The notes under the pieces are model-generated. The model was not told where the DNA came from. It searched no databases and worked only from the letters and a program-made list of their open reading frames with translations. Made by a program: the position numbers and the translations under genes. From a virus: a DNA stretch of 64,000 bases. This document shows, piece by piece, positions 1 to 64,000 of the stretch. The DNA lies in the IMG/VR virus record IMGVR_UViG_3300042330_000875, positions 64,001-128,000 of that record. The stretch is one strand, 5' to 3'. Numbering within the stretch: the first letter of the stretch is position 1; each line of letters starts with the position of its first letter.

Positions 1-2
1 GT

Positions 3-908
3 AAAGACAAAGTATTAGGAGTTTGTCCTAAAGATGCACTTTACGATAAAAAATACGATGAAGATTGGGTTTCTGAAGCAATTTATCATGACCTTATGAA
101 AAATTCAGTTTCATTTAAAGTTGGTTTTGATGAACACCTTGATTTAGAAGGTGGTGAAGGTGAAGATGAAAACGATGGTGATGGTAAAGAAGGCGCAACC
201 GTTACAGTTTTGGGGAAAAATGGTCCACCAAAATTAAGTGCAGAAGAAATTGAAAAAATGCGACAAGAAGTTCGTAATCGTGTTATTTCTGCTGCTGTTG
301 CCGCTGGTGCAGGCAATGTTCCTGCTGGTATCCAACGAGCATTAGGTGAATTACTTGATCCTAAATTAGATTGGCGTAGCTTACTTGAATGCTTTGTAAA
401 ATCAATGCTAAAAAGCGACTATACATTTACACGCCCAAATCGCCGTAGTTGGAGTATGCCCGGTGGTATTATTTTACCAGGACAAAAAAACGATACTACA
501 GTAAAAGTGCATTGTTGCATTGATACATCTGGTTCTATGACTGATGAAATGCTTCGTGAATTTTTATCAGAAGTAAAAGGCATTATGACGCAGTTTAAAG
601 ATTTTGAACTTTATCTTTGGACTTTCGACACTCGTGTTTATAACTTCCAAAAATTCACTATGGCAAATGCTAATGATATTGATTCATATGTTCCTGGTGG
701 CGGCGGTGGTACAAGTTTTGAAGTTAATTTTGATTTTATGAAAGAAAATCAAATTGTTCCTGATCGATTTGTAATGTTTACTGATGGTTATCCAAATGAT
801 AGCTGGGGTGATCCAAATTATTGCGATAGCTTGTTTATTGTTTATGGACAAGGGGCACCAAAATCACCATATGGACAAACTGTTCCTTATGAACGTTTAG
901 GGAAATAA
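3..908 (+). CDS. VWA-like domain protein (DUF2201-type metallopeptidase/VWA), 5'-truncated by window edge
   Basis: Frame open from nt 3; MIDAS-like DTSGS, GGGTSF and FTDGY motifs; WSRPNRR-like FTRPNRR and LPG segment. Confidence 0.8.
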   Translation, partial: KDKVLGVCPKDALYDKKYDEDWVSEAIYHDLMKNSVSFKVGFDEHLDLEGGEGEDENDGDGKEGATVTVLGKNGPPKLSAEEIEKMRQEVRNRVISAAVAAGAGNVPAGIQRALGELLDPKLDWRSLLECFVKSMLKSDYTFTRPNRRSWSMPGGIILPGQKNDTTVKVHCCIDTSGSMTDEMLREFLSEVKGIMTQFKDFELYLWTFDTRVYNFQKFTMANANDIDSYVPGGGGGTSFEVNFDFMKENQIVPDRFVMFTDGYPNDSWGDPNYCDSLFIVYGQGAPKSPYGQTVPYERLGK

Positions 909-932
909 AATGGGGAGAAATCCCCATTTTTT
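907..932 (+). terminator. Rho-independent terminator
   Basis: AAAATGGGGA-GAAA-TCCCCATTTT hairpin plus T tract right after stop. Confidence 0.8.
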
Positions 933-938
933 ATTGAT

Positions 939-1276
939 ATGAGTTACGTTTATTACATTGATGGTAAAAAACATCTAAGTGAAAATAGAAATGAAAAAAA
1001 TTCCTTGGCTTAGAATTTCTTCACCAGATGACAATACGCCAGCATTAGAAGACTTATCTGATGGATATAAGTTTTGGTGTTTAAAAGGATATGTTTGGCA
1101 TCGCTTAACTGGTCCTGCTGAAATTTATCCAAACGGAAATTTATTATATGGTTTGAATGGAAGAATATTTAGAAACATAAAAGGGTGGATTAAAAAATCA
1201 TCCAAATCCAGAACTTTATTTTGATGCAATTGATTTGAATGAAACCGATAGAGTTCTTTGGTATTTGAAAAATTAG
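939..1276 (+). pseudogene. HRLTGPA-family paralog copy 1 (tail A), two +1 frameshifts
   Basis: MSYVYYIDGKK at 939, core in the 979 frame, HPNPELYFDAIDLNETDRVLWYLKN in a third frame; shifts fall in A runs near 994-1000 and 1192-1197. Confidence 0.8.
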
Positions 1277-1393
1277 TTTTAAAGCGATTTAAAGCCTATT
1301 AAGTTAATTAAGCACCCAACTACCTAACTCAATCCAACCCCCTCTGTAATGTGCCTCTAATCGCATTTAAACAGCTATTTGAAAGAAAACTAA

Positions 1394-1726
1394 ATGACAC
1401 ATGTTTATTATATTGATGGAAAGAAATTTACAACAAATAATTATGGTGATATTCCTCGGTATGAAATTTCATCACCAAATGAAGAAACACCAGCTTATGA
1501 AGACACAATTGCTGGTTATAAAGAATGGCACGAAAAAGATTGGATTATTCATAGATTAACCGGACCTGCGAGAATTTGGCCTGATGGAAAAGAAGATTTT
1601 TATTTAAATGATAAAAGATATGAAAATGTAAAAGAATGGTTAAAGGATCATCCAAATCCCGATTTGTATTTTGATGCCTTGGGTATGAATGAAACTGATA
1701 AGGTTCTTTGGTATTTGAAAAATTAA
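1394..1726 (+). CDS. HRLTGPA-family paralog copy 2 (tail A)
   Basis: YYIDG..ISSPNEETPA..HRLTGPA..HPNPDLYFDALGMNETDKVLWYLKN. Confidence 0.9.
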   Translation: MTHVYYIDGKKFTTNNYGDIPRYEISSPNEETPAYEDTIAGYKEWHEKDWIIHRLTGPARIWPDGKEDFYLNDKRYENVKEWLKDHPNPDLYFDALGMNETDKVLWYLKN

Positions 1727-1755
1727 AAAGAGGGAAAGTTAACTTTCCCTCTTTT
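1726..1755. terminator. Bidirectional terminator (perfect 30-bp palindrome)
   Basis: AAAAGAGGGAAAGTT|AACTTTCCCTCTTTT between convergent genes. Confidence 0.85.
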
Positions 1756-1758
1756 CTT

Positions 1759-2067
1759 TTAGATAATAAATTTATTTGGATTTGTTATAATCCCACTAAA
1801 TTGTTCCAAGTAAGGTTGTGATAATTCAGCATCAGCTAAAATAGGTCCAAAAAGAATATTGGAATACCCAATTGGAACTAATGGTTTTTTTTCTTTAGTA
1901 ATTATAACAGGCATAAATCCCATTTGAGTTTCAGTAACCGCTAACATTTGTGGATTTTCCATTACTAATTTTTGATTTTCCACATAGTCGTGACATTTAC
2001 CAATAATCATTTGCCCATTGCTCATAACTACTTGAATAATTTTATCTTTTAAATTTGATTGTAACAT
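1759..2067 (-). CDS. Hypothetical protein, possible Sm-like fold
   Basis: MSNGQMIIGK..LVMENP..GFMP pattern resembles small Sm-like phage proteins; GAGG RBS. Confidence 0.45.
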   Translation of the reverse strand: MLQSNLKDKIIQVVMSNGQMIIGKCHDYVENQKLVMENPQMLAVTETQMGFMPVIITKEKKPLVPIGYSNILFGPILADAELSQPYLEQFSGIITNPNKFII

Positions 2068-2120
2068 TGTTTTTTCCTCTATTTTTTATAGAATAGATAA
2101 AAGTTTAATAAAATTCAATA

Positions 2121-2732
2121 TTAAAAAGATATTTTTTTATTTCTTAAAAAATGATTATAATATTCATTTATATCATGATTTTTTTGATTATCATTATAAT
2201 TTAATAACCATTTGATTATATTAGGTTTTTTTAATTTTTCATTTTGTAAATTAAAAATATCTGTTTTAAAAAACGGTAATATTGTTTTACAATCATCTTC
2301 ATGTGAAAAATATTCTACAAAATCTTTTTTAATAATAGGCATACTTCCGTATGCTCTAATTTTCACATTAAAACCAATAGAGTTTAATCTTTCAGCTAAT
2401 AAGATAGCTAAAATAATACTATTGCCCCAACAAACAATAGTAAATTCTTTATAAGATAATTTTGTTAACTCATTAAAGATTTTATTTATTTCTTTATCTT
2501 TGTTTGTGTTTTTTGGTAATTTTAAAAAATGTTTTTTAACAATTGAAATTATATTATCTTTATTTGTGAAATTTTCACTTATAGCCAAAACCGAATCAGC
2601 TTGGGTAAACATTGATATTTTTAAGTTATCATAAATGTGAAAAGGTATTACACGAATTTCTTGTTCATAAAACAAGTTCGTATAATACCCAAATGGTAAA
2701 CTTAAAGAGTGTAAAAATAATAAATCGTTCAC
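2121..2732 (-). CDS. Hypothetical protein, possibly degenerate lipase-like alpha/beta hydrolase
   Basis: WGNS..LAILLA, AYGSMP and HEDD pattern loosely like class-3 lipases, but GxSxG is incomplete. Confidence 0.35.
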   Translation of the reverse strand: MNDLLFLHSLSLPFGYYTNLFYEQEIRVIPFHIYDNLKISMFTQADSVLAISENFTNKDNIISIVKKHFLKLPKNTNKDKEINKIFNELTKLSYKEFTIVCWGNSIILAILLAERLNSIGFNVKIRAYGSMPIIKKDFVEYFSHEDDCKTILPFFKTDIFNLQNEKLKKPNIIKWLLNYNDNQKNHDINEYYNHFLRNKKISF

Positions 2733-2740
2733 ATGACTAT

Positions 2741-2986
2741 TTAAAAACTATAGGAATAATTCCACTTTTCCCAAATTTGTTCGTATTTTGGATAAGCATA
2801 AACGCAGCGTAAAGTCCAATCTTGATTAAGATTGTCAATTTCTTTTGATTTATTATCCATTTGTTTCATACAATGATCAGAAGAAATTTCAACTGAAACA
2901 ATTTCATGTGAAAGATTCTTATTGCTAAGTGCATTGCCAGGAACAGTGGCAAAACTTGCAAGAAGAAACCAAACGCCAATTTCCAT
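2741..2986 (-). CDS. Hypothetical protein with N-terminal signal-like segment
   Basis: AGGAG RBS; hydrophobic N-terminus. Confidence 0.6.
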   Translation of the reverse strand: MEIGVWFLLASFATVPGNALSNKNLSHEIVSVEISSDHCMKQMDNKSKEIDNLNQDWTLRCVYAYPKYEQIWEKWNYSYSF

Positions 2987-3061
2987 AATTTTTCTCCTTT
3001 TGTTAGATTATTAAAATAATAGATTTTGCATTTTTGTCAATGTTTTTGTTAAGATAAATTT

Positions 3062-3394
3062 ATGAGATACATTTATTACATTGATGGTGAAAAATTTACA
3101 ACCGATAGAGAAGATATTCCTTGGGAAGATATATATTCACCTAATGATAATACATCCGCTTTTGAAAATTTATTAACTGGTCATAAAATTTGGTGTAAAA
3201 GAGGATTTATTCGTCATTGTTTAATCGGACCAGCAACAATTTGGCCTGATGGATCAGAATATTTTTTTATAAATGGTGAACCATATGAAAATATTCATGA
3301 TTGGTTAAAAGATCACCCAAATCCAACATTATATTTTCATAAAATTGGAGTTTTTACAGAAACCGATAAAGTTCTTTGGTACTTACAAAATTAA
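3062..3394 (+). CDS. HRLTGPA-family paralog copy 3 (tail A)
   Basis: Family motifs (HCLIGPA variant); ends TETDKVLWYLQN. Confidence 0.9.
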   Translation: MRYIYYIDGEKFTTDREDIPWEDIYSPNDNTSAFENLLTGHKIWCKRGFIRHCLIGPATIWPDGSEYFFINGEPYENIHDWLKDHPNPTLYFHKIGVFTETDKVLWYLQN

Positions 3395-3411
3395 AAAGAG
3401 GAAATTAAAAA

Positions 3412-3876
3412 ATGTTTTATTATAAAATTACAACAGAAGAAAATGGTTTAAGTGTTATAGCCGATGCTATTGAATTTTATGAAAAGGAAATTCAAGACGC
3501 TAAAACAACATTAAATTTAAAAAATAAAAATTTAAAAGATGTTTCACGAGATTTAGGAAGTTGGACAGAATATTATTATGGACAATTCCAAGATTTAGAA
3601 ATGATAATTAAATGGTTAGAACTTCAACTTGAACGCGCAAGAAGCAATCATTATAGAAATTATACTAATTTGAAAAATCGTGCTTATACCGACCGTCAAA
3701 TTGAAAAATTAATTGATGGTGAACAAGATGTTTATGATTTTAATTTATTAGTTAATCAAGTTGCATTGACAAGAAATAAATTGTCTGGTATAATGAAAGC
3801 GTTAGAAGCGATGAATTATCAACTTAGTAACATAACAAAACTTATAACCGCTGGTATGGAAGATGCGAGGCTTTAA
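3412..3876 (+). CDS. uvsY: UvsY-like recombination mediator
   Basis: 154-aa helical protein, RAYTDRQIEKLIDGE..YQLSNITKL; near UvsW. Confidence 0.75.
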   Translation: MFYYKITTEENGLSVIADAIEFYEKEIQDAKTTLNLKNKNLKDVSRDLGSWTEYYYGQFQDLEMIIKWLELQLERARSNHYRNYTNLKNRAYTDRQIEKLIDGEQDVYDFNLLVNQVALTRNKLSGIMKALEAMNYQLSNITKLITAGMEDARL

Positions 3877-4955
3877 TGCAAAATTTTAATTCAATGACTG
3901 ATTTAGCCATTTTAGTTAATTACATTATTACAAATGGTATTTATTGGGATAAAACGAATTTTGATGAAAACCAAATTTTAAAAAACTTTAATTCTTTAGG
4001 AACTTGGGATAGTAATTTTCTTAAAGATCGGTTAAAAAATTTTCATCAATCAACGATGTTAACCGATAAACAAATCGCTAATTTAACTAGAATTTTAAAT
4101 AATCTTTTAAATGATCAATCTTGTTTTCAATCAATTCTTAATAAAAATGAATGGGAAAATCCTGTTTATGAAAGTAAACCAATTGAATTAAAGGCAAGAT
4201 TTGAAAATAATTCTATTATTTTTCAATGTAAACCTTATCAAGCAAAAACAATTGCTGAACAAGTTTTAGTTTATCAATTACAAGATAATCTTTTTATGAT
4301 GCCTTTAAATTCAAGAAATGTTGAAGTAGTTGATAAAATTTTTATGAATAGTTTTGAGTTTGAAGTTTCTCAAGAATTAATTGATTATGTAGAAAACATT
4401 CCTAATCCAAATGAAATAAGATTTTACATTAAAAACGATAATTTATTTGGATATGAAACTGATTTAAGGTTAAATCATGGATGGTTTGAAAATGCTAATA
4501 TTTATTTAAGAACTAATTTTTTAAGAAATGAAATTAAAAAATATGATATAGTTACAAACATAAATGATTTTTCAGATTATTTTATTGATCCTTTTGAAAA
4601 AGCAAAAAATCGTTTTGATAAAATGAAATATATTATCATTAATTATGATGATTCACATTCGAGAAAATTGGTTGATTTTATTGAAAATTTAAATGAAAAT
4701 GAATACATTTGTTATGATGATGAAATTTACAATGCACTAAAACCAAATTTAATTAATATGATTGAATGGAATAAGAAAAGTGATCGTTGGAATTTTGCAG
4801 ATTATCATAAGCGTTCTTTTATAACCAAAGGTTATTATGATAATTCATTTAGAATGCTTCATGGGATTATTGGTAAATTAACAACCAGTACAATTGTTTT
4901 ACGCCCATTTAATAATTTTACTGAAACTCAGCGATTTGCACAATGTTCAATATAA
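3876..4955 (+). CDS. Hypothetical protein
   Basis: 359-aa ORF coupled to uvsY by TAATG. Confidence 0.7.
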   Translation: MQNFNSMTDLAILVNYIITNGIYWDKTNFDENQILKNFNSLGTWDSNFLKDRLKNFHQSTMLTDKQIANLTRILNNLLNDQSCFQSILNKNEWENPVYESKPIELKARFENNSIIFQCKPYQAKTIAEQVLVYQLQDNLFMMPLNSRNVEVVDKIFMNSFEFEVSQELIDYVENIPNPNEIRFYIKNDNLFGYETDLRLNHGWFENANIYLRTNFLRNEIKKYDIVTNINDFSDYFIDPFEKAKNRFDKMKYIIINYDDSHSRKLVDFIENLNENEYICYDDEIYNALKPNLINMIEWNKKSDRWNFADYHKRSFITKGYYDNSFRMLHGIIGKLTTSTIVLRPFNNFTETQRFAQCSI

Positions 4956-4981
4956 AAGGGGAAAATTAATTTTCCCCTTTT
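4954..4981. terminator. Bidirectional terminator (perfect palindrome)
   Basis: AAAAGGGGAAAATT|AATTTTCCCCTTTT. Confidence 0.85.
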
Positions 4982-4984
4982 CTT

Positions 4985-5287
4985 TTAGTTCCAAAGTTTA
5001 AGCATTTCTTTCTTGAAAGCTTCGTCTTGATTTGGATGGTATTTTAGCCATTCATCAACATTTTCATATGGTTGATCATTTAACCAAAATTCTTTCCCAT
5101 CTGACCAAATAATGGCAGGTCCAGTTAATCGATGCCAAATATTTCCTTTTTCACACCATCGTTTATAACCAGTTTCTAAATTTTCAAATGCTGGCGTATT
5201 TTCATCGAGTGATGAAATATCATGTCTAGGAATATTATTAAAATCATCGGTTAAAAATTCTTTTCCATCAATATAAAATTTATACAT
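4985..5287 (-). CDS. HRLTGPA-family paralog copy 4 (tail B variant)
   Basis: Start MYKFYIDG after AAGGAG RBS; ends HPNQDEAFKKEMLKLWN. Confidence 0.9.
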   Translation of the reverse strand: MYKFYIDGKEFLTDDFNNIPRHDISSLDENTPAFENLETGYKRWCEKGNIWHRLTGPAIIWSDGKEFWLNDQPYENVDEWLKYHPNQDEAFKKEMLKLWN

Positions 5288-5410
5288 GTTATTTCTCCTT
5301 GTTAAAAACAATCAAGAATAAAATGAAATAATAAAAAAGTCAAACAATTAAAATTTAAATTTTGTATTTTTATTCATTAACTGTTATTTTTAAAAAATAA
5401 GAGGTAACAA

Positions 5411-6856
5411 ATGAATAAAACAACTTTAATAATAAAAGATCAAGTAAACATAAGATTTACCGATTTAGACCCTGCAACAAGAAGACAATTAAACGCAGCA
5501 GTAAAATATTTTATTCCATCAGCTAAACATGCTATGAGTTATAAACTTGGTCATTGGGATGGAGCTACTAGCTATTGTGATATTGCAGGCAATAGCTTTC
5601 TTAATTTACTTCCTAAATTACTTCCAATTGTAGAACAAAACAAGTACGAAGTTATTTTAGATGATCGCCGTAGAACAATTCCAGAACTAACAAAAAGAGT
5701 GGATGAAAATTATCTTTCTCATTTAACTTGGCCTATTGGTCATCCAGCAGAAAATCAACCTATTATTTTACGTTCTCATCAAGTAGAAATTATCAATGGT
5801 ATGCTTTCAACTCCACAAGGTATTTTTCTTGCTGCAACAGGGGCAGGAAAAACATTATGTTTAGCAACTTTATGTTCAATAGTTGAAACTTATGGAAAAA
5901 CATTAACCATCGTTCCTAACAGAGATTTGGTTACACAAACTGAAGAAGATTTTAAACTTCTTGGTTTAGATGTTGGCGTTTATTATGGCGGAAGAAAAGA
6001 AGTAGGTCATCAACATACTGTTGCAACTTGGCAAAGCTTTAGTAAATTAAGCAAAAAGAAAAAAGACATTGATTTTCCAATTGAAACTTATGCTGAAGAA
6101 TTAGCAGCAGTAATTGTTGATGAAACACATCTTGGTAAGTCAAATGAAATCAAAACTTTATTAACTGATTATTTAAGTGATGTTCCTTTACGTTGGGGAT
6201 TAACAGGTACATTACCAAAAGAAGAAATAGATCAAGTTTCTTTATTATGCAGTATTGGTGATGTTATCGGGCAAGTAACAGCCAAACAATTACAAGATAC
6301 AAAAGTATTAAGCACTTGTGAAATAAAAATTATTGAAACAAAAGAAAATAATAAATTTACTGATTATCATGAAGAATATAAATTTGCTACAACTGATAAA
6401 GCAAGATTAAATAAAGTATCAAAAATTATTAATGATGAAATTATTAATAATGGAAATACATTGATATTAGTTAATAATATTGAAACTGGTAAACAATTAG
6501 AACAATTAATACCAGGAAGTAAATTTATATCAGGTGGAACTAAAAACAAAGATCGTATGGCAGAATATTTGAGTTTTAAAACTGAAAATGAAAAACCTTT
6601 GATTGCAACATTTGGTATTGCTGCGGTTGGTTTAAATATTGCCAGACTTTTTAATGTGGTTTTATTTGAACCTGGAAAATCATATGTAAAAGTAATTCAA
6701 AGTATTGGTCGTGGGTTAAGAATGGCAAAAGATAAAACCCATGTTAGGATATTTGATATATGTTCTAATATGAAATATTCTAAACGTCATACTGAACAAA
6801 GAATTGCCTATTATAAAGAAGCTGAATATCCATTTGAGAGAACAAAACATGATTAA
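5411..6856 (+). CDS. uvsW: UvsW-like SF2 DNA helicase
   Basis: ATGAGKT, DETH, GLTGT, QSIGRGLR motifs; GHWDG N-terminus. Confidence 0.9.
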   Translation: MNKTTLIIKDQVNIRFTDLDPATRRQLNAAVKYFIPSAKHAMSYKLGHWDGATSYCDIAGNSFLNLLPKLLPIVEQNKYEVILDDRRRTIPELTKRVDENYLSHLTWPIGHPAENQPIILRSHQVEIINGMLSTPQGIFLAATGAGKTLCLATLCSIVETYGKTLTIVPNRDLVTQTEEDFKLLGLDVGVYYGGRKEVGHQHTVATWQSFSKLSKKKKDIDFPIETYAEELAAVIVDETHLGKSNEIKTLLTDYLSDVPLRWGLTGTLPKEEIDQVSLLCSIGDVIGQVTAKQLQDTKVLSTCEIKIIETKENNKFTDYHEEYKFATTDKARLNKVSKIINDEIINNGNTLILVNNIETGKQLEQLIPGSKFISGGTKNKDRMAEYLSFKTENEKPLIATFGIAAVGLNIARLFNVVLFEPGKSYVKVIQSIGRGLRMAKDKTHVRIFDICSNMKYSKRHTEQRIAYYKEAEYPFERTKHD

Positions 6857-7343
6857 ATTATTAGATAATACTGGCGCTCATATTGACATGAGCAATATAA
6901 ATGTAAAAGTAGAAAATTTTTATTGTATTTTAGATTGGAGTAATCAAAACGATGTTGATTTTAAATTCAATTTATTAGACATGTTAGTACAAGAATCTTG
7001 GCCGGTTGGAGTATTAAAAATAGGCGATGCTGTAATTCAGTTGCCGTTAAATTGGAAAATAGCAGTAGCAGACAGAAACTGTGAATATATTGAAATGATT
7101 GAAATTACTGAATTAAGAAAACGTCCATTTTGTGCTTTTGGTTTTGATCCTTTACGCGGTTTCTATCCTGAATTTTTACCGATTGAATTAATTGATCGTT
7201 ATCCAAATATGGATATATTATGGCCTTTATTAAAAAATGGTCATTTATTAAGTTACCCAATTAAGAAAAATTGTTGTATTTTTATTTGTCCACCAGAAGT
7301 AAAAATTCCAGATATGCTTGATATAGGAAAAATATTTCAATGA
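6849..7343 (+). CDS. Hypothetical protein downstream of UvsW
   Basis: ORF; likely start MIKLLDN overlapping the uvsW end. Confidence 0.65.
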   Translation: MIKLLDNTGAHIDMSNINVKVENFYCILDWSNQNDVDFKFNLLDMLVQESWPVGVLKIGDAVIQLPLNWKIAVADRNCEYIEMIEITELRKRPFCAFGFDPLRGFYPEFLPIELIDRYPNMDILWPLLKNGHLLSYPIKKNCCIFICPPEVKIPDMLDIGKIFQ

Positions 7344-8008
7344 AAACATTAAAAATTTGTAATGCCGGATTAAAAAATCAAATGGTATTTGAAGTAAAAA
7401 ATTTCATTTATTATAGAAATAATAAAGAATATGTTTTAGATCGTCAAATTGAACAAGGACGATTAAGATTTATAAAAGATGGCGAAATTGATTTTGAAAT
7501 ATCATTAAGTAAAATATTCCACATTATTTTTTCTGAACAACGATATATTGATAGTACAACGGTAAATGAATATTTTAGAAAAGAAAATACTAAATTTACA
7601 ATAAATCAATTTATGTGTAATCGTATTCATAAAAATTTATTCAATAAATTTTATGAAAATTTTAATGGTGAAAATTCTATTGAACTTGATATAAGTGATG
7701 ATTTATTTTTATCTCATAGTTATGGATTAACACATGTAAATTTATTACGTAAAAATAAAGTTAAAAAAGAAAAACCAAAAATTGTTCATTTAGATAAAAT
7801 TGGTACTGAAATAGAAATTGACGATTTAGTTATTGGATGTAGAGATAATAATCTTCATATTACTACTGTTAAAAAATTATGTCCTTTAATGTTATTATTA
7901 AGCAATAATGTTTATGTTTATAAAAAAGAAACAGTTGTTATAAAAAAGCATGATCCTAGTTATGAGCAATTTAACGCATTAAGTATTTTAATTGAATTAA
8001 GAAAATAA
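7340..8008 (+). CDS. Hypothetical protein
   Basis: 222-aa ORF with ATGA overlap. Confidence 0.65.
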   Translation: MKTLKICNAGLKNQMVFEVKNFIYYRNNKEYVLDRQIEQGRLRFIKDGEIDFEISLSKIFHIIFSEQRYIDSTTVNEYFRKENTKFTINQFMCNRIHKNLFNKFYENFNGENSIELDISDDLFLSHSYGLTHVNLLRKNKVKKEKPKIVHLDKIGTEIEIDDLVIGCRDNNLHITTVKKLCPLMLLLSNNVYVYKKETVVIKKHDPSYEQFNALSILIELRK

Positions 8009-8011
8009 CTC

Positions 8012-8040
8012 TTGACATAACTTAGAAAATTTTCTATATT
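8012..8040 (+). promoter_or_regulatory. Sigma70-type promoter with AGAAAATTTTCT palindrome
   Basis: TTGACA-17-TATATT. Confidence 0.85.
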
Positions 8041-8077
8041 AGTTTCATCAACGAGACAGAATAAAGGATATATAATT

Positions 8078-8269
8078 ATGGAAAATAAAAAAATTTATGT
8101 TGTTTATACTGACTGGAATGGAAGTATGACCTCTGATCATCGCGCGGTTGAAATTAATAAAGCTTTTACTAATATTGAAAAAGCAAACGAGTATATTATC
8201 GATCAATTAGTTAATTATGAAATTATTCCTCGAAAATATATTTTTATTGAAGAAATTGAATTGGAATAG
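8078..8269 (+). CDS. Small hypothetical protein
   Basis: Own promoter, AAGGA RBS, terminator at 8285-8310. Confidence 0.7.
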   Translation: MENKKIYVVYTDWNGSMTSDHRAVEINKAFTNIEKANEYIIDQLVNYEIIPRKYIFIEEIELE

Positions 8270-8379
8270 TTTTAAACTTAAATTAAAAGCGGGAAATTTC
8301 CCGCTTTTTTCATATAAAATAAATTCTTGACAAAATCATCAATTAATGGCAAATTTGAAAACTAACAAGGAGATTTTTA

Positions 8380-8853
8380 ATGTCATTAACTGTTTTTTTA
8401 GATTCCGATGGTGTTTTGGCTGATTTTGATCGCAGGGCGCGCGAATTGCTTAATTGTGATCATCGTCGGTTGCCTGATGAAGAAATGTGGCGTCGTTTAA
8501 ATGAATTTGAAGATTTTTGGCATACTATCCCCAAGCGGTATGATGCTGATGAATTAGTTGCAGGCGTAAGGGAATTGGGTTATGAACCTGTAATCATTAC
8601 AGGTTGCCCTAAATCAAATTATGAAGTTGCTGATAAGGGCAAACGTGATTTCTTTAATCAGCATTGGCCTGAATTTACGGTTCACACTTGTTTGTCAAGA
8701 AATAAAGCATCATTTATGAGAAATCCTGGTGATATTCTCATTGATGATTTTAAAAGCAATTGCAAGCGGTGGGCAGCGGCAAATGGTGTGCCAATTTGGC
8801 ATAAAAATACCAAACAAACTTTAACTGAACTTAAAAACATTTTAGGAGTATAA
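8380..8853 (+). CDS. HAD-family 5'(3')-deoxyribonucleotidase (NT5C-like)
   Basis: FLDSDGVLADF and ILIDD motifs. Confidence 0.85.
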   Translation: MSLTVFLDSDGVLADFDRRARELLNCDHRRLPDEEMWRRLNEFEDFWHTIPKRYDADELVAGVRELGYEPVIITGCPKSNYEVADKGKRDFFNQHWPEFTVHTCLSRNKASFMRNPGDILIDDFKSNCKRWAAANGVPIWHKNTKQTLTELKNILGV

Positions 8854-8854
8854 T

Positions 8855-9256
8855 ATGAGTAATGTAGTTTTTGATCCACACGCAAGAGAACAAAAAGAAG
8901 CAACTTTTGAACGAGTTATTGAAAATGTTAATCCATTTGAAAATGATAGCATTTGGACACAAAAGTTAGCTTTAAATTGGAGCGTGTTAGCGGTTTATGA
9001 TTGTAGTAAATTGGAAAATATGTTTGGCGTATTTCCTGAAACTGCAAAAATTGCTGATTATTTTAAACAACAAAACATCGATGTTTATGTTGAAAATCTT
9101 CCTTGGATTAATCGTTATGGTAAAAACGGCATGAAAATGAACAAACTTAAACCAGCCGATCATGTAATTAGAGTTTATGCTAATTCAAAAGAAGTTTTAG
9201 AAAATTCACCTTTTGAATGGGTTCAATTTCAAATTAAGGATGAAAAATATTCTTAA
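8855..9256 (+). CDS. Hypothetical protein
   Basis: AGGAG RBS, 133 aa. Confidence 0.7.
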   Translation: MSNVVFDPHAREQKEATFERVIENVNPFENDSIWTQKLALNWSVLAVYDCSKLENMFGVFPETAKIADYFKQQNIDVYVENLPWINRYGKNGMKMNKLKPADHVIRVYANSKEVLENSPFEWVQFQIKDEKYS

Positions 9257-9588
9257 TGTTTATTTATTATGTTGATGGAAATAAATTTACAACCGATAAT
9301 AAAGATGGAATTAATTTTTATGATATTTCATCCCCCAATGATGATATTCCTGCTTTTGAAGATTTATCTGATGGATATAAATCTTGGTTTGAAAAAAAAG
9401 TAATTTGGCATCGATTAACTGGGCCAGCTAGAATTTGGTTTGATGGGACAGAAGAATTTTATTTAAATGGAATTGGTTATCCTTCTATAAAAGAATGGAT
9501 TAATGATCATCCAAATCCCGATTTATACTTCGATGCAATTGGAATAAAAACAGAAACTGAACGAGTTTTGTGGTTTTTACAAAATTAA
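9256..9588 (+). CDS. HRLTGPA-family paralog copy 5 (tail A)
   Basis: TAATG coupling; ends TETERVLWFLQN. Confidence 0.9.
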   Translation: MFIYYVDGNKFTTDNKDGINFYDISSPNDDIPAFEDLSDGYKSWFEKKVIWHRLTGPARIWFDGTEEFYLNGIGYPSIKEWINDHPNPDLYFDAIGIKTETERVLWFLQN

Positions 9589-9601
9589 AAAGGAATAAAT
9601 T

Positions 9602-9801
9602 ATGAAAAAAGGTGCCGGTATTGTTTTTATGGTTTTGTTTATTCAACTTATTTTGTTAAATGTAATAAAGAAGAGATTTTAAATCAATTTAAATTTACTA
9701 ATGAAATCAAAGACTTACAATTTTTCGATATTAATAATTTACCAAAAAATTGCTTATTTAATAATAAATTTATTGAAAATTTAAAATCACACATTCATTG
9801 A
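9602..9801 (+). pseudogene. Possible NUDIX hydrolase remnant with internal deletion
   Basis: MKKGAGIVF start joined out of frame to GFVYSTYFV..NEIKDLQFFDINNLP; no Nudix box. Confidence 0.4.
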
Positions 9802-10167
9802 TAATTGTTCTCGATTAAATTCTATTGTATAATTATCAATAACGTTTTCTGGAACATAGGTTAAAGTCATTTCTATTCTTACACCATATTCATAATTTAC
9901 AACATTAATATAATCCAATCTAACCCGACCTTTTTGTTCATCTACGATTCGCATTGCTTCCGCAACAATTGCATCTTTTGTACTTTGCACAAATGGTTCG
10001 GCTAAATAATTCCAAATTCTACAACCCCAATCAGGGCGCATAACACGTTCACCTATTCTTGTGTTAAAATGATTCATTAAACTCCTTTTAACTAAAGGAA
10101 TATCAACCAATTCAAAATTTTTATCTCTAGGATCGTTGGGCGCTTCCCAACCACGAAAATAAACCAT
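9787..10167 (-). CDS. Baseplate wedge protein gp25-like
   Basis: TRIGERVMRPDWGCRI motif (GPW/gp25 family). Confidence 0.9.
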   Translation of the reverse strand: MVYFRGWEAPNDPRDKNFELVDIPLVKRSLMNHFNTRIGERVMRPDWGCRIWNYLAEPFVQSTKDAIVAEAMRIVDEQKGRVRLDYINVVNYEYGVRIEMTLTYVPENVIDNYTIEFNREQLSMNV

Positions 10168-10189
10168 AAAAATATTTAAAGGATATTTA

Positions 10190-10501
10190 ATGACTTATAT
10201 TTATTATATTGATGGTGAAAAATTTACAACCGATACTAAAAATGAAATTCCTCGTAATGAAATTTCATCTCCTGATGAAATTACACCTGCACTTGAAAAT
10301 TTATCAACAGGAGTTAAAATTTGGTGTAAAAAAGGATTTATTTGGCATCGTTTAACTGGACCAGGGATTATTCTCTCAGATGGTAAAAAAGAGTTTTATT
10401 TAAATGATAAATGTTATTTTAGAAATGTAAAAGATTGGTTAGCAGATCACCCAAATCAAGATAACGCCTTTCAAGTAGAAATGCTTTTAAAATATTCTTG
10501 A
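10190..10501 (+). CDS. HRLTGPA-family paralog copy 6 (tail B)
   Basis: Ends HPNQDNAFQVEMLLKYS. Confidence 0.9.
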   Translation: MTYIYYIDGEKFTTDTKNEIPRNEISSPDEITPALENLSTGVKIWCKKGFIWHRLTGPGIILSDGKKEFYLNDKCYFRNVKDWLADHPNQDNAFQVEMLLKYS

Positions 10502-10559
10502 CAATGAATATTGTTTCTCATATAATCTATTATCATTTTTAGATTGGGGGAGTAAAAAA

Positions 10560-11009
10560 ATGTTTGATTTTCCGTTTAAATCTCGCGGTAAGTTAATTTA
10601 TGATCCTAATCGTCAAAATATGAAAAATCGCGTTAAGCGATGGGCAGTTTTACAAGTTGATCAAGAAATTTCAAATTATTATCGTTGGTGGGTTAATCAT
10701 CTTTATCATAAACATTTGCTTGTTCCTGCTTGGGGTGCCCACATTTCTGTAATTCGTGGTGAACGAGATTTTGTATCAAGCAATGTTGATATGGATACGT
10801 CGTTATGGAAAAAATACCATAATCAATGGTTTGAATTTGAATATTCCAATCAACCGTATTCTGTTAAAAATGGTAATTTTTGGGTTATTCGAGTTCGTTC
10901 CGATGATCTTATGGAAATTCGCAAAGAAATGGGATTGATTAATCGATTTGATGATCCTCTTCACATTACCATTGGTAAAGATCCACACAAAGACTTAAAG
11001 GAGTTTTAA
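10560..11009 (+). CDS. 2H phosphoesterase-family protein
   Basis: Paired HISV and HITI motifs. Confidence 0.7.
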   Translation: MFDFPFKSRGKLIYDPNRQNMKNRVKRWAVLQVDQEISNYYRWWVNHLYHKHLLVPAWGAHISVIRGERDFVSSNVDMDTSLWKKYHNQWFEFEYSNQPYSVKNGNFWVIRVRSDDLMEIRKEMGLINRFDDPLHITIGKDPHKDLKEF

Positions 11010-11321
11010 ATGAAAGTTTTATTTTTATTATTTTGTTTGTTTAGTTTTAGCGCAAAGGCTGCTGTAACTCCAAAACAACAAAATTTTTGTGATACTGGAT
11101 TAGTTCATGTTTTATTAAATGATGATCCTCCCCAAGAATTTTATGTTGAATTAAGCAAAACCGAATATAAATATATTTGGTTTCATCAACTAAATACAGC
11201 ATTAATGATTTATTGGGAAAATAATATCGATTTAAATCAAATTGAATTATTTTTACGCAAACAACCATTTATTTCATCAGTACAATGTTTGGATACAAAG
11301 GATTTTAAACAAAGAAGATAA
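11010..11321 (+). CDS. Hypothetical exported protein
   Basis: Signal peptide MKVLFLLFCLFSFSAKA. Confidence 0.65.
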   Translation: MKVLFLLFCLFSFSAKAAVTPKQQNFCDTGLVHVLLNDDPPQEFYVELSKTEYKYIWFHQLNTALMIYWENNIDLNQIELFLRKQPFISSVQCLDTKDFKQRR

Positions 11322-11809
11322 TGATCGAGTTAGATAAAAAACAAAGATTAGCATTAGAATTATTAAGAGCCATTAGACAAGATGGTGGCTCTGATAATTC
11401 TTATTCAAAATCTGATAAAGAAAAATTAAATGAAGAAAAAACAATTGAAAATAAAAATGATCCTAAAAGAAATAATAAGCGTCATTATCATCCTGAATTA
11501 AAAGCTAAAATTAATAATAAAGAATATGATGTATTGGATTTTAGTATAAGTGGTGCTAAAATTAAAATTAATCTTTGGGATTTTTCAAGTAAAAATGCTA
11601 ATGAATTTTTTGCAGTATTTCAATTAAAAGATAAAACTACGTTTGTAAAATGTCGTGGTATGTGGATTGATCGACAAAATAAAGAAATGGGAATTAAATT
11701 CTTATCATTATCAGAATCATCTTGGTCATTTTTTAATGATATTTTATTTGATATGGTAAAATCACAACAAAAACCACAAACAAAAAAGAAATTTTGGGGG
11801 ATATTTTAA
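11321..11809 (+). CDS. PilZ-domain protein
   Basis: RxxxR (RNNKR) and DxSxxG (DFSISG) motifs; C-terminal GIKF. Confidence 0.8.
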   Translation: MIELDKKQRLALELLRAIRQDGGSDNSYSKSDKEKLNEEKTIENKNDPKRNNKRHYHPELKAKINNKEYDVLDFSISGAKIKINLWDFSSKNANEFFAVFQLKDKTTFVKCRGMWIDRQNKEMGIKFLSLSESSWSFFNDILFDMVKSQQKPQTKKKFWGIF

Positions 11810-12138
11810 TGAGTGCAATTGTAATTACTGATAATGCTAAACAACATTTAATTGATTTAACAAAACAACATAATAAAAATAGTTTTATTCTTGGTTTAAG
11901 AGCAAAAGGTTGTTCTGGATTTCAATATAGTTTTGATTTTTATGATAATGAACAAAATGTAACTGAAATTGATTATAATGAATTTAAACTTTATGTTGAA
12001 AATGAAAGTTTAATTTATATCATTGGTACTGTTATAGATTTAGAAAAAACAATGTTTTCTTCAGGATTAACTTTTACTAATCCAAATGCATCAGGTGGCT
12101 GTGGGTGCGGAGAAAGTTTTAATTTAGATATGGAATAA
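11809..12138 (+). CDS. iscA: IscA/SufA (HesB) Fe-S cluster carrier
   Basis: KGCSGFQY and NPNA..CGCGESF. Confidence 0.9.
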   Translation: MSAIVITDNAKQHLIDLTKQHNKNSFILGLRAKGCSGFQYSFDFYDNEQNVTEIDYNEFKLYVENESLIYIIGTVIDLEKTMFSSGLTFTNPNASGGCGCGESFNLDME

Positions 12139-12163
12139 AAAAGGAAGCTTTTAGCTTCCTTTT

Positions 12164-12286
12164 TTATTTCGATGTTTCGGTTTTCTTTACAATAATAACA
12201 GTTTTACGAACTGCTACTGATGTATCGCCTTTTGCATAAGCAACAGCTTGACGCATACCAGCAAGAATTTTATTAGGTTTAGACAT
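12164..12286 (-). CDS. Unannotated 40-aa peptide resembling the N-terminal helix of HigA-type antitoxins
   Basis: MSKPNKILAGMRQAVAYAKGDTSVAVRKTVIIVKKTETSK; AAGGA RBS; TTGACA-17-TAAATT promoter (12347-12319); terminator 12137-12165. Confidence 0.65.
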   Translation of the reverse strand: MSKPNKILAGMRQAVAYAKGDTSVAVRKTVIIVKKTETSK

Positions 12287-12355
12287 TTTGTATTTTCCTT
12301 TCGTTTAATTGATATTGCAATTTAAAACATTTTTCTTTTTATGTCAACAACTTTT

Positions 12356-13021
12356 TTACATTATTTTTGTTAAAATCGGACGAATATTGGCTTTGCTATT
12401 ATCATCTGACCAAACACTTTGATCATATTCACCATCTTGTTTACCATGATATAAAATAACATCAGTTTCTAAAATTTCAGAATTATTTAAATCAACTAAA
12501 TCAACTTGGATATCAATTTGATTTGATAAATATGTCCATAATTTTCTGGCACCAAAATATTGATGTTTATCGCCTAAAATATTAAGTCCTAAATTATTAA
12601 CAATCCATTTATACATCATGGCTGCTAACCCTCGGTTTCTAAATTCATTACCAACATACACGCCTCTTACTGAAAATAAACTATTATAGCCTAATTGATT
12701 ACCAATAGAATTTCGATCTTCAAATGCAATCTGAAAAATAGTCCGAAAAACATTTTTTATTTCTGTACCAGATTTTGTTTCACGAGTTATTGTTGTTTCA
12801 AAACCGGCAATAAAAACATGATCGCTATGTAATCGCGCAATTATAAATTTATCTCCTTTATTCTCAATAACATCAACTTTTTTCCATAATGTATCAAAAT
12901 AGTCTAATGAAATATCCATTTCAAAATTTTCACCAAAACCCGACCAATCGCCAGGAACAGCAATTGGTTGTTCTTTTAATTTTCTTTTTTCATAGGCTTC
13001 TAATAATTCATCTAATGTCAT
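12356..13021 (-). CDS. GNAT-like acetyltransferase
   Basis: VYVGNEFRNRGLA acetyl-CoA-binding motif; GARKLW. Confidence 0.6.
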   Translation of the reverse strand: MTLDELLEAYEKRKLKEQPIAVPGDWSGFGENFEMDISLDYFDTLWKKVDVIENKGDKFIIARLHSDHVFIAGFETTITRETKSGTEIKNVFRTIFQIAFEDRNSIGNQLGYNSLFSVRGVYVGNEFRNRGLAAMMYKWIVNNLGLNILGDKHQYFGARKLWTYLSNQIDIQVDLVDLNNSEILETDVILYHGKQDGEYDQSVWSDDNSKANIRPILTKIM

Positions 13022-13082
13022 TTTATTTTCCTTAACTATAATCGTTAATTTTATAATAATAAATTATTTTTGTCAATAGAAA

Positions 13083-15056
13083 TTATTCACCACTATTAAA
13101 AAGATCAATTAATGCATATCGATTTCCTTGAACACCAATTGCAGGCAAACAATCAGTTGTATTATTGGTAAAAGTCAAATTAGAATAAATTTTAGTTAAA
13201 CTCATATTTTCACATACGATTCCAGTAACATTATTTCTTATAATATTGGTTCCAGTATCCAAAAATGTCACAGTTGATGTATCTTTACATAATACACACA
13301 ATTGATTGTTTTCAAATAATGTTTCGTTTTCGCCCCCAATATAAATTATACTGGTACTTAAACCGATAACTTGTTCATTACCAACTGCACGAACGTTTTT
13401 AATTTCTAAATGTGATCCTCGCACACTTAATGCCTGATCTGAATCATAACATTCTAAATTTTTACTAATAAATCCAATATTAATTCCTTTATATCCTTGA
13501 GCACAACTATCAATAAATGTTTGATTAACATTTATAAAACTATTTCTTAAAAATCCAGCTTGCGCCATATTTGTTGCATAAAAATTTTGTGAATTAAATA
13601 AAGAATTAACTAATTTTAAACCTTCTTGAGTAAAAACATCTCGATAATCAGTTAAATTAAGTTGTGAATTTTTAGTCCAAACAGTTGTAGAATTACCGCT
13701 ACCTCTAATATATGTTACGTTTATATTTGCATTGATAGCATTTACACCCAAATCATTTCCAGATAATATTAATGTATTACCTCGTAAATTTTCAATTATA
13801 TCAATACCATTATTTGAATTTGATTCGATTAACGTATCGAACATTATATTTTTTACTTTGGAATAATTAATACCATAAAGACCAACATCGTTATTACAAA
13901 TTATATCATTTCCTGAAAAAAGTTGTGTAACAGTTTGTTGAACAAATAAAATATTTTCTAAAACTAAAGTTTTTTCAATATTAAAACATAAATTAGTTTG
14001 TGAAATTATTTTATTAGATGGTTTTTTAAAACTTCCTGTAACATTTAATAATGAAGGAATAATTGTAGTTTTCCAACTACAACGAACAACAATTAAATTA
14101 TTAATAGAATCTAATTGGATTATAGGCCATAATCCAATCAATACTTGAGAATTTTCTTGTCCAGAAACATTATTAATATAGATATAATCACCAATTGATA
14201 AACCAGTAGTCGTGCCTTGTAAAACAACATCATAGCTACCATAAGTTCCAGTAATTGTATTAACCGCAGTAAATGTTCCCGAAGTCCAAGGTAATCCACG
14301 TAAAATAATTTGAGAACTTTGTGGATGATTAATTTCAATTGTGTTTGTTATAGTTTGTTGACCAGTTATATCAATATAAATTTTTACATCAGGCGCTAAT
14401 GTATAATTTTTAATATAATTTAAAGCATCTTGTATTGTTGCATATTTCAATGGTACATTTAAAATAGTATCTTCAAGTAAATAAAAACTATCGATAGCAA
14501 TAACTCTACCATATTTATCAACAGTTAAATTTGGTTGAGAATAAAGACCTGGATTATTAATTACAGTTTCTAATCCAATTTCACCTTCTACGGTTATTAC
14601 TCCACCAGTTAAACCATTAGTTGCTGTTATTTTTTTAACTGTGCCTTCAAAGCCACCAGTTGATGTATCAATCCAAACCAAATTGTTATATATTTTTAAT
14701 TTTAAATTAGTAGTATCAAACCAAACATCGCCTTCAAATGGATTATTAGGTTGATTACCATAAAATACACCAACTGCTTTCCAATTAAAGCCATTCCATT
14801 GACGCAAATTATTATTTGTTGTATCATACCATAATTGGCCCGATACAGGTTTTGAAGGCGGTAAATCACCAGCAAAATTTTCCATTAAATACATAAAATT
14901 TTCCATAACCGCTTGGCCCCAATTGGGTTCTTCTGGACCGATAAAAGTTATATTAGTTGAAAAATTATCTCTTGTTTCAGCATTTAATCGCAATGGAAAA
15001 CGATTTTGCGGATCAGGTAAATTTGAAAAACGATTGATTAAAAACATATTTTGCAC
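13083..15056 (-). CDS. Tail fibre/baseplate-associated virion protein with beta-helix-like C-terminus
   Basis: N-terminal WGQAVMENF..GQLWYDT / GDVWFDT repeats, TVDKYGRV, YATIQDAL, Asn-rich repeats. Confidence 0.75.
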   Translation of the reverse strand: MQNMFLINRFSNLPDPQNRFPLRLNAETRDNFSTNITFIGPEEPNWGQAVMENFMYLMENFAGDLPPSKPVSGQLWYDTTNNNLRQWNGFNWKAVGVFYGNQPNNPFEGDVWFDTTNLKLKIYNNLVWIDTSTGGFEGTVKKITATNGLTGGVITVEGEIGLETVINNPGLYSQPNLTVDKYGRVIAIDSFYLLEDTILNVPLKYATIQDALNYIKNYTLAPDVKIYIDITGQQTITNTIEINHPQSSQIILRGLPWTSGTFTAVNTITGTYGSYDVVLQGTTTGLSIGDYIYINNVSGQENSQVLIGLWPIIQLDSINNLIVVRCSWKTTIIPSLLNVTGSFKKPSNKIISQTNLCFNIEKTLVLENILFVQQTVTQLFSGNDIICNNDVGLYGINYSKVKNIMFDTLIESNSNNGIDIIENLRGNTLILSGNDLGVNAINANINVTYIRGSGNSTTVWTKNSQLNLTDYRDVFTQEGLKLVNSLFNSQNFYATNMAQAGFLRNSFINVNQTFIDSCAQGYKGINIGFISKNLECYDSDQALSVRGSHLEIKNVRAVGNEQVIGLSTSIIYIGGENETLFENNQLCVLCKDTSTVTFLDTGTNIIRNNVTGIVCENMSLTKIYSNLTFTNNTTDCLPAIGVQGNRYALIDLFNSGE

Positions 15057-15143
15057 CTCTTATCTTATTTAAAAATTTAATTGTTGATATTAAATAATAT
15101 TCCAGGTAACATCTAATTTGTTGTTATTGGAAAGGAATTAAGA

Positions 15144-15392
15144 ATGGAAAATGTACTTTTTGTAAATTTGCTGGTTGAATATATTGCTTTTCTTGATAAG
15201 AAAGCAGTTAAAATTGCCGTTATCGATCTTCCAGATGAAGTTAAAAATGATTTTCAAATAAAACTTCGTCAATTTAATATTGATGGTAAGCTTTATCGTA
15301 TTGAAAATGAAAGCATTCCAAATTCATTATCTAATCGAGTAAAAGAAAATAATCTTGATCTTGAAGTTGGAAAAGTTATTTGTACTTGGTAA
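15144..15392 (+). CDS. Hypothetical protein
   Basis: AAGGA RBS. Confidence 0.6.
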   Translation: MENVLFVNLLVEYIAFLDKKAVKIAVIDLPDEVKNDFQIKLRQFNIDGKLYRIENESIPNSLSNRVKENNLDLEVGKVICTW

Positions 15393-15786
15393 CTATTTCT
15401 TGATCGAGTAAAAGAGGAAATGTTAATGGTGGAAGATTTTCAATTTTTTCTTCCACCATATAACTTAAAGTTATATGAGGATTGTATTTCTCATAATTTG
15501 TTTGAATTCCCAACAATTTCAACATATTAAATCGATTATTCAAATAATTGCTTTTTATTATAGCAACTAAAATAAGATTATCTTTACTATCTTTCCAATA
15601 TTCCCAACGATCAAAAATTAAATCATTAATTGGTTTTTGAATTGAAAAATTTACATCAACGGTACTATCACAAATTGTACAATGAAAAAATTCAGTAAAA
15701 TTTTTTATATTATTATCCAAACAAAATTTTTCTAAGCTTTTGTTTGTTTCTTCTTTAAAATCAACATAAAAATAAAATCCAGACAT
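15376..15786 (-). CDS. acb1: Acb1-like (T4 gp57B) 2H phosphodiesterase, anti-CBASS
   Basis: HCTI and YNPHITLSY motifs, length and layout like T4 57B. Confidence 0.8.
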   Translation of the reverse strand: MSGFYFYVDFKEETNKSLEKFCLDNNIKNFTEFFHCTICDSTVDVNFSIQKPINDLIFDRWEYWKDSKDNLILVAIIKSNYLNNRFNMLKLLGIQTNYEKYNPHITLSYMVEEKIENLPPLTFPLLLDQEIVTKYK

Positions 15787-15814
15787 TAAATATTTAAAAC
15801 AAGTGGGTGAAAAA

Positions 15815-16180
15815 ATGTTTACTGGAATTACTGGATATTTAACTGTAGGTGTAGTTTTATTATTTTTAATGGTTGGTTTGGGTGCTTGGTATTATAAAAC
15901 AAGCTATGAAAGTTTATTAGCAAAAAATGCTGAAATTTCTCAACAATTAACAATAACAACAGAAACTTTAAAACAAACAAAAGAACAAATTGCGGAAATT
16001 GCCGAACAGCAAAAAATCCTTAATAACTCATTAGATGCAATTAGAAAAAAATCTATTACAGATAAAAGAACAATCAATCAATTAAATTTAAGTAAAGAAA
16101 CAATTCCTGATAATAAAGAAGCTGAACAAAAAGCAAATGAAGAAATTTTAAAATCTTTACGATTAGGAGATGCTAAATGA
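15815..16180 (+). CDS. Putative i-spanin (Rz-like)
   Basis: N-terminal TM helix plus coiled coil; overlaps lipoprotein gene. Confidence 0.7.
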   Translation: MFTGITGYLTVGVVLLFLMVGLGAWYYKTSYESLLAKNAEISQQLTITTETLKQTKEQIAEIAEQQKILNNSLDAIRKKSITDKRTINQLNLSKETIPDNKEAEQKANEEILKSLRLGDAK

Positions 16181-16503
16181 AATTTTTAATTTTATTATTA
16201 CCATTATTTTTAGTTGGTTGTGGATATTTTACTAAACCAGAAGTTTATGTAAATGATCCTATTCCTGTAGTTGCTCCTTTAGTTCAACCTTTAGAATTAA
16301 AAAAAATTACAGTTAATATCGCCAACTCAAGTGATTTTTTTGATAAACCCAACCAAAGATTAATTATCTTAACTGAAGATAATTTCAAAATTTATTTGGA
16401 AAACAATGTTGAGTTTTTTCGATATATTTCTGAACAAGAAAAAATAATCGAATTTTACGAAACTTTACAAAAAAGAAATTTACCAAAACCCGTTGACAAA
16501 TAA
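16177..16503 (+). CDS. Putative o-spanin lipoprotein (Rz1-like)
   Basis: Lipobox LVGC; Pro-rich linker. Confidence 0.7.
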   Translation: MKFLILLLPLFLVGCGYFTKPEVYVNDPIPVVAPLVQPLELKKITVNIANSSDFFDKPNQRLIILTEDNFKIYLENNVEFFRYISEQEKIIEFYETLQKRNLPKPVDK

Positions 16504-16553
16504 CAAAAAATTTATTATCCTTAAAGTCTAAAAAATATTTTAAGGAGATATAA

Positions 16554-16862
16554 ATGAGTTTTGTTTTTTACATTGAGGGTAATGAATTTACAACTCAAAA
16601 TTTTTGGAAAGTTCCTATTAATCAAGTTTCTTCACCAAATGATGAAACGCCAGCAATCGAAAATTTACGTACAGGGCACAAGTTTTGGTGCGAAAAAGGA
16701 TGGAAATTTCATCGATTAACAGGTCCAGCCGTAATTACGGGTGATGGATATAAAAAATTTTGTTTAAATGGAGAATATTACGAAAATGTAAGAGATTGGC
16801 TAAAAGAACATCCAAATCAAGATGAAACATTTCAAAAAGAAATGTTAGAAAAATACACTTAA
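16554..16862 (+). CDS. HRLTGPA-family paralog copy 7 (tail B variant)
   Basis: Ends HPNQDETFQKEMLEKYT; terminator at 16865-16895. Confidence 0.9.
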   Translation: MSFVFYIEGNEFTTQNFWKVPINQVSSPNDETPAIENLRTGHKFWCEKGWKFHRLTGPAVITGDGYKKFCLNGEYYENVRDWLKEHPNQDETFQKEMLEKYT

Positions 16863-16948
16863 ACAAAAGAGGAAGAATTAGTTCTTCCTCTTTTTCTCTA
16901 TTGACAATTAACTAAAATAGTTTATATTAATTGTAAAGGAGATTTAAT

Positions 16949-17251
16949 ATGAAAAAATATATTTTTCTATTTTTGTTAATTAGTTTTTCAGCAAAAGCAA
17001 ACAATCTTTGCTTTCAAATGGAACATCAAATTAAAGAAGATATGAATTATGTTATTGGTCAAGCTTGGTTAAGGAATCCTGATGATTATATGTTTCATAA
17101 TTCCATTAAAGTTCAGCTTGACAATTTAACATATATCACGTTAAATCGTATGCATGAAAAGGCGCGAACACAAAAAGATTGTTCGCAAGAATATTATCAA
17201 ATTCAAAAAATTTTAAAAAACATGATGAATGTAATTCAAGGAGTTAATTAA
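16949..17251 (+). CDS. Hypothetical exported protein
   Basis: Signal peptide ending SFSAKA, like ORF 11010. Confidence 0.65.
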   Translation: MKKYIFLFLLISFSAKANNLCFQMEHQIKEDMNYVIGQAWLRNPDDYMFHNSIKVQLDNLTYITLNRMHEKARTQKDCSQEYYQIQKILKNMMNVIQGVN

Positions 17252-19470
17252 TGAATAAACTAGCGTATCAAAACCTTTATCAAACTGCTTTAATTTATGC
17301 TGAACAAAATAATCACGATTATATTACCGTTGATCAAATTGTTGCAGCAATGTTACTCGATAAAGATTTTTCTGAAATTTTAAAATTTGCAAGTGTTGAT
17401 CTTGAACTTGCGTTAACAACAATTACAACTGTATGTAATCAAAGTTATGCGCGCATTGATAAACATCAAGACGATGTTGCAAGGATTCTTGAAAATGTTT
17501 TAAAAACTCGCGGTGGTTATAAACAAGGCTTTTTAGCTGATCAAAGCTTTGATCAAATTTGTAAAAAACTTGCACAACATAATCAAGATTATGAAACAAA
17601 TTTTACAAAAGTAGATTTTATTCAATATATTATCGACACCTTTCCTACAACTTCATCAATTATTATTCTTGAAAAATGTGGCTTAAATAAAGAAAAATTA
17701 AAAGAATATAAACAGATTGCTAAAGAAGGCTATGTAAATCAATTTGGCGTTGATCTTACTAATTTAGCAAAAAACGGAAAAATTGATCAAATTATTGGAC
17801 GTGATGAAGAAACATTAAAAATTCTTCTAGGACTTTTACGTAAACGCAAATCTAATGTTATTTTAACTGGCGATGCTGGTGTTGGTAAAACCGCAATTGC
17901 TGAAGGCTTGGCTTTAAAAATTGCAAATAACGAAGTTCCTGAAAATCTTCAAAATAAACGAGTGTTTAATCTTGATTTAAATTCTGTTATCGCTGGTACA
18001 AAGTATCGCGGCGAATTTGAAGAACGTATGAAAAAAATCATTGATGAATTATCCCAAGATGAAAATACAATTCTTTTTATTGATGAAATTCATCAACTTA
18101 TGGGAATGAACAATGGTGAAAATTCAGCTATGAATGCTGCACAAATTTTAAAACCCGCATTAGCTCGTGGAACTTTAAAATTAATTGGCGCAACCGATAC
18201 GGAGAATTATCGTAAAATTCTACAAAAAGATAAACCATTAATGCGCCGATTCCAAGAAATTGTTATTGATGAACCTTCTGCTGTTTATACAAAACAAATT
18301 CTCTATGGTTTAAAAGAAAGTTTTGAAAATTTTCATAATGTAAAATTCTCAAATTTGGCTTTAGATGCAGCAGTTGATTTATCTGGTCTTTATATTACAA
18401 ATCGTAAATGGCCTGATAAAGCTATCGATTTAATCGATGCAGCGGGCGCTAGAGCATTGTTTCATAAAAAAGAATCAGTTGAAGAAAGTGATATTGAATT
18501 TGAATTAACTCAAATCACAAAAATTCGCCCACAAAAAGCTAAAAAAGAAGAATCAAGCATTTATGATTTAGCAAAAAATATTAAACAACGTATTTTTGAA
18601 CAAGATCAAGCAATTGAAACATTAGTTGATAGTGTTGCTATTGCAAAATGCGGAATGCGCGATACAAATAAACCTTTAGGTCGTTATCTTTTTGTTGGCC
18701 CAAGTGGAACAGGCAAAACAGAAGTTTGTCGTGAATTAGCTAAAGAATTAAACATTCCCTTGCTCAAATATGATATGAGTGAATATATGGAAGGGCACTC
18801 AATTAGTAAATTAATTGGTTCACCTCCTGGTTATGTTGGATATTCTGATGGTTCAAGTGGTTCAGGAAAATTAATCAATGATATTGAAACCAATCCAAAT
18901 GCCATTTTACTATTAGATGAATTTGAAAAAGCGCACCCAAGTATTTTTAATGCATTCTTGCAAGTTTTAGATGATGCTAAATTAACTTCAAGCGATGGTA
19001 AAACAGTAAAATTTAATAATGTTATTATCATTATGACAAGTAATGCTGGTGCTGCTAAATCTGAAAAAGCCTCAATTGGGTTTAATTCAAGTGAAAATAA
19101 TTTACAATCAAATGTTATGGAAGCAGTTGAAAAAACCTTTTCTCCTGAGTTTCGTAATCGGTTAGATGAAGTTGTTGTTTTCAATCGTCTTAGTGAAGCG
19201 GCAATCAAACAAGTTGCTAAAAAGTTTCTTGATCGTCTTAATAACCAATTAAGTGAAAATTTAAATCAATTAACGTATTCTGAAGCGGTTGTTGATTTTC
19301 TTGCTAAAAAAGGTTATAACCCAAAAATGGGAGCACGCCCAATGGAACGTGCAATTACTGATTTTGTTAAAAAGCAAATTTCAAAAAAGATGTTTGAAAA
19401 TCGTCATTTTGAAAATGTAAAAGTTTCATTAGACGTAATTGATGAAGAAATTAAAGTAGAGATTGCATAA
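17251..19470 (+). CDS. clpA: ClpA-like AAA+ unfoldase
   Basis: Two NBDs (GDAGVGKT, GPSGTGKT), LFIDEIH, GSPPGYVG, IGF loop, no ClpB M-domain. Confidence 0.9.
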   Translation: MNKLAYQNLYQTALIYAEQNNHDYITVDQIVAAMLLDKDFSEILKFASVDLELALTTITTVCNQSYARIDKHQDDVARILENVLKTRGGYKQGFLADQSFDQICKKLAQHNQDYETNFTKVDFIQYIIDTFPTTSSIIILEKCGLNKEKLKEYKQIAKEGYVNQFGVDLTNLAKNGKIDQIIGRDEETLKILLGLLRKRKSNVILTGDAGVGKTAIAEGLALKIANNEVPENLQNKRVFNLDLNSVIAGTKYRGEFEERMKKIIDELSQDENTILFIDEIHQLMGMNNGENSAMNAAQILKPALARGTLKLIGATDTENYRKILQKDKPLMRRFQEIVIDEPSAVYTKQILYGLKESFENFHNVKFSNLALDAAVDLSGLYITNRKWPDKAIDLIDAAGARALFHKKESVEESDIEFELTQITKIRPQKAKKEESSIYDLAKNIKQRIFEQDQAIETLVDSVAIAKCGMRDTNKPLGRYLFVGPSGTGKTEVCRELAKELNIPLLKYDMSEYMEGHSISKLIGSPPGYVGYSDGSSGSGKLINDIETNPNAILLLDEFEKAHPSIFNAFLQVLDDAKLTSSDGKTVKFNNVIIIMTSNAGAAKSEKASIGFNSSENNLQSNVMEAVEKTFSPEFRNRLDEVVVFNRLSEAAIKQVAKKFLDRLNNQLSENLNQLTYSEAVVDFLAKKGYNPKMGARPMERAITDFVKKQISKKMFENRHFENVKVSLDVIDEEIKVEIA

Positions 19471-19496
19471 GGCAATCTCTTTTTTGGAGTTATAAC

Positions 19497-19853
19497 ATGG
19501 ATTTTAAATTAGCAAAAGTATTATATGAAAAAAACGAATTAACACAAGGCGTTATTATTAAAGCAAAATATACGGCAGTTGATATGGCAGGCAGGCATTC
19601 TTTTGAAACCATAGATGAATTTTTAGTAATTTATGCTTCTATTAAGGCAGAAATGTTAATTTTACATTGTAGTCATAAAAAATCAGGTATGCGAAGAAAT
19701 TTAACACATGATTGTATTTTAGAAATTAATGGCATGACACCTGATAGAATTGCTGATAGTATTGATTTAACAATTGATGGAAATGCTAAAAAAATAGGCA
19801 ATAAACGTGGAAGAAAAACAAATGAAGAGCGCGCAAGGTTAGCTAATTTATAA
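19497..19853 (+). CDS. Hypothetical protein
   Basis: GGAG RBS; KRGRK basic tail. Confidence 0.7.
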   Translation: MDFKLAKVLYEKNELTQGVIIKAKYTAVDMAGRHSFETIDEFLVIYASIKAEMLILHCSHKKSGMRRNLTHDCILEINGMTPDRIADSIDLTIDGNAKKIGNKRGRKTNEERARLANL

Positions 19854-20182
19854 TGTTAATTTATTATATTGATGGTGAAAAATTTTACACTGAAGATTTT
19901 GATGATATTCCTCTGCATGATATTTCTTCACCTGATGAACAAACACCCGCATTTCAAGACAGTTTAACAAGTGAAAAACTTTGGTGTGAAAAAAATTATC
20001 GTTGGCATCGATTAACTGGACCAACATTAATTCGTCCAGATGAAACTGTGGGATTTTGGTTAAACGATAAAAAATACCATAATGTCCGGGATTGGATTAA
20101 AGAACATCCAAATCCAGATTTATATTTCGATGCATTAGGTATGAATGAAACAGACAGAGTGTTATGGTTTTTACAAAATTAA
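19853..20182 (+). CDS. HRLTGPA-family paralog copy 8 (tail A)
   Basis: TAATG coupling; ends NETDRVLWFLQN. Confidence 0.9.
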   Translation: MLIYYIDGEKFYTEDFDDIPLHDISSPDEQTPAFQDSLTSEKLWCEKNYRWHRLTGPTLIRPDETVGFWLNDKKYHNVRDWIKEHPNPDLYFDALGMNETDRVLWFLQN

Positions 20183-20199
20183 TTTTTATAAAAAAGCAC

Positions 20200-20234
20200 T
20201 AGACAGAGTATAGAAAATTTTCTATACTCTGTCT
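20200..20234 (+). promoter_or_regulatory. Promoter TAGACA-17-TATACT embedded in perfect 34-bp palindrome
   Basis: AGACAGAGTATAGAAAA|TTTTCTATACTCTGTCT at 20201-20234. Confidence 0.7.
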
Positions 20235-20258
20235 CTAATGTTGATGAAGGGAAATTAA

Positions 20259-20669
20259 ATGTCGAGAATTTTGGTTCGAGATGATCGTTGGATGGATTTC
20301 ATTGAACGCAATCTTGTAGATCATGAAGCCATTGCAAATGCGCGTGTTGGCGCATGTATTGTTTTTAAAAACGAAATTGTTTCTTTTCAAACCAATCAAC
20401 TTAAAACGCATCCGCTTCAAACTAAGTTTGGCCGTAATAAGGAAGCTATTTATCTTCATGCTGAAGTGGCAAGTATTGTTGCTGCCAGCAAGCGTATTAT
20501 TCATCCGAATGATTGGAAGAAAAGCACGATTTATGTTTTGCGTTTGACGAAAAACGAAGATCGTGCTATTGCCAAGCCTTGTAGTGGTTGTACTCAAGCA
20601 ATTGCTGCTTATGGAATTGGTCGTGTAGTTTATACTGGGTTTGATGGTGAGACTATTGTAGTTGATTAA
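20259..20669 (+). CDS. Zn-dependent CMP/dCMP-type deaminase
   Basis: LHAE and KPCSGC motifs. Confidence 0.85.
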   Translation: MSRILVRDDRWMDFIERNLVDHEAIANARVGACIVFKNEIVSFQTNQLKTHPLQTKFGRNKEAIYLHAEVASIVAASKRIIHPNDWKKSTIYVLRLTKNEDRAIAKPCSGCTQAIAAYGIGRVVYTGFDGETIVVD

Positions 20670-21187
20670 AAATCAACTGGAACGGTTTCACTCATTATAT
20701 CATTAATATATTGTGAAACAATTTGTTCTTCTGTTCCAACATAACCATTTAAACGAAGATATTCTATAAAATATTCATTCCAAATTAATTTTAATTGTAA
20801 TCCATCTAAGCCTTTTTTATTATCAAAATTACTATCTAACATTTTCATAAATGGTTCTTGTTTTAAATTAGCCAATTCTAATTCATAAGTATCTTGATCA
20901 ATATCTTCGTCTTCTAATTGCCAAAGTAATTGATATTCAAATAGTTTTTTATCGTTTTTAAGAAACAATTTTATTTTTTCACGATATTGTTCTTTTGTTA
21001 ATAAATTTAATTGTAAATCAAATTTTAAAATTTCTAAAGTATTATCAATAATACCCATATCATTGTTTAAAATAAACAATTCTTTTTCTAATTCAATTCC
21101 AGAATAATAATATTCTGCTTCGGCAATTTTTCTAGTTTTGCCTTTTAATCCCCAACTTCCAGGTAATAACCAAAATGGTAATTTCAT
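20666..21187 (-). CDS. Hypothetical protein
   Basis: 173-aa ORF, PGSWGLKG N-terminus. Confidence 0.7.
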   Translation of the reverse strand: MKLPFWLLPGSWGLKGKTRKIAEAEYYYSGIELEKELFILNNDMGIIDNTLEILKFDLQLNLLTKEQYREKIKLFLKNDKKLFEYQLLWQLEDEDIDQDTYELELANLKQEPFMKMLDSNFDNKKGLDGLQLKLIWNEYFIEYLRLNGYVGTEEQIVSQYINDIMSETVPVDF

Positions 21188-21197
21188 TTTTTATTCC

Positions 21198-21716
21198 TTA
21201 TAACTTATAACTATCAATAATTTTTTGTGTATTTTCGATAATTTTATTAGATTTTTCTATTAGATTATTATATCTCTTAATACGGTTATACATTTCTTCT
21301 TTATATTCTAAAACATGACATTTTTCTTGTTCTAATCTATTTTTGAATAGTTCTAAATCTAACCATTTACCAAGATTTATATCAGAGAATAAAATATCAT
21401 CATTATAGTTAATAACTATTTCTTTTTTACTCGTGGTTGACCAAGAAGAAACTTTTGGACCAGAACCGCCACCCTCATCGTTATCATACGAATCATAACT
21501 TGTATGTTGAAATTCAACAACAATGTTTTTATTAATTAGATCAATATTAAAAGAATATGGCACACCAAACGTTTCATCATATTCAAATTCATAACGATAT
21601 GATTTTAATTCTTTATTTTTAAGAGAAATTAAATTATTAATCTTTATTTTATTTTCTTCCAATAATTTCTCTGATAGTTCTATTTCATTTAATAAATTAA
21701 TTATTTCATTATTCAT
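21198..21716 (-). CDS. Hypothetical protein
   Basis: 172-aa ORF in operon. Confidence 0.65.
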   Translation of the reverse strand: MNNEIINLLNEIELSEKLLEENKIKINNLISLKNKELKSYRYEFEYDETFGVPYSFNIDLINKNIVVEFQHTSYDSYDNDEGGGSGPKVSSWSTTSKKEIVINYNDDILFSDINLGKWLDLELFKNRLEQEKCHVLEYKEEMYNRIKRYNNLIEKSNKIIENTQKIIDSYKL

Positions 21717-22141
21717 AATAATTCCTCACAAATTGTAACTTTTATATTTGAGTTGTTTAACATATGTTCTGCTGCATCAAAACTTTCTTGTAATGTTTTT
21801 CCTGTTGGTTTAGGTGGAACAACAATTTCTTTTATTTTGAATTTAATCATTACCTTTACACATTCCGAGCAAGGCCACCAATTAATATACATAATGCTAT
21901 CTTTAACATCAATATTGTTAATAATTGCAGAAAAAATAGCATTTCTTTCCGCATGTTCCAAATAAAAATATTTATGTGGTTTTTCAAGATATTTTGGATT
22001 TTTATCTTTTATATCCGCCCAATCATTAAAACCAGTTGAAATTATTTCGTTGTTTTTTACAATTAATGCTGCCACTTTTCTTGTTGGATCAGGACTTTTT
22101 TCTGCTAAGTTTTTTAAAATTTGAAAATATTCTTTGTTCAT
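21713..22141 (-). CDS. dCMP deaminase
   Basis: SPDPTRKVAA, STGFN, HAERNAI, PCSEC. Confidence 0.85.
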   Translation of the reverse strand: MNKEYFQILKNLAEKSPDPTRKVAALIVKNNEIISTGFNDWADIKDKNPKYLEKPHKYFYLEHAERNAIFSAIINNIDVKDSIMYINWWPCSECVKVMIKFKIKEIVVPPKPTGKTLQESFDAAEHMLNNSNIKVTICEELL

Positions 22142-22268
22142 TTTTAACCTCTTGATTAGAGTATAATCAAAAATGATAATTTAAACAAATAAAACTTGAC
22201 GAAATTGCAAAAATATTTTATTATTAATTTTAAATAGATTAAATTAAAAAACAATACAAGGAACAATT

Positions 22269-22520
22269 ATGATTTTTACAGCGGCATTGATGAATTTAAT
22301 TTTATCTTTTATTTCAATTGTTTATATTAAGTTTAAAAACTTTGATGTAATTTATTATTCTAAATTATCAAAAGAACAACAGGTAATTTATCTACAAAAT
22401 TATACTGATAATAGTTTGAAATTTCTTTCGCAAAATGAAATTGTTCAAATACAAACATATTCTCTTATGTTTATTGTTATGTTACTTTTATTACCTTATG
22501 CTTATTTTTTCGGGCTATAA
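22269..22520 (+). CDS. Small membrane protein
   Basis: Two hydrophobic segments; AAGGA RBS. Confidence 0.55.
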   Translation: MIFTAALMNLILSFISIVYIKFKNFDVIYYSKLSKEQQVIYLQNYTDNSLKFLSQNEIVQIQTYSLMFIVMLLLLPYAYFFGL

Positions 22521-22547
22521 TTTCAATTTAAAAAATTGTTAATTTTA

Positions 22548-22555
22548 TATAAATA
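22548..22555 (+). promoter_or_regulatory. T4-like late promoter TATAAATA
   Basis: Exact consensus upstream of virion-protein operon. Confidence 0.7.
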
Positions 22556-22579
22556 TTAGGTTATTAGAGGAGTTAAATA

Positions 22580-24433
22580 ATGTCATCAAATAATTTTTCA
22601 TTGGAAGGTGTAGCCAGTAAAGTTCGCTTAGGCAAAGCTGGTCCACAATTAAAAAACAATAATGGTGTTATCGAAGTTAAAAACGTAGATGATACCACTT
22701 TAGCTAAATTATCAGTTGCAGATGGAACCAATCCATCAGAAGCAACAAATTTATCTCAATTAGAAAGCGCAATTGCAGATGTACCAGTTACTTTTACTGG
22801 TTTTGATTTTCGTTTAGGCGATATCGCAAACGGCGATGGTAGTTGGACACCAGGAGCGGTTCCAATTGATGAAAATACCAAAATAAGTGCAGCAATTGAT
22901 GGTTTAAATGAAGTTCTTTCATTGCTTGTTCCTGCACAACCGCCAGCTTTTCCAAATGCTCAAGCATTAACTTTAACTTCAGTTGGTACATCACCATTAC
23001 AAGCTGCTGGTGCGGTTCCAAACAATACAGGAACAACTTCTCCTTGGAGTGCTGGACAAGCAGTTACACGCTTAACTTCAAACGCAACTACTAACACATT
23101 TAATGATATGGGTCCAGGCAACTCAGGAACCGTTACACTTATTAATAATGGCGCATCTTCTGGTTCTCGTGTTTTAACTGGAACTGGCGATAATGGAACT
23201 TATGGTAATCTTGTAATAGCAGATCAAAAAGATTTTCCAGTTATTACGCCCGGTTTTTGGAAATCCATTGATATTTCTGGTAGTGGTATAGTTGGAACAC
23301 AAGGAACAAATCGTATTTCAATCAATCATTCGGCTGCTGGTTCAACAGGGGATGTTTTTTATATTAGAGACAATATAACAGCAACCCCAGTTGTTAGCTC
23401 AGTTGGTTTATCTCAATCAGGTTCTCCTACATTTGCCTATAGTTCAAGTGTGCCTCATTATGGTGATTCAACCGCAACTTTAACTGGTTCAGCAAGTGTT
23501 AACAATTTATCAGGTGAAACGTATTATGGCGGTTCAACCCCATTTACGGTTTCTGGCACAAATTCTATTATAGCATCACAAAGTTATACTTATGCAACTT
23601 TAGGTATTACTACACCAATTACTCGACAAACTGTTGCTGCTACTCCAATTACACCAGTTTCTATTTTAGTTAATGGAACAAACATTCATAATTCTGGTTT
23701 AATTCAAGCAGTTTCAACAAACGTAAATGGTTCAAGTGCTGCAACCAATTTAAGTTCTTCAATTGTGTTAGTAAAACGTGGAACAGTTGGCAGTAGAATT
23801 GATGAAATGAATATTCCAATTACTATTGCTGGAACAACCGGAGATTCAGTTGCACAAAGAATTTCTTCTAATTCAAATGCTGATACACCAAATTATACTT
23901 TTACTGGAACATCAACAGATTGGGTACAAAATGCAGCTTTAAGCACTTATGAAACAGCAGTAGTTGCTGGTTTATTATCTCATAACCAAACAAATTATTC
24001 AACTGGTCATTTACCAGTTGGGCCAAATTTAAGTGTTGGTCGAACAGGCGCACAATATATTACATTTTGGTTTAGACGTACACCAGTTAGTAAATTTGAT
24101 CTTCAATTAACAACAGGTGTTAGTGGTATTGGTGGTTGCTGGATTAAATTAGTAGGTCAAGAAACAACAAGTACATTAAATGGTTGGTTTGATATGAGTT
24201 TAGCTTATTCTGGTTCTGGTGCTCCTGGTGCTGGCGCTGGTGGTAATGGAAGTAATGGTTGTGCATTAGGTGGTGTTTTAGCTACTAGCACACAATATAC
24301 CAATGCAAGAAGAACTGTTACTTTTGGTACATTAAGTTCAGCAAGTGCAACCAACAATTCAATTTTAGTTAGATTTAAATTAACTTCTGGACAATCAATT
24401 CCAGCATTAAGCATTTTAGCGGCAAGTAATTAA
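22580..24433 (+). CDS. Virion structural protein (Ser/Thr/Gly-rich)
   Basis: Composition, late promoter, strong GAGGAG RBS. Confidence 0.7.
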   Translation: MSSNNFSLEGVASKVRLGKAGPQLKNNNGVIEVKNVDDTTLAKLSVADGTNPSEATNLSQLESAIADVPVTFTGFDFRLGDIANGDGSWTPGAVPIDENTKISAAIDGLNEVLSLLVPAQPPAFPNAQALTLTSVGTSPLQAAGAVPNNTGTTSPWSAGQAVTRLTSNATTNTFNDMGPGNSGTVTLINNGASSGSRVLTGTGDNGTYGNLVIADQKDFPVITPGFWKSIDISGSGIVGTQGTNRISINHSAAGSTGDVFYIRDNITATPVVSSVGLSQSGSPTFAYSSSVPHYGDSTATLTGSASVNNLSGETYYGGSTPFTVSGTNSIIASQSYTYATLGITTPITRQTVAATPITPVSILVNGTNIHNSGLIQAVSTNVNGSSAATNLSSSIVLVKRGTVGSRIDEMNIPITIAGTTGDSVAQRISSNSNADTPNYTFTGTSTDWVQNAALSTYETAVVAGLLSHNQTNYSTGHLPVGPNLSVGRTGAQYITFWFRRTPVSKFDLQLTTGVSGIGGCWIKLVGQETTSTLNGWFDMSLAYSGSGAPGAGAGGNGSNGCALGGVLATSTQYTNARRTVTFGTLSSASATNNSILVRFKLTSGQSIPALSILAASN

Positions 24434-24447
24434 TAGGAGAATAAAAA

Positions 24448-25506
24448 ATGGCTATTTCAGATACACAATTAATCGACCTATTAGTTAAAAAAGTTATTGG
24501 TGGCGTTGCTAAAACCGATACGGCAAGTGCAAAAAGTGTTAGCAATGAAACTATTGCTAGTCCTTTACCAGTTTATGCAAATCAAATTTGGGCTGAACCA
24601 GAAAATATTCCAAATACTCCACCAATTTCTAATACATCGGCAGTAAGTGTTCGCACGGTTGCCAATTCAAGTTCACAAATAAATTTAACAATGGACGCAA
24701 CATCAACAACCAATCGTACATTTTTAACTGGATTGGTTGATTGGATTTCTCCTACATTTGGAAGTAATTATGCGGTAAAGATTTATCGTGGAAATCCAGC
24801 ATTGGGCGGGGTTCAAATATTCCCAAATGGTTCTGGTAACTCTGATTCTTATATGTTTGATTATACTGCTGGTGTTTTAAATTTTGCTGATACAAATATT
24901 CCATCGGGCATAACATCAAGCAATGTTTGGATTGAAGGTTATCGATATATTGGAGCAAAAGGCGTAGCAAGTGCTGCTGGATCAACAAAAACATATATTG
25001 TTGCTAACATTGCTGCTAGAGATGCATTAACTGGATTAAAGGCTGGCGATGGTGCATTTGTGTTAGATGCAAGTGCCGATCCTCAAATAACAGATACAGG
25101 CGAATATGCAGAATATCGTTGGACTGGTTCTGCTTGGAAATTGATTTCAACTGAAGACGCAGTTAAAGTTGATGCTAGTTCAATTAAAATTACAGTTAAT
25201 TCTTCAACTACTGGGCCAATCGTTTTAGCAACTGCCGGAAATATTTATTCCACTTATAAAGTTTCAAGAATTATTGGAGCAGAAATTAAAGTTAATACTG
25301 TTTTTGATGGAAATAAATCTTTTAATGTTGGTACAGACGGTAATAATACTGCTGTTTTAACCGATACTGATTATGATTTAACACAAACTGGTAATTACGT
25401 TCGCAGCGGTGGTTTTGACTTCCCAAGTGGCAATACAGAAATTAAATTATTTACTTCTGGAAGTTCAACAGTAGGAAGCGCTACGATTTATTTGACTTAT
25501 GTTTAA
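24448..25506 (+). CDS. Virion structural protein
   Basis: FDYTAGVLNF, GYRYIG, VANIAARDAL motifs typical of jumbo-phage virion proteins. Confidence 0.7.
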   Translation: MAISDTQLIDLLVKKVIGGVAKTDTASAKSVSNETIASPLPVYANQIWAEPENIPNTPPISNTSAVSVRTVANSSSQINLTMDATSTTNRTFLTGLVDWISPTFGSNYAVKIYRGNPALGGVQIFPNGSGNSDSYMFDYTAGVLNFADTNIPSGITSSNVWIEGYRYIGAKGVASAAGSTKTYIVANIAARDALTGLKAGDGAFVLDASADPQITDTGEYAEYRWTGSAWKLISTEDAVKVDASSIKITVNSSTTGPIVLATAGNIYSTYKVSRIIGAEIKVNTVFDGNKSFNVGTDGNNTAVLTDTDYDLTQTGNYVRSGGFDFPSGNTEIKLFTSGSSTVGSATIYLTYV

Positions 25507-25514
25507 TAATTAAT

Positions 25515-25544
25515 AAAGGGGAGATTTAAATCTCCCCTTTTTTT
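25515..25544. terminator. Bidirectional terminator
   Basis: AAAGGGGAGATTT|AAATCTCCCCTTT. Confidence 0.8.
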
Positions 25545-25734
25545 AAAAGAAATTAGGAATGTTCATAATTCCATAACCAATTAAAAACAAAACAACGGAA
25601 ATAATAAAACAAAGTGTTTTTAAGCCACCAATTTTACGTTTATTTACCGTAACAGTACCAAATAAAGAAACAACTGCTAGGCCAATTGCAAAGGTGAAAA
25701 AGGGCGATGCAATAAGAATAAAAAGAAGTTCCAT
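25543..25734 (-). CDS. Small two-TM membrane protein
   Basis: AAGGAG RBS; promoter at 25810-25782. Confidence 0.7.
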   Translation of the reverse strand: MELLFILIASPFFTFAIGLAVVSLFGTVTVNKRKIGGLKTLCFIISVVLFLIGYGIMNIPNFF

Positions 25735-25777
25735 AGTTCAATCTCCTTTGTTCGTTGCGACGTTTCCGTCTTGATGA

Positions 25778-25833
25778 ACCCAATATAGAAAATTTTCTGA
25801 TCTTTGTCAAGCGCTTTTTTAAATTTAATTTTT
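25778..25833 (-). repeat. Promoter-cassette repeat copy 1, promoter-proximal half (interrupted by transposon)
   Basis: Matches 40212-40266 and 44692-44746; TTGACA-17-TATATT on minus strand. Confidence 0.85.
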
Positions 25834-25932
25834 CCGGTATTATGTAGCAAACGCCACTAACTTTCTCAGCAGAAGCCCGGCATTTTACAGTATATTGCAT
25901 ATCGAGATCAAAAATCAAAATTGGAATGAAAG

Positions 25933-26358
25933 ATGCCGTTCGCTGAAATTTTGAAACCGCTTCAGGAGAAGCACGCTGAATTAACGGCAGTTATAAAAAA
26001 TCTACAAATTCAGATTGATTTACATAAGGATAATTTACGACACTTAGAAGCGACGATGCGGTTATTCGATGGTAGCACACCCATTCTCACAAAGAAGGAA
26101 GAGAAGGCGAAGATTTTTTGGCATGGTGAATTATCACGCCTGATTATGGATGCGTTGCGCGGGAAGGAATCTGGTTTGAGTACGACAGATATAACGCATG
26201 CTGTTATGTTGACTAAAAATCTCGATTCGGAAGACAAGAATTTTGTGAAGGAGATAAAGGAGCAGGTAACGCGGTGTTTATCGCGTCAAAAGTCTATTGG
26301 GTTATTGAGTTCGAAAAAATCCGATGGGAAGGATTATATTTGGGATATTAAAGATTAA
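25933..26358 (+). CDS. Transposon passenger, coiled-coil plus winged-HTH-like protein
   Basis: N-terminal coiled coil, GLSTTDI..LSRQKSIG..YIW. Confidence 0.6.
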   Translation: MPFAEILKPLQEKHAELTAVIKNLQIQIDLHKDNLRHLEATMRLFDGSTPILTKKEEKAKIFWHGELSRLIMDALRGKESGLSTTDITHAVMLTKNLDSEDKNFVKEIKEQVTRCLSRQKSIGLLSSKKSDGKDYIWDIKD

Positions 26359-26394
26359 TATTATAAATATATATTAACATATTGGAGAATTTTT

Positions 26395-26625
26395 ATGGAA
26401 GATATTTTTAAAGATGCAGAAGTAGTGTATATGACTTCTGAGGAAATAAGAAATTTGAAAACCAATTTAGATGGTGTTTTGGAAAATATTAAAACCTTAA
26501 TTACGCCAGAATGGCTTGAAAATCATCCTCGCCAGATCGTGAACGGCAGAGAATATTATGATTTTAATAAAGAGGATTACGATTTATTAGGAATAAAATT
26601 AAGAACAATTATTTTGTCGTATTAA
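26395..26625 (+). CDS. Hypothetical passenger protein
   Basis: GGAG RBS. Confidence 0.5.
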   Translation: MEDIFKDAEVVYMTSEEIRNLKTNLDGVLENIKTLITPEWLENHPRQIVNGREYYDFNKEDYDLLGIKLRTIILSY

Positions 26626-26818
26626 TAATATTTTTTTCTACAAACTCTAGATAATCATCGTAATTACTGAATTCCAAATCACCAAGAAGCTTATTTCCGT
26701 CATTTTGAATTATTCTAGCCACTATATATGGGGTAGTTGTTGCCGAATTTAATTTATAAGCTGGAATGATAGTGACGTAATTATTCTTGAATGTATCTAG
26801 CGTAAATGATATTGACAT
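26609..26818 (-). CDS. Hypothetical passenger protein
   Basis: GAGG RBS. Confidence 0.5.
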   Translation of the reverse strand: MSISFTLDTFKNNYVTIIPAYKLNSATTTPYIVARIIQNDGNKLLGDLEFSNYDDYLEFVEKNIINTTK

Positions 26819-26891
26819 AATTCCTCACTCGCATTGATCCGGTAAATTTGGTACAACCAAATAGGCGCGCTTGCAACAGTTTTTCCCCTTT

Positions 26892-27869
26892 TTATTTTTG
26901 CTGATTACGTTGCCAATACCCGGAAAAATCAACCGAGGGGCGATTAACACAAACCAACCGAAGAACGCGGTCGAATTGAGCCACATTCCCGTCAGAACGA
27001 TGATCTTCACGAAAAGCCATCTCGCGCGCGTACCGATCAAGGTAAACGCCCGAAAGGTGATGATGATGCCCCAATTCAGCACGACGCAACCGCGAAAAGA
27101 AACTTTCAGCTTGATTCGTACATGCACCTTCAAAACTGTAAGCTTCGCTGTGATTGATCCGTTTCATGTCGAATTTGGCATGTAGATTATTCCAAGCCCG
27201 TGCTTCATCGGCATGAATTGTGGTTCCTTTTTCGACATTTTGTTTAATGAAATTTAGGCTTTGTTCTTCAGAAGCGAAAGTTTTGGTTTTCGTCTTGCCA
27301 TTGCGTTCGCGGATGACAACGACGCATTTGCGTTTGCCGGTTTGGTTTTCAGCCAAGCGCCGATCTTTGCGTTCGGTTTTGAGATTTTCAGGGCGCATGT
27401 GTCCGCCGAAGTAAGCCCCATCGATTTCAACCGTTTTATCGATACCGCCGATTTCGTTCTGATTGATTTCCGACGCCATCGCTTCGCGCAATTTATGCGT
27501 TAAGACGAAGGCCGTCTTATACTGAACATCCAGATCGCGGCTCAAAGCCAAAGCCGATTTGCCTTTGACTTCGTTGACGAAAATTGCAATAGCGGCAAGG
27601 TACATGTTCAAAGGGAGTTTATGCCAAGCGAACAAGGTGCCCGAAGTAAGGGTGAATTCTTTCCGGCAATCTTTGCAGCGCCAACGGCGCGTTCCTGATT
27701 TCCGGGGGCAGAAATAAAGCGTCAAGGAGCCGCAATCGGGGCAATGAGGCGTGCCATCGGCCCAACGGATTTTTTGAAAGGCATCGGCGCTTTCCTCGGC
27801 AGTCATGCGAAAAATTTTCGCCAGGGAAAGGCCGCGAGCATCTTTTGAAAGGAGAAAATGTTGTGTCAT
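26892..27869 (-). CDS. IS1595-family transposase
   Basis: Zn ribbon CPDC/CKDC, TSGTLF, VEIDGAYFGG, HADE, TNQAESFFSRLRR. Confidence 0.95.
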   Translation of the reverse strand: MTQHFLLSKDARGLSLAKIFRMTAEESADAFQKIRWADGTPHCPDCGSLTLYFCPRKSGTRRWRCKDCRKEFTLTSGTLFAWHKLPLNMYLAAIAIFVNEVKGKSALALSRDLDVQYKTAFVLTHKLREAMASEINQNEIGGIDKTVEIDGAYFGGHMRPENLKTERKDRRLAENQTGKRKCVVVIRERNGKTKTKTFASEEQSLNFIKQNVEKGTTIHADEARAWNNLHAKFDMKRINHSEAYSFEGACTNQAESFFSRLRRAELGHHHHLSGVYLDRYAREMAFREDHRSDGNVAQFDRVLRLVCVNRPSVDFSGYWQRNQQK

Positions 27870-27984
27870 TTCACGTATCCATTGTTTAACTAACGAATAC
27901 GTTATGTTTTTGAAATCGCCTTGTCAACAGAAAAGATAACGTATATGTTGTTTTTATAACTTTTATGTTTGGGGGAGTTGGGGA

Positions 27985-28212
27985 ATGAGTAAGGAAGTTT
28001 GGGAAGAACGAGCGAAGCGGTTTTTAAAGGCCGAATTGAAGCGGCAAGGCGTGACGTATGAGGATTTGGCACACCGATTAAGTGCGTTAGGCATTTCGGA
28101 AACTGAGGGATCGGTAGGGATGAAGATTTCTCGGGGCACTTACCCGGCTTGGTTTTTGTTTGCGGTTATGAGTGTGATTGGAATTAGTGTTTTAAGATTG
28201 GAAAATGAATAG
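27985..28212 (+). CDS. DUF6471-like HTH protein
   Basis: LKAELKRQGVTYEDLA..L..KISRG; divergent from the transposase. Confidence 0.75.
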   Translation: MSKEVWEERAKRFLKAELKRQGVTYEDLAHRLSALGISETEGSVGMKISRGTYPAWFLFAVMSVIGISVLRLENE

Positions 28213-28241
28213 GGGCTAATAGCCCCTATTTAAAATTGTTT

Positions 28242-28850
28242 TCACTTTATAAATTCTTGTTTAACAATAATCCATTCATCATCTCGCGGCATTGATCCAT
28301 CTATGTTACCAGAATACCTTATAATGGCACCAAATTTTTGTTTATACATTACCCCTTTATCCTCATACTCGAAATTGGATACAATTGAATATGTACAGTC
28401 TCCGTAAAAAGTCGCAGAAACATCATTAGTCGTGGGGTCGGCATAAATTTTCTTATTGCTTGGTAAGGGCACAAGCATTTTCCTTAGAGTAGTATAATAT
28501 GCATCCATAACGCTCCATCCATTTCCAGAACAATAATCTCTTTTTACGTTTTCGATTTTTGTTCTGCTATAGCTATCGTATATATTTTTCCTTCTTTCCA
28601 ATTCCCGCATAACTGCACTATCGTCTATGACATTATTTTGCTGTTGATTTTTCTCTTTCTCCTGTTTCTCTTTTTCTTTTTTCTCAAGCTCAATTTTTTC
28701 GGCTAAAATTTTACTCTGAGTTTCTTTTTCCTGCTGTACCTTTTTTTGTTCCTCGACCTTGACCTTTTCGGCTTTGTCCGATTCTTTATAAAGATAAATC
28801 ATAATCATAGCGACTATGACCAAAAACACATTTTTCAAGCTGAATTTCAT
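28242..28850 (-). CDS. Membrane-anchored hypothetical passenger protein
   Basis: N-terminal TM plus K/E/Q-rich stalk. Confidence 0.7.
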   Translation of the reverse strand: MKFSLKNVFLVIVAMIMIYLYKESDKAEKVKVEEQKKVQQEKETQSKILAEKIELEKKEKEKQEKEKNQQQNNVIDDSAVMRELERRKNIYDSYSRTKIENVKRDYCSGNGWSVMDAYYTTLRKMLVPLPSNKKIYADPTTNDVSATFYGDCTYSIVSNFEYEDKGVMYKQKFGAIIRYSGNIDGSMPRDDEWIIVKQEFIK

Positions 28851-28897
28851 AGTAAATTACTCCTGTGATTAGGATGTTGAAAGAGTTTTTCTAAATA

Positions 28898-30685
28898 TTA
28901 ACCGACATAATACGCCACTCCTTCATACTGGAAGTTACCAATCAATTTCACAGCATCGCGTTCAGAAACACTATCGGTATAAAAATGAGTTCCCGTTTTC
29001 GTGTTATAGAAACGGAATAACTCATGCGAACCTTCAATCTTGGTATCGCTTGCCATGTACGCCGTCCCTTCAAACTGGAACCCGGCTAATGCATTCACTG
29101 CATCGCGTTCTTTGGCATCGATTGTGTAGAAGTGGGTTCCGGTATTGGCATTGAAGAAGCGATAAACGGGATCATCGCCACCAGCTAAAGCCTTGAAGCC
29201 GACGCCTTCATAAAGGAACTGGTCGAGATTATTCAGAACGGTGTTTCGTTCGGTCTGGCTATTGGAATAGAAGTGCGTCCCTGTTTGGGTATTATAAAAC
29301 CGATAAATGTTCAATGGATCAGCCGAACCATTGAAAACTGATACATCCAATTTCAAATTATTGAATTGGACCGTTTCGACATTGGTTAATCGGTCGGTTC
29401 CGTCTTCGGATTTAACGATGACGGTTGACCCATCGATTTTTAAACGAACATTAGCGTTGTACGTAGCGTTGATAACAACCGTGTCGTTTCCGGCCCCAAG
29501 ATTGATTGTATCGCTGCCACGGCCACCAGAAACGCTATCGGCACCTGAAGAACCCGTAATCGTGTCGTTATTAAAGGAGCCGCTGTACGTGCCTGCAATG
29601 GTCTTTGTGAGGCCGTCTAGCTCACCATCGGTATAAGCAGTGCGAACAACGTTTTCTGCTTGTTTATCGATGACGGTCCAATCATTATTATTCCCATTGT
29701 TTTCGGCTGTAGAGGTATTTCTCCCATTCCAAACGGCAGTTCCCATAAATTTATCGCCTAATTCGCTACTCATGACCGAAAGAACAGCCTTATACCAATC
29801 AGCTTGTTCTTTTTGGTCCGAAGGGGCTAAGTTATAATCACTTGGTTCTTGCATCGTTCCAGAGCCGTCATAACTTTGAACGCCAATTTCAGTAAACATA
29901 ATTTTCTTACCGGTTGTTTCAGCAAGATTTTTTAGGTAATCAACCCAATTTACTTTTCTTGAGTTATCACCATATAAAGCGCGAACAAAATCATCATAAT
30001 TCGCGTTCTTACTGAGTGTTAATTGCGGATAAAAATCTACTCCGATGTAATCAAGTTTATCAAGCCACTTGATATTCGCCAATTCATTGGCTGGAACATA
30101 ATTAGGCTGAAAGCCCACAAATGCGGCATAGGTTAATTTGCCTGAATAAACTGAACGGATTTGTGAAATTAGGCTTTCCCAATATCCCTTTGTGTCGCCA
30201 GTTGTGAAATGAAGCATCTCATTCCCAATTGCAATGGCTTCAACTCCCTTTGATTGGCAAGCTTTCGCTAAATCAACCATATACGCGGTATATTGTTGAA
30301 AGAATGCAGCTTTATCACCAACATTTGAGTTGGTTGGTAAATTAAAATTTGTAAACTTATCCAGACCATTTTCTACATAGAAATCTACTACTTGTTGACG
30401 AATGGTAACAGCTAACCCTTGATTATGGAGATAATCGGCTTTGCTCATCAATTCATCAATGGTGTAACCGCCACGCACTGGAATCGTATTTTGGTAATAT
30501 GTTACTGCCAAAGGGTCAAAGTTATTCTTATCTTCTTCCCATTCAACGATGCTGCCAAGATAGGCGTGATTTGCCCCCATAGTTTTGTACTGATCGACAA
30601 TATAATTAAAATTAACTTCGCTATAGGTAATGTTTTTTGTTCCCATATATGTGAAGGCTTTTTGTTCGAAACGAGTGGTTTGCAT
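28898..30685 (-). CDS. Secreted GH113-like TIM-barrel glycoside hydrolase with RTX-type and DUF5648-like repeats
   Basis: IAIGNE, LDYIGVDFY, FTEIG; GGxGxD nonapeptides; 3x YRFYNxxTGTHFY repeats. Confidence 0.75.
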   Translation of the reverse strand: MQTTRFEQKAFTYMGTKNITYSEVNFNYIVDQYKTMGANHAYLGSIVEWEEDKNNFDPLAVTYYQNTIPVRGGYTIDELMSKADYLHNQGLAVTIRQQVVDFYVENGLDKFTNFNLPTNSNVGDKAAFFQQYTAYMVDLAKACQSKGVEAIAIGNEMLHFTTGDTKGYWESLISQIRSVYSGKLTYAAFVGFQPNYVPANELANIKWLDKLDYIGVDFYPQLTLSKNANYDDFVRALYGDNSRKVNWVDYLKNLAETTGKKIMFTEIGVQSYDGSGTMQEPSDYNLAPSDQKEQADWYKAVLSVMSSELGDKFMGTAVWNGRNTSTAENNGNNNDWTVIDKQAENVVRTAYTDGELDGLTKTIAGTYSGSFNNDTITGSSGADSVSGGRGSDTINLGAGNDTVVINATYNANVRLKIDGSTVIVKSEDGTDRLTNVETVQFNNLKLDVSVFNGSADPLNIYRFYNTQTGTHFYSNSQTERNTVLNNLDQFLYEGVGFKALAGGDDPVYRFFNANTGTHFYTIDAKERDAVNALAGFQFEGTAYMASDTKIEGSHELFRFYNTKTGTHFYTDSVSERDAVKLIGNFQYEGVAYYVG

Positions 30686-30808
30686 AACGGTAATCTCCTT
30701 CTGAAAAAAATAGCGTTACAGAAACTCAAAAGAATTTCTGTTTTTACCCAACTATTGATTTACGAAAAAAAGGTTTAGGCGCTTCTGAAACGCCTAAACC
30801 TTTTGGAT

Positions 30809-30961
30809 TTAAGCTTGGAAAGGTCCAGAAACAATCGAACCTTTGCCGTATTGCTGCTCAAGCATGGACCTTGCGTTTCCGGGATTACTCGCTTGGACGG
30901 TAACATCTTCATATGCCCCGTTCGGAAGCCTTACGCGCGCTTTATACGTCTTAGTTGACAT
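30809..30961 (-). CDS. Unannotated 50-aa passenger protein
   Basis: MSTKTYKARVRLPNGAYEDVTVQASNPGNARSMLEQQYGKGSIVSGPFQA; CAGGAG RBS; hairpin terminator near 30768-30804. Confidence 0.65.
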   Translation of the reverse strand: MSTKTYKARVRLPNGAYEDVTVQASNPGNARSMLEQQYGKGSIVSGPFQA

Positions 30962-31072
30962 TTTTCACTCCTGATTGACACCAAACCGCAGATCGAACCG
31001 CTTAACGGCTCAACCTTTTAATCTTTACTATAGTGAATGGTTTGAGGGCTGTAAAGTCCTCAGTGTGCCCGT

Positions 31073-31321
31073 ATGGACATTCGGGAACTGGTTGGATCAA
31101 ATCTTAAACGTTTGCGACTGGAGCGAGGCATAAGCCAAGAAACGCTTGCAGCAGAAGCAGGTATAGCCTCTAGCTTTCTCAGTCAGATCGAAAATGGAAA
31201 ACGCAGCGCAACCATAACAACGCTCGATATTTTGACTAAAACTCTTAATGTCAATATAATTGAATTATTCTCTGAACTCTCTGAAATCCCAAAGGGATTA
31301 CCAAGAGGTCGGCGAAAATAG
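31073..31321 (+). CDS. XRE-family HTH regulator
   Basis: NLKRLRLERGISQETLA..SQIENGKR. Confidence 0.9.
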   Translation: MDIRELVGSNLKRLRLERGISQETLAAEAGIASSFLSQIENGKRSATITTLDILTKTLNVNIIELFSELSEIPKGLPRGRRK

Positions 31322-31393
31322 CTACCCAAATCCTTTATCCTCAAACCTGCCAATCCCGTTAGACGACATATGTTAATATGTTTTGAGGAGGTT

Positions 31394-31600
31394 TCGGGCT
31401 TCTTATGAGAAGCCTTAGCGGTCGATGCTGCGATTGATCGGCTCTATGTGTATCGATTGGAACGGAATCAGGAAAACCCTACCGTTGCCCTCTTAGATCG
31501 ACTCGCAAATGCACTCGGTTGTGACACACGGGATTTTTTCGATGAACCCAATGGCGAATCGCTTCCCGCCCTCAAAAGCGGCAGAAAGAAAAAATCTTAA
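31394..31600 (+). pseudogene. Second XRE-family HTH, disrupted
   Basis: SGFL*EALAVDAAIDRLYVYRLERNQENPTVALLDRLANALG; in-frame TGA at 31406. Confidence 0.65.
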
Positions 31601-31801
31601 ATTTTTACCATTAAAAGTAATTAATGCCTATGCAATTTCGGCCATATGTGTAAACGCCCATCTTGCTTTGATATAACCGTGCTAAATTTAACAGACAATT
31701 TAATTCACTAACCTTCATCAAAATTTGAGCTTCAATTTGTAAAATGTCATTTTGCATTGTTCGGCCTTTCAATAAATTATGATTGTATTTATATTTGATG
31801 A

Positions 31802-32140
31802 ATGAAATTTTATTTCGATATTGACATACCTCTCAGAATTGATAATGCTTTTTTGGAGAGCCATAGATATAAAGAGATTTCAGAAATGGACGAAAATCAG
31901 AAAAAAATCCTTAATGAGTTAAAATTCTTTGAACATAAAAGAGAAGAATTAAAAAGAGATTTTGATAAAAAAGAATATTTTCATTTTGAGTATCGTTTCG
32001 TCTATGGAGATTTATCTTTTGTAATTCCAGTAGATTTTGCTAAAGAAAAGGAAATGACCCAAGAGGAATTAACTACTGAAGGGCTTGATGCTCTTAAACA
32101 ATTCGTCGTTTTGATCGCCAAAAAAGTCGTGGAAGGCTGA
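31802..32140 (+). CDS. Hypothetical passenger protein
   Basis: 112-aa ORF. Confidence 0.55.
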   Translation: MKFYFDIDIPLRIDNAFLESHRYKEISEMDENQKKILNELKFFEHKREELKRDFDKKEYFHFEYRFVYGDLSFVIPVDFAKEKEMTQEELTTEGLDALKQFVVLIAKKVVEG

Positions 32141-32314
32141 TTCCAAAACGATAGAGGAATTTCTCTATTTTCCCGGCACGAGGCATAGCACCATATTTTA
32201 TTAACCAAGGTGGATCAGATAAAAAGCTATCCAACCAACGCAAAAAATTTTCCCATAATTTATTGAAATACTTCATCATTTATAAATATATTTATACAAA
32301 ATGAGGGAAATAAA

Positions 32315-32545
32315 ATGAATAATACCGATAAAAGAGTTTTAGAGCTTTATGAGGAAGCAAAAAACGAAATTGAAAAAATAGTCATAAAACATGCTGAAAA
32401 AATTGTTTCATTCACAAAAGAAAATAACATTCCGAACACGGATCATGTCGTGTTTGGAACGAAATTGGGTTATGGTGATGATTTATCATTAACTGCTCAG
32501 CGATTATCGGCTTCTGTCATGTTTAAATCAATGAACCTAAATTAA
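32315..32545 (+). CDS. Hypothetical passenger protein
   Basis: GAGG RBS. Confidence 0.55.
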   Translation: MNNTDKRVLELYEEAKNEIEKIVIKHAEKIVSFTKENNIPNTDHVVFGTKLGYGDDLSLTAQRLSASVMFKSMNLN

Positions 32546-32877
32546 ACACATACTTTCATACCTTGAGTAGCATGAGCTAGTTCTGAAGCAAAATTAAAAA
32601 ATTTTTCTTCAGCTAATTTGTAAATATAATTTGGATTATTTATCGACTGGCCGTTCTGTTTTAATTCTTCGTCCGAGATAAAAATTTCTAATGTATTCGG
32701 AGGATTGTGAAGTGCGTTAGTAGTCAACGATACTGTAACTACTATCCCGCTATTTACGCGACGCTGACTCACAAAACATATCGTTGTTGCCATAACGCTA
32801 TCTCCATCTAAATCAACCCAATAACCGTAATTCGAGACGCGAAAATCTGTCAATGCAATCCTAAGAAGAAAATTCAA
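32542..32877 (-). CDS. Hypothetical passenger protein
   Basis: ORF; start uncertain. Confidence 0.45.
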   Translation of the reverse strand: MNFLLRIALTDFRVSNYGYWVDLDGDSVMATTICFVSQRRVNSGIVVTVSLTTNALHNPPNTLEIFISDEELKQNGQSINNPNYIYKLAEEKFFNFASELAHATQGMKVCV

Positions 32878-32951
32878 TTAAATAACGAAAATAATATGTT
32901 AATTGTAAAAATCTTATGTCTCGGTTGGTGGCGTTTGATACATAATACCGG

Positions 32952-33034
32952 AGTTTTGTTAAGTTGCAGTTGTACGAACTCTCTCAATATTTCCTTGTTT
33001 TCTGCGGCTCTCCATGAATAGAAAATTTATTAGA
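32952..33034 (-). repeat. Promoter-cassette repeat copy 1, distal half
   Basis: TTTTGTTAAGTTGCAGTTG..GAACTCTCTCAATATTTCCTTGTTTTCTGCGGCTCT matches the 40263 and 44743 copies. Confidence 0.85.
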
Positions 33035-33054
33035 CAAGAGAGAATTGAAATGTT

Positions 33055-33363
33055 TTATGTGTATTTTAACAGCATTTCAACTTGAAAGGCACTGTCTTGA
33101 TTTGGATGATTTAAAAGCCAATCATGAATACCATAATATTGAACATTTTTTATATAAAACCAATACGTTTCATCAGGATTAATAATTGATGGGCCATTTA
33201 GTCTATGTAATATTCTGCCTCTTTCACACCATCTTTTATATCCAGTTGATAAGATTTCAAGTGCGGGTGTATTTTCATTTGGTGAGGAAATTTTAAACAC
33301 AGGGATAATATAAGGAATTACGGTTGTGAATTTTTCACCATCAATATAATAAATATAACTCAT
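33055..33363 (-). CDS. HRLTGPA-family paralog copy 9 (tail B)
   Basis: Ends HPNQDSAFQVEMLLKYT. Confidence 0.9.
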   Translation of the reverse strand: MSYIYYIDGEKFTTVIPYIIPVFKISSPNENTPALEILSTGYKRWCERGRILHRLNGPSIINPDETYWFYIKNVQYYGIHDWLLNHPNQDSAFQVEMLLKYT

Positions 33364-33483
33364 TTAGTGATCCAATTAGATATGTGTTTAATCGCGTTTT
33401 AAGGCATGTTTTAGAGGTTTTAAGATAATTTATAGCTCTACCTACGTTAATATATTTAATGTGCCTTGTAGAGCTTTAAAATG

Positions 33484-33513
33484 AAAAGAGGGAAATTTAA
33501 ATTTCCCTCTTTT
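33484..33513. terminator. Palindromic terminator, identical to 44071-44100
   Basis: AAAAGAGGGAAATTT|AAATTTCCCTCTTTT. Confidence 0.85.
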
Positions 33514-33515
33514 GT

Positions 33516-33698
33516 TTAGTTGATTAGATAAAAACTTGGAATTGCAATTTCGCAATTAAAGTCTCGATCTTCAATTAGCAATTCTGCGTGACGTTCATCG
33601 CGTGCTAGAATTTCAAATTGTTCTTGGCCCATAAATGCAGGCCCGCCAAATTCGGTACAATCATTATAACGATCAACAATAACATGAAACTTTTGCAT
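33516..33698 (-). CDS. Small hypothetical protein
   Basis: GGAG RBS; TTGACA promoter upstream. Confidence 0.65.
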   Translation of the reverse strand: MQKFHVIVDRYNDCTEFGGPAFMGQEQFEILARDERHAELLIEDRDFNCEIAIPSFYLIN

Positions 33699-33768
33699 TT
33701 TAATTCTCCCAATTGGTTGATGATTTGAATTTAAAACATTTTTTATTTTTTGTCAACAGAAAAATGTT

Positions 33769-34863
33769 TTAAAAAAGTAAATTATAATTAAATGATTTTT
33801 TAATAAATGGACTTAATGTTACAGTGCCTTTTTCATTTTCATAAATTAAACTACCATCTTTTGTGATTTCTACAAAGTCTTTTTGTTCAAACATAATTTC
33901 TCCCCATTCGTAAGAAGAAGTCATAGGTTGAGGTGAACAACCTTCTAATGATTTTGTTTTTTTCTTTTGAGAAGAGAAAATTTTATATTCAATACTAAAA
34001 TCATCTTCTTGTAATGGTGAATGAATTGAATAAGTAGTTACTTCAATTTTATCATTATTTTTTAATTTAAGATTGATTTCATAAGATTGTGAACCTTCTG
34101 GACGAATATTAATATGTTCTAAAACTTCATTTAAAGTATCATTTTTATAACGATTTAAATCTTCAACTAATGCGGTTAAAAGATCAAATGTGAAATCTTG
34201 AATTGTAAAACTTAATACCAAAATATCTTTGATTAATTCTTTACGAATTAAATTTTCTTCACAATAATCTTTAATAGTTTTTTCATCTAAACCATTATAA
34301 GAATAAAAATAGAAAATTCTTCCTGGTCGATTGATTAAATTTTTATCTAATCGACTAAAACTATTACAGCTTAAAATAAACAATTGATTGGTAGTCATTG
34401 TACCATCCAATAAAGTTAACATTAATTCTTGTTGTTCTTCATTAAAGACTTTTTCATATTCATCTAAAACAACAACTACATTTCCTAATGTTGACATGAA
34501 GGTTTTAAAATTATCCATATCTGGAAATGCTGTATTAATTACAATTGTAGCAAATCCAAGTTTTTTTGCTTGTAATGAAACAAGTTTTGATAAAACTGTT
34601 TTACCTGAACCTTTGGTTCCTTGAAGTAAAACACCAGTATTTTGTTTACGATCTTGATAAGTATTTAAAATACGATTTGCTCTTTTTTCGGCATCACCAT
34701 AAATTTTATCTGGTAATTTAAAATCTGGCATAAGTTCCAAATAAAAACCACTAATAATTGAAAATTTAACTGCATAGGTATTTGGTGGAAGTTTTTTGTG
34801 ATTAATTCCTTGAAGATTGTTTTTTACAAAAACTTTATCTCCGGTTTCATGATATGTAAACAA
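33769..34863 (-). CDS. AAA+ ATPase
   Basis: GTKGSGKT, VLDEYEK, LLDG, NRPGRI. Confidence 0.85.
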   Translation of the reverse strand: MFTYHETGDKVFVKNNLQGINHKKLPPNTYAVKFSIISGFYLELMPDFKLPDKIYGDAEKRANRILNTYQDRKQNTGVLLQGTKGSGKTVLSKLVSLQAKKLGFATIVINTAFPDMDNFKTFMSTLGNVVVVLDEYEKVFNEEQQELMLTLLDGTMTTNQLFILSCNSFSRLDKNLINRPGRIFYFYSYNGLDEKTIKDYCEENLIRKELIKDILVLSFTIQDFTFDLLTALVEDLNRYKNDTLNEVLEHINIRPEGSQSYEINLKLKNNDKIEVTTYSIHSPLQEDDFSIEYKIFSSQKKKTKSLEGCSPQPMTSSYEWGEIMFEQKDFVEITKDGSLIYENEKGTVTLSPFIKKSFNYNLLF

Positions 34864-34952
34864 TTTTATTTTCCTTCTTTAAAACTCTTGACATAAGCTA
34901 ACTTGGATGTTAAAGTTTGTCAATTGAAAAAACGGAAAGAATAGAAAATTTT

Positions 34953-35294
34953 ATGAGTTTAACATATTTTATTGATGGAAATTCTAAATTAACCAAAGAA
35001 TATTCCAAAGTATTATTATCAATTCCTTATTATAATGATAAAACCTTAGATAATATTAACCTTAATAGTTTATTTTTTTATTTAACTGGAAAAGAAAATA
35101 TTGATGTACCAAAAAATTTTTACAATACTATTTTGTCATTTTTTGATTTAGAAGAAATTTATTTATTATATCCATTAGGTAATTTTGAAATAAAAAGTAT
35201 TAATCAAGAAAATAATGTTAACTTATTTAATTTTGAAATAAAATTTACTTTTAATAATAGTACCGATGAATTACTTTATATTTTGAGGAAATAA
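34953..35294 (+). CDS. Hypothetical protein with C-terminal tag
   Basis: Likely ATG at 34953; ends NSTDELLYILRK. Confidence 0.65.
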   Translation: MSLTYFIDGNSKLTKEYSKVLLSIPYYNDKTLDNINLNSLFFYLTGKENIDVPKNFYNTILSFFDLEEIYLLYPLGNFEIKSINQENNVNLFNFEIKFTFNNSTDELLYILRK

Positions 35295-35295
35295 A

Positions 35296-35602
35296 ATGAT
35301 AATTTATTACGTTGATAGTGAAAAATTTATAACTGATGATTACAATAAAATTCCTTGGAAAGAAGTTTCATCACCTGATGAAAATACACCAGCAATTCAA
35401 AATTTAAAAACATATTAAGTGGTGGTATAACAAAGGTGGTATTATTCATAGATTAACCGGAACGGCAAGAGCTTGGTCTGATGGATTAGAACAATTTTGG
35501 TTAAATGGAAGATATTATGGTGATGATGTTACATTTTGGCTTAAACATCATCCAAATCAAGATAATACGTTTCAAATAGAAATGTTATTAAAATATTCTT
35601 AG
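35296..35602 (+). pseudogene. HRLTGPA-family paralog copy 10 (tail B), frameshifted
   Basis: MIIYYVDSEKF..SSPDENTPAIQNLKTY* then KWWYNKGGIIHRLTGTA..HPNQDNTFQIEMLLKYS in another frame. Confidence 0.85.
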
Positions 35603-35614
35603 GAGTAATTAAAA

Positions 35615-36532
35615 ATGATTCCAGTTCTTCTTGGTAGTGAAGCGTTGCGAGCTAATAATATTAAAATCACTCGCAAATTAAAAGACATTGATATTTTATC
35701 GGATTTATCAACTGGATTAACTTTTGCTAAACAATTATTTGGTGATACTTTCAATCAAAGAAATAATAAAAATCATTATCATTTCGATAATCGTATTTTT
35801 CATTTAGAAGTTGAAACTATTGATAATCAATTAAGCAATAACTTTTATCAATTAATTCTCAATGATAAAAATACATTTAAAGTTAATCGTCATGATTTTG
35901 AATTTTTAATTCCAAGTACAGAAATTTTGCTTGGTTTAAAATTAACCCATCGTTATAAAAGAAATTCTCCACATTTTATTAAAACCATGCGAGATATTCA
36001 ATATCTTCGCAATTTAGGAATTAAAGTACCTGAAAGCAAAGAATGGAAAGATTGGTTTAAAGCTAGAGAAAAAGAAACTTATGCTTATGATCATCCAAGT
36101 TTAAACATGACTAAAAAAGATTTTTTTAAAACACCAAATGTAAAATACAAATATGATCATGATTCTATTCATTTAGCTGTAGCTATTGGCGAGCAACCAG
36201 CTTATATGTATTTTAAACCTGAAAATTCAGACGTTTTATGTTCAAAAGAAATGTTTTTTGCCTGTGATTTTTCCGTTCAATTAAATGCTGTAATTGAAGA
36301 AACAATGGTTTTAGCTTTAGAGCGTTCATTAATCCCAACTGAATTTAAAGCAAGACCAATTTTTGCTTATGAAACAGCATTAAAAAATATTTGCACTGGA
36401 ACAACTTCTGGATGGTTTCGTGAATTTGCATGGGAAAATTATGATTTAGCATTAAATGCTTTTAATTTAGATTTTGTTGAAAAATATCATCGTGCTTTCA
36501 AGGATGGTAATATTTTACCTTTTAAGGAATAA
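35615..36532 (+). CDS. Conserved phage protein with nucleotidyltransferase-like N-terminus
   Basis: LLGSEAL..KDIDI; HDSIH, EETMVLALER, SGWFR. Confidence 0.6.
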   Translation: MIPVLLGSEALRANNIKITRKLKDIDILSDLSTGLTFAKQLFGDTFNQRNNKNHYHFDNRIFHLEVETIDNQLSNNFYQLILNDKNTFKVNRHDFEFLIPSTEILLGLKLTHRYKRNSPHFIKTMRDIQYLRNLGIKVPESKEWKDWFKAREKETYAYDHPSLNMTKKDFFKTPNVKYKYDHDSIHLAVAIGEQPAYMYFKPENSDVLCSKEMFFACDFSVQLNAVIEETMVLALERSLIPTEFKARPIFAYETALKNICTGTTSGWFREFAWENYDLALNAFNLDFVEKYHRAFKDGNILPFKE

Positions 36533-36537
36533 ATTTA

Positions 36538-36870
36538 ATGTATGTTTATTATATTGATGGTGAAAAATTTACAACCAATAATAAAGATGAAATTCCTTGG
36601 TGGAAAATTTCATCTCCCGATGAAGACACCCCTGCTTTTGAAGATTTATCTGATGGATTTAAAGCGTGGTGTTTAAAAAATGGATTTGGGGATCGTTTAA
36701 TTGGTCCTGCAAAAATTTGGTCTGATGGAAGAGAAGAATTTTGGTTAAATGACAAACGATATGAAAACGTAAAGGAATGGATTGCAGATCATCCAAATCC
36801 TGATTTGTACTTTCACAATATTGGTATTTTTACTGAAACCGACAAAGTTCTTTGGTTTTTAAAAAATTAA
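36538..36870 (+). CDS. HRLTGPA-family paralog copy 11 (tail A)
   Basis: Ends TETDKVLWFLKN; terminator at 36871-36898. Confidence 0.9.
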   Translation: MYVYYIDGEKFTTNNKDEIPWWKISSPDEDTPAFEDLSDGFKAWCLKNGFGDRLIGPAKIWSDGREEFWLNDKRYENVKEWIADHPNPDLYFHNIGIFTETDKVLWFLKN

Positions 36871-36988
36871 AGGGGGAGAAACAATTCTCCCCCTTTTTAT
36901 CATTAACGAACGGTTACAATCGCATAGCCAACTAGAATTTCGCTTACCACAATGAGAAGCAATTCATAAAAACCTCCACCAAATAACT

Positions 36989-37228
36989 TCAGAATGCATA
37001 CCCAGAAAATTCACCCGAAACCCAACGAGGGAAACCGACCAGAATAACGTTTTTCATCCCGGCGTTATAACTATCACCAAACAATGTATCCCCCAAAAAA
37101 CCGTCTGTTTTAATGTCGTTCGCGCTCACAGTTCGTAAACTATCTTCATGCAAGATAGTGTACCCTGCTTTTACTTCAGATATATGTACCTCTTTTGTGA
37201 CGTATTGTTTTACCAGCGTCATTTTCAT
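36989..37228 (-). CDS. Small hypothetical protein
   Basis: AAGGAG RBS; promoter at 37295-37267. Confidence 0.7.
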   Translation of the reverse strand: MKMTLVKQYVTKEVHISEVKAGYTILHEDSLRTVSANDIKTDGFLGDTLFGDSYNAGMKNVILVGFPRWVSGEFSGYAF

Positions 37229-37266
37229 CTCTCCTTTATACGATAAATTGCCGTCTTGATGAAACC

Positions 37267-37295
37267 AATATAGAAAATTTTTTGGTTGTTGTCAA
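37267..37295 (-). promoter_or_regulatory. Sigma70-type promoter of the AAAATTTTCT class
   Basis: TTGACA-17-TATATT followed by TTTCATCAAGACGG. Confidence 0.8.
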
Positions 37296-37309
37296 GCACT
37301 TTTTTAAAT

Positions 37310-37615
37310 TTAATTTTTTAAATCCCAAAGAACTAATTCAAGATTGGTTGGTTCAATTTCGATTGCAATTAAATCATGTGGATATGGATTAATAGAAGTA
37401 AAAATATCATACATTATAAGGCTATCTAATTTTATTAATTTAACAATTTTAAAATGTTTTTTAATTTCATCTAATAAATCAATCATACTTTTATTATGAA
37501 ATTTATTAGAAATTGTATTATTGATATAATCAATATCATAAGAAGTAACATTACCAACAGCTACAATTTCATCTATTAATTTTATATTTTTTCCATAATG
37601 TATATATTTTATCAT
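37310..37615 (-). CDS. Hypothetical protein with C-terminal tag
   Basis: Ends TNLELVLWDLKN. Confidence 0.65.
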   Translation of the reverse strand: MIKYIHYGKNIKLIDEIVAVGNVTSYDIDYINNTISNKFHNKSMIDLLDEIKKHFKIVKLIKLDSLIMYDIFTSINPYPHDLIAIEIEPTNLELVLWDLKN

Positions 37616-37697
37616 TTATTATTCCTTCTATATCAATCTTATATTGTTTATTTTTAAGAGTCAACAGAAATTAATTTAAAATTTTTCTAAATATTAG

Positions 37698-38174
37698 ATG
37701 GCAAGTTATCACCAAGGCACATATGAACCAAAAAATCGTGAAAAATATATAGGAAAATATCCTTTATATTATCGTAGTTCTTGGGAATTAACATATTTTC
37801 AAGTTTTAGATTCCAATCCGGCTGTTATTCAATGGGCAAGTGAAAGTATTAAAATACCTTATCTTCATCCTTTTACTGGAAAATATGCGAATTATATTCC
37901 AGATTTATTAATTATTTATTTGAATAAAGATTTACAACAAATAGCAGAATTAATTGAGATAAAACCTTTAAGAGAAACATTACAAGAATATGCTAAAACA
38001 AAAAATGATTTAATAAATCTTACAATAAATAAAGTAAAATGGCAAGCTGCACAAGAATTTTGTCAAATGAAAGGTTTAAAGTTTCGTGTAATGACCGAAG
38101 AACAATTATTTGGTAGTAAAAATAAACCTAAAAAATCAACACCAAAAAATCGCAGAACAAGGAAGAAAAAATGA
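37698..38174 (+). CDS. Head completion nuclease (T4 gp4-like, TnsA fold)
   Basis: YRSSWE, WASE..IPY, YIPD, EIKP, NKVKWQAA. Confidence 0.85.
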   Translation: MASYHQGTYEPKNREKYIGKYPLYYRSSWELTYFQVLDSNPAVIQWASESIKIPYLHPFTGKYANYIPDLLIIYLNKDLQQIAELIEIKPLRETLQEYAKTKNDLINLTINKVKWQAAQEFCQMKGLKFRVMTEEQLFGSKNKPKKSTPKNRRTRKKK

Positions 38175-38701
38175 GCAAAAATACTAAAATAGCAGAAGAA
38201 TTGGGATTAGCTAATTTAGAAGATTTAATGCTTGACGATCAAGAAATAATTGAAGAACCAACTAACAGTTTAGTTCTTTATGATGAAGATGATAATGAAG
38301 ATATTTCTAAAAATATTTTACCATCTGAAGATCAAGAAGTTTTAGAATCAGAAAGCGCATTAGTTGATTCGGTTGCTTTGCTAGAAAAAGAAATGTTACA
38401 ACATGCAAGAGATTTAATGGATTTAGGCCATAATGTTGATATACGGGCGGCAGGACAAATTTTTACTATAGCTTCAACAATGTATCAAAATACATTAAAT
38501 GCTCAAATTTCTCGCCGTGATGCTGCTTTGAAAAAACAAAAACTTTTAATTGAAGAAGCTAAATTATTAAAAGAAAGTAAGGTGAAAAATAATTCACCTG
38601 TAGTTAATGTAGCAGTTCAAAATAATATGCCAGAAAACAAAACAGTTTTTGTTGGCACAATTGATGATTTATTAGAGGCAAATAACGATGAAGCTAAGTG
38701 A
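38171..38701 (+). CDS. Possible terminase small subunit-like protein
   Basis: Helical core and C-terminal TVFVGTIDDLL reminiscent of T4 gp16. Confidence 0.4.
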   Translation: MSKNTKIAEELGLANLEDLMLDDQEIIEEPTNSLVLYDEDDNEDISKNILPSEDQEVLESESALVDSVALLEKEMLQHARDLMDLGHNVDIRAAGQIFTIASTMYQNTLNAQISRRDAALKKQKLLIEEAKLLKESKVKNNSPVVNVAVQNNMPENKTVFVGTIDDLLEANNDEAK

Positions 38702-39380
38702 TTTAATTAAAAAGAATACAAAATATTATGAGTACATAATTCGTACAGTCGTTCCATTAACAGATGAAAATATCGATTGTTTGGCTGAATGTTATCGTCG
38801 TTTTCATTTATTAGAAATAGAAGGACCAAACGAAACAATTTTTCAAGATAAACCTTTGGATTTTTATGAATTAGGACCAAGCAAAGTTTGGTGGATTAAA
38901 ATTAAAACCAATTTACCTGCAAGTTTAACAGCATTGCATGAATTAACAAAAAATGCATTAAAAGTTGTAGAACGCCAAGTGGTTGTTCGTAGTGCAATTG
39001 GGTTTGATGAAATAACAGTTGAACAAGATTTAATTAATACAGAAATAGATGCTGAAAGTGATCGATTAAAATTATTTCAAGAACCATTAACTGCAAATGA
39101 ATTTGATTACGCTCCTGAAAAAAATATTCCTAATTCACCTGAATACTTAAAACAATTATTTTACAAACATCAAAAAGAACGTAGTGAACAAATTGATAAA
39201 ATTGAATTACCAAATAAAATGTTTGTTTGGTTGAAAATTCCAGAATTAGAAATTGAAGTTCCAGAAAATCCTGAGATTGATGTTAATGTAACAAATGTTG
39301 GGAATTTAACCGATAAACTTTCAGTTAAAAAAAGATTTTACGATCCATTAACTGGAAAATTAAAAGAATTAGGAGATTAA
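38688..39380 (+). CDS. Hypothetical protein
   Basis: 230-aa ORF in late operon. Confidence 0.7.
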   Translation: MKLSDLIKKNTKYYEYIIRTVVPLTDENIDCLAECYRRFHLLEIEGPNETIFQDKPLDFYELGPSKVWWIKIKTNLPASLTALHELTKNALKVVERQVVVRSAIGFDEITVEQDLINTEIDAESDRLKLFQEPLTANEFDYAPEKNIPNSPEYLKQLFYKHQKERSEQIDKIELPNKMFVWLKIPELEIEVPENPEIDVNVTNVGNLTDKLSVKKRFYDPLTGKLKELGD

Positions 39381-39383
39381 AAA

Positions 39384-39887
39384 ATGTTTAAACAACCACC
39401 AGCTTATGATAGTTTTTCTGATAAAAAAACACAACCTAAAACAAAGCAAATTCCTTGGGGATCAGCTAATAATCCGTTAGCAGAAAATGATGACGAAGAT
39501 ACAATTAAAAAATTATGGGATCAATTATCTTCAAGAGGTAAAACGATAAATGATATTCTTTATGGTGATTTAAGAAATATTTTTAGTGAAACTGGATTGA
39601 AAAAATTAGAAGATAAATTTCAATGTAGTAGAAGTCAATTACATCAAAAATTAATTGACTATTTAAATTCCATGCAATTAAATGAATTCGACGGTAAACA
39701 ATTTAAAGAAGATTTTGTTTTTGAAATCGATACATTAGGTGATTTAATTATTCAAAATACTTTAACTGGTGAATCAAAAACTGTTTATGGTGAAGATGCT
39801 TTTAATTTATTAGCGATGATTGAAGAAGATGAAAGTAATCAACAAGAAATTTTAAGAAATTATTTTGAAATAGAAAAAGGGAGCTAA
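39384..39887 (+). CDS. Hypothetical protein
   Basis: AGGAG RBS; terminator near 39874-39899. Confidence 0.7.
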   Translation: MFKQPPAYDSFSDKKTQPKTKQIPWGSANNPLAENDDEDTIKKLWDQLSSRGKTINDILYGDLRNIFSETGLKKLEDKFQCSRSQLHQKLIDYLNSMQLNEFDGKQFKEDFVFEIDTLGDLIIQNTLTGESKTVYGEDAFNLLAMIEEDESNQQEILRNYFEIEKGS

Positions 39888-39901
39888 TTAGCTCCCTTTC
39901 T

Positions 39902-40180
39902 TTATCCGTATTTTAAAATTTGCATTTGTAATTCACGTTCTTCTTCTGGCGTTAATTGTGCTGAAAGTTTTCGTTTTCGTTCTTCTTGAATTCTTTGATT
40001 TTTAAGATTATCTAATTCTTGTTTAATATCGATATTTTTAAAACTATCATTGTTTTGAATAATAGTTAACAAATCATTAACGGTTTCAGTCAACTCATTG
40101 ATTGTTTTCGTTGTTTTGTCATTGTCGTGTTGTTGAGCCATCCAAGCAATTTCTGCTGAAATTGGGTTCGAATGGTCCAT
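39902..40180 (-). CDS. Hypothetical protein
   Basis: Driven by promoter cassette; ends ELQMQILKYG (tail-B-like). Confidence 0.7.
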   Translation of the reverse strand: MDHSNPISAEIAWMAQQHDNDKTTKTINELTETVNDLLTIIQNNDSFKNIDIKQELDNLKNQRIQEERKRKLSAQLTPEEERELQMQILKYG

Positions 40181-40210
40181 TTTTAATTACTCCTGTTTCC
40201 ATTTCGATAA

Positions 40211-40343
40211 ACCCAATATAGAAAATTTTCTGGTCTTTGTCAAGCGCTTTTTCAAATTTAATTTTTGTTAAGTTGCAGTTGTGTGAACTCTCTTAATTTT
40301 GTGAGGTTTTCTGCGGCTCTCCATGAATAGAAAATATATTAGA
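40211..40343 (-). repeat. Promoter-cassette repeat copy 2 (intact)
   Basis: ~135-bp similarity to 44691-44823 and to the split copy. Confidence 0.9.
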
Positions 40344-40352
40344 AATGTGAAA

Positions 40353-40664
40353 TTATGTGTATTTTAGCAACATTTCAACCTGAAAAGCATTATCTTGATT
40401 TGGATGTGCCATTAACCAATCATAAATGTTTCTATAATATACTCCATTTAGCCAAAATTCTTTATTGCCTTTTGGACGAATTAATGCTGGTCCGGTTAAT
40501 CGATGACAAATTTGACCTTTTAAATACCAAATTTTATATTCAGAATTTAACTCTTCAATTGCTGGGACATTTTCATTTGGTGAAGAAATATTATTCCTAG
40601 GTATTTTATGCCAATTGTCCTCGGTTGTAAATTTTTCACCATCTATATAATAAATAAATGTCAT
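40353..40664 (-). CDS. HRLTGPA-family paralog copy 12 (tail B)
   Basis: Ends HPNQDNAFQVEMLLKYT. Confidence 0.9.
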   Translation of the reverse strand: MTFIYYIDGEKFTTEDNWHKIPRNNISSPNENVPAIEELNSEYKIWYLKGQICHRLTGPALIRPKGNKEFWLNGVYYRNIYDWLMAHPNQDNAFQVEMLLKYT

Positions 40665-41512
40665 TTTTGCTCCATTATTTTTTTAGTTAGTCTTAAAATT
40701 TGTTTTACACCAAGGCCATGTTTATATATGTTATTTGTTTTAAAATTAGTTTCTTCTTTATCCAAATATATTTTATTAATTTTAACAGAAAATGTTTTTT
40801 CATAAAGGTCAACTAATTCTTCAATAGAAATATTTTCATTATTAGCCAAATCAAACGTTGTGTTTCTAATATAACTATCCATTTCAAATTGTTTCATTAA
40901 ATCATTAATATAAACGAAATTTTTTACACCAGAATTATTTTTAGGAATAAAAAATTCTTTATTTTTCAAATCTGCATTTATTAATGTTGGGATCAATTGA
41001 TTTTGATTCATTGTATCAACAAGGTTATTATAACAACCAGCAATATTATAAAGACGATAAATTTTATAATTTATTTTTTGATAAAATATTTTTAATAAGT
41101 CTTCTGCTGCTAATTTTGTTTCGCCATATGGTGATAATTTTTCTTCATAAACATAACATGTACTTGGTAAAATAAAATCAATTTTTTTATTTTTAAATTT
41201 GTTTAAAAAATTAAACAATTGATAATAATGATTGTCCCAAGTTTCTTTTGGATTTAAAATAGAATTTTTTACTGAAGGATTGCCTGCAAAATGCAAAATT
41301 TTATATAAATTTTTTATTTTATTTGTTTTTTCAATAAATCTGTGATCGTCAAAACTCATTTGAAAAAATTCATCTAAAGAATTTTTAACAAAATGATTTT
41401 TTGGTTCATTTAAATCACAACCAATTATTTTATAATTTTGTTTTTTAAAATAATAAGCGGCATGTGATCCAATGTATCCTGAACAGCCTGTTATAATGAT
41501 AGTTTTATGCAT
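40661..41512 (-). CDS. NAD-dependent epimerase/dehydratase (GalE-like)
   Basis: TGCSGYIGSH, HFAG, YGETK, RLYNIAG. Confidence 0.85.
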   Translation of the reverse strand: MHKTIIITGCSGYIGSHAAYYFKKQNYKIIGCDLNEPKNHFVKNSLDEFFQMSFDDHRFIEKTNKIKNLYKILHFAGNPSVKNSILNPKETWDNHYYQLFNFLNKFKNKKIDFILPSTCYVYEEKLSPYGETKLAAEDLLKIFYQKINYKIYRLYNIAGCYNNLVDTMNQNQLIPTLINADLKNKEFFIPKNNSGVKNFVYINDLMKQFEMDSYIRNTTFDLANNENISIEELVDLYEKTFSVKINKIYLDKEETNFKTNNIYKHGLGVKQILRLTKKIMEQK

Positions 41513-41822
41513 TTTGTAATAAGAATAAAACTTTATCTGTTTTAGATCGCCAAAATACTTTACATGTAATTCCTGGATTTTTACAAATGTAAAATTTTAC
41601 TTTGCCATATTTTTGTAATTTTTTAATTTTGTTAGCGTATAAAGAATTATACATTTCTGAATAATAATTATGTTGTTTAATGTATCTTACAAGCCATTTA
41701 TTATTATAATAAACAAAGTAATTATCATTAGAAAATTTTATTTTGTTATGAATAATAATTTCATCATTAACAATATCAAAATAAGAATAATAGTTTGGTT
41801 TAAATTTTAATTTATATTTCAT
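41505..41822 (-). CDS. Hypothetical protein with C-terminal tag (tandem paralog)
   Basis: Ends FWRSKTDKVLFLLQNA. Confidence 0.7.
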   Translation of the reverse strand: MKYKLKFKPNYYSYFDIVNDEIIIHNKIKFSNDNYFVYYNNKWLVRYIKQHNYYSEMYNSLYANKIKKLQKYGKVKFYICKNPGITCKVFWRSKTDKVLFLLQNA

Positions 41823-41825
41823 ATT

Positions 41826-42167
41826 TTAACCTTGTTGCAATAAAAATAAAACTTTATCTGTTTTAGATCGCCAAAATATTTTAGCATAACAAACATGAGG
41901 AAATTCATCTTCAATTACTTTTTGATATAATTTTATTTTTCCATGTTTCTTACATAATTCTGTATTTATTAATAAAACATTAAATATCTCTTCAAAATCA
42001 ATCTTGTTATGAGAATAACATAATAAAATTTTCTTTAGCAATGTATTATAATGTTGTATATTTTTAAATGGTAAATCTATAATCTTATTATATTGAATAT
42101 TTCGAGAATATTCTGTTGTAACAAATGAAAAACCAGAATATAATTTTCTCTTTATTTTATATTTCAT
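41826..42167 (-). CDS. Hypothetical protein with C-terminal tag (tandem paralog)
   Basis: Ends FWRSKTDKVLFLLQQG. Confidence 0.7.
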   Translation of the reverse strand: MKYKIKRKLYSGFSFVTTEYSRNIQYNKIIDLPFKNIQHYNTLLKKILLCYSHNKIDFEEIFNVLLINTELCKKHGKIKLYQKVIEDEFPHVCYAKIFWRSKTDKVLFLLQQG

Positions 42168-42364
42168 TCAAACGTCCATTCAATAAATTTTTTCTTTTTA
42201 GGTAATAAAATTCCAACTATTAATTTATTATCAAACGAAACATAAAAATCTTTAACCAATTTTTCATTTTGTTTATTTTGCAAATATTCAATAACTAAAG
42301 AAGATAATCTGGTAAAATTATCTTCTTTGTTTTCATTAAAAATTTTTTCAATATCAGCCTTCAT
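42164..42364 (-). CDS. Small hypothetical protein
   Basis: Overlap-coupled ORF. Confidence 0.55.
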   Translation of the reverse strand: MKADIEKIFNENKEDNFTRLSSLVIEYLQNKQNEKLVKDFYVSFDNKLIVGILLPKKKKFIEWTFE

Positions 42365-42779
42365 AATAATCTATTTCCTTGTATCCATAAAGTAATTTTA
42401 AATTTTCAAATTCTCGATTTATATCATTTAACAATTCAGGACAATTTTCCCGTAATAGAGCTAAACCAGTACCAACCCCATCCAAAGGCCATATAATATC
42501 CAAACCCCCTTCTACGGCCTTTAAAACGCGATTAAACGCATATTCTACAGCACCTTTAATATGAGGATTATTTTGATAAATTTCAGTTGTAATATAAGCG
42601 GCCTTATCTGTACCAGGAGTTAATTTAGTAGGAATACCAATGGTATTTTTTTTGTCCCTACAAACTTTTGCTTGTCCCCCAATTCCTTTTGCCATTAAAT
42701 TATCACCGAAAATAAAAATAGCATTTGGATATTTGTTAATTTGATGGTCAGAAAACCATTTTCTTTGAATGTAAATCAT
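42354..42779 (-). CDS. Macro-like phage protein (FGDN..GxGGQA..GIPTK family)
   Basis: IFIFGDNL, GIGGQA, GIPTK, GVGTGLA. Confidence 0.55.
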   Translation of the reverse strand: MIYIQRKWFSDHQINKYPNAIFIFGDNLMAKGIGGQAKVCRDKKNTIGIPTKLTPGTDKAAYITTEIYQNNPHIKGAVEYAFNRVLKAVEGGLDIIWPLDGVGTGLALLRENCPELLNDINREFENLKLLYGYKEIDYYEG

Positions 42780-42787
42780 AATTTTTC

Positions 42788-43504
42788 CTATGTGTTTTTT
42801 AATTTGTAAAGTATTTCATCTGTTTCATTATCAAATTTATAAACTAATCCATTGGCTTTATATTGATAAGTATTATTTTGATATTCAATTAATGATAAAG
42901 AAATATACATATGTTTATCAAAACTGAAAAAATCATTTTGGACAATATCCATAACCGGTTTTGGAATATGTGGTAAATTTAAATTTAATAATGGTTCAAA
43001 ACTGTTTAATTTTGTTGAAGTTTCAAATATTTCTTTATGTTTAAATATCCGCATTATGCATTTATTTTGTGAAATATTCAGTCTTTTAACTGGTATGTTT
43101 AAAATTTCATGTGTATTATTAAAATTATATTCATCAATCATATTATTATGAAATGAAACAATAAATTCATTTTTAATTTCTTCAAAATCAGTAATTTTTT
43201 CTTTATAATGTTCATTAGTACAAAAAACAATAGGATTTTTTTCTTTTAATTTTGATAATTTTTCAAAAATAAAATTTAATTTATTGGTATAAGAATGAGT
43301 GTGTAATTCTGGACGATAACGATAGTTATAATTAACCCTTAATGAAATTAAATTTGGATGAATTGTAACATTTTGATCATATCCTGTATCTTCTCGATAT
43401 AAATTATCATTATCATGTAATGTTCCGCCGCCAATTACAAAAATAGTATCGGGATTTAAAACCAAATCTTCTTCAGTAATTAATTTATTTGTTTCATAAA
43501 TCAT
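42788..43504 (-). CDS. Hypothetical protein with C-terminal tag
   Basis: NPDTIFVIGG resembles neighbour N-terminus; ends DNETDEILYKLKNT. Confidence 0.65.
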   Translation of the reverse strand: MIYETNKLITEEDLVLNPDTIFVIGGGTLHDNDNLYREDTGYDQNVTIHPNLISLRVNYNYRYRPELHTHSYTNKLNFIFEKLSKLKEKNPIVFCTNEHYKEKITDFEEIKNEFIVSFHNNMIDEYNFNNTHEILNIPVKRLNISQNKCIMRIFKHKEIFETSTKLNSFEPLLNLNLPHIPKPVMDIVQNDFFSFDKHMYISLSLIEYQNNTYQYKANGLVYKFDNETDEILYKLKNT

Positions 43505-43508
43505 AATC

Positions 43509-44015
43509 TTACCTTTTAACTTCTAAAATATTAATAAAGCCTTCTTGTTTAGAAGGAGCGTTATAAGATTTAGCCATATTTTCAATTACATGATTGGGAA
43601 TAACTTTACTGCCGTTAGTTTCTTTTTCACGTTTTGCCAATTGCTGTTTGAGAATTTGATCATTAACAATAACATTAACTGCATATTTATTATAATCATT
43701 GGGAATTTGTGCAATTTTACCTTTACGAGATTTAACACTCATATTTGTTTGGTTCCAAATGATATTATCGCCATTGGCAATTGCTGTTTGAAGACGACGA
43801 TCAAATTCTTTTTGCACTTTTTTAAAAGGCAAATCTTTAAATGCTTGGGAATATGAAATATTGTTTTTTTTAGCATACTCTTCAAAAATATCATCGGTAC
43901 TTAATACCACAATATTTTTTGTAAAAGTCTTATTGGTAATAAATTGTTCAATCCAATAATCTTTGCCAGAACCCGGCAAACCAATCATCATAATGAAAAA
44001 TTTTTCATTAAACAT
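43509..44015 (-). CDS. P-loop polynucleotide-kinase-like protein
   Basis: GLPGSGKD, LSTDD, IWNQTN, VIPNHVI. Confidence 0.8.
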   Translation of the reverse strand: MFNEKFFIMMIGLPGSGKDYWIEQFITNKTFTKNIVVLSTDDIFEEYAKKNNISYSQAFKDLPFKKVQKEFDRRLQTAIANGDNIIWNQTNMSVKSRKGKIAQIPNDYNKYAVNVIVNDQILKQQLAKREKETNGSKVIPNHVIENMAKSYNAPSKQEGFINILEVKR

Positions 44016-44070
44016 ATTAATCTCCTTTATTAGATAAAAACCTTAACATAAAGAAAATTTATGTCAACAA

Positions 44071-44100
44071 AAAAGAGGGAAATTTAAATTTCCCTCTTTT
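44071..44100. terminator. Palindromic terminator
   Basis: Identical to 33484-33513. Confidence 0.85.
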
Positions 44101-44287
44101 ATTTTTTGATTGCACTATTAATATCATACAGATGTTGTAAAATTGGTACAGCTACATATTTTTCTGTATTAATTTTATCGAGTAAAGACTTATCAAAAGT
44201 TTCTAATACAACTTCATTTGTATCAAGTTTTTTAATAACCCAAGAAGCTGGATTATTCATATGATTTTTTTGCCACGACGAAGACAT
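44099..44287 (-). CDS. Small hypothetical protein
   Basis: AAGGAG RBS. Confidence 0.65.
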   Translation of the reverse strand: MSSSWQKNHMNNPASWVIKKLDTNEVVLETFDKSLLDKINTEKYVAVPILQHLYDINSAIKK

Positions 44288-44347
44288 TATTATTTCTCCT
44301 TGTGTTGAAAATTAAAAATAACACACAGATATTAATAGTCAAGACGA

Positions 44348-44662
44348 TTATAATTTAATATGTAAATTAATTTGCCTTGATCCTTCATATTCATAATCGA
44401 TCCAATTTAATGAAGCCTTATATCCAGCCTGATTAAGTCGTTCGACCACAATATCAAGCATGTCTGTATTAATTGAAACATGACCTTTTAAAATCAAATC
44501 GTTTTGCCCAATATTAATAAATTCTGATTTATTTTTTAACGCGGAAACCAATTCTTTTTGAATGTTATTTAAAATACGGTTAGCATGATTTGAATTTTGA
44601 ATTTGATTCTTATTTTTCTCTTCTTCAATAATTTTAATGGTTTCTTCTTTAGATGTGAACAT
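44348..44662 (-). CDS. Hypothetical protein
   Basis: AAGGAG RBS; promoter cassette upstream. Confidence 0.7.
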   Translation of the reverse strand: MFTSKEETIKIIEEEKNKNQIQNSNHANRILNNIQKELVSALKNKSEFINIGQNDLILKGHVSINTDMLDIVVERLNQAGYKASLNWIDYEYEGSRQINLHIKL

Positions 44663-44690
44663 ATTAAATCTCCTTGTGTTTATCTGATTT

Positions 44691-44823
44691 ACCCAATATA
44701 GAAAATTTTCTTGTCCTTGTCAATCACTTTTTCAAATTTAATTTTTGTTAAGTTGCAGTTGAGGGAACTCTCTCAATATTTCCTTGTTTTCTGCGGCTCT
44801 TCGTGAATAACAAATTTATTAGA
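44691..44823 (-). repeat. Promoter-cassette repeat copy 3 (intact)
   Basis: TTGACA-17-TATATT plus conserved ~100-bp upstream block. Confidence 0.9.
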
Positions 44824-44922
44824 AAAGAGAATTTATAGGTATCTATTACGCGTATTAAGGTTTAAATTTATCACTTGTCTTTTTGAGATTTTATGTTATA
44901 GGATATTATTAAGGAGTAAATT

Positions 44923-45186
44923 ATGTATGAACATTTAAGCAATTATTTTTATAAAATATTTCATTATAAAAAAGATTTAAGATTATTAAAACAAAAGATA
45001 AAAGATTCTCGTATCAGAACCTTTAAATTAATGTATGGTGAAATTAGAATAATTTATGAATTTAAAGTGATGACTATATATTATATTTTACCTAATAATA
45101 TGATACCAGTTATAGTTGTAGATAGAATTTATGATATTAATTTATTTCGAGTATTTTTGTCTTATTTGTTATTGGAGTTAAAATGA
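44923..45186 (+). CDS. Hypothetical protein
   Basis: AAGGAG RBS; resembles next ORF (YFYKIF / FYYRLF, RIYD / KIYD). Confidence 0.6.
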   Translation: MYEHLSNYFYKIFHYKKDLRLLKQKIKDSRIRTFKLMYGEIRIIYEFKVMTIYYILPNNMIPVIVVDRIYDINLFRVFLSYLLLELK

Positions 45187-45479
45187 ATATTTTTAGAAAA
45201 TTTTATTATAGATTATTTGTTTATCCAAAACAAGTTAAGAAATTAAGAAAAAATAAACTATCACGTTATTTTACAATTAATAATTTATTGATATGGATTG
45301 ATAATCAATCCTTTTTTATTCTTTGTATTGAGCGTGATTTATTTTCTGTTTATTATGATAATAGTGATTTTTGGGGACAATATTTAATTTTAGGTAATAA
45401 GATTTATGATTATGATTTATGTGAAATTGTATTATCAGAAATAATCAATCAATTAGATCGAGAAAATTTAAATAAATGA
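45183..45479 (+). CDS. Hypothetical protein
   Basis: ATGA overlap. Confidence 0.6.
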   Translation: MNIFRKFYYRLFVYPKQVKKLRKNKLSRYFTINNLLIWIDNQSFFILCIERDLFSVYYDNSDFWGQYLILGNKIYDYDLCEIVLSEIINQLDRENLNK

Positions 45480-45763
45480 TGGAACAAATAAAAAAAGGTT
45501 GGCAACAATTATGGGAAGATTTTAATCGTTTAATTTCTTTTGAAGTTAATGATTTCAAAATAATAAAAATTTCACAAGATGGTGGATTAAAAGTTTATTG
45601 GAACAAAAGTGATCCTTATATCGATCAATTAACCGTTCAATTATTTGAGGAATCTTTAAAAACTTGTGAAGAAACTGGAATGATTGGTGATTTAACAGAA
45701 ATAAATGGTAAAAAATTTATTTTAAATAAAAAATTAATTAAAGAAAAATTATCTAAGATTTAA
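45476..45763 (+). CDS. Hypothetical protein
   Basis: GGLKVYW..SLKTCEETG. Confidence 0.65.
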   Translation: MMEQIKKGWQQLWEDFNRLISFEVNDFKIIKISQDGGLKVYWNKSDPYIDQLTVQLFEESLKTCEETGMIGDLTEINGKKFILNKKLIKEKLSKI

Positions 45764-45814
45764 TTGACAAAAAATATTTTTCATATATTGTAAAATTCTT
45801 TATAGGAGAATTTT

Positions 45815-46114
45815 ATGAGTAAGATTATTAATGAAGGTTTTTGGTATTCAAAATACGAACCTAATTTACCCAAACCTGTTGATAGTGGAGATTGGGCTGA
45901 AAAAGAACAATTTATTTTAAAATTAGAAAAATTACAAAATACATTATCTCCTGTTGGTTATAAAGGATGGTCAACTTGTCGTATTTGTAATTGTATGAAT
46001 GGTAGTGAAGAATATTCATATAAAAATTTTGTTTGGCCTAGCGGTTATTTGCATTACATTCGTGATCATAATGTTCATCCAAGTGATAAATTTAAAAAAT
46101 TAATTTTAGGATAA
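45815..46114 (+). CDS. Hypothetical Zn-binding protein
   Basis: YKGWSTCRIC..WPSGYLHYI..H. Confidence 0.7.
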   Translation: MSKIINEGFWYSKYEPNLPKPVDSGDWAEKEQFILKLEKLQNTLSPVGYKGWSTCRICNCMNGSEEYSYKNFVWPSGYLHYIRDHNVHPSDKFKKLILG

Positions 46115-46117
46115 ATT

Positions 46118-46858
46118 ATGTATAGTTCTGATCAAATTTTTTATCATATTTGGAATATTTTGCTTCCGGTTAAAAATCGCAGTGCTGAAACCGCAGGTAT
46201 GTTAACATTATTTGTTGATATAATTCATTATCTTGTTTATAATAAACGTTTAATTAGTGATGATTTTAGAGTTAATCCACAATATAAAAAACGTGGGTAT
46301 TCAAATAATTTACCAACAATTAGTACAAAACTTTTACATGATAAAGGTTTTAATAACAAATTTGATTTTAGTTTAGTTAATAACATTTATAAAACAAATA
46401 TTCCTGATTCATTAAAAGAATTTATTGTATTAGTTTGTGACTATTTTATTGAAAATTATCGAACTATTGGAGTTTTTAAATTAAGATTAGAATTGTCACA
46501 ACATTATCAACAATGTTTTTCTTCTTGTTATATTAAAGAACGAGTACCAAAATGGTATGAATTTTTCAGAGAAGTTGAAGAAACTGAAATTTTTGGTTGT
46601 GTTCATTTAAACCTTGAAACATTAGCAAAAGAATTTCAAAATGAAACTGATTTATCAATTTTTAAAAATAAAAAATTTAAAGAAACAACTAAAAACAATG
46701 AAGTTAATAAGAATAAAGAAACAGTTAGGCGTTTATTAAGTTTTATACGAGAAGATGCCAATCAACAAGAAGCTTTAACTGCAATTTTAAAAGTTAAAGA
46801 ATTAATGGCAAAAGAAAATAAAGATTTTGATAAAATTATATTGGAAAATTTTCAATGA
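46118..46858 (+). CDS. Hypothetical protein
   Basis: 246-aa ORF. Confidence 0.7.
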   Translation: MYSSDQIFYHIWNILLPVKNRSAETAGMLTLFVDIIHYLVYNKRLISDDFRVNPQYKKRGYSNNLPTISTKLLHDKGFNNKFDFSLVNNIYKTNIPDSLKEFIVLVCDYFIENYRTIGVFKLRLELSQHYQQCFSSCYIKERVPKWYEFFREVEETEIFGCVHLNLETLAKEFQNETDLSIFKNKKFKETTKNNEVNKNKETVRRLLSFIREDANQQEALTAILKVKELMAKENKDFDKIILENFQ

Positions 46859-47154
46859 ATATAAAAGAAAAACTATTAGAATTAGATTATAATTTATTTT
46901 CTGATCCAAATTTAAGAATTATTGAATATATGGGCGATGATACATATGAAATGTTTTCATTAGATGAATTAACAAATAGTAATTATTCTGTGTTGGGTTA
47001 TTATAATGATCATATTTTTGGTTTAGTTGCGGAACATTTAAAAGCATTAAAAATTAAACATTATGTTTTTAAATATAAAAATTTGCCCCGTCCGTTTATA
47101 TTTTATTGTTTTTTAACAAATACCGATGAAATTTTATTGAGTTTAATGAAATGA
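46855..47154 (+). CDS. Family-2 hypothetical protein with C-terminal tag
   Basis: Ends FLTNTDEILLSLMK. Confidence 0.7.
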   Translation: MNIKEKLLELDYNLFSDPNLRIIEYMGDDTYEMFSLDELTNSNYSVLGYYNDHIFGLVAEHLKALKIKHYVFKYKNLPRPFIFYCFLTNTDEILLSLMK

Positions 47155-47525
47155 ATAATTTAGAAAAATTTTTTAATAGTGATAATAAGTTTAAAAAACA
47201 TTTATCAAATCCTGATTTAGTTATTATTGATTTGATTGATCAATTAGAAGATACATTTACCAATGAACCATTAACATTTTATCGTTATCATGAACTAGTT
47301 GATACTTTTGATGAAAATAAATTTTATAATTTTGGCAAACCTTGTTCAAAATTTGATATATTTGACAGTATTAGTAATAGTAAAACTATACAACAATTTT
47401 TAAAAATGCATAATAAAAAAATTTATTATAAAACATTTAGAAAAGAAATTGATAAATGTTATCCTAAAGTTTTTTATACATTTTTAACTGATACTGAATT
47501 AGCCATTTGGGATTTGATGAAATAA
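47151..47525 (+). CDS. Family-2 hypothetical protein with C-terminal tag
   Basis: Ends FLTDTELAIWDLMK. Confidence 0.7.
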   Translation: MNNLEKFFNSDNKFKKHLSNPDLVIIDLIDQLEDTFTNEPLTFYRYHELVDTFDENKFYNFGKPCSKFDIFDSISNSKTIQQFLKMHNKKIYYKTFRKEIDKCYPKVFYTFLTDTELAIWDLMK

Positions 47526-47613
47526 TGAATAATTTACTTGAGTTGTACAAAAAGAATTTTGATTTTAAAATGTTAATTGATAACTCTTACATTTATTACA
47601 GAAAGAATAAAAA

Positions 47614-48063
47614 ATGAAAGTTTATTATGCAGATGGTAGTTGTTTAAACAATCCTGGCGTTGGCGCATGGGGTTTTACTGATTTAACCAATTCAACAGTT
47701 GGTAATGAAATTTATACAACAAATGGACGTATGGAATTAATGGCTGTAGTTGAATGTATAAATCAAATTACTGAAAACAGTACGATTTATTCTGATAGCA
47801 GTTATGTTGTAAAAGGTTTTAATGAATACATACATAAGTGGAAAAATAATACTTGGAAGAAAAAAGGTGGACCAATTAAGCATTTAGATTTATGGATGAT
47901 CGCTGACCGTAAATTAACGGAATTAAAAATTAAAAATATTTCTGTTGACGTTTGTTGGGTTAAAGGTCATGCTGATAATTATGGTAATAATTTTATTGAT
48001 CGTTTAGTTCAAGAAGAAAGTTTAAAAGTGAAAAATGGAAAATCGTTTTATATTAGAAAATAA
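47614..48063 (+). CDS. rnhA: Ribonuclease HI
   Basis: YADGSCLNNPG, TTNGRMEL, SDSSYV, WVKGHA..GN..D. Confidence 0.92.
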   Translation: MKVYYADGSCLNNPGVGAWGFTDLTNSTVGNEIYTTNGRMELMAVVECINQITENSTIYSDSSYVVKGFNEYIHKWKNNTWKKKGGPIKHLDLWMIADRKLTELKIKNISVDVCWVKGHADNYGNNFIDRLVQEESLKVKNGKSFYIRK

Positions 48064-48361
48064 TTTACAAAAATATCTAAAAAATGAAAATTATTATTTT
48101 TTATATATTGTTAAAGGTAAAGGTGTTCTTTCTAATAATGAAGAATATTTATCTGATATATTAAAATATTCTTATGATAATGTTTATTTTAATTGTGCTT
48201 GGTCTTTAATAGAAGACGAATTTAAAAATATATTGGATAAATATTTTCCAATGTTTGATATAAATAAAATTCAAAAAATTTCTTTAATTAAAGAATATTA
48301 TTTTATACCATTTATTGAATTAACTAATACCGATTATTGCATTTATAAATTACAAAATTAG
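48035..48361 (+). CDS. Family-2-like hypothetical protein with C-terminal tag
   Basis: Ends ELTNTDYCIYKLQN. Confidence 0.65.
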   Translation: MENRFILENNLQKYLKNENYYFLYIVKGKGVLSNNEEYLSDILKYSYDNVYFNCAWSLIEDEFKNILDKYFPMFDINKIQKISLIKEYYFIPFIELTNTDYCIYKLQN

Positions 48362-48370
48362 GAGAAAACA

Positions 48371-48799
48371 ATGATTATTGAACAAATTAAAAATCAAGCT
48401 TTAGTTTTACGCAAAGAAAAAAATCGTTTAGGCGCAACATTAATGACTTTACTAAATGACATTAATATGATTGGAAAAAACGCAATTCCACCAAGAGAAA
48501 GCACTGATGAAGAAGCAGTTCGCGTAATTCGCAAAGCCATCCAAATTCAAGAAGAAAATTTAAAATTAGTTTCCGTTGATAAGAAAGCATCAATTGAAGA
48601 AGAAATTTCATTATTTCAAACATTTTTACCAAAACAATTAACTGTTGAACAATTACGTGAAATTATTGTTAATTTTATTGAAAAAGAAAATTTAGAAAAA
48701 TCACCTAAATCAATTGGGGTTATTATGAAAATGTTGAATAAAGATTATCTTGGTAGTTTTGAACCTAAAACGGCAAATGAAATTATTAAGTCATTATAA
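48371..48799 (+). CDS. GatB/YqeY-domain protein
   Basis: TDEEAVRVIRK, FLPKQL, IGVIMKML. Confidence 0.85.
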   Translation: MIIEQIKNQALVLRKEKNRLGATLMTLLNDINMIGKNAIPPRESTDEEAVRVIRKAIQIQEENLKLVSVDKKASIEEEISLFQTFLPKQLTVEQLREIIVNFIEKENLEKSPKSIGVIMKMLNKDYLGSFEPKTANEIIKSL

Positions 48800-49125
48800 T
48801 GTATGTTTATTATATTGATGGGAAGAAATTTATAACTGAATATAATAGTGTAATTCCTTGGTTAGAAATTTATTCACCTGATGAAAATACACCTGCTTAT
48901 GAAGATTTAGAATATGGGTATAAGTGTTGGTATCAAAACGGTAAAAGACATCGATTGACTGGACCCGCAAGAATGTGGTCGGCTGGAAAAAAAGAATTTT
49001 GGTTAAATGATAAACATTATGAAAAGGTTCATAATTGGTTGAAAGATCACCCAAATCCCGATCTTTATTTTGATGCAATTGGTTTAAATGAAACTGAAAG
49101 AGTTTTGTGGTTTTTGCAAAATTAA
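48799..49125 (+). CDS. HRLTGPA-family paralog copy 13 (tail A)
   Basis: TAATG coupling; ends NETERVLWFLQN. Confidence 0.9.
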   Translation: MYVYYIDGKKFITEYNSVIPWLEIYSPDENTPAYEDLEYGYKCWYQNGKRHRLTGPARMWSAGKKEFWLNDKHYEKVHNWLKDHPNPDLYFDAIGLNETERVLWFLQN

Positions 49126-49128
49126 TAC

Positions 49129-49157
49129 TTGACAGAAATCAAAAAAATTTCTATATT
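49129..49157 (+). promoter_or_regulatory. Sigma70-type promoter of the AAAATTTCT class
   Basis: TTGACA-17-TATATT then TTTATCAAGACGAG. Confidence 0.8.
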
Positions 49158-49205
49158 AGATTTATCAAGACGAGAAAGTCTCAATTGAACAAAGGAGAAA
49201 AAATT

Positions 49206-49389
49206 ATGAGCACGCAAAATAATGATTTTATTGATGGCGCAGTGGCTTGTAAAAGCGTAATTGTCGATCTTATTTGGAAACAAATGGAAACAAATGGAAA
49301 CCGATGATAATCCCAATTTGCTACGTTTAGTTCGTTTAGTTGAAAATTTTAACGTTAATGAATTGCATAATGAAATATCATCATTCTAA
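49206..49389 (+). pseudogene. Small gene frameshifted by 10-bp tandem duplication
   Basis: TGGAAACAAA repeated at 49275-49301; removing one unit restores the frame to TAA at 49387. Confidence 0.6.
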
Positions 49390-49394
49390 TAAAT

Positions 49395-49424
49395 AAAAGG
49401 GGGAGAATTAATTCTCCCCTTTTT
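49395..49424. terminator. Bidirectional palindromic terminator
   Basis: AAAAGGGGGAGAATT|AATTCTCCCCTTTTT. Confidence 0.8.
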
Positions 49425-50192
49425 CTATCCAATTACAAATCCATATCCTTCATTTTGATCAACAATAGCATGTAATTGCGCTTCTAAACGCTCTTGTGCG
49501 GCAAATCCTTCACTTTTTAAACTATCACCATTTAATGTTATTCCGCCTTGTGGACCAGCTAAAGATTGAAATTTACTTCTAGCTTCCCCAATTATAACTT
49601 TTAATGTAGCAACCGCATAATCTCTCAACCAAGAACGAGCATAAACATCTTGAAATAAAATTTCATCTGGTTTTTGACCAAATGCCCATATTAAAATATT
49701 TTCATTTGCTAAAAATTTTCTGTCTAAACTCAATATATGAGTATTATGGTCCCAGCGATAAACAACTTCTTTCCCAAATAATCTACCAACTAATTCTTGA
49801 TACTGCATTGCATAATCATAAGTTGCCAATGTACCAGTTCCGCCAGTTCCCATTGCGCCAGGATTGCTTGTCATATAAATGTTATTGGTCCAAGCTAAAC
49901 TAAATGGATCAGTTGCACTTGCACCACCTGCACTACCAGCACCACGACGATAAACTTGACGAATTAATTGGATAGAATTATCCAATTGATAATCATATTG
50001 TTCTCGTTGTATTTCTAAATTAATATAAACATCTTGCATTGAATTATTACTTCTTTGACGATATTTGTCAATTGTTACAACCGTTGCTAATTCTAAATGT
50101 TCAGGATCAGCTTCTAAATCAATCATACCCAAACCCAACATAAGTTGAATTTCTTTTTTAAAGTTATTTCTATTTGGTTGCATTATTATCAC
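49425..50192 (-). CDS. Neck protein (T4 gp13-like)
   Basis: WLRDYAVA..IGEARSKF..GPQGGITLNG..FVIG. Confidence 0.85.
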   Translation of the reverse strand: MIIMQPNRNNFKKEIQLMLGLGMIDLEADPEHLELATVVTIDKYRQRSNNSMQDVYINLEIQREQYDYQLDNSIQLIRQVYRRGAGSAGGASATDPFSLAWTNNIYMTSNPGAMGTGGTGTLATYDYAMQYQELVGRLFGKEVVYRWDHNTHILSLDRKFLANENILIWAFGQKPDEILFQDVYARSWLRDYAVATLKVIIGEARSKFQSLAGPQGGITLNGDSLKSEGFAAQERLEAQLHAIVDQNEGYGFVIG

Positions 50193-51120
50193 CTATAAAT
50201 TGACGTTCAAAAACTCTTTTACCACAATATTTTTGGCAAATTTTGCTAATTGAAAATTGTTCTTGAATTTTTTTAAAAACATTTCCATTTACAATTTGTT
50301 CAATAGAATTATTTTCTACATTTAATTCTTGTAATTCTTCATTGGAAAAAGAAAATCTTTTGTCTAAACTTAATCCCATCCAACAACAAGGAAAAATTCT
50401 ATTCCAACTGTCAAGATATAATTCTTGTTTTTCTAAACTTTGGCAACTAAATTCTCGTTCTTTAAAATTATTTGGTAATTCAATTGTTGGTAATTCTAAA
50501 TAGCCAATTGTATTTTTTTCATTATCAAAAATAGGAAATTTATCTTCTGAAAATCTATGAGTATTTTTAACAACGAATTTTTTAAATCCTAAGTCAATGG
50601 ATAAATTTCTTGCTGATTCAATTTGATGTTGATTATGTTTAAAAACAATAAACGCCCATCTTGCTTCGCAATTGTTTTTTATAACAGTTTTTGCGTTTTC
50701 TATTACTTTATCAAAGTCGCAATTTCTTCTGTAAATTGGCAAGGTATCTTTTAATCCATCAATTCCAAAAATAACAGCGCCACGATTTCCAATTGATTGT
50801 GCCAAATCTTCCCACCAATTTTCATTTCTAATCGACCCATTGGTATGAATACCAATCCAACAATTGGGAAATAATTCTCTTGTTATTTTTATTTGTTCAA
50901 TTAAATGAGGGTTAGCAATTGGATCGCCATAATTACCACAAAAAGTAATTGTTTCTAACTGCATTTGACTAATAGTTTTTTTAAAAATATCAAATGATAA
51001 ATTACTTGGAATTAATTTATCATTTATTGGTCCGCCATTTTGATTTCTTCCACATTGAACACAACTAGCATTGCAAAAACTACTTGTTTCAACATGAAGT
51101 GATTTAATATTATTCCACAT
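50170..51120 (-). CDS. Radical SAM protein with SPASM/twitch-like C-terminus
   Basis: CNASCVQC, GNYGDP, HTNG, FGIDG, PCC; likely start MWNNIK. Confidence 0.85.
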   Translation of the reverse strand: MWNNIKSLHVETSSFCNASCVQCGRNQNGGPINDKLIPSNLSFDIFKKTISQMQLETITFCGNYGDPIANPHLIEQIKITRELFPNCWIGIHTNGSIRNENWWEDLAQSIGNRGAVIFGIDGLKDTLPIYRRNCDFDKVIENAKTVIKNNCEARWAFIVFKHNQHQIESARNLSIDLGFKKFVVKNTHRFSEDKFPIFDNEKNTIGYLELPTIELPNNFKEREFSCQSLEKQELYLDSWNRIFPCCWMGLSLDKRFSFSNEELQELNVENNSIEQIVNGNVFKKIQEQFSISKICQKYCGKRVFERQFIGDNNATK

Positions 51121-51137
51121 GTTATTATTTAAATGTC

Positions 51138-51166
51138 TTGACAAATTATAAAAAATTTTCTATATT
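51138..51166 (+). promoter_or_regulatory. Sigma70-type promoter of the AAAATTTTCT class
   Basis: TTGACA-17-TATATT. Confidence 0.8.
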
Positions 51167-51192
51167 AAGCTTGTTATATAAGGAGATTTAAT

Positions 51193-51615
51193 ATGTCTAA
51201 GAAAAATAAGAAAGAAGTATTGTTGCCATTAACAACGCAACAAGAAATTCTTTTAGATAATCTACAAAATTCTAAATATCTTCGTTTGGATACACAAGAA
51301 GATATTGAAAATTTTTATGTATTAGTTAGTCATAAGTTAGCTTATACTGATTATACAGAATCAAAAGTTTTTCCTGATAAAGTTTGTCGTATTTCTGCGG
51401 TAGTAGCAAAATCAGTTTATGCTCCTAAATCTGTACCAGAAATAAAGCCTTTTAGGTATCCAGTTGGGACAAAAGTTAAAACTAAACGTCATCGACATGG
51501 ATATGAAGAAATTTATGGAGTAATTTGTTATTTTGATAATTCAGGTTATGGTATCAGAGACAAAGATAATAATATCTATGAATGTAAACATAAAGATTTA
51601 ATTATTCTTGAATAA
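51193..51615 (+). CDS. Hypothetical protein, SH3-like C-terminus possible
   Basis: AGGAG RBS; YPVGTKVK..GVI..YGI. Confidence 0.65.
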   Translation: MSKKNKKEVLLPLTTQQEILLDNLQNSKYLRLDTQEDIENFYVLVSHKLAYTDYTESKVFPDKVCRISAVVAKSVYAPKSVPEIKPFRYPVGTKVKTKRHRHGYEEIYGVICYFDNSGYGIRDKDNNIYECKHKDLIILE

Positions 51616-51643
51616 TTACATTAATGTTAGAAAGAATTTTACA

Positions 51644-51859
51644 ATGAAACATGCAATGACATTGCAAGAAGCACAAAATATTTGTTTCAAGAATGGATAT
51701 TATGGTTCGTATTATGGTTCTGGTTATACGTTTCGTAATGCAATTGAAAATTATTGCAAACAAAAATTATTGCGCGATAGTAATAATGAATTAGAAAAAG
51801 CTATTTTTCGTATTAAACAAGAGATTAGTAATCCAAAGAGTAAATTCGGTAAAAAATAA
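51644..51859 (+). CDS. Small hypothetical protein
   Basis: ORF; start uncertain. Confidence 0.5.
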   Translation: MKHAMTLQEAQNICFKNGYYGSYYGSGYTFRNAIENYCKQKLLRDSNNELEKAIFRIKQEISNPKSKFGKK

Positions 51860-51914
51860 AAAACTATTTAGGTAAACGGTTGACATAAAGACAAATTTTA
51901 AGTAAGATGATAAT

Positions 51915-52292
51915 ATGAATAAATTTATACAAAAAATAAAATCATTTTTTATTAAACAAAAAAGATATATTTATTACGTAGATGGTGAAAAATTTACAAC
52001 TAATAAAATCACTACAATTCCTTGGTTTAAACATTCTTCACCTAATGAAAACACGCCTGCTTTTGAGGATTTAAAAACTGGTCATAAACATTGGTGTTTA
52101 GAAGGACATATTCTTCATCGCTTAACAGGCCCTGTTTCCATTTTATCAGATGGAACTAAAACATTTTATGTAAATGGTAAAACATATGACAATGTTCAAG
52201 ATTGGTTAAAAGATCATCCAAATCCAGATTTATACTTCGATGCAATTGGGATGAATGAAACCGATAGAGTTTTATGGTTTTTACAGAAATAA
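51915..52292 (+). CDS. HRLTGPA-family paralog copy 14 (tail A, N-terminal amphipathic extension)
   Basis: MNKFIQKIKSFF extension; ends NETDRVLWFLQK. Confidence 0.9.
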   Translation: MNKFIQKIKSFFIKQKRYIYYVDGEKFTTNKITTIPWFKHSSPNENTPAFEDLKTGHKHWCLEGHILHRLTGPVSILSDGTKTFYVNGKTYDNVQDWLKDHPNPDLYFDAIGMNETDRVLWFLQK

Positions 52293-52296
52293 AAAA

Positions 52297-52605
52297 ATGA
52301 AATATATTTATTATATTGATGGTGAAAAGTTTCTAACTGATATTAGAAAACTAATCCCTTGGGATGTTATTTCATCACCAAATGAAAATACGCCCGCTTA
52401 TGAAGATATTAATACTGGAAGTAAGGCTTGGTGTGAAAAAGGACAAATTTTACATCGATTAACTGGACCTGCTAGAATTATGGTTGATGGAACTTGTCAA
52501 TTTTATTTAAATGGAAAATATTATGAAAATATACATGATTGGTTGAAAGATCATCCAAATCAAGATAATACCTTTCAAGTTGAAATGTTATTAAAATATT
52601 CTTAA
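52297..52605 (+). CDS. HRLTGPA-family paralog copy 15 (tail B)
   Basis: Start MKYIYYIDG; ends HPNQDNTFQVEMLLKYS. Confidence 0.9.
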   Translation: MKYIYYIDGEKFLTDIRKLIPWDVISSPNENTPAYEDINTGSKAWCEKGQILHRLTGPARIMVDGTCQFYLNGKYYENIHDWLKDHPNQDNTFQVEMLLKYS

Positions 52606-52615
52606 TAAATACAAT

Positions 52616-52867
52616 ATGTTTTACGAAGTAATTTTTCATCCAACTCAAATTGAACTAAAATCAATTTCTCCAACTGATTTTTATTTTTATCCTTATGCAT
52701 TATTCAATATAACGCATCAAAAACATTTAATAAATCAATATAGAAAAATCGATTATGATTTAAGTTTTCTTAATCAATCAATTTCTTTATGGTTTTCTAA
52801 AAAAGGCAATTCAGTAATTTATTGGTTAAATCCAACTGATGAAGTTTTATGGAAATTAAAAAATTGA
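52616..52867 (+). CDS. Hypothetical protein with C-terminal tag
   Basis: Ends WLNPTDEVLWKLKN. Confidence 0.7.
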   Translation: MFYEVIFHPTQIELKSISPTDFYFYPYALFNITHQKHLINQYRKIDYDLSFLNQSISLWFSKKGNSVIYWLNPTDEVLWKLKN

Positions 52868-52919
52868 TTTTAACATAACTTTTAGTTATTATTAAGAAAA
52901 ATTGAAGGTAACAAATCAA

Positions 52920-54215
52920 ATGAAATTATTTATAGGATTACTTATAATATTAATGAGCGTAATTATCAGTGGAGTTGCAGCTTATTTTAGTGTTTATGGA
53001 TTAATGGCTTTATTTGCCGCTGCTGCAATTCCAGTAGCAATCATGGGTGTTGTATTAGAAGCAGGTAAATTATTAATGGCTGCGGTTTTACATGCCAATT
53101 GGAAAAACCCTAAATTCAAATGGCCGTTGAAAAGTTTTATTGGTTTATGTATTGGATTATTGATGATTATCAATGCTTTAGGTGTTTATGGTTATTTGTC
53201 AAGAGGGCATTTAGAGCAAGAAGCACCAAAAGCTGGTATTGAATTACAAATTTCACAATTAGAAACACAAAAAAATAATATAGTAGAAGACAATAAAAGA
53301 TTAAATGATAAAATTGCTTTACTTGATAAATCAATTGAAACTTTTTTGAAAAATGATAAAGCAACTCAAGGTGAAGCGGCAAGAACAAAACAAAAAATCG
53401 AACGTGAACAATTAGAAAAATCAATTCAAGCGAATAATGAAAAAATTAATAAAATAAATGATGAAATTTTACCATTTAAACAAAAAAATGCTGATGTTGA
53501 GGCTAAATTAGGACCAGTAAAATATGTTTCTAAATTATTTGGTGTTGAACCTGAATATGCAGTTATAATAATAATTGTATTATTAATTGTTGCTTTTGAT
53601 CCATTTGCAATAGCAATGGTGATAGCAGGCAGTATTAAATTAGAAGAATATTTTGAAGATAAAAAGAAAAAAGTTTCAAAACAAGAAATTAATCAATTTG
53701 AACAAACAATCGACAGTTTAAAATTATCATTAGAAGATAAAAATAATGAAATTAAAACATTAACTGATAATTTAAATGAAATAAAAGAAGAAAAAATAAA
53801 ATATTCTGATTTATTAAATCATCGTTCAATTGAAATTAGTGAATTGCAAGATAAAATAAAAGAATATGATAAAAATGTCGATGTTTTTTCTCAAGAATTT
53901 AATGATAAAGAAAGTTTAAATGAAAAAATAGAAAATTATTCTAATGAAATCAATACATTAAAAAATAATATTAACGATTTAGATAAAATTATTTTAGATA
54001 AAGATGAACAGATAGAAAAATTAGAAGATCAAGTTAATAGAATGAATTCAGTAACATTATTGCAAGAATTGCAATCAATGGATGCGTCATTAAGAAAGGA
54101 ACAAATCATTCAGATATTAGAAAATAATCCAACTGTTGTAGAAGAAATAGTTAACATTGCCAAAGAAATACAATTAACTCCCGGTGGTGATAGAATTAGT
54201 AAAGGAAAAATTTAA
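52920..54215 (+). CDS. Membrane protein with coiled coils
   Basis: 3 N-terminal TMs (SGVAAYFSVYGL, LEAGKL, GVYGYLS), AFDPFA TM, long coiled coils. Confidence 0.75.
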   Translation: MKLFIGLLIILMSVIISGVAAYFSVYGLMALFAAAAIPVAIMGVVLEAGKLLMAAVLHANWKNPKFKWPLKSFIGLCIGLLMIINALGVYGYLSRGHLEQEAPKAGIELQISQLETQKNNIVEDNKRLNDKIALLDKSIETFLKNDKATQGEAARTKQKIEREQLEKSIQANNEKINKINDEILPFKQKNADVEAKLGPVKYVSKLFGVEPEYAVIIIIVLLIVAFDPFAIAMVIAGSIKLEEYFEDKKKKVSKQEINQFEQTIDSLKLSLEDKNNEIKTLTDNLNEIKEEKIKYSDLLNHRSIEISELQDKIKEYDKNVDVFSQEFNDKESLNEKIENYSNEINTLKNNINDLDKIILDKDEQIEKLEDQVNRMNSVTLLQELQSMDASLRKEQIIQILENNPTVVEEIVNIAKEIQLTPGGDRISKGKI

Positions 54216-55459
54216 TGTCAACAATTCAATGTTTTTTATGTGGTAAAATACAAAATGATAATAAAGAAATATTTGTTTGTAACGAATCATCTGAAAGTCC
54301 AGTATATATATGCGAAACATGTGTAACAACGGCCAATCAAGCAATTCAAGCATCAAAAGAAACCAAACACGAAAATAAGCAAGAAATTAGTGAACAAACC
54401 GATGAAATCGATGAATTAGAAGAAGATGATTTTCCTTATCCAAATGAAATTAAAGAATTTTTAGATGAATATGTTTGTGGACAAGAAGAAGCTAAAAAAA
54501 CCTTATCAGTTGCTTTATTCAATCATCACAATAGAATTCGATCTTTAATGATGGGCCAAGAAACAGAAATTGAGAAATCAAATGTATTATTATTAGGCCC
54601 AAGTGGTTCAGGAAAAACTTATTTGTTAAAAACATTATCTCGTATGTTGGATTTGCCTTTTGTTCATGTTGATGCTACTTCATTTACCGAAGCTGGTTAT
54701 GTAGGTGAAGATGTAGAAAGTATCATTAATAAACTTTATCAAGAAGCAGGTGGTGATGCTGGATTAGCATCTTTAGGTATTGTTTATATTGATGAAATTG
54801 ATAAAAAAGCAAAAAAATCATCTGATAATATTGTTTCAAAAGATATTGGTGGTGAAGGTGTTCAACAATCATTATTGAAATTAATTGAAGGAACTGCTGT
54901 AAACGTTCACATGGGTAAAGGAAAAATGCCTCAAGGACCACAAGCGGTTGTACATACTGATAATATATTATTTGTATTTGGTGGTGCATTTGTTGGGTTA
55001 AAGAAAATTATTGAACGTAGAATTAATAAAGGTAATATTGGTTTTAACCAAACTAAAGAAGAAATAACAACCGATAAAATTCAAATTGAAGATTTATATA
55101 CTTTTGGATTAATACCAGAATTAGTCGGAAGAATTCCGGTTATTGCTGAATTAAAAGCATTAAATGAAAGTGAATTAAAAAATATTTTAACTAAACCAAA
55201 AAATTGTTTAGTTGATCAATATAAAGCTATCTTTGAAATTCACGATTTAAAATTAAAATTTACTGATAATGCATTAACTTTAATTGCAAAAGAAGCAATT
55301 AAAACAAACACAGGGGCTAGAAGTTTACGTAGAATTATGGAAAAAATTTTAGAACCTATTTTATATGATTTACAAAACATTGTTGACAAAGGCTTTAAAA
55401 CTGTTATAGTCAACGAAGAAACAATTACAAACTTTAAACCTATTTTAAAACGGAGATAA
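54215..55459 (+). CDS. clpX: ClpX AAA+ unfoldase
   Basis: C4 Zn domain, KSNVLLLGPSGSGKT, TEAGYVGEDVE, DEIDK, GEGVQQSLLK, IGF loop. Confidence 0.95.
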   Translation: MSTIQCFLCGKIQNDNKEIFVCNESSESPVYICETCVTTANQAIQASKETKHENKQEISEQTDEIDELEEDDFPYPNEIKEFLDEYVCGQEEAKKTLSVALFNHHNRIRSLMMGQETEIEKSNVLLLGPSGSGKTYLLKTLSRMLDLPFVHVDATSFTEAGYVGEDVESIINKLYQEAGGDAGLASLGIVYIDEIDKKAKKSSDNIVSKDIGGEGVQQSLLKLIEGTAVNVHMGKGKMPQGPQAVVHTDNILFVFGGAFVGLKKIIERRINKGNIGFNQTKEEITTDKIQIEDLYTFGLIPELVGRIPVIAELKALNESELKNILTKPKNCLVDQYKAIFEIHDLKLKFTDNALTLIAKEAIKTNTGARSLRRIMEKILEPILYDLQNIVDKGFKTVIVNEETITNFKPILKRR

Positions 55460-55460
55460 C

Positions 55461-55979
55461 TTGAGTAAAATTATTAATGAAGATATTCGTTCCTATCGTG
55501 TGCTTTTAATTGACGAAAATGGAACTAAACTTGGTGAATTTAATCGTAATGCTGCAATCCAAATGGCTTATGAAAAAAATTTAGATTTAGTTCAAATTTC
55601 AATTGGACCAAACGAAATTCCAGTAACAAAAATGCTTGATGCTGGAAAGTATTTTTATGAAAAAGAAAAAACTTTTAAAGCACAACGATCAGCACAACGC
55701 GCAAAAGAAATTCAATTAAAAGAAATTCAATTGCGTCCTGTAACTGATACTGGTGATTTAAATGTCAAAGCCAATCGCACAAAAGAATTTCTATCAGTTG
55801 GAGATTTAGTTAAAATTGTCATGCGTTTTAAAGGGCGTGAACAAAGTAATAAAGCAGTTGGCTTCGATACAATGCAAGAATTTATCGATTTGATTCCCAA
55901 TAATCTTTATACAGTTGAACAACAATTACAAGATTCAGGAAAACAAATTATTGTTGTATTAAAAGGCATCAAACAATAA
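55461..55979 (+). CDS. infC: Translation initiation factor IF3
   Basis: INEDIR..VLLIDENG, LDLVQI, LKEIQLRP, MRFKGRE; TTG start. Confidence 0.92.
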   Translation: MSKIINEDIRSYRVLLIDENGTKLGEFNRNAAIQMAYEKNLDLVQISIGPNEIPVTKMLDAGKYFYEKEKTFKAQRSAQRAKEIQLKEIQLRPVTDTGDLNVKANRTKEFLSVGDLVKIVMRFKGREQSNKAVGFDTMQEFIDLIPNNLYTVEQQLQDSGKQIIVVLKGIKQ

Positions 55980-56315
55980 TTGGCTTATATTTATTATGTT
56001 GATGGTGAAAAATTTACAACCGATGATTACGATGAAGTTCCTAAGTATGATGTTTCTTCACCTGATGAAAATACGCCAGCTTATGAAAGTTTAGAAATTG
56101 GAACAAAAGTTTGGTGTAAAAAAGGTTGGCGTTTGTATAGATTAATTGGTCCCGCCGTTGTTTATATAAATGGTGATTATAATTTTTGGTTAGATGGAAA
56201 ATATTATGGAAAAGATATCAATGCTTGGTTAAAAAATCATCCAAATCCAGATATTTATTTCGATGCAATTGGTTTAAGTGAAACCGAACGAGTTTTGTGG
56301 TTTTTGCAAAATTAA
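55980..56315 (+). CDS. HRLTGPA-family paralog copy 16 (tail A)
   Basis: TTG start directly after infC stop; ends SETERVLWFLQN. Confidence 0.9.
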   Translation: MAYIYYVDGEKFTTDDYDEVPKYDVSSPDENTPAYESLEIGTKVWCKKGWRLYRLIGPAVVYINGDYNFWLDGKYYGKDINAWLKNHPNPDIYFDAIGLSETERVLWFLQN

Positions 56316-56318
56316 TCA

Positions 56319-56347
56319 TTGACAAAAATCAGAAAATTTTCTATATT
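56319..56347 (+). promoter_or_regulatory. Sigma70-type promoter with AGAAAATTTTCT palindrome
   Basis: TTGACA-17-TATATT. Confidence 0.85.
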
Positions 56348-56381
56348 AGTTTATCAAATAATGTAAACAAGGAGAATGTTT

Positions 56382-56573
56382 ATGGATGACTCAACATTTA
56401 AAAATATTTTTCAGAAAATTAACGATTATTTAGATGGTTATCCATTTCATAAAAAACTGCGTTTGCTTCAATTAATTTTAGATAATAATGGCAAATTATC
56501 GGAAAATGATAGCTTATTATTCTCCGATCTTTCTAATGAGCAAATCTCATACATAGAAAATTTAATTGAATAA
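56382..56573 (+). CDS. Small hypothetical protein
   Basis: AAGGAG RBS; terminator at 56576-56605. Confidence 0.65.
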   Translation: MDDSTFKNIFQKINDYLDGYPFHKKLRLLQLILDNNGKLSENDSLLFSDLSNEQISYIENLIE

Positions 56574-56661
56574 CTAAAGAGGGGAATTAAATTCCTCTCT
56601 TTTTTCTTGCGTTTTATATAAACTATGTTAAACTCTTATTATTAACAAAGGAGTTTAAACA

Positions 56662-57855
56662 ATGTTTCCCGATAATCTTACCCTTGATGAAGTAACTCAA
56701 GTAACCAATGATTTTAATAATCAATTGGGTGTTACTGCGTTTTTGCGTGTTGTAAAAGAAGGATATATTGTTTTCAATTATGCGTTTCAAACTCCCGATT
56801 TGTTCCCAAGGATTAATACAAAAGATGTTTTAGAAAATCGTCGTCGTGCAATTTTGCGTGAATGTCGCGGTTTAACCTTTGATCTTAATGGTAATTTGAT
56901 TGCACGTAAATTTGAAAAGTTTTTTAATATGGATCAAATGCCTGAAACGCATCGGTTAGATTTTTCTCGTAATCATCTTATCATGGATAAGTTAGATGGT
57001 AGTATGATTGCGCCTATGTTGGTTGATAACAAAATTATTTGGTCAACTAAAATGGGCGATACCGATATTGCTAAAATTGTTGATAATTTTGTTCAAGATA
57101 AACCGAACTATGCGAGTTTTGTATTGGATCAAATTAAATTAAATCGCACTGTTCTTTTTGAATTTGTCAGTCGTGAAAATAAAGTTGTAGTAGATTATCC
57201 AGAAGATAATCTAATTATGACTGCTATTCGTGATAATATTACTGGCGATTATATTGCGCGTAATATTCAAGAAATGTGGGCAAAAGAATATAATATTCCT
57301 ATTGTAAATGTGTACAATGGAAAAAATATTCATGAATTAGTAACCCAAGCAAAAGATAATTTTGAAGGTTACGTTATTTGGTTTCTGGATAACGATCAAA
57401 AAGTAAAAATCAAGCTAGATTGGTATCTTGTTCGACATCGCGCAATCGATGCTTTAAGTTCAGAAAAGCGAGTTTTAGAATTAATCGTTGCTGATCAAGT
57501 AGATGATTCAATTGCTTTACTTGACGAAAATGATCAAAAAATTCTAATTGATTTTCAAAAGAAATTTTGGAAAAATGTCGATGATTATTCAAAAAATCTT
57601 GAGATTTCAGTAAAAGAACTTTACGAAAATTGCAAAAAAATTGACAATTCTCGTCGTTATTTTGCTGAACAAGTTTCAAAAGAAAATCGTTTAACTCAAG
57701 CTGCTTATTTTGGTTATTTTGAAAATCAATTGTTTAATTTCCAAGATTTTGTTGTTAAGACGATTAAAAAGAAATTAAACAATAAAAATAATATTGAGCA
57801 AGTTCGGGAAATTTTTAAAATTGTTTGGTCAAGGAATACAACTATTGATGAGTGA
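56662..57855 (+). CDS. T4 Rnl1-like RNA ligase
   Basis: RECRGLTF, KFFN, KLDGSMI, FEF..N.VVVDY, EGYV, KIK. Confidence 0.9.
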   Translation: MFPDNLTLDEVTQVTNDFNNQLGVTAFLRVVKEGYIVFNYAFQTPDLFPRINTKDVLENRRRAILRECRGLTFDLNGNLIARKFEKFFNMDQMPETHRLDFSRNHLIMDKLDGSMIAPMLVDNKIIWSTKMGDTDIAKIVDNFVQDKPNYASFVLDQIKLNRTVLFEFVSRENKVVVDYPEDNLIMTAIRDNITGDYIARNIQEMWAKEYNIPIVNVYNGKNIHELVTQAKDNFEGYVIWFLDNDQKVKIKLDWYLVRHRAIDALSSEKRVLELIVADQVDDSIALLDENDQKILIDFQKKFWKNVDDYSKNLEISVKELYENCKKIDNSRRYFAEQVSKENRLTQAAYFGYFENQLFNFQDFVVKTIKKKLNNKNNIEQVREIFKIVWSRNTTIDE

Positions 57856-58183
57856 TATTGAAAAAACAATTGAGTGGTTATTAGAAAACGAAGATTTTAG
57901 AAAAATTTTACAATTAGAAAATCTTCGTTTTTTAGATTTAAAAAATATTGATACTAAAGATATATGTTTAAATTTATATAAATTAGATGAATATTTTAAT
58001 TTTATCCGAGAATTTGGTTCTTTTCCTTATAATTTAATTTTTATTAAAGATTATAATAAAATAAATTTATTCGGAATTGAATATAAACATTTTCATTTTA
58101 ATCATGTTAATAATTATGTTATAATTTATTGTCAATTGGATAATACACAAGAAATTTTATGGAGTTTACATGATGGACAGTGA
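57848..58183 (+). CDS. Family-2 hypothetical protein with C-terminal tag
   Basis: Start MSDIEKT; ends DNTQEILWSLHDGQ. Confidence 0.65.
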   Translation: MSDIEKTIEWLLENEDFRKILQLENLRFLDLKNIDTKDICLNLYKLDEYFNFIREFGSFPYNLIFIKDYNKINLFGIEYKHFHFNHVNNYVIIYCQLDNTQEILWSLHDGQ

Positions 58184-58487
58184 AACAATTGAGAAAATTT
58201 TTAATAATCCAAAAATAATAGAATTAAATAAACCTGATATTTATTTTTTAGACATGCAAATTCTTCCAAATAATATTTTATTATTTAATTTTGATGAATA
58301 TAAACAACATTTACTTAATGATACTTTAATTGGTAATGTATGGTTTTTAGATGAATTAGTCATTCATCTAAAAAATAATAATTTTAAACCAGAAATTTTA
58401 GAAATTGTTATAGATGATTTAATATTTTATGTAGTTTATAGTGAAATATCAAATACTGATTATTGTTTATGGAGATTAAAATCATGA
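58170..58487 (+). CDS. Family-2 hypothetical protein with C-terminal tag
   Basis: Ends SNTDYCLWRLKS. Confidence 0.65.
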   Translation: MMDSETIEKIFNNPKIIELNKPDIYFLDMQILPNNILLFNFDEYKQHLLNDTLIGNVWFLDELVIHLKNNNFKPEILEIVIDDLIFYVVYSEISNTDYCLWRLKS

Positions 58488-58885
58488 CTAAAAAAGAAAC
58501 AACTTTAGAAGAACGTAATGCTTTTGCTCAATATAAATTAGAGTGTCATTTAGAAAACATGTTTTTATCTAAACATGATGATACATATCATCCATTAAAA
58601 GAAAAATTAATTGATTTAAATTATGTTCTTCATGAAAAAGAACGATCAGGCGCATTGTGTGCTGAAATTTTTTGGGGATCAGATAATTTTTTCAACATTT
58701 ATTATGAACCAAATGTTTTATTCCAATATTGGCGAATTTATCTTAAAAAGATGCATGTTTCGGATTTTACTGAAGAAAGAAAATTAAATATTAAACAACG
58801 ATTAAAACATTTCAATGCAAGCGAAGAAATGGTTGAATTTACAAAAATTGTTTTTGATGAGATAAGAAATGAAAAAAATACTTAA
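58484..58885 (+). CDS. Hypothetical protein
   Basis: GGAG RBS before MTKKE. Confidence 0.65.
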   Translation: MTKKETTLEERNAFAQYKLECHLENMFLSKHDDTYHPLKEKLIDLNYVLHEKERSGALCAEIFWGSDNFFNIYYEPNVLFQYWRIYLKKMHVSDFTEERKLNIKQRLKHFNASEEMVEFTKIVFDEIRNEKNT

Positions 58886-59774
58886 TTGGTGGAATATACA
58901 AAAAGAATATTTTGGTTATAAAACAGAAAAAGATCATGTTTGGAGCATTTTCTTAAATGAATTTAATCGTTTATTAGAATGCGGAAAAGAAGTTGAATTA
59001 CAATACCCAAATAATGAATATTGGGAAGAAAAAATCAATTTTATAAAACAAAAATTTCGTTTAACTGATAAAATTGTTTATGAAAAAAATGATATATTGG
59101 TTGTTGGTGATCTTCATGGTAATTTATCAGCATTAAATTCATTTGTTGAAATGGCAAATAAGATTGATGCTTTGATAATTTTCTTAGGAGATATTTTAGA
59201 TCATGGTCAAGAAAATTTAAAATGTTTTGAAATTGTTTATGATTTATGTGAACAAGGGCGAGCTATTTGTTTAAAATCAAATCATGAACGAAAACATTTT
59301 CGTTATAGTTTAATTGAAGATGGTGCCCCAATTGTAAATTTATCACAAGGAAATTTAAAAACTTTCAATGAAATTCAAGCATTAAGTGAAGAAGATTTTT
59401 CCGCATTTAATTCACGTTTAAAAAGATTTTGGAGTAAAAGTTATTATTATTTTAATATTGATAATTTAGTTTTTGCTCATGCTGCAATTCCAGAAAATCA
59501 TTGGAATAGCCAAGATGTTGATTTAAATTATTATGTACATGGTGATAGTCATGATAAAAATCGTAATAATTTATGGACAAATTATGTAAAAAAAGATATT
59601 ATCGCTGTTGTAGGCCATACATACTTAAACGATTATCCAATTATAAAAACCAATGATAATAATGGACAAACTGTATTTTTAGATACAGGAAGTTCAAAAG
59701 GTGGTCAATTATCAGTTATGAGACTAAAATTTAACGAAAATAAATATGAATTTGTAAATTTTTTTATTTTTTAA
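58869..59774 (+). CDS. Calcineurin-like metallophosphoesterase
   Basis: GDLHG, GDILDHG, SNHE, HA, GHT, DTG. Confidence 0.85.
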   Translation: MKKILNWWNIQKEYFGYKTEKDHVWSIFLNEFNRLLECGKEVELQYPNNEYWEEKINFIKQKFRLTDKIVYEKNDILVVGDLHGNLSALNSFVEMANKIDALIIFLGDILDHGQENLKCFEIVYDLCEQGRAICLKSNHERKHFRYSLIEDGAPIVNLSQGNLKTFNEIQALSEEDFSAFNSRLKRFWSKSYYYFNIDNLVFAHAAIPENHWNSQDVDLNYYVHGDSHDKNRNNLWTNYVKKDIIAVVGHTYLNDYPIIKTNDNNGQTVFLDTGSSKGGQLSVMRLKFNENKYEFVNFFIF

Positions 59775-59811
59775 TTGGATAAAATTTAAAAGAAAGGTTA
59801 TAGTTAAAATT

Positions 59812-60372
59812 ATGAAAACAACGTTGGTTTTAAATGCAGACGCGGCACCAATGACATTAATTCCTATTTCTGCTTATACTTGGCAAGAAGCCATACAAAG
59901 TACATTTTCTGAATCATTTGATATTTTAGAAACTTATGATAATGTTGTGGCACGTAGTCCTAGTATTGAGATGCCTGTGCCATCAGTAATAATGAGTAGG
60001 CATTATGTAAATACAAGTCGTCAAGTAAAAATATCTCGTGAAAATATTAAAGTACGAGATGAATTTCGTTGTCAATATTGTGGCGAAAAATTTCGTTCAC
60101 AAGAATTAACAATGGATCACGTTCATCCAAAGAAAATGGGTGGACAGTATCGCTGGGATAACATTGTAAGCGCTTGTGAGCGTTGTAATTCATTAAAAGG
60201 TCATCGATTAGATATACGCCCTATTCGTCGCCCAACTAAACCTTCATACGGACAAATGATTGAAATTTTAAGAAAAAGTCCTATTTATATTCCTGATATA
60301 AAATGGAATTATTATTTGCATTGGCCTGAGAATTTAGTTAATATAATTGAAGTACCAAAGATTTTAACCTAA
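59812..60372 (+). CDS. HNH endonuclease
   Basis: RDEFRCQYCG..TMDHVHP..WDNIVSACERCN. Confidence 0.9.
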   Translation: MKTTLVLNADAAPMTLIPISAYTWQEAIQSTFSESFDILETYDNVVARSPSIEMPVPSVIMSRHYVNTSRQVKISRENIKVRDEFRCQYCGEKFRSQELTMDHVHPKKMGGQYRWDNIVSACERCNSLKGHRLDIRPIRRPTKPSYGQMIEILRKSPIYIPDIKWNYYLHWPENLVNIIEVPKILT

Positions 60373-60386
60373 TCTTTGGTTTTCCA

Positions 60387-60426
60387 AAAAGATAAAATTT
60401 TAGATAAATTAGAGGAAAATAAATGA
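60387..60426 (+). repeat. 40-bp direct repeat (leader/RBS/start), second copy at 60785-60824
   Basis: AAAAGATAAAATTTTAGATAAATTAGAGGAAAATAAATGA exact in both. Confidence 0.9.
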
Positions 60427-60755
60427 AAAACACTCATATTACGTTTAATTTTGATTTAAATATTAAAAATAAAGATGATATGTTAAAACATATTAGTAAA
60501 ATACATGATTCAGAATCTATTTGGATTAATTTTAAAGATGATTTTAATATCAAATTGGCAAACAATTGGCGTTTTTCATTAAATGATGTTTGTTACATTC
60601 CATTAGATTTATCTAAAACACAATTAGAATCGTTAATAACAAAACTTAATTCTATTGGTTATGACACAGAAGTAGTAAAAGTACCAGACTTTCTTAAAGA
60701 AACGATTGAATTTGCTAATCATACATATTGTATTAAAGTTAATCCGCCACAATAA
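60423..60755 (+). CDS. Hypothetical protein
   Basis: GAGG RBS. Confidence 0.65.
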   Translation: MKNTHITFNFDLNIKNKDDMLKHISKIHDSESIWINFKDDFNIKLANNWRFSLNDVCYIPLDLSKTQLESLITKLNSIGYDTEVVKVPDFLKETIEFANHTYCIKVNPPQ

Positions 60756-60820
60756 AATTAAAGAATAAATATATTCTTTTACTTAAAAGATAAAATTTTA
60801 GATAAATTAGAGGAAAATAA

Positions 60821-61096
60821 ATGACAGAAAACACTAATCCAACACTTAATATAAAAGATATTTTATCAGCAGTTCAAATTATTGATTATGCAGTTGCACA
60901 AGGAATTATTAAATCTTGGGAAGATTTTGAAAATGTAAAAATTGTTCGTGATCGTCTTCAAGCATTTGGTGAAGCTGCAACAAAAACACAAGAAGCTGCC
61001 GATGCTGCTAATCAAGAAAATCAAGAAGCAGTACAAGAAACGGTTCAAGAACCCGTAGAAGTTAAAAAAGAGACTGTTAAAAAAGCTAAAAAATGA
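60821..61096 (+). CDS. Hypothetical protein
   Basis: LNIKDI..IID..G..; GAGG RBS. Confidence 0.7.
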   Translation: MTENTNPTLNIKDILSAVQIIDYAVAQGIIKSWEDFENVKIVRDRLQAFGEAATKTQEAADAANQENQEAVQETVQEPVEVKKETVKKAKK

Positions 61097-61317
61097 TTTT
61101 AGATTTTAAATGGAATATCGGTGATCGTTGTATTTTTGTTACAGTTGATGACCAAGGAAATGAAGTAAAAATACCAGTAAAAATTTTAAACATCGAAGAT
61201 GAATTTTATCAAATTGCTGGTAATTACTTAGAAAAATTTATTACAACAAAAAATAATAAATTTTATGCACACGCAGATGAATTAACATTTCTGCAAAAAT
61301 TAGAGGTAGTAAAATGA
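61093..61317 (+). CDS. Small hypothetical protein
   Basis: ATGA overlap. Confidence 0.6.
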   Translation: MILDFKWNIGDRCIFVTVDDQGNEVKIPVKILNIEDEFYQIAGNYLEKFITTKNNKFYAHADELTFLQKLEVVK

Positions 61318-62339
61318 GTGATTTAAAAATTACAAGACATATAGGTAGAGTTATTAATTCAGATAATAGATTAGCAATTCTTTTCCTTCAAGTACCAAAT
61401 GAACCATATAAATGTTTAGCTGTTAATTTAGATGCATTGAATGATCGATATGCTGGCGCAATTAAAGAAGCCTTATATTCAGATCAAGGACAAAATACAG
61501 AAAATTTAGGTGATTATTTAGGAACTATTCGATTTAATGGCGCTCCGCATTCTTTGATTGCTGAACTTCATATTAAAAATGTTATTCAAAAAATGAATGT
61601 TGAAATGATTGAAATGCTTCCAAGACCAGGAATGCCACATAATTTAGCTGAACTTTTAGTTGAAATGGGGAGATTAGATAAAGATTTAGCTGAAACATTA
61701 CTTAAAAGAAAATTAATTACAAAAATTGATCCAAATGAAATATTAAAAAATATCAATGCAAACAAAGACGCATTGAAAACAGATAATATTTATGAAATGA
61801 ATATTAAAAATGCAAACGAAGAAACTAAAATGAATCAAGCAAGATTTTTATTAAATCAAGCAGAAGATTTAGATCATCAGGCATTTTTAAAACGTCAACA
61901 AGCTTATGCAATTGTTCCTGCGTTAGACCCAGCAAAATCACATATTCGTGAAAGTTTAGAAAATTCAGTTGTATCGAAAGATGTTGAAATTGATTTAGCA
62001 TCAAATAATACACGAAAAATTGATCAAGTTAATGAACAAGAATATTATCAACCAAATCCTGTTACTGGATTATCGCAAAAAGATTTAGGCGCAATTAATA
62101 CACCAACAAAAGAACAACCATTAACTGCCCATCAAATTATGGAATTGATGAATAAAAATAATCACCCAACTGGTTTACCAAAAGCAGCAATTAGTGAAGG
62201 TGAACCCAATCCAAAAATGGTTAATGCTTTGGCTGATTTGTTTTCTGGTAATATCACAAAAGATGCGTTTGATGCAATAGCAAAAGAAACAGTTGTTCCA
62301 ACTCGTATGGAACAAATTAGCGGGGAAAATAATGGCTAA
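61314..62339 (+). CDS. Hypothetical protein
   Basis: 341-aa ORF, RHIGRV N-terminus. Confidence 0.75.
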   Translation: MSDLKITRHIGRVINSDNRLAILFLQVPNEPYKCLAVNLDALNDRYAGAIKEALYSDQGQNTENLGDYLGTIRFNGAPHSLIAELHIKNVIQKMNVEMIEMLPRPGMPHNLAELLVEMGRLDKDLAETLLKRKLITKIDPNEILKNINANKDALKTDNIYEMNIKNANEETKMNQARFLLNQAEDLDHQAFLKRQQAYAIVPALDPAKSHIRESLENSVVSKDVEIDLASNNTRKIDQVNEQEYYQPNPVTGLSQKDLGAINTPTKEQPLTAHQIMELMNKNNHPTGLPKAAISEGEPNPKMVNALADLFSGNITKDAFDAIAKETVVPTRMEQISGENNG

Positions 62340-63744
62340 TATTGAGGAAATTAAAAATGACAAGAATTATCACAGTGTTTTGGATAATGGATTTGTTGGT
62401 TTAGTTGATCACATGGGCACAGACGAATCTATCGTTCGTGCTGCCCGTGTGAGCTATTCTAAAGGCACCAAATCATCAAGAGATAGTCGTGGCTTAATTC
62501 GTTACCTTGTTCGTCATTCTCATACTTCTCCATTGGAAATGAACGAAGCTATTTTCCACATTAAACTGCCAATTTTTGTTATGCGTCAATTAGTTCGTCA
62601 TCGCACAGCTTGTTTAACTGGTGATAACCAACTTTATATGGCCGATAATTCAAGAATTTTTATAAAACAATTTTATGATAACTGGAAAAATAATGTAAAT
62701 CAAAATACAGTTGTTAAAATGTTAAATGAAGAAACTAACGAAATTTTATCAACTGAAATTGTTAATATTTGGAGTAATGGTAATAAAGAAGTTTTTGAAT
62801 TAACTTTGGAAAATGATTTTACAATAAAATTAACCGCAGATCATGAATGTTTAACAAATAATGGTTGGCAACAATTAAAAAATGCTTTAAATCTTGAAGT
62901 TGAAGTTAACTCAGAACATGTTCCTGTTGTTGTTAAGTATGATGATACAGTATTGTTTGCTGTTGAAAATGAAAATAATTCTGATTTTATTAAAGTAAAA
63001 TCAATAAAATATGTTGGTATTGAAGAAGTTTTTGATTTAACGGTTAAAGGACCATATCATAATTTCGTTGCTAATGGACTTGTTGTTCATAATTGTCTTA
63101 ATGAAGTTTCTGGTCGTTATTCAGAATTAACAGATGAAGTATATGTTCCTGATTTACCACAAATTAAACCACAAAGTTTAACTAATAAACAAGGTCGTTC
63201 TGGTGAATTTTTACCTGGAATTGCACAAAGAATTAAAAATATTTTTAAGAAAAACGCAGAAACAAGTTTACAAGTTTATAATAATTTACTTGGAAATAAT
63301 CATGATTTTTCTGATTTAGATGAAAATTATCCTGGTTTAGCTAGAGAATTAGCGCGCGGTGTTTTAACTGTAAATCATTATACCGAACTTTATTGGAAAA
63401 TGGATTTACATAATTTACTTCATTTTATTCGTTTGCGTGAAGATTCACATGCCCAATGGGAAATTCAAGAATATGCAAGAGCAATTTTAGAATTAATTCG
63501 CCCTCTTTGGCCGATTACAATTGAAGCTTGGGAAGATTATATTAAAAATGCAAGTAAATTAAGTCGTATGGATCAAGAATTACTTAATACAGTAATTAAA
63601 ACCAGTAATGAATTTAATATGAGTTTTAATTTTGCATTAGATAAATTACAAGGAAATTTATCTAATAAGGAATTTGCACAAACTTTAGGAATGAGTGAAC
63701 GAGAATACGTTGAATGGAAAGAAAAATTTATTAAGGAAGATTAA
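62332..63744 (+). CDS. thyX: Flavin-dependent thymidylate synthase ThyX with mini-intein
   Basis: AARVSY, HTSPLE, RQLVRHR..(intein)..NEVSGRY, RELARGVL, LR..HAQWEI. Confidence 0.93.
   Translation: MANIEEIKNDKNYHSVLDNGFVGLVDHMGTDESIVRAARVSYSKGTKSSRDSRGLIRYLVRHSHTSPLEMNEAIFHIKLPIFVMRQLVRHRTACLTGDNQLYMADNSRIFIKQFYDNWKNNVNQNTVVKMLNEETNEILSTEIVNIWSNGNKEVFELTLENDFTIKLTADHECLTNNGWQQLKNALNLEVEVNSEHVPVVVKYDDTVLFAVENENNSDFIKVKSIKYVGIEEVFDLTVKGPYHNFVANGLVVHNCLNEVSGRYSELTDEVYVPDLPQIKPQSLTNKQGRSGEFLPGIAQRIKNIFKKNAETSLQVYNNLLGNNHDFSDLDENYPGLARELARGVLTVNHYTELYWKMDLHNLLHFIRLREDSHAQWEIQEYARAILELIRPLWPITIEAWEDYIKNASKLSRMDQELLNTVIKTSNEFNMSFNFALDKLQGNLSNKEFAQTLGMSEREYVEWKEKFIKED
62611..63093 (+). mobile_element. 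Mini-intein (161 aa, no endonuclease)
   Basis: CLTGD start, TADH block B, HNFVANGLVVHN end, +1 Cys. Confidence 0.9.
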
Positions 63745-64000
63745 TTTCTTCCTTAATTTTTTAGAAAGTTGATTGATGAAAAAGATACCTATTTACATTA
63801 GTAATAATTTTGTAGTATATAATAAGAAACATAATACAAATTTTAATAAAGGATGGTTTGATTTTGAAAATATTAAAATGATTCATCCTTCTGGCGTACA
63901 ATCAGATTATGCTGATAAATTTAATAATGTATTAGATGATTTAAGAACATATGGTATTTTAACATTTGAAAGTACAGAATTAGATAGACATGTAGGATAT

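What the first reader, a model, noticed from the sequence alone, without database searches (positions are those of the whole stretch)
939..56315. Sixteen dispersed copies of one ~105-aa protein family (HRLTGPA motif)
Seen: copies at 939(ps), 1394, 3062, 4985(-), 9256, 10190, 16554, 19853, 33055(-), 35296(ps), 36538, 40353(-), 48799, 51915, 52297 and 55980. That is about one per 3.5 kb of phage DNA, with none inside the transposon. A fixed scaffold (YYIDGEKF..IP..ISSPDENTPA.EDL..G.K.WC.KG...HRLTGPA.I..DG..F.LNG..Y....WL..HPN) alternates with highly variable positions. The HRxxGPA..DG..W/F.LNG unit recalls MORN-like beta-hairpin repeats of large viruses. Inference: a diversified binder repertoire (e.g. 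anti-defence or host-protein targeting) or a selfish spreading gene cassette.
Basis: partly seen in the sequence, partly recalled or inferred. Interest (0 to 1): 0.85.

Follow-up and report, generated by a model that had tools for sequence, protein, structure and literature searches.

The report
Hypervariable mini-protein family in jumbo phage
An uncultured, AT-rich large phage spends about 8% of its DNA on some 40 diverged copies of one 105-residue beta-hairpin-repeat protein with a fixed scaffold and hypervariable positions rich in Trp, Tyr, Arg and His; this is most likely a repertoire of binding proteins aimed at many targets, but no function has been tested.

Summary
The window holds 14 intact copies and 2 pseudogenes at the stated places. 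The whole 146-kb virus record holds 38 intact copies plus about 5 fragments, roughly 8% of the DNA and 16% of the genes. Related metagenomic fragments show the same density. First-stage readers noted the family in neighbouring windows of this genome, but not on other DNA.

Each copy has an N-terminal hairpin, two 24-residue HRxxGPA hairpin repeats, a cap and a helical tail. AlphaFold2 gave pLDDT 95. The repeats match long multi-repeat proteins that hit DUF6745. The family itself hits nothing in Pfam, PHROGs, NCBIfam, cultured phages or PDB.

- **Age:** the copies are old, at most 81% nucleotide identity.
- **Selection:** nearly all copies are kept intact.
- **Recombination:** the copies are mosaic.
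- **Variation:** it sits at about 21 positions that alternate with invariant residues in the strands. These positions are enriched in W, R, H and Y.
- **Tails:** two types are swapped among cores. The longer tail is also carried by about 25 small proteins with no detectable similarity to the family.

The best reading is a diversified binder repertoire with a shared tail module. The targets and the tail's partner are unknown. A selfish cassette is not supported.

The parts
979..1273 (+). Pseudogene of the family (long-tail type). It lacks the N-terminal hairpin and carries a frameshift and a stop before the tail.
   Evidence: two fragments, 979-1224 and 1163-1273, in different frames.
1274..1388 (+). 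RepB, a ~115-nt conserved non-coding spacer that lies between two family genes. Found 4-5 times in the record and 5 times in related fragments.
   Evidence: 76-83% identity among copies.
1394..1726 (+). Intact copy with the long tail (L type), followed by an intrinsic terminator. This is the sequence that was modelled.
   Evidence: (pLDDT 94.9).
3062..3394 (+). Intact copy, L type.
4985..5287 (-). Intact copy with a short tail (the FKKEM variant). An ATG at 5287 is the likely start; the open frame runs from a TTG at 5311.
   Evidence: terminator at its 3' end.
9256..9588 (+). Intact copy, L type. Its start overlaps the stop of the upstream gene by 1 nt.
10190..10501 (+). Intact copy with the short tail (S type).
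16554..16862 (+). Intact copy, S type, followed by a terminator and a TTGACA-type promoter.
19853..20182 (+). Intact copy, L type, translationally coupled to the upstream gene. It lies two genes downstream of the ClpA-like ATPase gene.
32954..33046 (-). RepA, a ~98-nt conserved promoter-like element plus leader that follows short-tail copies. Found 6 times in the record and 7 times in related fragments.
33055..33363 (-). Intact copy, S type. A partial RepB lies upstream (33386-33421) and RepA lies downstream.
35287..35599 (+). Pseudogene, S type, with one frameshift near 35410.
36538..36870 (+). Intact copy, L type, followed by a terminator.
40259..40355 (-). RepA copy downstream of the copy at 40353-40664.
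40353..40664 (-). Intact copy, S type, overlapping the upstream gene by 4 nt.
48799..49125 (+). Intact copy, L type, translationally coupled to the upstream gene and followed by a TTGACA-type promoter.
51915..52292 (+). Intact copy, L type, with a 16-residue N-terminal extension. The homologous part starts at 51963.
52297..52605 (+). Intact copy, S type, starting 4 nt after the preceding L copy. This is one of several adjacent L-then-S pairs.
55980..56315 (+). Intact copy, L type, with a TTG start directly after the stop of the IF3-like gene. It lies two genes downstream of the ClpX-like gene.

Best explanation
The copies are a paralogous repertoire of small cytoplasmic binding proteins.

**Fold.** Each copy is predicted to contain three beta-hairpins followed by three short helices. 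In order: an N-terminal hairpin, two 24-residue HRxxGPA-type repeats, a cap motif (LNGxxY...W), and the helices.

**Recognition surface.** In the strands, every second position is invariant and presumably packs against the helical tail. The positions between them, plus the loop after hairpin 1 and the hairpin turns, are hypervariable. I infer that these form the recognition surface and that each copy binds a different target, such as a host protein or an effector of a host defence or toxin system.

**Diversification.** New specificities arise by point change and by segmental recombination (gene conversion) among copies.

**Tails.** The core is joined to one of two or three constant tails. The long tail is a portable module also carried by about 25 other small proteins of the same phage with no detectable sequence similarity to the family. 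This suggests a shared partner or destination.

**Shown:**
- copy number and intactness
- the predicted fold
- the pattern and composition of variation
- mosaicism
- tail sharing

**Inferred:**
- that the variable positions form one exposed face
- that they bind anything
- what the targets are
- what the tail does
For: **(1) Selection keeps the copies.** 38 of about 43 copies are intact. Pairwise synonymous differences are near saturation (median pS 0.48; nucleotide identity median 66%, maximum 81%). Conserved columns have pN 0.08 against pS 0.44.

**(2) Confident fold.** AF2 gives pLDDT 94.9 and pTM 0.82, with hairpins at residues 3-14, 35-44 and 67-76 and helices at 79-85, 90-95 and 100-109.

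**(3) Variation is concentrated and periodic.** In model numbering, residues 16-19, 22-24, 39, 42, 44, 50, 52, 60, 62-63, 66-68, 75 and 80 are hypervariable. They are interleaved with the conserved K43, W45, I51, H53 and I61.

**(4) Composition of hypervariable positions.** Against the phage proteome they are enriched in W (3.6x), R (2.4x), H (2.3x) and Y (2.2x), and depleted in A, G, V, I and P. From general knowledge, this is the composition of protein-binding hot spots.

**(5) Mosaic evolution.**
- Maximum chi-square pairs include 91% identity over the first 192 nt against 54% in the rest (chi2 45, 0 of 300 permutations reached it), and 63% against 97% in another pair.
- A tandem pair has identical ends and a 71%-identical middle.
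- Tail type needs 14 changes on the core tree.

**(6) The repeats belong to a wide, mostly viral repeat superfamily.** 3,917 profile hits were found, including proteins with up to 19 repeats. Structural neighbours are uncharacterised phage and giant-virus proteins.

**(7) The tail is portable.** The motif is 85 times more frequent at C-termini than inside proteins. Its synonymous codons vary, so the constraint is on the protein. The bodies of the other carriers share no BLASTP similarity. It is also present on non-family proteins of related fragments.

**(8) Ordinary operon members.** 33 of 38 copies are co-oriented with the upstream gene and 19 are coupled to it.
Against: - No binding, expression or phenotype data exist.
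'One face' rests on strand periodicity, not on a surface map.
- At hypervariable sites pN (0.60) exceeds pS (0.48). Both are near saturation in this 27% GC genome, so diversifying selection cannot be told from relaxed constraint on exposed residues.
- No orthologous pairs from close relatives were found for a clean dN/dS.
- The tail has high pLDDT in the monomer model, so it may be only a structural cap.
- No characterised homologue supports any function.
Confidence: 0.5

Rival explanations
1. The copies are old duplicates with one common function, for example a structural, chaperone-like or regulatory protein that always binds the same partner through its conserved residues. On this view the variable positions are exposed residues under relaxed constraint, and copy number serves dosage or expression in many operons and time classes.
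For: - No pair is closer than 81% nucleotide identity, and the tree is star-like with only 1 of 61 branches well supported.
- Positive selection could not be shown.
- The conserved residues (K43, W45, H53, R54, L55, G57, P58, Y76, W82, H86, P87, N88 in model numbering) could themselves form a binding site.
- Copies sit in many different operons.
Against: - The W, R, H and Y enrichment at variable sites is not what neutral surface drift gives; such drift usually favours small and polar residues.
- Recombination keeps reshuffling the variable segments.
- About 40 to 80 copies is far more than dosage normally needs.
Confidence: 0.2
2. The copies are substrate adaptors, or substrates, of the phage's own Clp machinery. 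The variable face would capture a target. The constant C-terminal tail would dock on the phage ClpX-like or ClpA-like unfoldase, as the C-terminal tail of SspB docks on the ClpX zinc-binding domain. Targets or tagged phage proteins would then be degraded on schedule.
For: The record encodes:
- a ClpA-like ATPase with Clp_N, two AAA modules and a D2-small domain (window 17251-19470)
- a ClpX-like ATPase (54215-55459) whose N-terminus has a CxxC...CxxC pattern
- a 703-residue AAA-domain ATPase, so named only from precomputed Pfam hits on an identical-size gene of another contig
- a ClpP-family protease

L-type copies lie directly after, or one gene after, all three ATPase genes. The tail sits at the extreme C-terminus of about 43 proteins. 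That C-terminal adaptor tails dock on ClpX is established knowledge for SspB, recalled from memory.
Against: - With one copy per 3.8 kb, a copy near any given gene is expected often.
- The ClpP-family protein could be the prohead protease.
- The tail is a confident helix in the monomer model, unlike known flexible adaptor tails.
- Short-tail copies lack the motif.
Confidence: 0.1
3. The family is a selfish, self-spreading gene cassette. A mobile unit (L gene, RepB, S gene, RepA) would copy itself around the genome with no benefit to the phage.
For: - The four-part unit recurs three times in the record, in part at window 979-1726, and in related fragments at 72-82% identity including its non-coding parts.
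- Copies are dispersed on both strands.
- Assemblies break at copies: two fragments overlap by 809 nt at 100% identity.
Against: - No nuclease, transposase, integrase or reverse transcriptase is part of the unit.
- No conserved sequence lies upstream of the L gene, and no terminal repeats are apparent in the flanks; they were not searched for formally.
- There are no recent copies.
- The scaffold is under strong purifying selection.
- RepA also occurs without a family gene, at a divergent promoter region (window 44739-44831).
- Gene order around two copies is the same on a contig from another sample.
Confidence: 0.07
4. The family is an array of immunity-type inhibitors. The copies would neutralise toxin or effector domains of the host (abortive infection, toxin-antitoxin, polymorphic toxins), in the way hairpin-repeat and SUKH immunity proteins do in bacteria. 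This is a specific version of the binder reading.
For: - The best, though weak, solved-structure match is the immunity protein of a deaminase toxin (6u08_B, Z 3.7).
- One tail-sharing neighbour (window 57848-58183) has a sub-threshold SUKH-1 hit (E 0.0016). Its nearest named clusters by language-model features are SMI1/KNR4 families, at 0.92-0.93.
- SUKH immunity proteins are reported to have been recruited by DNA viruses (PMC3113570, abstract).
- Bacterial immunity genes often form arrays of many paralogues (PMC3482391 mentions heterogeneous polyimmunity loci).
Against: - All similarity here is below significance.
- There is no NCBIfam or Pfam hit to MORN_2/YwqK.
- The model of the SUKH-like neighbour failed (pLDDT 42).
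Confidence: 0.13

Closest known systems
HRxxGPA hairpin-repeat proteins of phages and giant viruses, partly captured by Pfam DUF6745 (PF20530)
   Same: The two central 24-residue repeats and the cap motif match these proteins strongly. The profile gives E 7e-55 with 19 stretches in one protein. The long relatives hit DUF6745. Small stand-alone versions exist in many uncultured phages, in Agrobacterium phage Atu_ph07 and in Celeribacter phage P12053L.
   Different: - The family members themselves do not reach DUF6745 at E <= 1.
- They have their own conserved N-terminal hairpin, an SSPxExTPA first repeat and HPN-plus-helix tails.
- They are amplified to about 40 copies per 146 kb.
- None of the relatives has a known function.
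MORN repeats (Pfam PF02493) and MORN_2 / YwqK-type repeats (PF07661)
   Same: Both are roughly 23-24-residue Gly- and aromatic-containing beta-hairpin repeats that build an elongated sheet. The weak top Foldseek PDB hits are MORN4, junctophilin-2 and TgMORN1. Some BFVD neighbours are annotated as MORN proteins.
   Different: - There is no Pfam or NCBIfam match.
- PDB matches are not significant (E 0.84 or worse; Z 3.7 or lower).
- The HR..GPA signature is not the MORN consensus.
Multigene families of repeat proteins in giant viruses and poxviruses (ankyrin, MORN, BTB, F-box; poxviral ankyrin plus C-terminal PRANC/F-box)
   Same: In both cases a virus carries tens of paralogues of a repeat scaffold with variable surfaces. 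In the poxvirus case a variable binder is joined to a constant C-terminal module that docks on a common machine. This comparison is by analogy from general knowledge.
   Different: - The host is bacterial.
- Each protein is only about 105 residues with two repeats.
- The constant module is a 10-12-residue helix whose partner is unknown.
- No homology exists to those families.
Promoter-early stem-loop (PeSL) cassettes that shuffle small early genes in T4-type phages
   Same: Both have repeated non-coding promoter-bearing elements (here RepA and RepB) flanking small accessory genes, with evidence of recombination among them. The PeSL comparison is from memory.
   Different: - RepA shows no supported stem-loop: consensus fold -3 kcal/mol with no compensatory pairs.
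- Here the genes between the repeats are paralogues of one family rather than unrelated ORFs.
SspB-type ClpX adaptors
   Same: Both combine a substrate-binding body with a short conserved tail at the extreme C-terminus. The phage encodes a ClpX-like ATPase whose N-terminus has a CxxC...CxxC pattern.
   Different: There is no sequence similarity, and the tail here is predicted to be helical and packed.

Membership tests
HRxxGPA hairpin-repeat superfamily (unnamed; overlaps Pfam DUF6745) | Consecutive ~24-residue repeats with the H-R-x-x-G-P-A ... D-G ... aromatic-x-L/x-N-G pattern, detectable by profile against multi-repeat members. | tested here: met
   profile positions 30-78 match up to 19 stretches per protein, E down to 7e-55. 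One search shows the repeat in the hits. A three-repeat variant lies in the same record (L005:11224-11688).
Pfam DUF6745 (PF20530) | Score above the Pfam gathering threshold (27 bits) against the 206-position model. | tested here: not met
   0 of 80 members hit at E <= 1. Long relatives do hit (55.8-61.8 bits), but only over model positions ~48-112.
MORN repeat (PF02493) | Match to the Pfam MORN model. | tested here: not met
   no hit at E <= 1 in 80 members; none in the long relatives at E <= 0.01.
MORN repeat (PF02493) | A MORN-type fold, meaning stacked beta-hairpins in one elongated sheet similar to solved MORN proteins. | tested here: inconclusive
   MORN4 E 0.84, junctophilin-2 E 2.1, TgMORN1 E 7.5; best Z 3.7, with ciliary MORN-type chains at Z 3.3.
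MORN_2 / YwqK-family immunity proteins (PF07661; NCBIfam YwqK antitoxin) | Match to the Pfam or NCBIfam model. | tested here: not met
   no hit.
Mobile genetic element (transposon, homing-endonuclease gene) | An encoded nuclease, transposase or integrase. | tested here: not met
   no such domain. The only transposase in the window (26892-27869, IS1595 type) is not linked to any copy.
Mobile genetic element (transposon, homing-endonuclease gene) | Recent, near-identical copies and defined ends. | tested here: not met
   maximum 81% nucleotide identity; no shared sequence upstream of the cassette.
Diversity-generating retroelement target | A reverse transcriptase with a template repeat near the variable gene. 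| tested here: not met
   no RVT_1 match in the 146-kb record. The record is only about 45% of the genome.
Gene family under diversifying selection | dN/dS above 1 at defined sites, measured on unsaturated orthologous or recently diverged pairs. | tested here: inconclusive
   at hypervariable sites pN 0.60 against pS 0.48, but both are saturated. No orthologues were found.

The most novel reading that the evidence does not exclude
The phage runs a hub-and-spoke targeting system. A repertoire of perhaps 80 or more recombining mini-binders, together with some 25 to 50 other small proteins, would all carry the same 10-12-residue C-terminal helix. That helix would plug them into one phage-encoded machine; the most concrete candidate is its own ClpX/ClpA/ClpP set. 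Many different host proteins or defence effectors would then be captured and destroyed or relocated. This would be a phage counterpart of the poxviral ankyrin/F-box strategy and a natural library of programmable degraders.
Probability: 0.1. Interest if true: 0.9.

Novelty: new variant of a known kind. Interest (0 to 1): 0.72.

Why it matters
Large multigene families of repeat-protein binders are a hallmark of giant eukaryotic viruses. From my own knowledge, which I did not check systematically, no phage is known to give a sixth of its genes to one family.

If the copies are binders with different specificities, three things follow:
- Large phages would be shown to evolve combinatorial recognition repertoires by paralogue recombination.
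- The family would be a rich source of candidate anti-defence or host-takeover proteins.
- It would offer a very small (about 105 residues), confidently folded scaffold with about 20 naturally tolerant positions.

The tail shared with proteins of no detectable similarity is a second, separate lead. It points to a common partner that could organise a fifth of the phage's proteome. The family also explains why assemblies of this phage lineage fragment.

Tried and rejected
- **Complex prediction:** the L tail (residues 76-110) against two copies of the ClpX-like N-terminal zinc-ribbon region gave no verdict (score 0.02). I do not count it either way.
- **AF2 of a tail-sharing non-family protein:** a 4-sequence alignment gave pLDDT 42, which is unusable. 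The idea that the tail is the C-terminal strand-helix of SUKH-type domains therefore stays a lead. A scan of the record with the SUKH-1 model found only that one protein, below the cut-off.
- **'Copies sit at operon ends before terminators':** rejected. Terminators follow 5 of 38 copies against 23 of 190 other genes.
- **Sawyer-type run test:** it exceeded permutations (z about 14). Clustered conserved sites can also cause this, so I rely on the maximum chi-square pairs instead.
- **RepA as a structured RNA:** rejected. The consensus energy is -3 kcal/mol with no compensatory pairs. It looks like a promoter plus leader.
- **tRNA and Rfam scans of the whole record:** nothing found.
- **Megablast and tblastn against 50,697 phage records:** no match to the window or to the family.
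- **Solved structures:** Foldseek against PDB and an all-against-all VIA search found no significant match.
- **Fused forms that might reveal function:** only N-terminal helical extensions, tandem fusions and a three-repeat variant were found.
- **Orthologous regions in related fragments, for dN/dS and presence/absence:** none exist. Fragments share only family copies and repeats at the DNA level.
- **DNA-level explanation of the tail** (overlapping regulatory signal): rejected, because synonymous codons vary freely.
- **Literature searches:** DUF6745 and MORN repeats in phages returned nothing relevant.

Full report
**1. Observation**

The window is bases 64,001-128,000 of a 146,077-bp IMG/VR virus record with 27.6% GC. 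CheckV estimates the record to be 45% complete. That is 14 intact genes of 101-125 codons and two pseudogenes, at 979-1273 and 35287-35599. A search of the whole record and a stop-to-stop ORF scan found 38 intact copies and about 5 fragments. A family HMM separates members (E < 1e-12) from everything else (E > 0.1) with nothing in between. The 36 copies extracted alone cover 7.9% of the DNA, and the 38 are about 16% of about 230 genes.

**2. What each copy is**

No copy hits Pfam, PHROGs or NCBIfam. The sequence has an internal period of 24 residues. A first repeat (SSP-x-E-x-T-P-A ... K-x-W-C-x-K-G) is followed by a second (H-R-L-T-G-P-A ... D-G ... F-x-L-N-G-x-x-Y).

AlphaFold2 on an 80-sequence alignment gave pLDDT 94.9. 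The model has three beta-hairpins (residues 3-14, 35-44, 67-76) followed by three short helices (79-85, 90-95, 100-109).

A profile search of 1.8 billion representatives found 3,917 proteins at E <= 1e-3.
- True family members cover the whole profile in a single stretch and are about 100-155 residues long.
- Most other hits are long proteins in which profile positions 30-78 recur up to 19 times.
- Those long proteins carry the generic HR-x-D/N-GPA repeat and hit Pfam DUF6745.

Structural neighbours are uncharacterised proteins:
- uncultured tailed phages;
- several paralogues in Agrobacterium phage Atu_ph07;
- Celeribacter phage P12053L;
- giant viruses, some of whose proteins are annotated as MORN.

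No solved structure matches. The Foldseek best hits are MORN4 at E 0.84 and junctophilin-2 at E 2.1, and the all-against-all best is Z 3.7. No cultured phage encodes the family itself. The generic repeat occurs in only three cultured or assembled phages among 50,697 records, always annotated as 'hypothetical protein' or left unannotated.

The family is therefore a compact, stand-alone, two-repeat member of a widespread viral hairpin-repeat superfamily of unknown function. The MORN likeness is a resemblance, not membership.

**3. Genome organisation**

- Copies lie on both strands. Of the 38, 33 are co-oriented with the upstream gene and 19 are coupled to it, with a gap of 30 nt or less or overlapping stop and start.
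- Terminators and TTGACA-type promoters are no more frequent after copies than after other genes.
- Copies avoid the large functional blocks and the GC-rich island at 22-32 kb of the window.
- A four-part unit (L gene, ~115-nt RepB, S gene, ~98-nt RepA) recurs three times in the record. It occurs in part at window 979-1726 and also in related fragments.
- RepA carries a promoter-like site and a conserved leader, and it has no supported RNA fold. It also occurs without any family gene, at window 44739-44831.
- Nothing upstream of the unit is conserved.
- No nuclease, transposase or reverse transcriptase belongs to the unit.

**4. Relatives**

The family occurs only in metagenomes; 79 close homologues were found, all unnamed. 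Four IMG/VR fragments give matches at the same density: 28 in 108 kb, 11 in 35.7 kb, 10 in 40.4 kb and 7 in 23.5 kb. These fragments have the same GC content.

Beyond family copies and the repeats, the fragments share almost nothing with this record. About 15 other ORFs match, at 29-56% identity. Two of the fragments overlap by 809 nt at 100% identity. Their CheckV completeness values sum with this record's to about 98%.

They may therefore be other parts of the same or a similar genome of about 320 kb, which would then hold some 80 copies. This is an inference. Because no orthologous region was available, the test of presence or absence at orthologous sites could not be run. One 10-kb contig from another sample has the same gene order and gene sizes around two copies.

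**5. Evolution**

No two copies are close. Nucleotide identity has a median of 66% and a maximum of 81%. Median pS is 0.48 and median pN is 0.31. In a 27% GC genome pS of about 0.5 is near saturation, so gene-wide dN/dS is not informative. That nearly all copies remain open at this divergence shows each is under selection.

Per-column analysis of 64 sequences gave:
- 29 columns with entropy of 1 bit or less (pN 0.08, pS 0.44);
- 21 columns with entropy of 2.7 bits or more (pN 0.60, pS 0.48), each carrying 10-17 residue types.

In the predicted strands the two classes alternate (residue numbers as in the model):
- variable 42 and 44 flank K43 and W45;
- variable 50 and 52 flank I51 and H53;
- variable 60 and 62 flank I61.

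The remaining variable positions fill the loop after hairpin 1 (residues 16-19 and 22-24) and the turn of hairpin 3 (residues 66-68). In a beta-sheet, alternation means opposite faces. I infer that one face is conserved, presumably covered by the C-terminal helices, and that the other is variable.

Variable positions are enriched in W (3.6x), R (2.4x), H (2.3x) and Y (2.2x) and depleted in A, G, V, I and P. This is the composition typical of protein-binding hot spots rather than of neutral surface drift.

The core tree is star-like and tail types are intermixed, needing 14 changes. Maximum chi-square analysis finds strongly mosaic pairs, none of which was reached in 300 permutations:
- 91% identity over the first 192 nt, then 54%;
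- 63%, then 97%;
- 97% over the first 40 nt, then 56%.

A tandem pair outside the window has its first 37 nt and last 66 nt identical but a middle only 71% identical, including synonymous differences. Segmental recombination among paralogues is therefore shown.

**6. The tails**

The long tail ends in an N-capped helix of the form T-[DE]-x-[VI]-L-[WFY]-x-L-x-N, followed by the stop codon. The short tail replaces about 14 residues and ends differently; a third variant also exists.

Following first-stage notes on neighbouring windows, I tested whether the long tail occurs elsewhere.
- A loose motif matches the last 14 residues of 33 ORFs but only 9 internal positions out of 44,693, an 85-fold enrichment.
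- About 25 carriers are not family members.
- With the tail removed, their bodies show no BLASTP similarity to each other, apart from one pair.
- They have no Pfam or PHROG family.
- Synonymous codons in the tail vary freely, so the constraint is on the protein.
- Related fragments have seven more non-family carriers and only one internal match.

The long tail is thus a portable C-terminal module. Two readings remain open:
- It is a docking or targeting signal for a shared partner.
- It is a structural cap that spreads by recombination. Its high pLDDT in the monomer model is compatible with this reading.

The record encodes a ClpA-like ATPase, a ClpX-like ATPase whose N-terminus has a CxxC...CxxC pattern, a 703-residue AAA-domain ATPase and a ClpP-family protease. 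L-type copies lie within one gene of all three ATPase genes. This makes the Clp set a concrete candidate hub. At one copy per 3.8 kb, however, proximity is weak evidence, and the ClpP-like protein may be the prohead protease.

One tail carrier (57848-58183) has a sub-threshold SUKH-1 hit, and its nearest named clusters by language-model features are SMI1/KNR4 families. Its model failed. SUKH proteins are toxin-immunity proteins that DNA viruses have recruited (PMC3113570). This is a lead toward an immunity-like role and nothing more.

**7. Verdict**

The most likely explanation (0.5) is a recombining repertoire of small binding proteins with a fixed hairpin-repeat scaffold and a hypervariable recognition surface, joined to exchangeable constant tails. 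The targets and the tail's partner are unknown.

The rivals are:
- one common function with relaxed surface constraint (0.2);
- an array of immunity-type inhibitors (0.13);
- a role as Clp adaptors or substrates (0.1);
- a selfish cassette (0.07).

The second and third are specific versions of the binder reading. I class the finding as a new variant of a known kind: a viral multigene repeat-protein family, here found in a phage and in miniature form. I rate it as of high interest.

Noticed in passing
window 34917-35294(+), 37310-37615(-), 41505-41822(-), 41826-42167(-), 42788-43504(-), 46855-47154(+), 47151-47525(+), 48035-48361(+), 52616-52867(+), 57794-58183(+), 58170-58487(+), 63773-64000(+, cut): These small proteins show no detectable similarity to the family but end in the same C-terminal helix motif as the long-tail copies. 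There are about 25 such proteins in the whole record and 7 more on related fragments. The motif is 85 times more frequent at C-termini than inside proteins, and the constraint is at the protein level.
   Followed up: partly
window 17251-19470(+), 54215-55459(+), 55461-55979(+); G000 41233-43344(-), 51090-51698(-): The phage encodes a ClpA-like ATPase, a ClpX-like ATPase with an N-terminal CxxC...CxxC pattern, a full-length IF3 homologue (IF3_N plus IF3_C), a 703-residue AAA-domain ATPase and a ClpP-family protease. The protease may be the prohead protease.
   Followed up: partly
window 32954-33046(-), 40259-40355(-), 44739-44831(-): RepA is a ~98-nt element with a promoter-like site, an invariant GAGCCGCAG box, a variable middle and an invariant CAACTGCAACTTAAC box. 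It has 6 copies in the record and 7 in related fragments. No supported RNA fold was found, and one copy is not next to a family gene.
   Followed up: partly
window 1274-1388(+), partial 33386-33421(-): RepB is a ~115-nt spacer between L and S genes. It contains two copies of a motif of the AAAGCGATTTAAAGCC type about 65 nt apart, which could be a protein-binding site.
   Followed up: no
window 22000-32000: This is a GC-rich island (35-41% against 27%). It carries an IS1595-type transposase (26892-27869, -) and a 595-residue GH113 + RTX + DUF5648 protein (28898-30685, -). That protein has a 604-residue paralogue elsewhere in the record (G000 135062-136876), so it may not be transposon cargo.
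   Followed up: partly
window 57848-58183(+): This tail-bearing protein has a sub-threshold SUKH-1 (SMI1_KNR4) hit at E 0.0016. Its nearest named clusters by language-model features are SMI1/KNR4 families. The AF2 model failed because the alignment was too shallow.
   Followed up: partly
L012:1-809 and L018:9963-10771: Two IMG/VR fragments (35.7 kb and 40.4 kb) overlap by 809 nt at 100% identity, so they belong to one genome. Assemblies of this lineage appear to break at family copies.
   Followed up: partly
L014:~12850-13530(+); L005:11224-11688(+): Two architectural variants exist. One is an in-frame fusion of a short-tail copy and a long-tail copy (226 residues). The other is a 154-residue member with a third repeat of the generic HRD-x-DLPA type, which links the family to the giant-virus-style repeat.
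   Followed up: no
L003:12651-13311(-) (G000 52651-53311): The first 37 nt and last 66 nt of this tandem pair of short-tail copies are identical, while the middle is only 71% identical. This is a clear gene-conversion footprint.
   Followed up: yes

Follow-up and report, generated by a model that had tools for sequence, protein, structure and literature searches.

A conserved C-terminal strand-helix module on many otherwise dissimilar small proteins of a giant phage

The T4 proteins gp43, gp33 and gp55 carry short hydrophobic and acidic C-terminal peptides that bind one ring-shaped hub, the sliding clamp. The C-terminal tail of SspB binds ClpX; neither this tail nor ssrA is structured, and each is read as an extended peptide or by its free end. 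The T4 capsid targeting sequence (CTS) addresses internal proteins to one partner, the scaffolding core (PMC3012670). A C-terminal box in poxvirus proteins plugs variable binders into one machine (PMC4353913, PMC9414399, PMC6232478). Here, we describe a C-terminal tag on many small proteins of an uncultured lake-water giant phage. Pfam and PHROGs scans of the carriers found no described family that matches it.

The phage is represented by a record of 146,077 bp (27.6% GC), a 45%-complete fragment, less than half a genome. This record contains the stretch analyzed here (the window; 64,000 nucleotides, positions 64,001 to 128,000 of the record). About 43 of the roughly 240 genes in the record (~18%, about one in six) end in T-[DE]-x-[VI]-[LI]-[WFY]-x-L-[KQ]-N. 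They comprise 19 tail B paralogs of a family termed HRLTGPA and about 24 other genes. An earlier note on this DNA listed nine tagged HRLTGPA paralogs in the window; we count eight intact tagged copies, the ninth (979-1224) being truncated and without the tag. The tagged copies are:

1394..1726, + strand: HRLTGPA tail B paralog, ends NETDKVLWYLKN; modelled with AlphaFold
3062..3394, + strand: HRLTGPA tail B paralog, ends TETDKVLWYLQN
9256..9588, + strand: HRLTGPA tail B paralog, ends TETERVLWFLQN
19853..20182, + strand: HRLTGPA tail B paralog, ends NETDRVLWFLQN
36538..36870, + strand: HRLTGPA tail B paralog, ends TETDKVLWFLKN
48799..49125, + strand: HRLTGPA tail B paralog, ends NETERVLWFLQN
51915..52292, + strand: HRLTGPA tail B paralog, ends NETDRVLWFLQK
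55980..56315, + strand: HRLTGPA tail B paralog, ends SETERVLWFLQN

The eleven non-family C-termini quoted in the same note are all present in the sequence at the ORFs it gave. The non-family carriers in the window are:

34917..35294, + strand: 125 aa, ends NSTDELLYILRK; the start may be the ATG at 34953
37310..37615, - strand: 101 aa, ends PTNLELVLWDLKN
41505..41822, - strand: 105 aa, basic, ends SKTDKVLFLLQNA
41826..42167, - strand: 113 aa, weak paralog of 41505, ends SKTDKVLFLLQQG
42788..43504, - strand: 238 aa, ends NETDEILYKLKNT
46855..47154, + strand: 99 aa, ends TNTDEILLSLMK
47151..47525, + strand: 124 aa, ends TDTELAIWDLMK
48035..48361, + strand: 108 aa, ends TNTDYCIYKLQN
52616..52867, + strand: 83 aa, ends NPTDEVLWKLKN
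57794..58183, + strand: ends DNTQEILWSLHDGQ; the true start is probably near 57848
58170..58487, + strand: 105 aa, ends SNTDYCLWRLKS; modelled with AlphaFold
63773..64000 (genome 127773-128057), + strand: runs past the window end, ends DETNEVLFYLKY

The only relative of the 42788 carrier found in a large protein search retains the tag. Many carriers belong to long small-gene operons preceded by sigma-70-type promoter matches, a position typical of early genes. The tag had been described as absent from recognizable enzymes and structural proteins, and every Pfam and PHROGs scan that we ran agrees.

Placement of the tag is strictly C-terminal, also where the carrier is 170 to 240 aa long. The strict regular expression has 30 matches in the whole 146,077-bp record, all of them C-terminal (30/30), with 0 to 3 residues behind the motif in 29 and 11 residues in one. 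All 38 matches of a tag HMM above 4 bits sit at most 11 residues from the C-terminus. In a leave-family-out test, a matrix made from HRLTGPA tags only was scanned over 202 non-family proteins with a cut-off score of at least 20. It matched at the C-terminus in 15 of the 202; the rate of internal hits predicts 0.22, and 200 residue shuffles averaged 0.13, with a maximum of 2. With this matrix, hits in internal windows were not enriched (10 observed vs 7.1 in shuffles), and 2/186 out-of-frame ORFs matched the tag. Enrichment at C-termini over internal positions and shuffles thus bears out the earlier observation, and the tag itself is confirmed.

Sequence comparisons show that purifying selection at the protein level maintains the tag. 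For tail B HRLTGPA genes, pN/pS is 0.22 in the tag vs 0.59 in the core. Synonymous divergence in the tag equals that elsewhere (pS 0.53 in tail B HRLTGPA genes and 0.50 in other carriers) and pN is low; with synonymous sites near saturation, the tag is not a DNA repeat. Codons and downstream contexts vary among tag genes. The tag is the lowest-entropy 11-residue window in 101 tail B HRLTGPA proteins (0.48 vs 1.50 bits), and its identity equals or exceeds that of the rest of the protein in 8/8 ortholog pairs.

The HRLTGPA family of this phage has about 38 members, predicted beta-hairpin binders, in which the tag is one of two interchangeable tails. Only tail B has the helix common to HRLTGPA and outside proteins; tail A ends in ...FQVEMLLKYT. 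Six tail A paralogs lie in the window, which makes the tag-bearing tail exchangeable:

4985-5311, - strand: HRLTGPA tail A paralog, no tag
10190..10501, + strand: HRLTGPA tail A paralog, no tag, tail ...QDNAFQVEMLLKYS
16554-16862: HRLTGPA tail A paralog, no tag
33055-33363, - strand: HRLTGPA tail A paralog, no tag
40353-40664, - strand: HRLTGPA tail A paralog, no tag
52255-52605: HRLTGPA tail A paralog, no tag

Tails A and B are interleaved in a tree of the HRLTGPA core, which requires 11 or more tail changes, and tail type shows hardly any covariation with residues in the core. The HRLTGPA scaffold can do without the helix, since its core folds with either tail. HRLTGPA bodies have no match in Pfam up to E = 1, MORN included. 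Compared to known structures, the best Foldseek row is junctophilin-2 (E = 1.2) and the VIA-align Z is at most 3.4.

AlphaFold models support at least two different predicted folds among the carriers. The HRLTGPA protein at 1394 is modelled as beta-hairpins plus three helices (pLDDT 95) and the carrier at 58170 as two strands, two helices and two strands followed by the tag helix (pLDDT 87). In both, the tag is the last helix (pLDDT ~90) of a compact model (pTM 0.8), in keeping with the N-capped helix proposed earlier. The conserved unit is longer than the ten residues first claimed: it starts with the hydrophobic strand that always precedes the helix and passes through a tight turn into the helix, with no flexible linker between. 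A strand-turn-helix of this kind, in predicted compact domains, would be closer to a structured box, in the style of an F-box or BC-box, than to a free peptide degron. Carrier bodies stripped of the tag gave no profile or pairwise matches among carriers except for a few small paralog pairs, and a carrier-body profile did not score carriers above other small proteins (p=0.36). Together with the two predicted folds, this upholds the claim that the tagged bodies are not detectably related in sequence.

The tag is not unique to this phage; it is probably a derived and expanded version of an older C-terminal strand-helix. Close relatives have the same tag on other orphan bodies. Related giant phages have a strand followed by F-x-x-E-x-D-A-A-x-F-x-L-x-W on 2 to 8 small proteins, always at the C-terminus. 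Tags are similar within one genome (17.8 and 14.9) and dissimilar between genomes (3.3), including that of the HRLTGPA homolog; in one relative, G002, this homolog has two G-x-x-HR-x-(D)G-(P)A repeats. One tag version is common to the relatives G001, G002 and G005, so the motif does not change in every lineage. The difference in version between genomes could reflect AT mutation pressure (27.6% vs 40% GC) replacing alanine, rather than co-evolution with a partner.

Its retention by selection on dissimilar bodies makes the tag a possible common handle that one partner reads. We tentatively favor this reading, in which the module is constant and is read by one common partner. The portable C-terminal module would have about 20 residues: a hydrophobic strand, a turn of 2–3 residues and a ten-residue helix. 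The turn would carry a Thr-Asp/Glu N-cap, and the helix would be hydrophobic at V, L, W/F/Y and L and close with a Lys/Gln-Asn C-cap. It would be a derived form, specific to one phage lineage and greatly expanded there, of the older ending in relatives. The handle would act as a structured surface, with the logic of an F-box or BC-box rather than a floppy degron, through which many small, rapidly evolving proteins engage the partner, namely the HRLTGPA beta-hairpin binders and some 24 orphans. That such a partner exists we infer; the docking hub proposed in the earlier note was not identified. We consider it doubtful that the carriers form a phage-encoded constant/variable library, whose hypervariable bodies would plug into one phage or host machine, the obvious candidate being the phage's own ClpXP/ClpAP, and retarget it to many host proteins.

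Nearly as likely as a handle is a structural end module kept by descent, with no common partner. One ancient family of small alpha/beta proteins, or a few of them, would then have kept the strand-helix as folding nucleus or cap while diversifying selection changed the bodies beyond recognition, and tail B of HRLTGPA would have acquired it by recombination. A packed helix that directly follows a strand in two confident, compact models has the look of an integral structural element. Conserved positions in non-family carriers are exactly those expected for helix capping and one hydrophobic face, the polar ones obeying N-cap and C-cap rules, so structure alone could explain their conservation. An alignment of 17 very divergent carriers yields one confident fold, which hints that many of the 'unrelated' carriers may be one hyper-divergent family. 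A homologous ending is found in conserved small proteins of G001, G002 and G005, and the pre-tag region of the carriers scores marginally above background against a profile from these relatives (p=0.03). However, body similarity is undetectable among most carriers and at least two folds are predicted. The helix is dispensable for the HRLTGPA core, yet it is the most conserved segment, even where a peripheral helix normally varies, and C-terminal placement stays strict on the longer carriers. The earlier note would have given up docking if all carriers shared one fold with the helix as an integral element; one shared fold was not found, while integration of the helix into the fold finds partial support.

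A more specific form of the handle reading, in our view unlikely, is that the tag tethers carriers to the phage ClpX, ClpA or ClpP, either as adaptors for host proteins or as a timed degron of early proteins. The record encodes ClpP, ClpA with Clp_N and ClpX with a C4 zinc-binding domain, and one tag-like carrier lies directly upstream of clpP. Phage SPO1 is known to encode an adaptor-like protein of ClpCP (PMC6873191), what Clp genes do in giant phages is still an open matter (PMC7824862), and variable bodies with a constant tail would suit an adaptor library. In contrast to the packed helix modelled for the tag, known Clp degrons and tethering tails are unstructured, and the 0 to 11 residues behind the motif argue against a free C-terminus being read. 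Moreover, G001 and G005 have ClpA, ClpX and ClpP yet only 2 or 3 carriers.

Still less probable is a virion loading signal that directs carriers into the prohead for injection with the DNA, on the model of the T4 capsid targeting sequence. The phage resembles T4 in its RnlA-like ligase, its UvsX-like and gp32-like proteins, its tail sheath and its TATAAATA late-type motifs, and the diverse internal defence proteins of T-even phages have only a conserved targeting sequence in common (PMC3012670). However, the T4 signal is N-terminal and cleaved off, the carrier operons are placed as is usual for early genes, a cargo of more than 40 carriers from under half a genome would be very large, and the head module lies outside this fragment. 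The 27.6% GC and the conserved ends and repeated flanking elements of HRLTGPA genes would lend themselves to a reading as chance or as a repeat in the DNA, arising from AT-rich codon bias, a repeated 3' cassette or a recombination anchor. This reading is practically refuted by the shuffles (15 vs 0.13), the out-of-frame ORFs, high pS with low pN in the tag and differing downstream sequences.

A large share of giant-phage genomes is given over to small orphan proteins, which so far have almost no explanation. A selected C-terminal module on about 18% of genes offers an experimental lever, and finding one reader would assign dozens of proteins to a single pathway. A protease or other machine as the reader would mean a new phage route to redirecting cellular machinery through a varied set of adaptors. 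A module that is only structural would define a large unnamed superfamily of hyper-divergent phage proteins that can be recognized by their ends. The older version in related phages suggests that the phenomenon is general in large phages.

The T4 clamp-binding peptides resemble the tag as short motifs at the extreme C-terminus of unrelated proteins. They differ in having a [ST]LDFL[FY]-like consensus and replication and transcription clients, whereas the tag is on orphan small proteins; searches of the 45%-complete record turned up no gp45 C-domain, clamp gene or family B polymerase. Clp tethers and degrons, such as those of SspB and ssrA, and with them the SPO1 ClpCP adaptor-like protein (PMC6873191), are likewise C-terminal, with one short motif for several clients. 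Unlike the SspB tail and ssrA, the tag is modelled as a capped helix packed behind a strand, with variable residues after it. We rejected an unstructured Clp degron or tether peptide on the AlphaFold prediction, which puts the motif in a helix (pLDDT ~90) in two carriers.

Like the tag, the T4 CTS (IPI-III, Alt) is a short conserved terminal segment and the sole common element of diverse, fast-evolving small proteins (PMC3012670). The CTS is N-terminal, cut by the prohead protease and found on virion proteins (PMC3012670), whereas the tag is C-terminal, has a strand and a helix, and occurs on many carriers in early-type operons. A T4-type CTS was rejected on location, all tag matches being C-terminal. 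Poxvirus ankyrin proteins (PRANC/BC-box) resemble HRLTGPA as paralogous repeat-scaffold binders with a constant structured C-terminal helical box (PMC4353913, PMC9414399, PMC6232478). Pfam scans of the carriers had no match to an F-box or PRANC family up to E = 1. The poxvirus hub is a eukaryotic SCF or Cullin-2 ligase, and the box described here is also on many non-repeat orphan proteins. Bacteria are not known to have an SCF or Cullin-2 hub. By analogy, a constant/variable library, doubtful as it is, would be the bacterial-virus counterpart of the poxvirus ankyrin/F-box system.

Many small proteins of this phage end in a helical C-terminal tag, T-[DE]-x-[VI]-[LI]-[WFY]-x-L-[KQ]-N, and the observation that they share it is real and strong. 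The eleven such C-termini that an earlier note had quoted from outside the HRLTGPA paralog family are all found in the sequence. That note had also counted nine tag-ending HRLTGPA paralogs; tag and paralogs are confirmed but the count is not, since the window has eight, together with six that carry another tail (...QDNAFQVEMLLKYT) and one truncated copy of 81 aa (979-1224, +; GTG start, without the tag), probably a decayed paralog. Coordinates here are those of the window unless marked genome. Over the whole record, a strict pattern matches 30 proteins, 30 of 30 at the C-terminus, and all 38 matches of a small tag HMM above 4 bits lie at most 11 residues from the end. Tag-bearing proteins (carriers) comprise about 19 HRLTGPA members and about 24 others among about 240 genes.

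To avoid circularity, a scoring matrix was built from HRLTGPA tags only. It gave C-terminal matches in 15 of 202 non-family proteins, whereas residue shuffles averaged 0.13 and never exceeded 2. Internal windows had 10 matches against 7.1 in shuffles, which is no enrichment. The C-terminal enrichment that the earlier note had wanted compared with shuffled controls is thus borne out, and chance is excluded as the source of the shared motif.

The tag signal resides in the protein, not in the DNA. Its codons vary between genes, as does the sequence 3' of the stop codon, and synonymous divergence is similar in tag and core while amino-acid change is restrained in the tag.

pS, pN and pN/pS in the tag and in comparison regions
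18 HRLTGPA tail-B genes, tag: pS 0.53, pN 0.12, pN/pS 0.22
Same 18 HRLTGPA tail-B genes, core blocks: pS 0.48, pN 0.28, pN/pS 0.59
17 other carriers, tag codons: pS 0.50, pN 0.40, pN/pS 0.79
Same 17 other carriers, unalignable control stretch: pS 0.45, pN 0.69, pN/pS 1.51

Among 101 distinct HRLTGPA tail-B proteins in public data, the tag is the 11-residue window of lowest entropy (0.48 versus 1.50 bits for the core), and in eight ortholog pairs of other carriers its conservation equals or exceeds that of the rest of the protein.

HRLTGPA proteins consist of an 88-residue core followed either by tail B (PDLYFDAIG..ETDKVLWFLQN), which ends in the tag, or by tail A, which lacks it. Core positions hardly covary with tail type (highest mutual information 0.41, at position 83). 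The two tails interleave on the core tree, with 11 changes versus 16.1 for shuffled labels, on a tree that is weak owing to a short alignment and recombination. Because the same core bears either tail, the HRLTGPA scaffold does not need the tag helix, which is nevertheless its most conserved part. Tail A was not found outside the HRLTGPA family and, since it occurs on these proteins only, was rejected as a second shared tag.

In nearly all non-family carriers, a hydrophobic strand-like stretch with an aromatic end leads through a turn of two to three residues into the tag helix. Because the helix directly follows strand and turn, the conserved unit is about 20 residues long and has no flexible linker. 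In a tandem carrier group at genome 20377-21398, a charged, non-strand segment precedes the tag. The polar conserved residues fall at helix-cap sites (Thr at the N-cap, Asp/Glu adjacent, Lys/Gln-Asn at the end), and hydrophobic residues at i, i+1, i+2 and i+4 span more than one helix face. Judged by its predicted structure, the module fits a structured box rather than a free peptide.

The bodies in front of the tag are dissimilar. Pairwise BLASTP, phmmer, iterated profiles and hhalign on carriers minus their last 14 residues related only a few small paralog pairs, and a profile of six bodies scored other carriers no higher than other small proteins (p = 0.36). Pfam and PHROGs assigned no family to any of 25 carriers, larger ones included. 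Two carriers and one carrier profile, searched against sets of 5.8 billion and 1.84 billion proteins, returned only close relatives of the same lineage. About 280 proteins make up the HRLTGPA family, every one annotated 'hypothetical', and tblastn of an HRLTGPA protein against 50,697 cultured phage records gave no match.

An AlphaFold model of an HRLTGPA protein (alignment of 39; pLDDT 95.4, pTM 0.83) has beta-hairpins and then three short helices, the last of which, residues 100-109, is the tag. For non-family carrier 58170, the model was built on 17 aligned, very divergent carriers (pLDDT 87.2, pTM 0.80); it runs from an N-terminal pair of helices through two strands, a second helix pair and two more strands to the tag helix (residues 95-104). 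Fold searches with both models (Foldseek PDB, BFVD, VIA-align wide, ESM Atlas) found nothing above chance level; the top scores were a Z of 3.8 and, against SPOR-like domains, a TM of about 0.45. The predicted carrier folds are at least two. The confident fold obtained from 17 aligned divergent carriers warns that many of the 100-aa carriers may belong to a single hyper-divergent family, although sequence comparison did not reveal one. The earlier note's description of the carriers as unrelated families stands at the sequence level and for at least two predicted folds. Carrier lengths run from 76 to 238 aa, several being 170-240 aa, and the tag is strictly terminal.

The source is a single record of 146,077 bp with 27.6% GC, of which the window spans bases 64,001-128,000. 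CheckV puts its completeness at 45%, so the phage is probably a giant of about 300 kb. Near-identical DNA was seen in lake-water metagenomes of several studies. T4-like traits include UvsX-like and gp32-like proteins, a tail sheath, sigma-70-like promoters, TATAAATA motifs and two RnlA-like RNA ligases. The Clp set is complete and is joined by two further AAA+ proteins. These and other genes lie as follows:

56662-57855 (+), RnlA-like RNA ligase (phrog_562), copy 1
genome 16464-17567 (+), RnlA-like RNA ligase (phrog_562), copy 2
54215-55459 (+), ClpX with C4 zinc-binding domain
17251-19470 (+), ClpA with Clp_N domain
genome 51090-51698 (-), ClpP
genome 41233-43344 (-), double-AAA protein, 703 aa
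33769-34863 (-), AAA protein, 364 aa
55461-55979 (+), homolog of translation initiation factor IF3 (above cut-off for Pfam IF3_N and for IF3_C)
26892-27869 (-), IS1595-family transposase
28898-30685 (-), 595-aa protein with GH113, RTX and DUF5648 domains

The ClpA N-domain and ClpX zinc domain are 15-27% identical to other phage homologs, and the ATPase bodies 40-51%. The IF3 gene adjoins the ClpX gene directly on its 3' side. The transposase and the 595-aa protein, which has a 604-aa paralog at genome 135062-136876, lie in a GC-rich island at 24000-32000 (38-39% versus 27% GC). No BRCT protein was found on the 146-kb fragment.

Carriers are located in long, tightly packed small-gene operons. 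Near 44.7 kb, two divergent operons of this kind begin at strong matches to sigma-70-type promoters. Such operons are the usual location of early genes in T4-like phages. One tag-like carrier is directly upstream of clpP; its orthology to WC..NC-type small proteins of relatives was unsupported by BLASTP. A promoter-like element that hardly varies, TTGACA-N(8-10)-AAAATTTTCTATATT, is present in about ten genome copies (49129-49157, 51138-51166, 56319-56347, 44723-44695 (-), 40243-40215 (-) and others); several stand directly 3' of an HRLTGPA tail-B stop codon and none directly upstream of a carrier. A conserved non-coding element of ~80 nt (...CCTCTGTAATGTGCCTCTAA.CGC.TTTAAAC.GCTATTTGAAAGAA...) precedes several HRLTGPA genes (1314-1393; upstream of genome 13720, 40450, 53882 and 97055). 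Carrier 5011 has a paralog outside the window, at genome 2151-4409 (L012), that is interrupted by a 1.9 kb IS607-like insertion. The first ~100 codons of this paralog lie at genome 2151-2480 and the final 22, which include the tag NDTEYVLWLLEQE, at genome 4341-4409; the insertion carries genes for a serine recombinase and an OrfB_IS605/TnpB protein on the opposite strand.

In close IMG/VR relatives (L001-L010) the tag ends HRLTGPA proteins and additional orphan bodies alike. Three giant-phage records at a greater distance were reached via their ClpA genes: G001 (155 kb, 35% GC), G002 (203 kb, 40% GC) and G005 (342 kb, 39% GC). When C-terminal 14-mers were clustered blind, a set from G002 stood out; an HMM made from it matched eight proteins of G002, two of G001 and three of G005, always at the C-terminus. 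Their ending, strand-F-x-x-E-x-D-A-A-x-F-x-[LM]-x-[WY], aligns with the tag at an acidic cap, an aromatic four positions on and a Leu two further. Neither the tag HMM nor the G002 HMM detects the other genome's set, and anchored tags score 17.8 and 14.9 when compared inside a genome and 3.3 across genomes. The G002 carrier bodies are unrelated to one another. Single HRLTGPA homologs in G002 (L139:2866-3180; two G-x-x-HR-x-(D)G-(P)A repeats) and G005 (160570-160896, L156 region) end in their own genome's helix type (...SDEVKAHLILLYG and ...TDEEKAYLLF..., respectively). Since distant giant phages hold one homolog each, the 38-copy HRLTGPA expansion is specific to this phage lineage; and since they bear few strand-helix endings that align with the tag, the tag derives from an older C-terminal strand-helix and has expanded massively. 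One older-type protein falls in widespread clusters of viral hypothetical proteins, and tblastn of the older-type small proteins against the 50,697 cultured phage records gave no match. Cyanophages may have small proteins with a similar F-x-F-E-x-E-D-A-x-x-F-x-L-R-W ending, which carries no weight here. The genome-wide shift of the tag sequence would fit co-evolution with a partner, but AT pressure could equally have produced it as a side effect, through parallel loss of alanine codons; one tag version is common to three of four lineages.

The strict terminal position across 76-238 aa, the protein-level constraint, the dissimilar bodies and the interchangeable tails all speak for a function of the helix that every carrier shares. 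Most economically, it would contact one shared partner, and we consider a handle read by such a partner plausible, if short of probable; the docking mechanism of the earlier note is possible. That the tag is instead a purely structural, inherited end module is nearly as likely: the module looks integral to the fold, and helix capping and packing can explain the conserved positions, whereas the same HRLTGPA core also bears tail A. Among versions of the shared-partner reading, a link to the phage Clp machines is unlikely and a virion loading signal more doubtful still. For the single pair of ClpA N-domain and full HRLTGPA tail-B protein, complex prediction scored 0.13, 0.41 and 0.01 (mark 0.32), which counts neither for nor against binding. 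Other readings, such as self-association, take up the remainder.

Shared terminal segments follow the same logic in the T4 capsid targeting sequence (PMC3012670), in poxvirus ankyrin/F-box and BC-box proteins (PMC4353913, PMC9414399, PMC6232478) and in the tails of Clp adaptors, alongside an adaptor-like phage protein (PMC6873191). Because position, structure or hub differs each time, the tag belongs to none of these systems. The tag itself is undescribed, but the kind of system, in which diverse viral proteins have a terminal box in common, is known.

Follow-up and report, generated by a model that had tools for sequence, protein, structure and literature searches.

Structure of the inserted unit

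The window, meaning the whole 64,000-nucleotide stretch of DNA analysed here, belongs to the 146-kb record of an uncultured giant phage of lake origin (~27% GC, CheckV completeness 45%). Between two of its phage genes lies a unit whose GC content is 39%, the remainder of the window having 27.5%. This unit is very probably a complete, ISNha5-like transporter insertion sequence (IS) of the IS1595 family that moved as a single 7116-bp piece from bacterial DNA into the giant phage (Table 1). Transporter IS are IS that carry passenger genes; this kind of element is already known, and the present case is one further member. An earlier sequence-only reading had called this locus an IS1595 cargo transposon, and this is borne out by its inverted repeats, by an undamaged transposase gene and by scores above the family thresholds.

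Table 1 Features of the inserted unit, its flanks and the uninterrupted target copies, in window coordinates
Feature	Position	Strand	Details
Repeated-class phage promoter	25782..25810	-	TTGACA-17-TATATT (11/12); intact, 24 bp from transposon end
Left 8-bp flank, probable target-duplication remnant	25827..25834	.	AATTTTTC; 7/8 to consensus AATTTTTG
Whole transporter IS	25835..32950	- (transposase strand)	7116 bp, 39% GC
Terminal inverted repeat, 141-aa-gene side (IRL)	25835..25857	+	CGGTATTATGTAGCAAACGCCAC
141-aa protein	25933..26358	+	Homologue beside the transposase gene 3' end in sisters reaching that side
76-aa ORF	26395..26625	+	No family match; overlaps 69-aa ORF at 26609-26818(-)
IS1595-family DDE transposase, N-terminal zinc ribbon	26892..27869	-	325 aa, intact, no stops
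DUF6471 protein	27985..28212	+	75 aa; divergent from transposase gene; conserved in sisters covering the position
202-aa passenger	28242..28850	-	No significant family match
Passenger glycoside hydrolase	28898..30685	-	595 aa; GH113-like (clan GH-A) domain, RTX calcium-binding repeats, DUF5648 repeats
Near-perfect 18+18-nt palindrome	30768..30804	.	Between hydrolase and regulator genes; dG -14.9 kcal/mol, z -5.3
HTH_3 (Cro/C1-type) regulator	31073..31321	+	82 aa; divergent from hydrolase gene
5'-truncated remnant of second HTH gene	31409..31600	+	Intact (85 aa) in sisters L016 and L018
Three passenger ORFs without annotated function	31802..32877	.	112 aa (+), 76 aa (+), 111 aa (-); no family match
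Terminal inverted repeat, other end (IRR)	32928..32950	-	CGGTATTATGTATCAAACGCCAC; 22/23 match to IRL
Right 8-bp flank, probable target-duplication remnant	32951..32958	.	GAGTTTTG; 6/8 to consensus, 5/8 to left flank
Uninterrupted paralogous target copy	40254..40278	+	Exact match to rejoined flanks
Uninterrupted paralogous target copy	44734..44758	+	Exact match to rejoined flanks

Both ends of the unit begin with CGGTATT and carry the 23-bp inverted repeats proposed in the earlier reading, and the arms still match at 93% when prolonged to 29 nt. A sister element, L015, shows the same G/T asymmetry when its ends are compared, and an exact copy of IRR was found in an unrelated contig of 58% GC (L044). 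The transposase, which had been described as intact, matched the IS1595 profiles above their cut-offs: Pfam DDE_Tnp_IS1595 (8.3e-42, profile positions 5–153 of 153), Pfam Zn_ribbon_IS1595 (8e-10; 39 bits, cut-off 25.4) and NCBIfam transpos_IS1595 (149.5 bits, cut-off 75). A zinc ribbon is present in all IS1595 groups except IS1016. Compared with four sister copies, the transposase gene has a dN/dS of 0.06–0.09. Among named sequences, the protein comes closest to Azospirillum and Skermanella entries labelled 'IS1595 family transposase' without further classification.

The layout of the element is that of a conserved core (141-aa protein, transposase and DUF6471 protein) joined to a variable passenger block. 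The order of the core genes and the 23-bp ends are shared with the sister elements L006, L007, L015–L019 and L044, and the transposases of L006, L015, L018 and L019 are 94–97% identical to the phage copy. Passenger blocks differ among the sisters, with L015 carrying an ApeA-like HEPN gene and L007 lacking the hydrolase. The 141-aa protein, homologues of which were recognised by nucleotide or translated matches in L006, L015–L019 and L044, is possibly a winged-helix DNA binder; the overlapping 76-aa and 69-aa ORFs were both gene-called in other assemblies.

Besides the transposase gene, the 7116-bp unit contains about ten ORFs, the principal passengers being an HTH regulator and a glycosidase. 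The cargo nature attributed to the transposon holds, since the passengers lie between the terminal repeats and, in sister L015, the duplications enclose the whole cargo unit. The hydrolase matched Pfam GH113 (5.7e-28), and its GNEM and FTEIG motifs, both retained in a second hydrolase paralogue of the phage, align with the clan GH-A glutamate motifs of mannanases; with this domain and two catalytic glutamates it is a GH113 member and a predicted glycosidase. It shares these traits with GH113 endo-beta-1,4-mannanases of solved structure (such as PDB 7dv7, 5ylh and 3civ), but the similarity is distant (E ~1e-8) and the enzyme of the phage element adds RTX and DUF5648 modules; it probably leaves the cell by export or at lysis. 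Of the five close sister lineages, three also have the GH113-RTX-DUF5648 glycosidase among their passengers, and hydrolase and HTH regulator occur as passengers both in sister elements and in a chromosomal cassette of Elstera-like bacteria, where the regulator/hydrolase layout is also the same. The palindrome between these two genes may act as an operator or as a bidirectional terminator. The 202-aa gene is absent from sisters L015–L018 and from the Elstera-like locus, and the unassigned passengers gave no significant match to defence systems: the hits were confined to the HTH regulator, which is generic, and to two marginal ones at noise level (E ~0.008).

ISNha5-type transporter IS were reportedly placed in the IS1595 family by Siguier, Gagnevin and Chandler in 2009, as in the ISfinder grouping. 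Ends of the ISNha5 group follow the consensus CGGnnTT and sizes range from 3.4 to 7.9 kb (ISfinder); a search of searchable papers found neither the end consensus nor the size range. The phage element had been assigned to this group, and we retain this as a probable assignment on the likeness of its ends, size and cargo. It has in common with these IS a zinc-ribbon and DDE_Tnp_IS1595 transposase, terminal repeats starting CGGnnTT, a length of several kb, passengers including small transcription regulators and, in its sisters, an 8-bp duplication. Unlike them, it resides in a giant phage rather than a bacterial chromosome, has a GH113-RTX-DUF5648 glycosidase as its main passenger, and is bordered by what is probably a degenerate duplication (5/8). 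ISNha5 has been named as a regulator-carrying transporter IS (PMC11891212), and for the IS1595 family both its domains and a duplication of 8 bp have been described (PMC8101967).

Target site and insertion into a phage repeat

Rejoining the two flanks yields a 25-mer, AAATTTAATTTTTGTTAAGTTGCAG, with exact matches at 40254 and 44734 (chance expectation 0). The earlier reading saw here an empty site visible within the window; the uninterrupted sequence is indeed present twice, but as paralogous copies of a repeat and not as an allelic empty site. In an alignment with these copies, the flanks (AATTTTTC and GAGTTTTG; consensus AATTTTTG) share exactly 8 columns. They agree with each other at 5/8 positions, three changes away from the conserved 8-mer, although the terminal repeats are intact and the composition of the cargo looks recent; the 8-mer itself does not vary among the phage's other copies or in two contigs of related phages.

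Two sister elements, L007 (5940 bp) and L015 (8504 bp), end in CGG..TT, and each whole cargo unit is flanked by a perfect duplication of 8 bp (GACTTGAT and TGACATCG), the sister termini reading CGGTCTT, CGGCCTT and CGGCTTT. Together with the 8-column overlap, this favours the proposal of a degenerate 8-bp duplication in the phage. It also fixes the ends of the element at CGG, and the other option that had been offered, 24-bp inverted repeats with a 6-bp duplication, is therefore rejected. If it acts like other members of the family, the transposase, a DDE enzyme with a zinc ribbon, would bind the two 23-bp terminal repeats, cut at the CGG termini and join the ends to target DNA cut with an 8-bp stagger; repair of this cut would then duplicate 8 bp.

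The insertion point is an A/T-rich 8-mer in a repeated intergenic unit, at the seam where two of its modules meet. The -35 box of a promoter that drives a 63-aa gene (25543-25734, minus strand) begins 24 bp downstream of this point. As had been claimed, a promoter-bearing phage repeat was hit, but the promoter remains unbroken. Eight phage-class promoters are present in the window, none of them inside the element. The insertion thus spared genes and promoters alike, which may be the reason that it is tolerated and apparently fixed in the phage population sampled, in which no insertion polymorphism was seen. Searches for an allelic empty site gave no match in viral contigs for a right-flank-specific 37-mer, only distant relatives, at ~70–75% identity, for a consensus 28-mer, and no related viral loci for the left-neighbour protein.

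The disagreement of the two 8-bp flanks would also be accounted for if the element had been placed by recombination between IS copies in different phage repeats, or if gene conversion among the repeats had followed insertion. The numerous and closely alike repeat cassettes of the phage, and the 5/8 match of the flanks where the 8-mer is otherwise invariant, speak in favour of such an event. We nevertheless regard it as unlikely, given that the 146-kb record holds a single IS copy, that the flank overlap is still exactly 8 columns at the same repeat position, and that three changes are required, no fewer than by simple mutation in place.

Sister elements, donor lineage and host

Megablast against deposited phages gave no match to any part of the element, and the sole match among plasmids (blastn) was to Skermanella IS1595 genes at 66%. 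As the earlier reading had proposed, the element was sought in candidate hosts. The hydrolase cassette was present in Elstera-like MAGs. Species-representative genomes contained no close copy of the element: their best transposases were 46–66% identical, the highest value coming from a Rhodospirillaceae MAG, while the order to which the Elstera-like MAG belongs reached 58%. The closest chromosomal hydrolase copies belong to two Elstera-like MAGs. In one of them, GCA_043721315.1, whose EttA is 97% identical to that of Elstera sp., the chromosomal locus is 80.5% identical in DNA and 87% in protein to the hydrolase-regulator cassette of the phage; the second has the hydrolase gene at the same site. 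These loci (L008 and L039) differ from the element in having no transposase and no terminal repeats, and no terminal-repeat remnants were found around the chromosomal cassette; a 120-bp DUF6471 remnant is kept in L008. Flanks of sister elements lead to the same order: that of L007 matched one genome at 74% over 1.36 kb, with 28-bp repeats common to both, and the end of the L018 flank matched five genomes at 95–99%.

Most probably, the donor lineage was an Elstera-group alphaproteobacterium from freshwater. This makes the group a candidate host, and the matches weakly suggest that the phage infects Elstera-like Alphaproteobacteria. The host clue announced in the earlier reading survives as a moderate one: the cargo and the sister elements point to these bacteria, but the clue is weakened by the GC gap between the phage (27%) and such a host (~56%), which would be unusually large. 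Since the element and its sisters have 38–46% GC wherever they are located, their composition points to no host, and the window contains no tRNA genes usable for host placement.

Hydrolase GC3 values are 0.394 for the IS-borne gene, 0.388 for the Elstera-like copy and 0.245 for the second, older paralogue in the phage, which is already at phage-like composition. A drift of the cargo towards phage composition was ruled out, as the IS-borne hydrolase and the bacterial copies are alike in GC3. In its composition the element has not adapted to the phage, and it is therefore a recent arrival on the phage's own time scale; no donor copy was found closer than dS ~0.34 for the transposase or ~0.9 for the hydrolase.

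The direction of transfer could be questioned on the ground that the GC content of the element lies everywhere below that of all bacterial flanks (52–62%), that the hydrolase island of the Elstera-like MAGs has 41–44% GC inside a contig region of ~56%, and that this hydrolase also exists in the phage lineage as a more ancient copy. If the transposon lineage were native to low-GC giant phages and the bacterial copies were spill-over, there would be no clue to the element's origin. We consider this improbable: the element has no phage-class promoter, every sister copy with readable flanks sits in high-GC DNA with bacterial genes, relatives are almost absent from deposited phage genomes, and the GC3 of the transposase (~0.49) is far from phage composition.

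Unity of the element and its meaning for the phage

No further copy of the terminal repeat was found in the window (≤3 mismatches) or in the 146-kb record (≤6 mismatches), with none expected by chance. Lacking an internal repeat, the unit is not composite, and we rejected a composite or short-IS structure on this basis. A short IS of ~2.5 kb (transposase and neighbours), lying beside unrelated DNA that happens to end in a stray terminal repeat, would mean that the glycosidase block is not true cargo and stays behind when the IS moves; the mosaic passenger block, with its 202-aa gene missing from the sisters and its truncated HTH gene, and the unequal divergence from L015 (transposase dS ~0.4, hydrolase dS ~0.9) would fit. 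Such a structure is very unlikely, because L015 (8.5 kb) has the same hydrolase within perfect 8-bp duplications around its whole unit, and the order hydrolase, DUF6471, transposase is kept in L016, L017 and L018.

Chimeric assembly, in which a bacterial transposon contig was misjoined into the phage contig at a repeat, is scarcely credible: the target is a multi-copy repeat within which several contigs break (25806-25825), but the left and right junctions were each assembled independently in four further contigs, from at least six other samples or assemblies and different pipelines (Logan, ENA MEGAHIT-style and JGI) at 99.7–100% identity, and the flank overlap is exactly the 8 bp of the family. 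At contig level, the check for a chimera named in the sequence-only reading thus excludes one.

Insertion sequences are scarce in phage genomes, and no more than 2 of 50,697 deposited phage records contain even a distant relative of this transposase; the 7-kb cargo transposon therefore clearly exemplifies how phages gain ready-made bacterial cassettes by transposition. In practical terms, it offers a lead on the host of this uncultured giant phage from a lake. Element and phage DNA must have come together within a cell.

More speculatively, and in our judgement with the odds against it, the transposon lineage may shuttle a secreted glycanase between freshwater bacteria of the Elstera group and their giant phages, the phage lineage having captured the gene family twice: once long ago, as the copy now phage-like in composition, and again recently, on the transposon. 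If so, this would provide a first host assignment for the lake phage, and the double capture of so narrow a gene family would imply that the enzyme aids infection, for instance through degradation of the host's capsule or slime. That one rare glycosidase family was acquired twice offers a testable hint that the enzyme matters in infection.

Junctions, termini and target duplication

Both junctions of the 7116-bp IS1595-family transposon with the phage sequence recur in contigs of other assemblies, the left in L012 (Logan SRR27423273), L026 (JGI 3300042352), L029 (JGI 3300042564) and L028 (JGI 3300043469), and the right in L020 (JGI 3300043469), L022 (ENA ERZ27272062), L023 (JGI 3300034013) and L024 (JGI 3300042564). 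All eight are 99.7–100% identical to the window, and the flanks of the element are the same across all independent assemblies. Several contigs end at 25806–25825, within a multi-copy repeat, as expected of short-read assemblies. Chimeric assembly, the concern that the sequence-only reading had attached to the insertion, is rejected at contig level by these independent assemblies of both sides. No empty site was present in the contigs compared over the junction region.

The element is bounded by 23-bp inverted repeats starting with CGGTATT, as first read from the sequence, and the two match at 22 of 23 positions; the end consensus of the ISNha5 group is CGGnnTT (ISfinder). No further copies of these repeats, allowing up to six mismatches, occur in the 146 kb. 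Two complete sister elements, L007 (5940 bp, with a transposase 71% identical to that of the phage element) and L015 (8504 bp, 95%), both from metagenome contigs, have the same CGG..TT ends. Each lies between perfect direct repeats of 8 bp (GACTTGAT and TGACATCG), so this lineage duplicates 8 bp on insertion and moves as a complete cargo unit. The CGG termini and perfect 8-bp repeats of these sisters rule out the alternative frame initially considered, in which 24-bp repeats would go with a 6-bp duplication.

In an alignment with the two copies of the repeat that are uninterrupted, near 40.2 kb and 44.7 kb, the phage flanks overlap by exactly eight columns, in agreement with the degenerate 8-bp duplication originally proposed. 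The flanking 8-mers are AATTTTTC and GAGTTTTG, while every other copy in this phage reads AATTTTTG, and a 28-mer containing this consensus has exact matches in two related phage contigs. Although the geometry fits 8 bp, three of the sixteen duplication bases differ. This could reflect mutations that arose once the motif had been split, gene conversion involving other copies of the abundant repeat, or recombination between two former IS copies; each route needs about three changes. Compared with the features of the IS1595 family (PMC8101967), the phage element shows every one tested except a clean duplication.

In a separate metagenome contig of 58% GC (Ga0075522_10073266, L044:304-357), two terminal repeats belonging to this IS lineage lie side by side, their outside ends facing each other over an 8-bp spacer (…AATACCG GAAAATGC CGGTATT…), followed by a 141-aa-like gene and a transposase ~65% identical (a partial match at the contig end). 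Two elements in tandem could produce this arrangement, as could a transposition intermediate joined end to end.

Phage context and promoter repeats at the insertion site

The source virus record, of which the window covers bases 64001-128000, is 146,077 bp long with a CheckV completeness of 45%, from which we infer a full genome size of some 300 kb or more. Genes near the element are phage-like (helicase, ClpB-like ATPase, T4-type RNA ligase/tail-fibre attachment protein, thymidylate synthase), and GC content is 39% within the element versus 27.5% in the rest of the window. The two phage genes directly left of the transposon have 34–37% GC, against a phage average of ~27%.

The target repeat consists of two modules, the left of which bears a minus-strand promoter, TTGACA-17-TATATT (11/12), with the spacer AGAAAATTTTC. 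This promoter class, defined by TTGACA, a spacer ending in (A/C)A(A/G)AAAATTTC or -TTTTC, and TATATT, has eight copies in the window and none within the element; it is presumably read by host sigma-70, which argues against a Bacteroidota host. The copy of the repeat at 37.2 kb has the left module alone, followed by unrelated sequence. The transposon sits where the two modules meet, at a point 24 bp upstream of the -35 box. Its description as inserted into a phage promoter repeat holds for the promoter-bearing repeat, but the promoter itself is unbroken and, with its A/T tract, still joined to a 63-aa gene. Since the upstream gene is likewise unaffected, the insertion falls between genes and is probably close to neutral for the phage.

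Features of the element and its surroundings (window coordinates)
Feature	Position	Remarks
Phage gene, 617 aa	within 22580-25506	phrog_8578
Phage gene, 352 aa	within 22580-25506	phrog_9417
63-aa gene	25543-25734	joined to promoter
Transposon	25835-32950	
141-aa core protein	25933-26358	weak leads to winged-helix fold
DUF6471 core protein, 75 aa	27985-28212	divergent
Passenger, 202 aa		without significant family match
Passenger hydrolase, 595 aa	28898-30685(-)	GH113-RTX-DUF5648
Near-perfect 18+18-nt palindrome	30768-30804	separates the hydrolase gene from the divergently oriented regulator gene; dG -14.9 kcal/mol, z -5.3
Passenger regulator, 82 aa		Cro/C1-type
Second HTH gene remnant	31409-31600	5'-truncated; intact (85 aa) in sisters L016, L018
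Upstream gene	33055-33363	unaffected by insertion
Promoter copies	8012, 25810(-), 37295(-), 40243(-), 44723(-), 49129, 51138, 56319	TTGACA-17-TATATT class

Transposase and cargo

The transposase claimed to be intact is indeed so: its 325-aa ORF comprises an IS1595 zinc ribbon and a full-length DDE_Tnp_IS1595 domain, with scores exceeding the curated cut-offs of both Pfam and NCBIfam. Its dN/dS of 0.06–0.09 against four sister copies indicates that the IS lineage has been kept functional, a statement about the lineage rather than this particular copy. Together with the 141-aa and DUF6471 proteins it forms the core common to sister elements wherever these are complete enough. Among the passengers, the palindrome may act as an operator or bidirectional terminator, and the truncated HTH remnant marks a rearrangement seam within the cargo. 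Three small passenger ORFs gave no family matches, nor any defence-family matches beyond two marginal, noise-level ones. The extra cargo of L015 includes an ApeA-like HEPN gene (L015:1386-2774; ApeA_NTD1 + HEPN_Apea), so this lineage also moves defence-type genes.

Both glutamate motifs of clan GH-A are present in the hydrolase domain, which can be aligned to endo-beta-1,4-mannanases of solved structure. Its full GH113-RTX-DUF5648 architecture is rare, with only six clusters among 5.8 billion proteins. Three close sister lineages carry it as a passenger (L015–L017, from one study; L018; and the P0253 contig), and it is absent from the sister elements L019 and L007. A second such gene, 69% identical at the protein level, lies in the phage backbone at record positions 135062-136873 (L002:1258-3072), outside the window. 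In a maximum-likelihood tree, the IS-borne hydrolase clusters with L015 and the Elstera-like copies (support 97/99), and the backbone hydrolase with a further copy, P0251 (98/100), whose contig has in common with the phage locus a neighbouring DUF6071 gene. The GC3 of 0.245 in the backbone copy, versus 0.394 in the IS-borne and 0.388 in the bacterial copy, marks it as an old resident drifted to phage composition, with the transposon as the newcomer. Two acquisitions of one rare gene family by this phage lineage hint that the phage benefits from the enzyme.

Donor and host lead

The nearest chromosomal hydrolase copies are in two Elstera-like MAGs (L008, from GCA_043721315.1, and L039; 87% and 79% protein identity), at an identical site flanked by a chemoreceptor gene and ettA, and EttA of the first shares 97% identity with proteins of Elstera sp. 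The L008 locus retains a 120-bp DUF6471 remnant; terminal repeats were found at neither locus, and no close transposase in the one Elstera-like MAG searched. The hydrolase cassettes (L008:9239-12723, L039:4937-8064) form 41–46% GC islands in contig regions of ~56% GC (measured for L008), and in L008 a ~60-bp left-border sequence is repeated at the right border.

Sister elements point to the same order: the L007 flank matches one of its genomes (74% over 1.36 kb, with 28-bp repeats in common), and the end of the L018 flank, abutting a tmRNA 3' end, matches five of them at 95–99%. The sister element L018 lies ~3 kb from that tmRNA gene end (L018:8680-8826), beside a 633-aa AAA_25 protein, in a setting that resembles an ssrA-associated genomic island. 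Related transposases, 58% and 46% identical, occur in 2 of 17 genomes of the order; the best match among species-representative genomes generally is 66%, in a Rhodospirillaceae MAG.

Elstera-group Alphaproteobacteria would thus be the best candidate donor, and so host, on circumstantial grounds. The transposon had been proposed as a host clue, which the cargo and sister links favour, but the lead stays circumstantial because no nearly identical copy in a donor turned up, the element has 38–46% GC wherever situated, and 27% GC in the phage versus ~56% in such hosts would be an unusual difference.

Within the IS1595 family, elements that carry passengers (transporter IS, ISNha5 among them) have been described (Siguier et al. 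2009, as cited in PMC11891212). The insertion is genuine and well documented, and the mobile element is of a known kind. Among 50,697 deposited phage genomes, relatives of its transposase are almost entirely missing. The main value of the insertion lies in the host lead and in the example it offers of how a giant phage captures a gene cassette.
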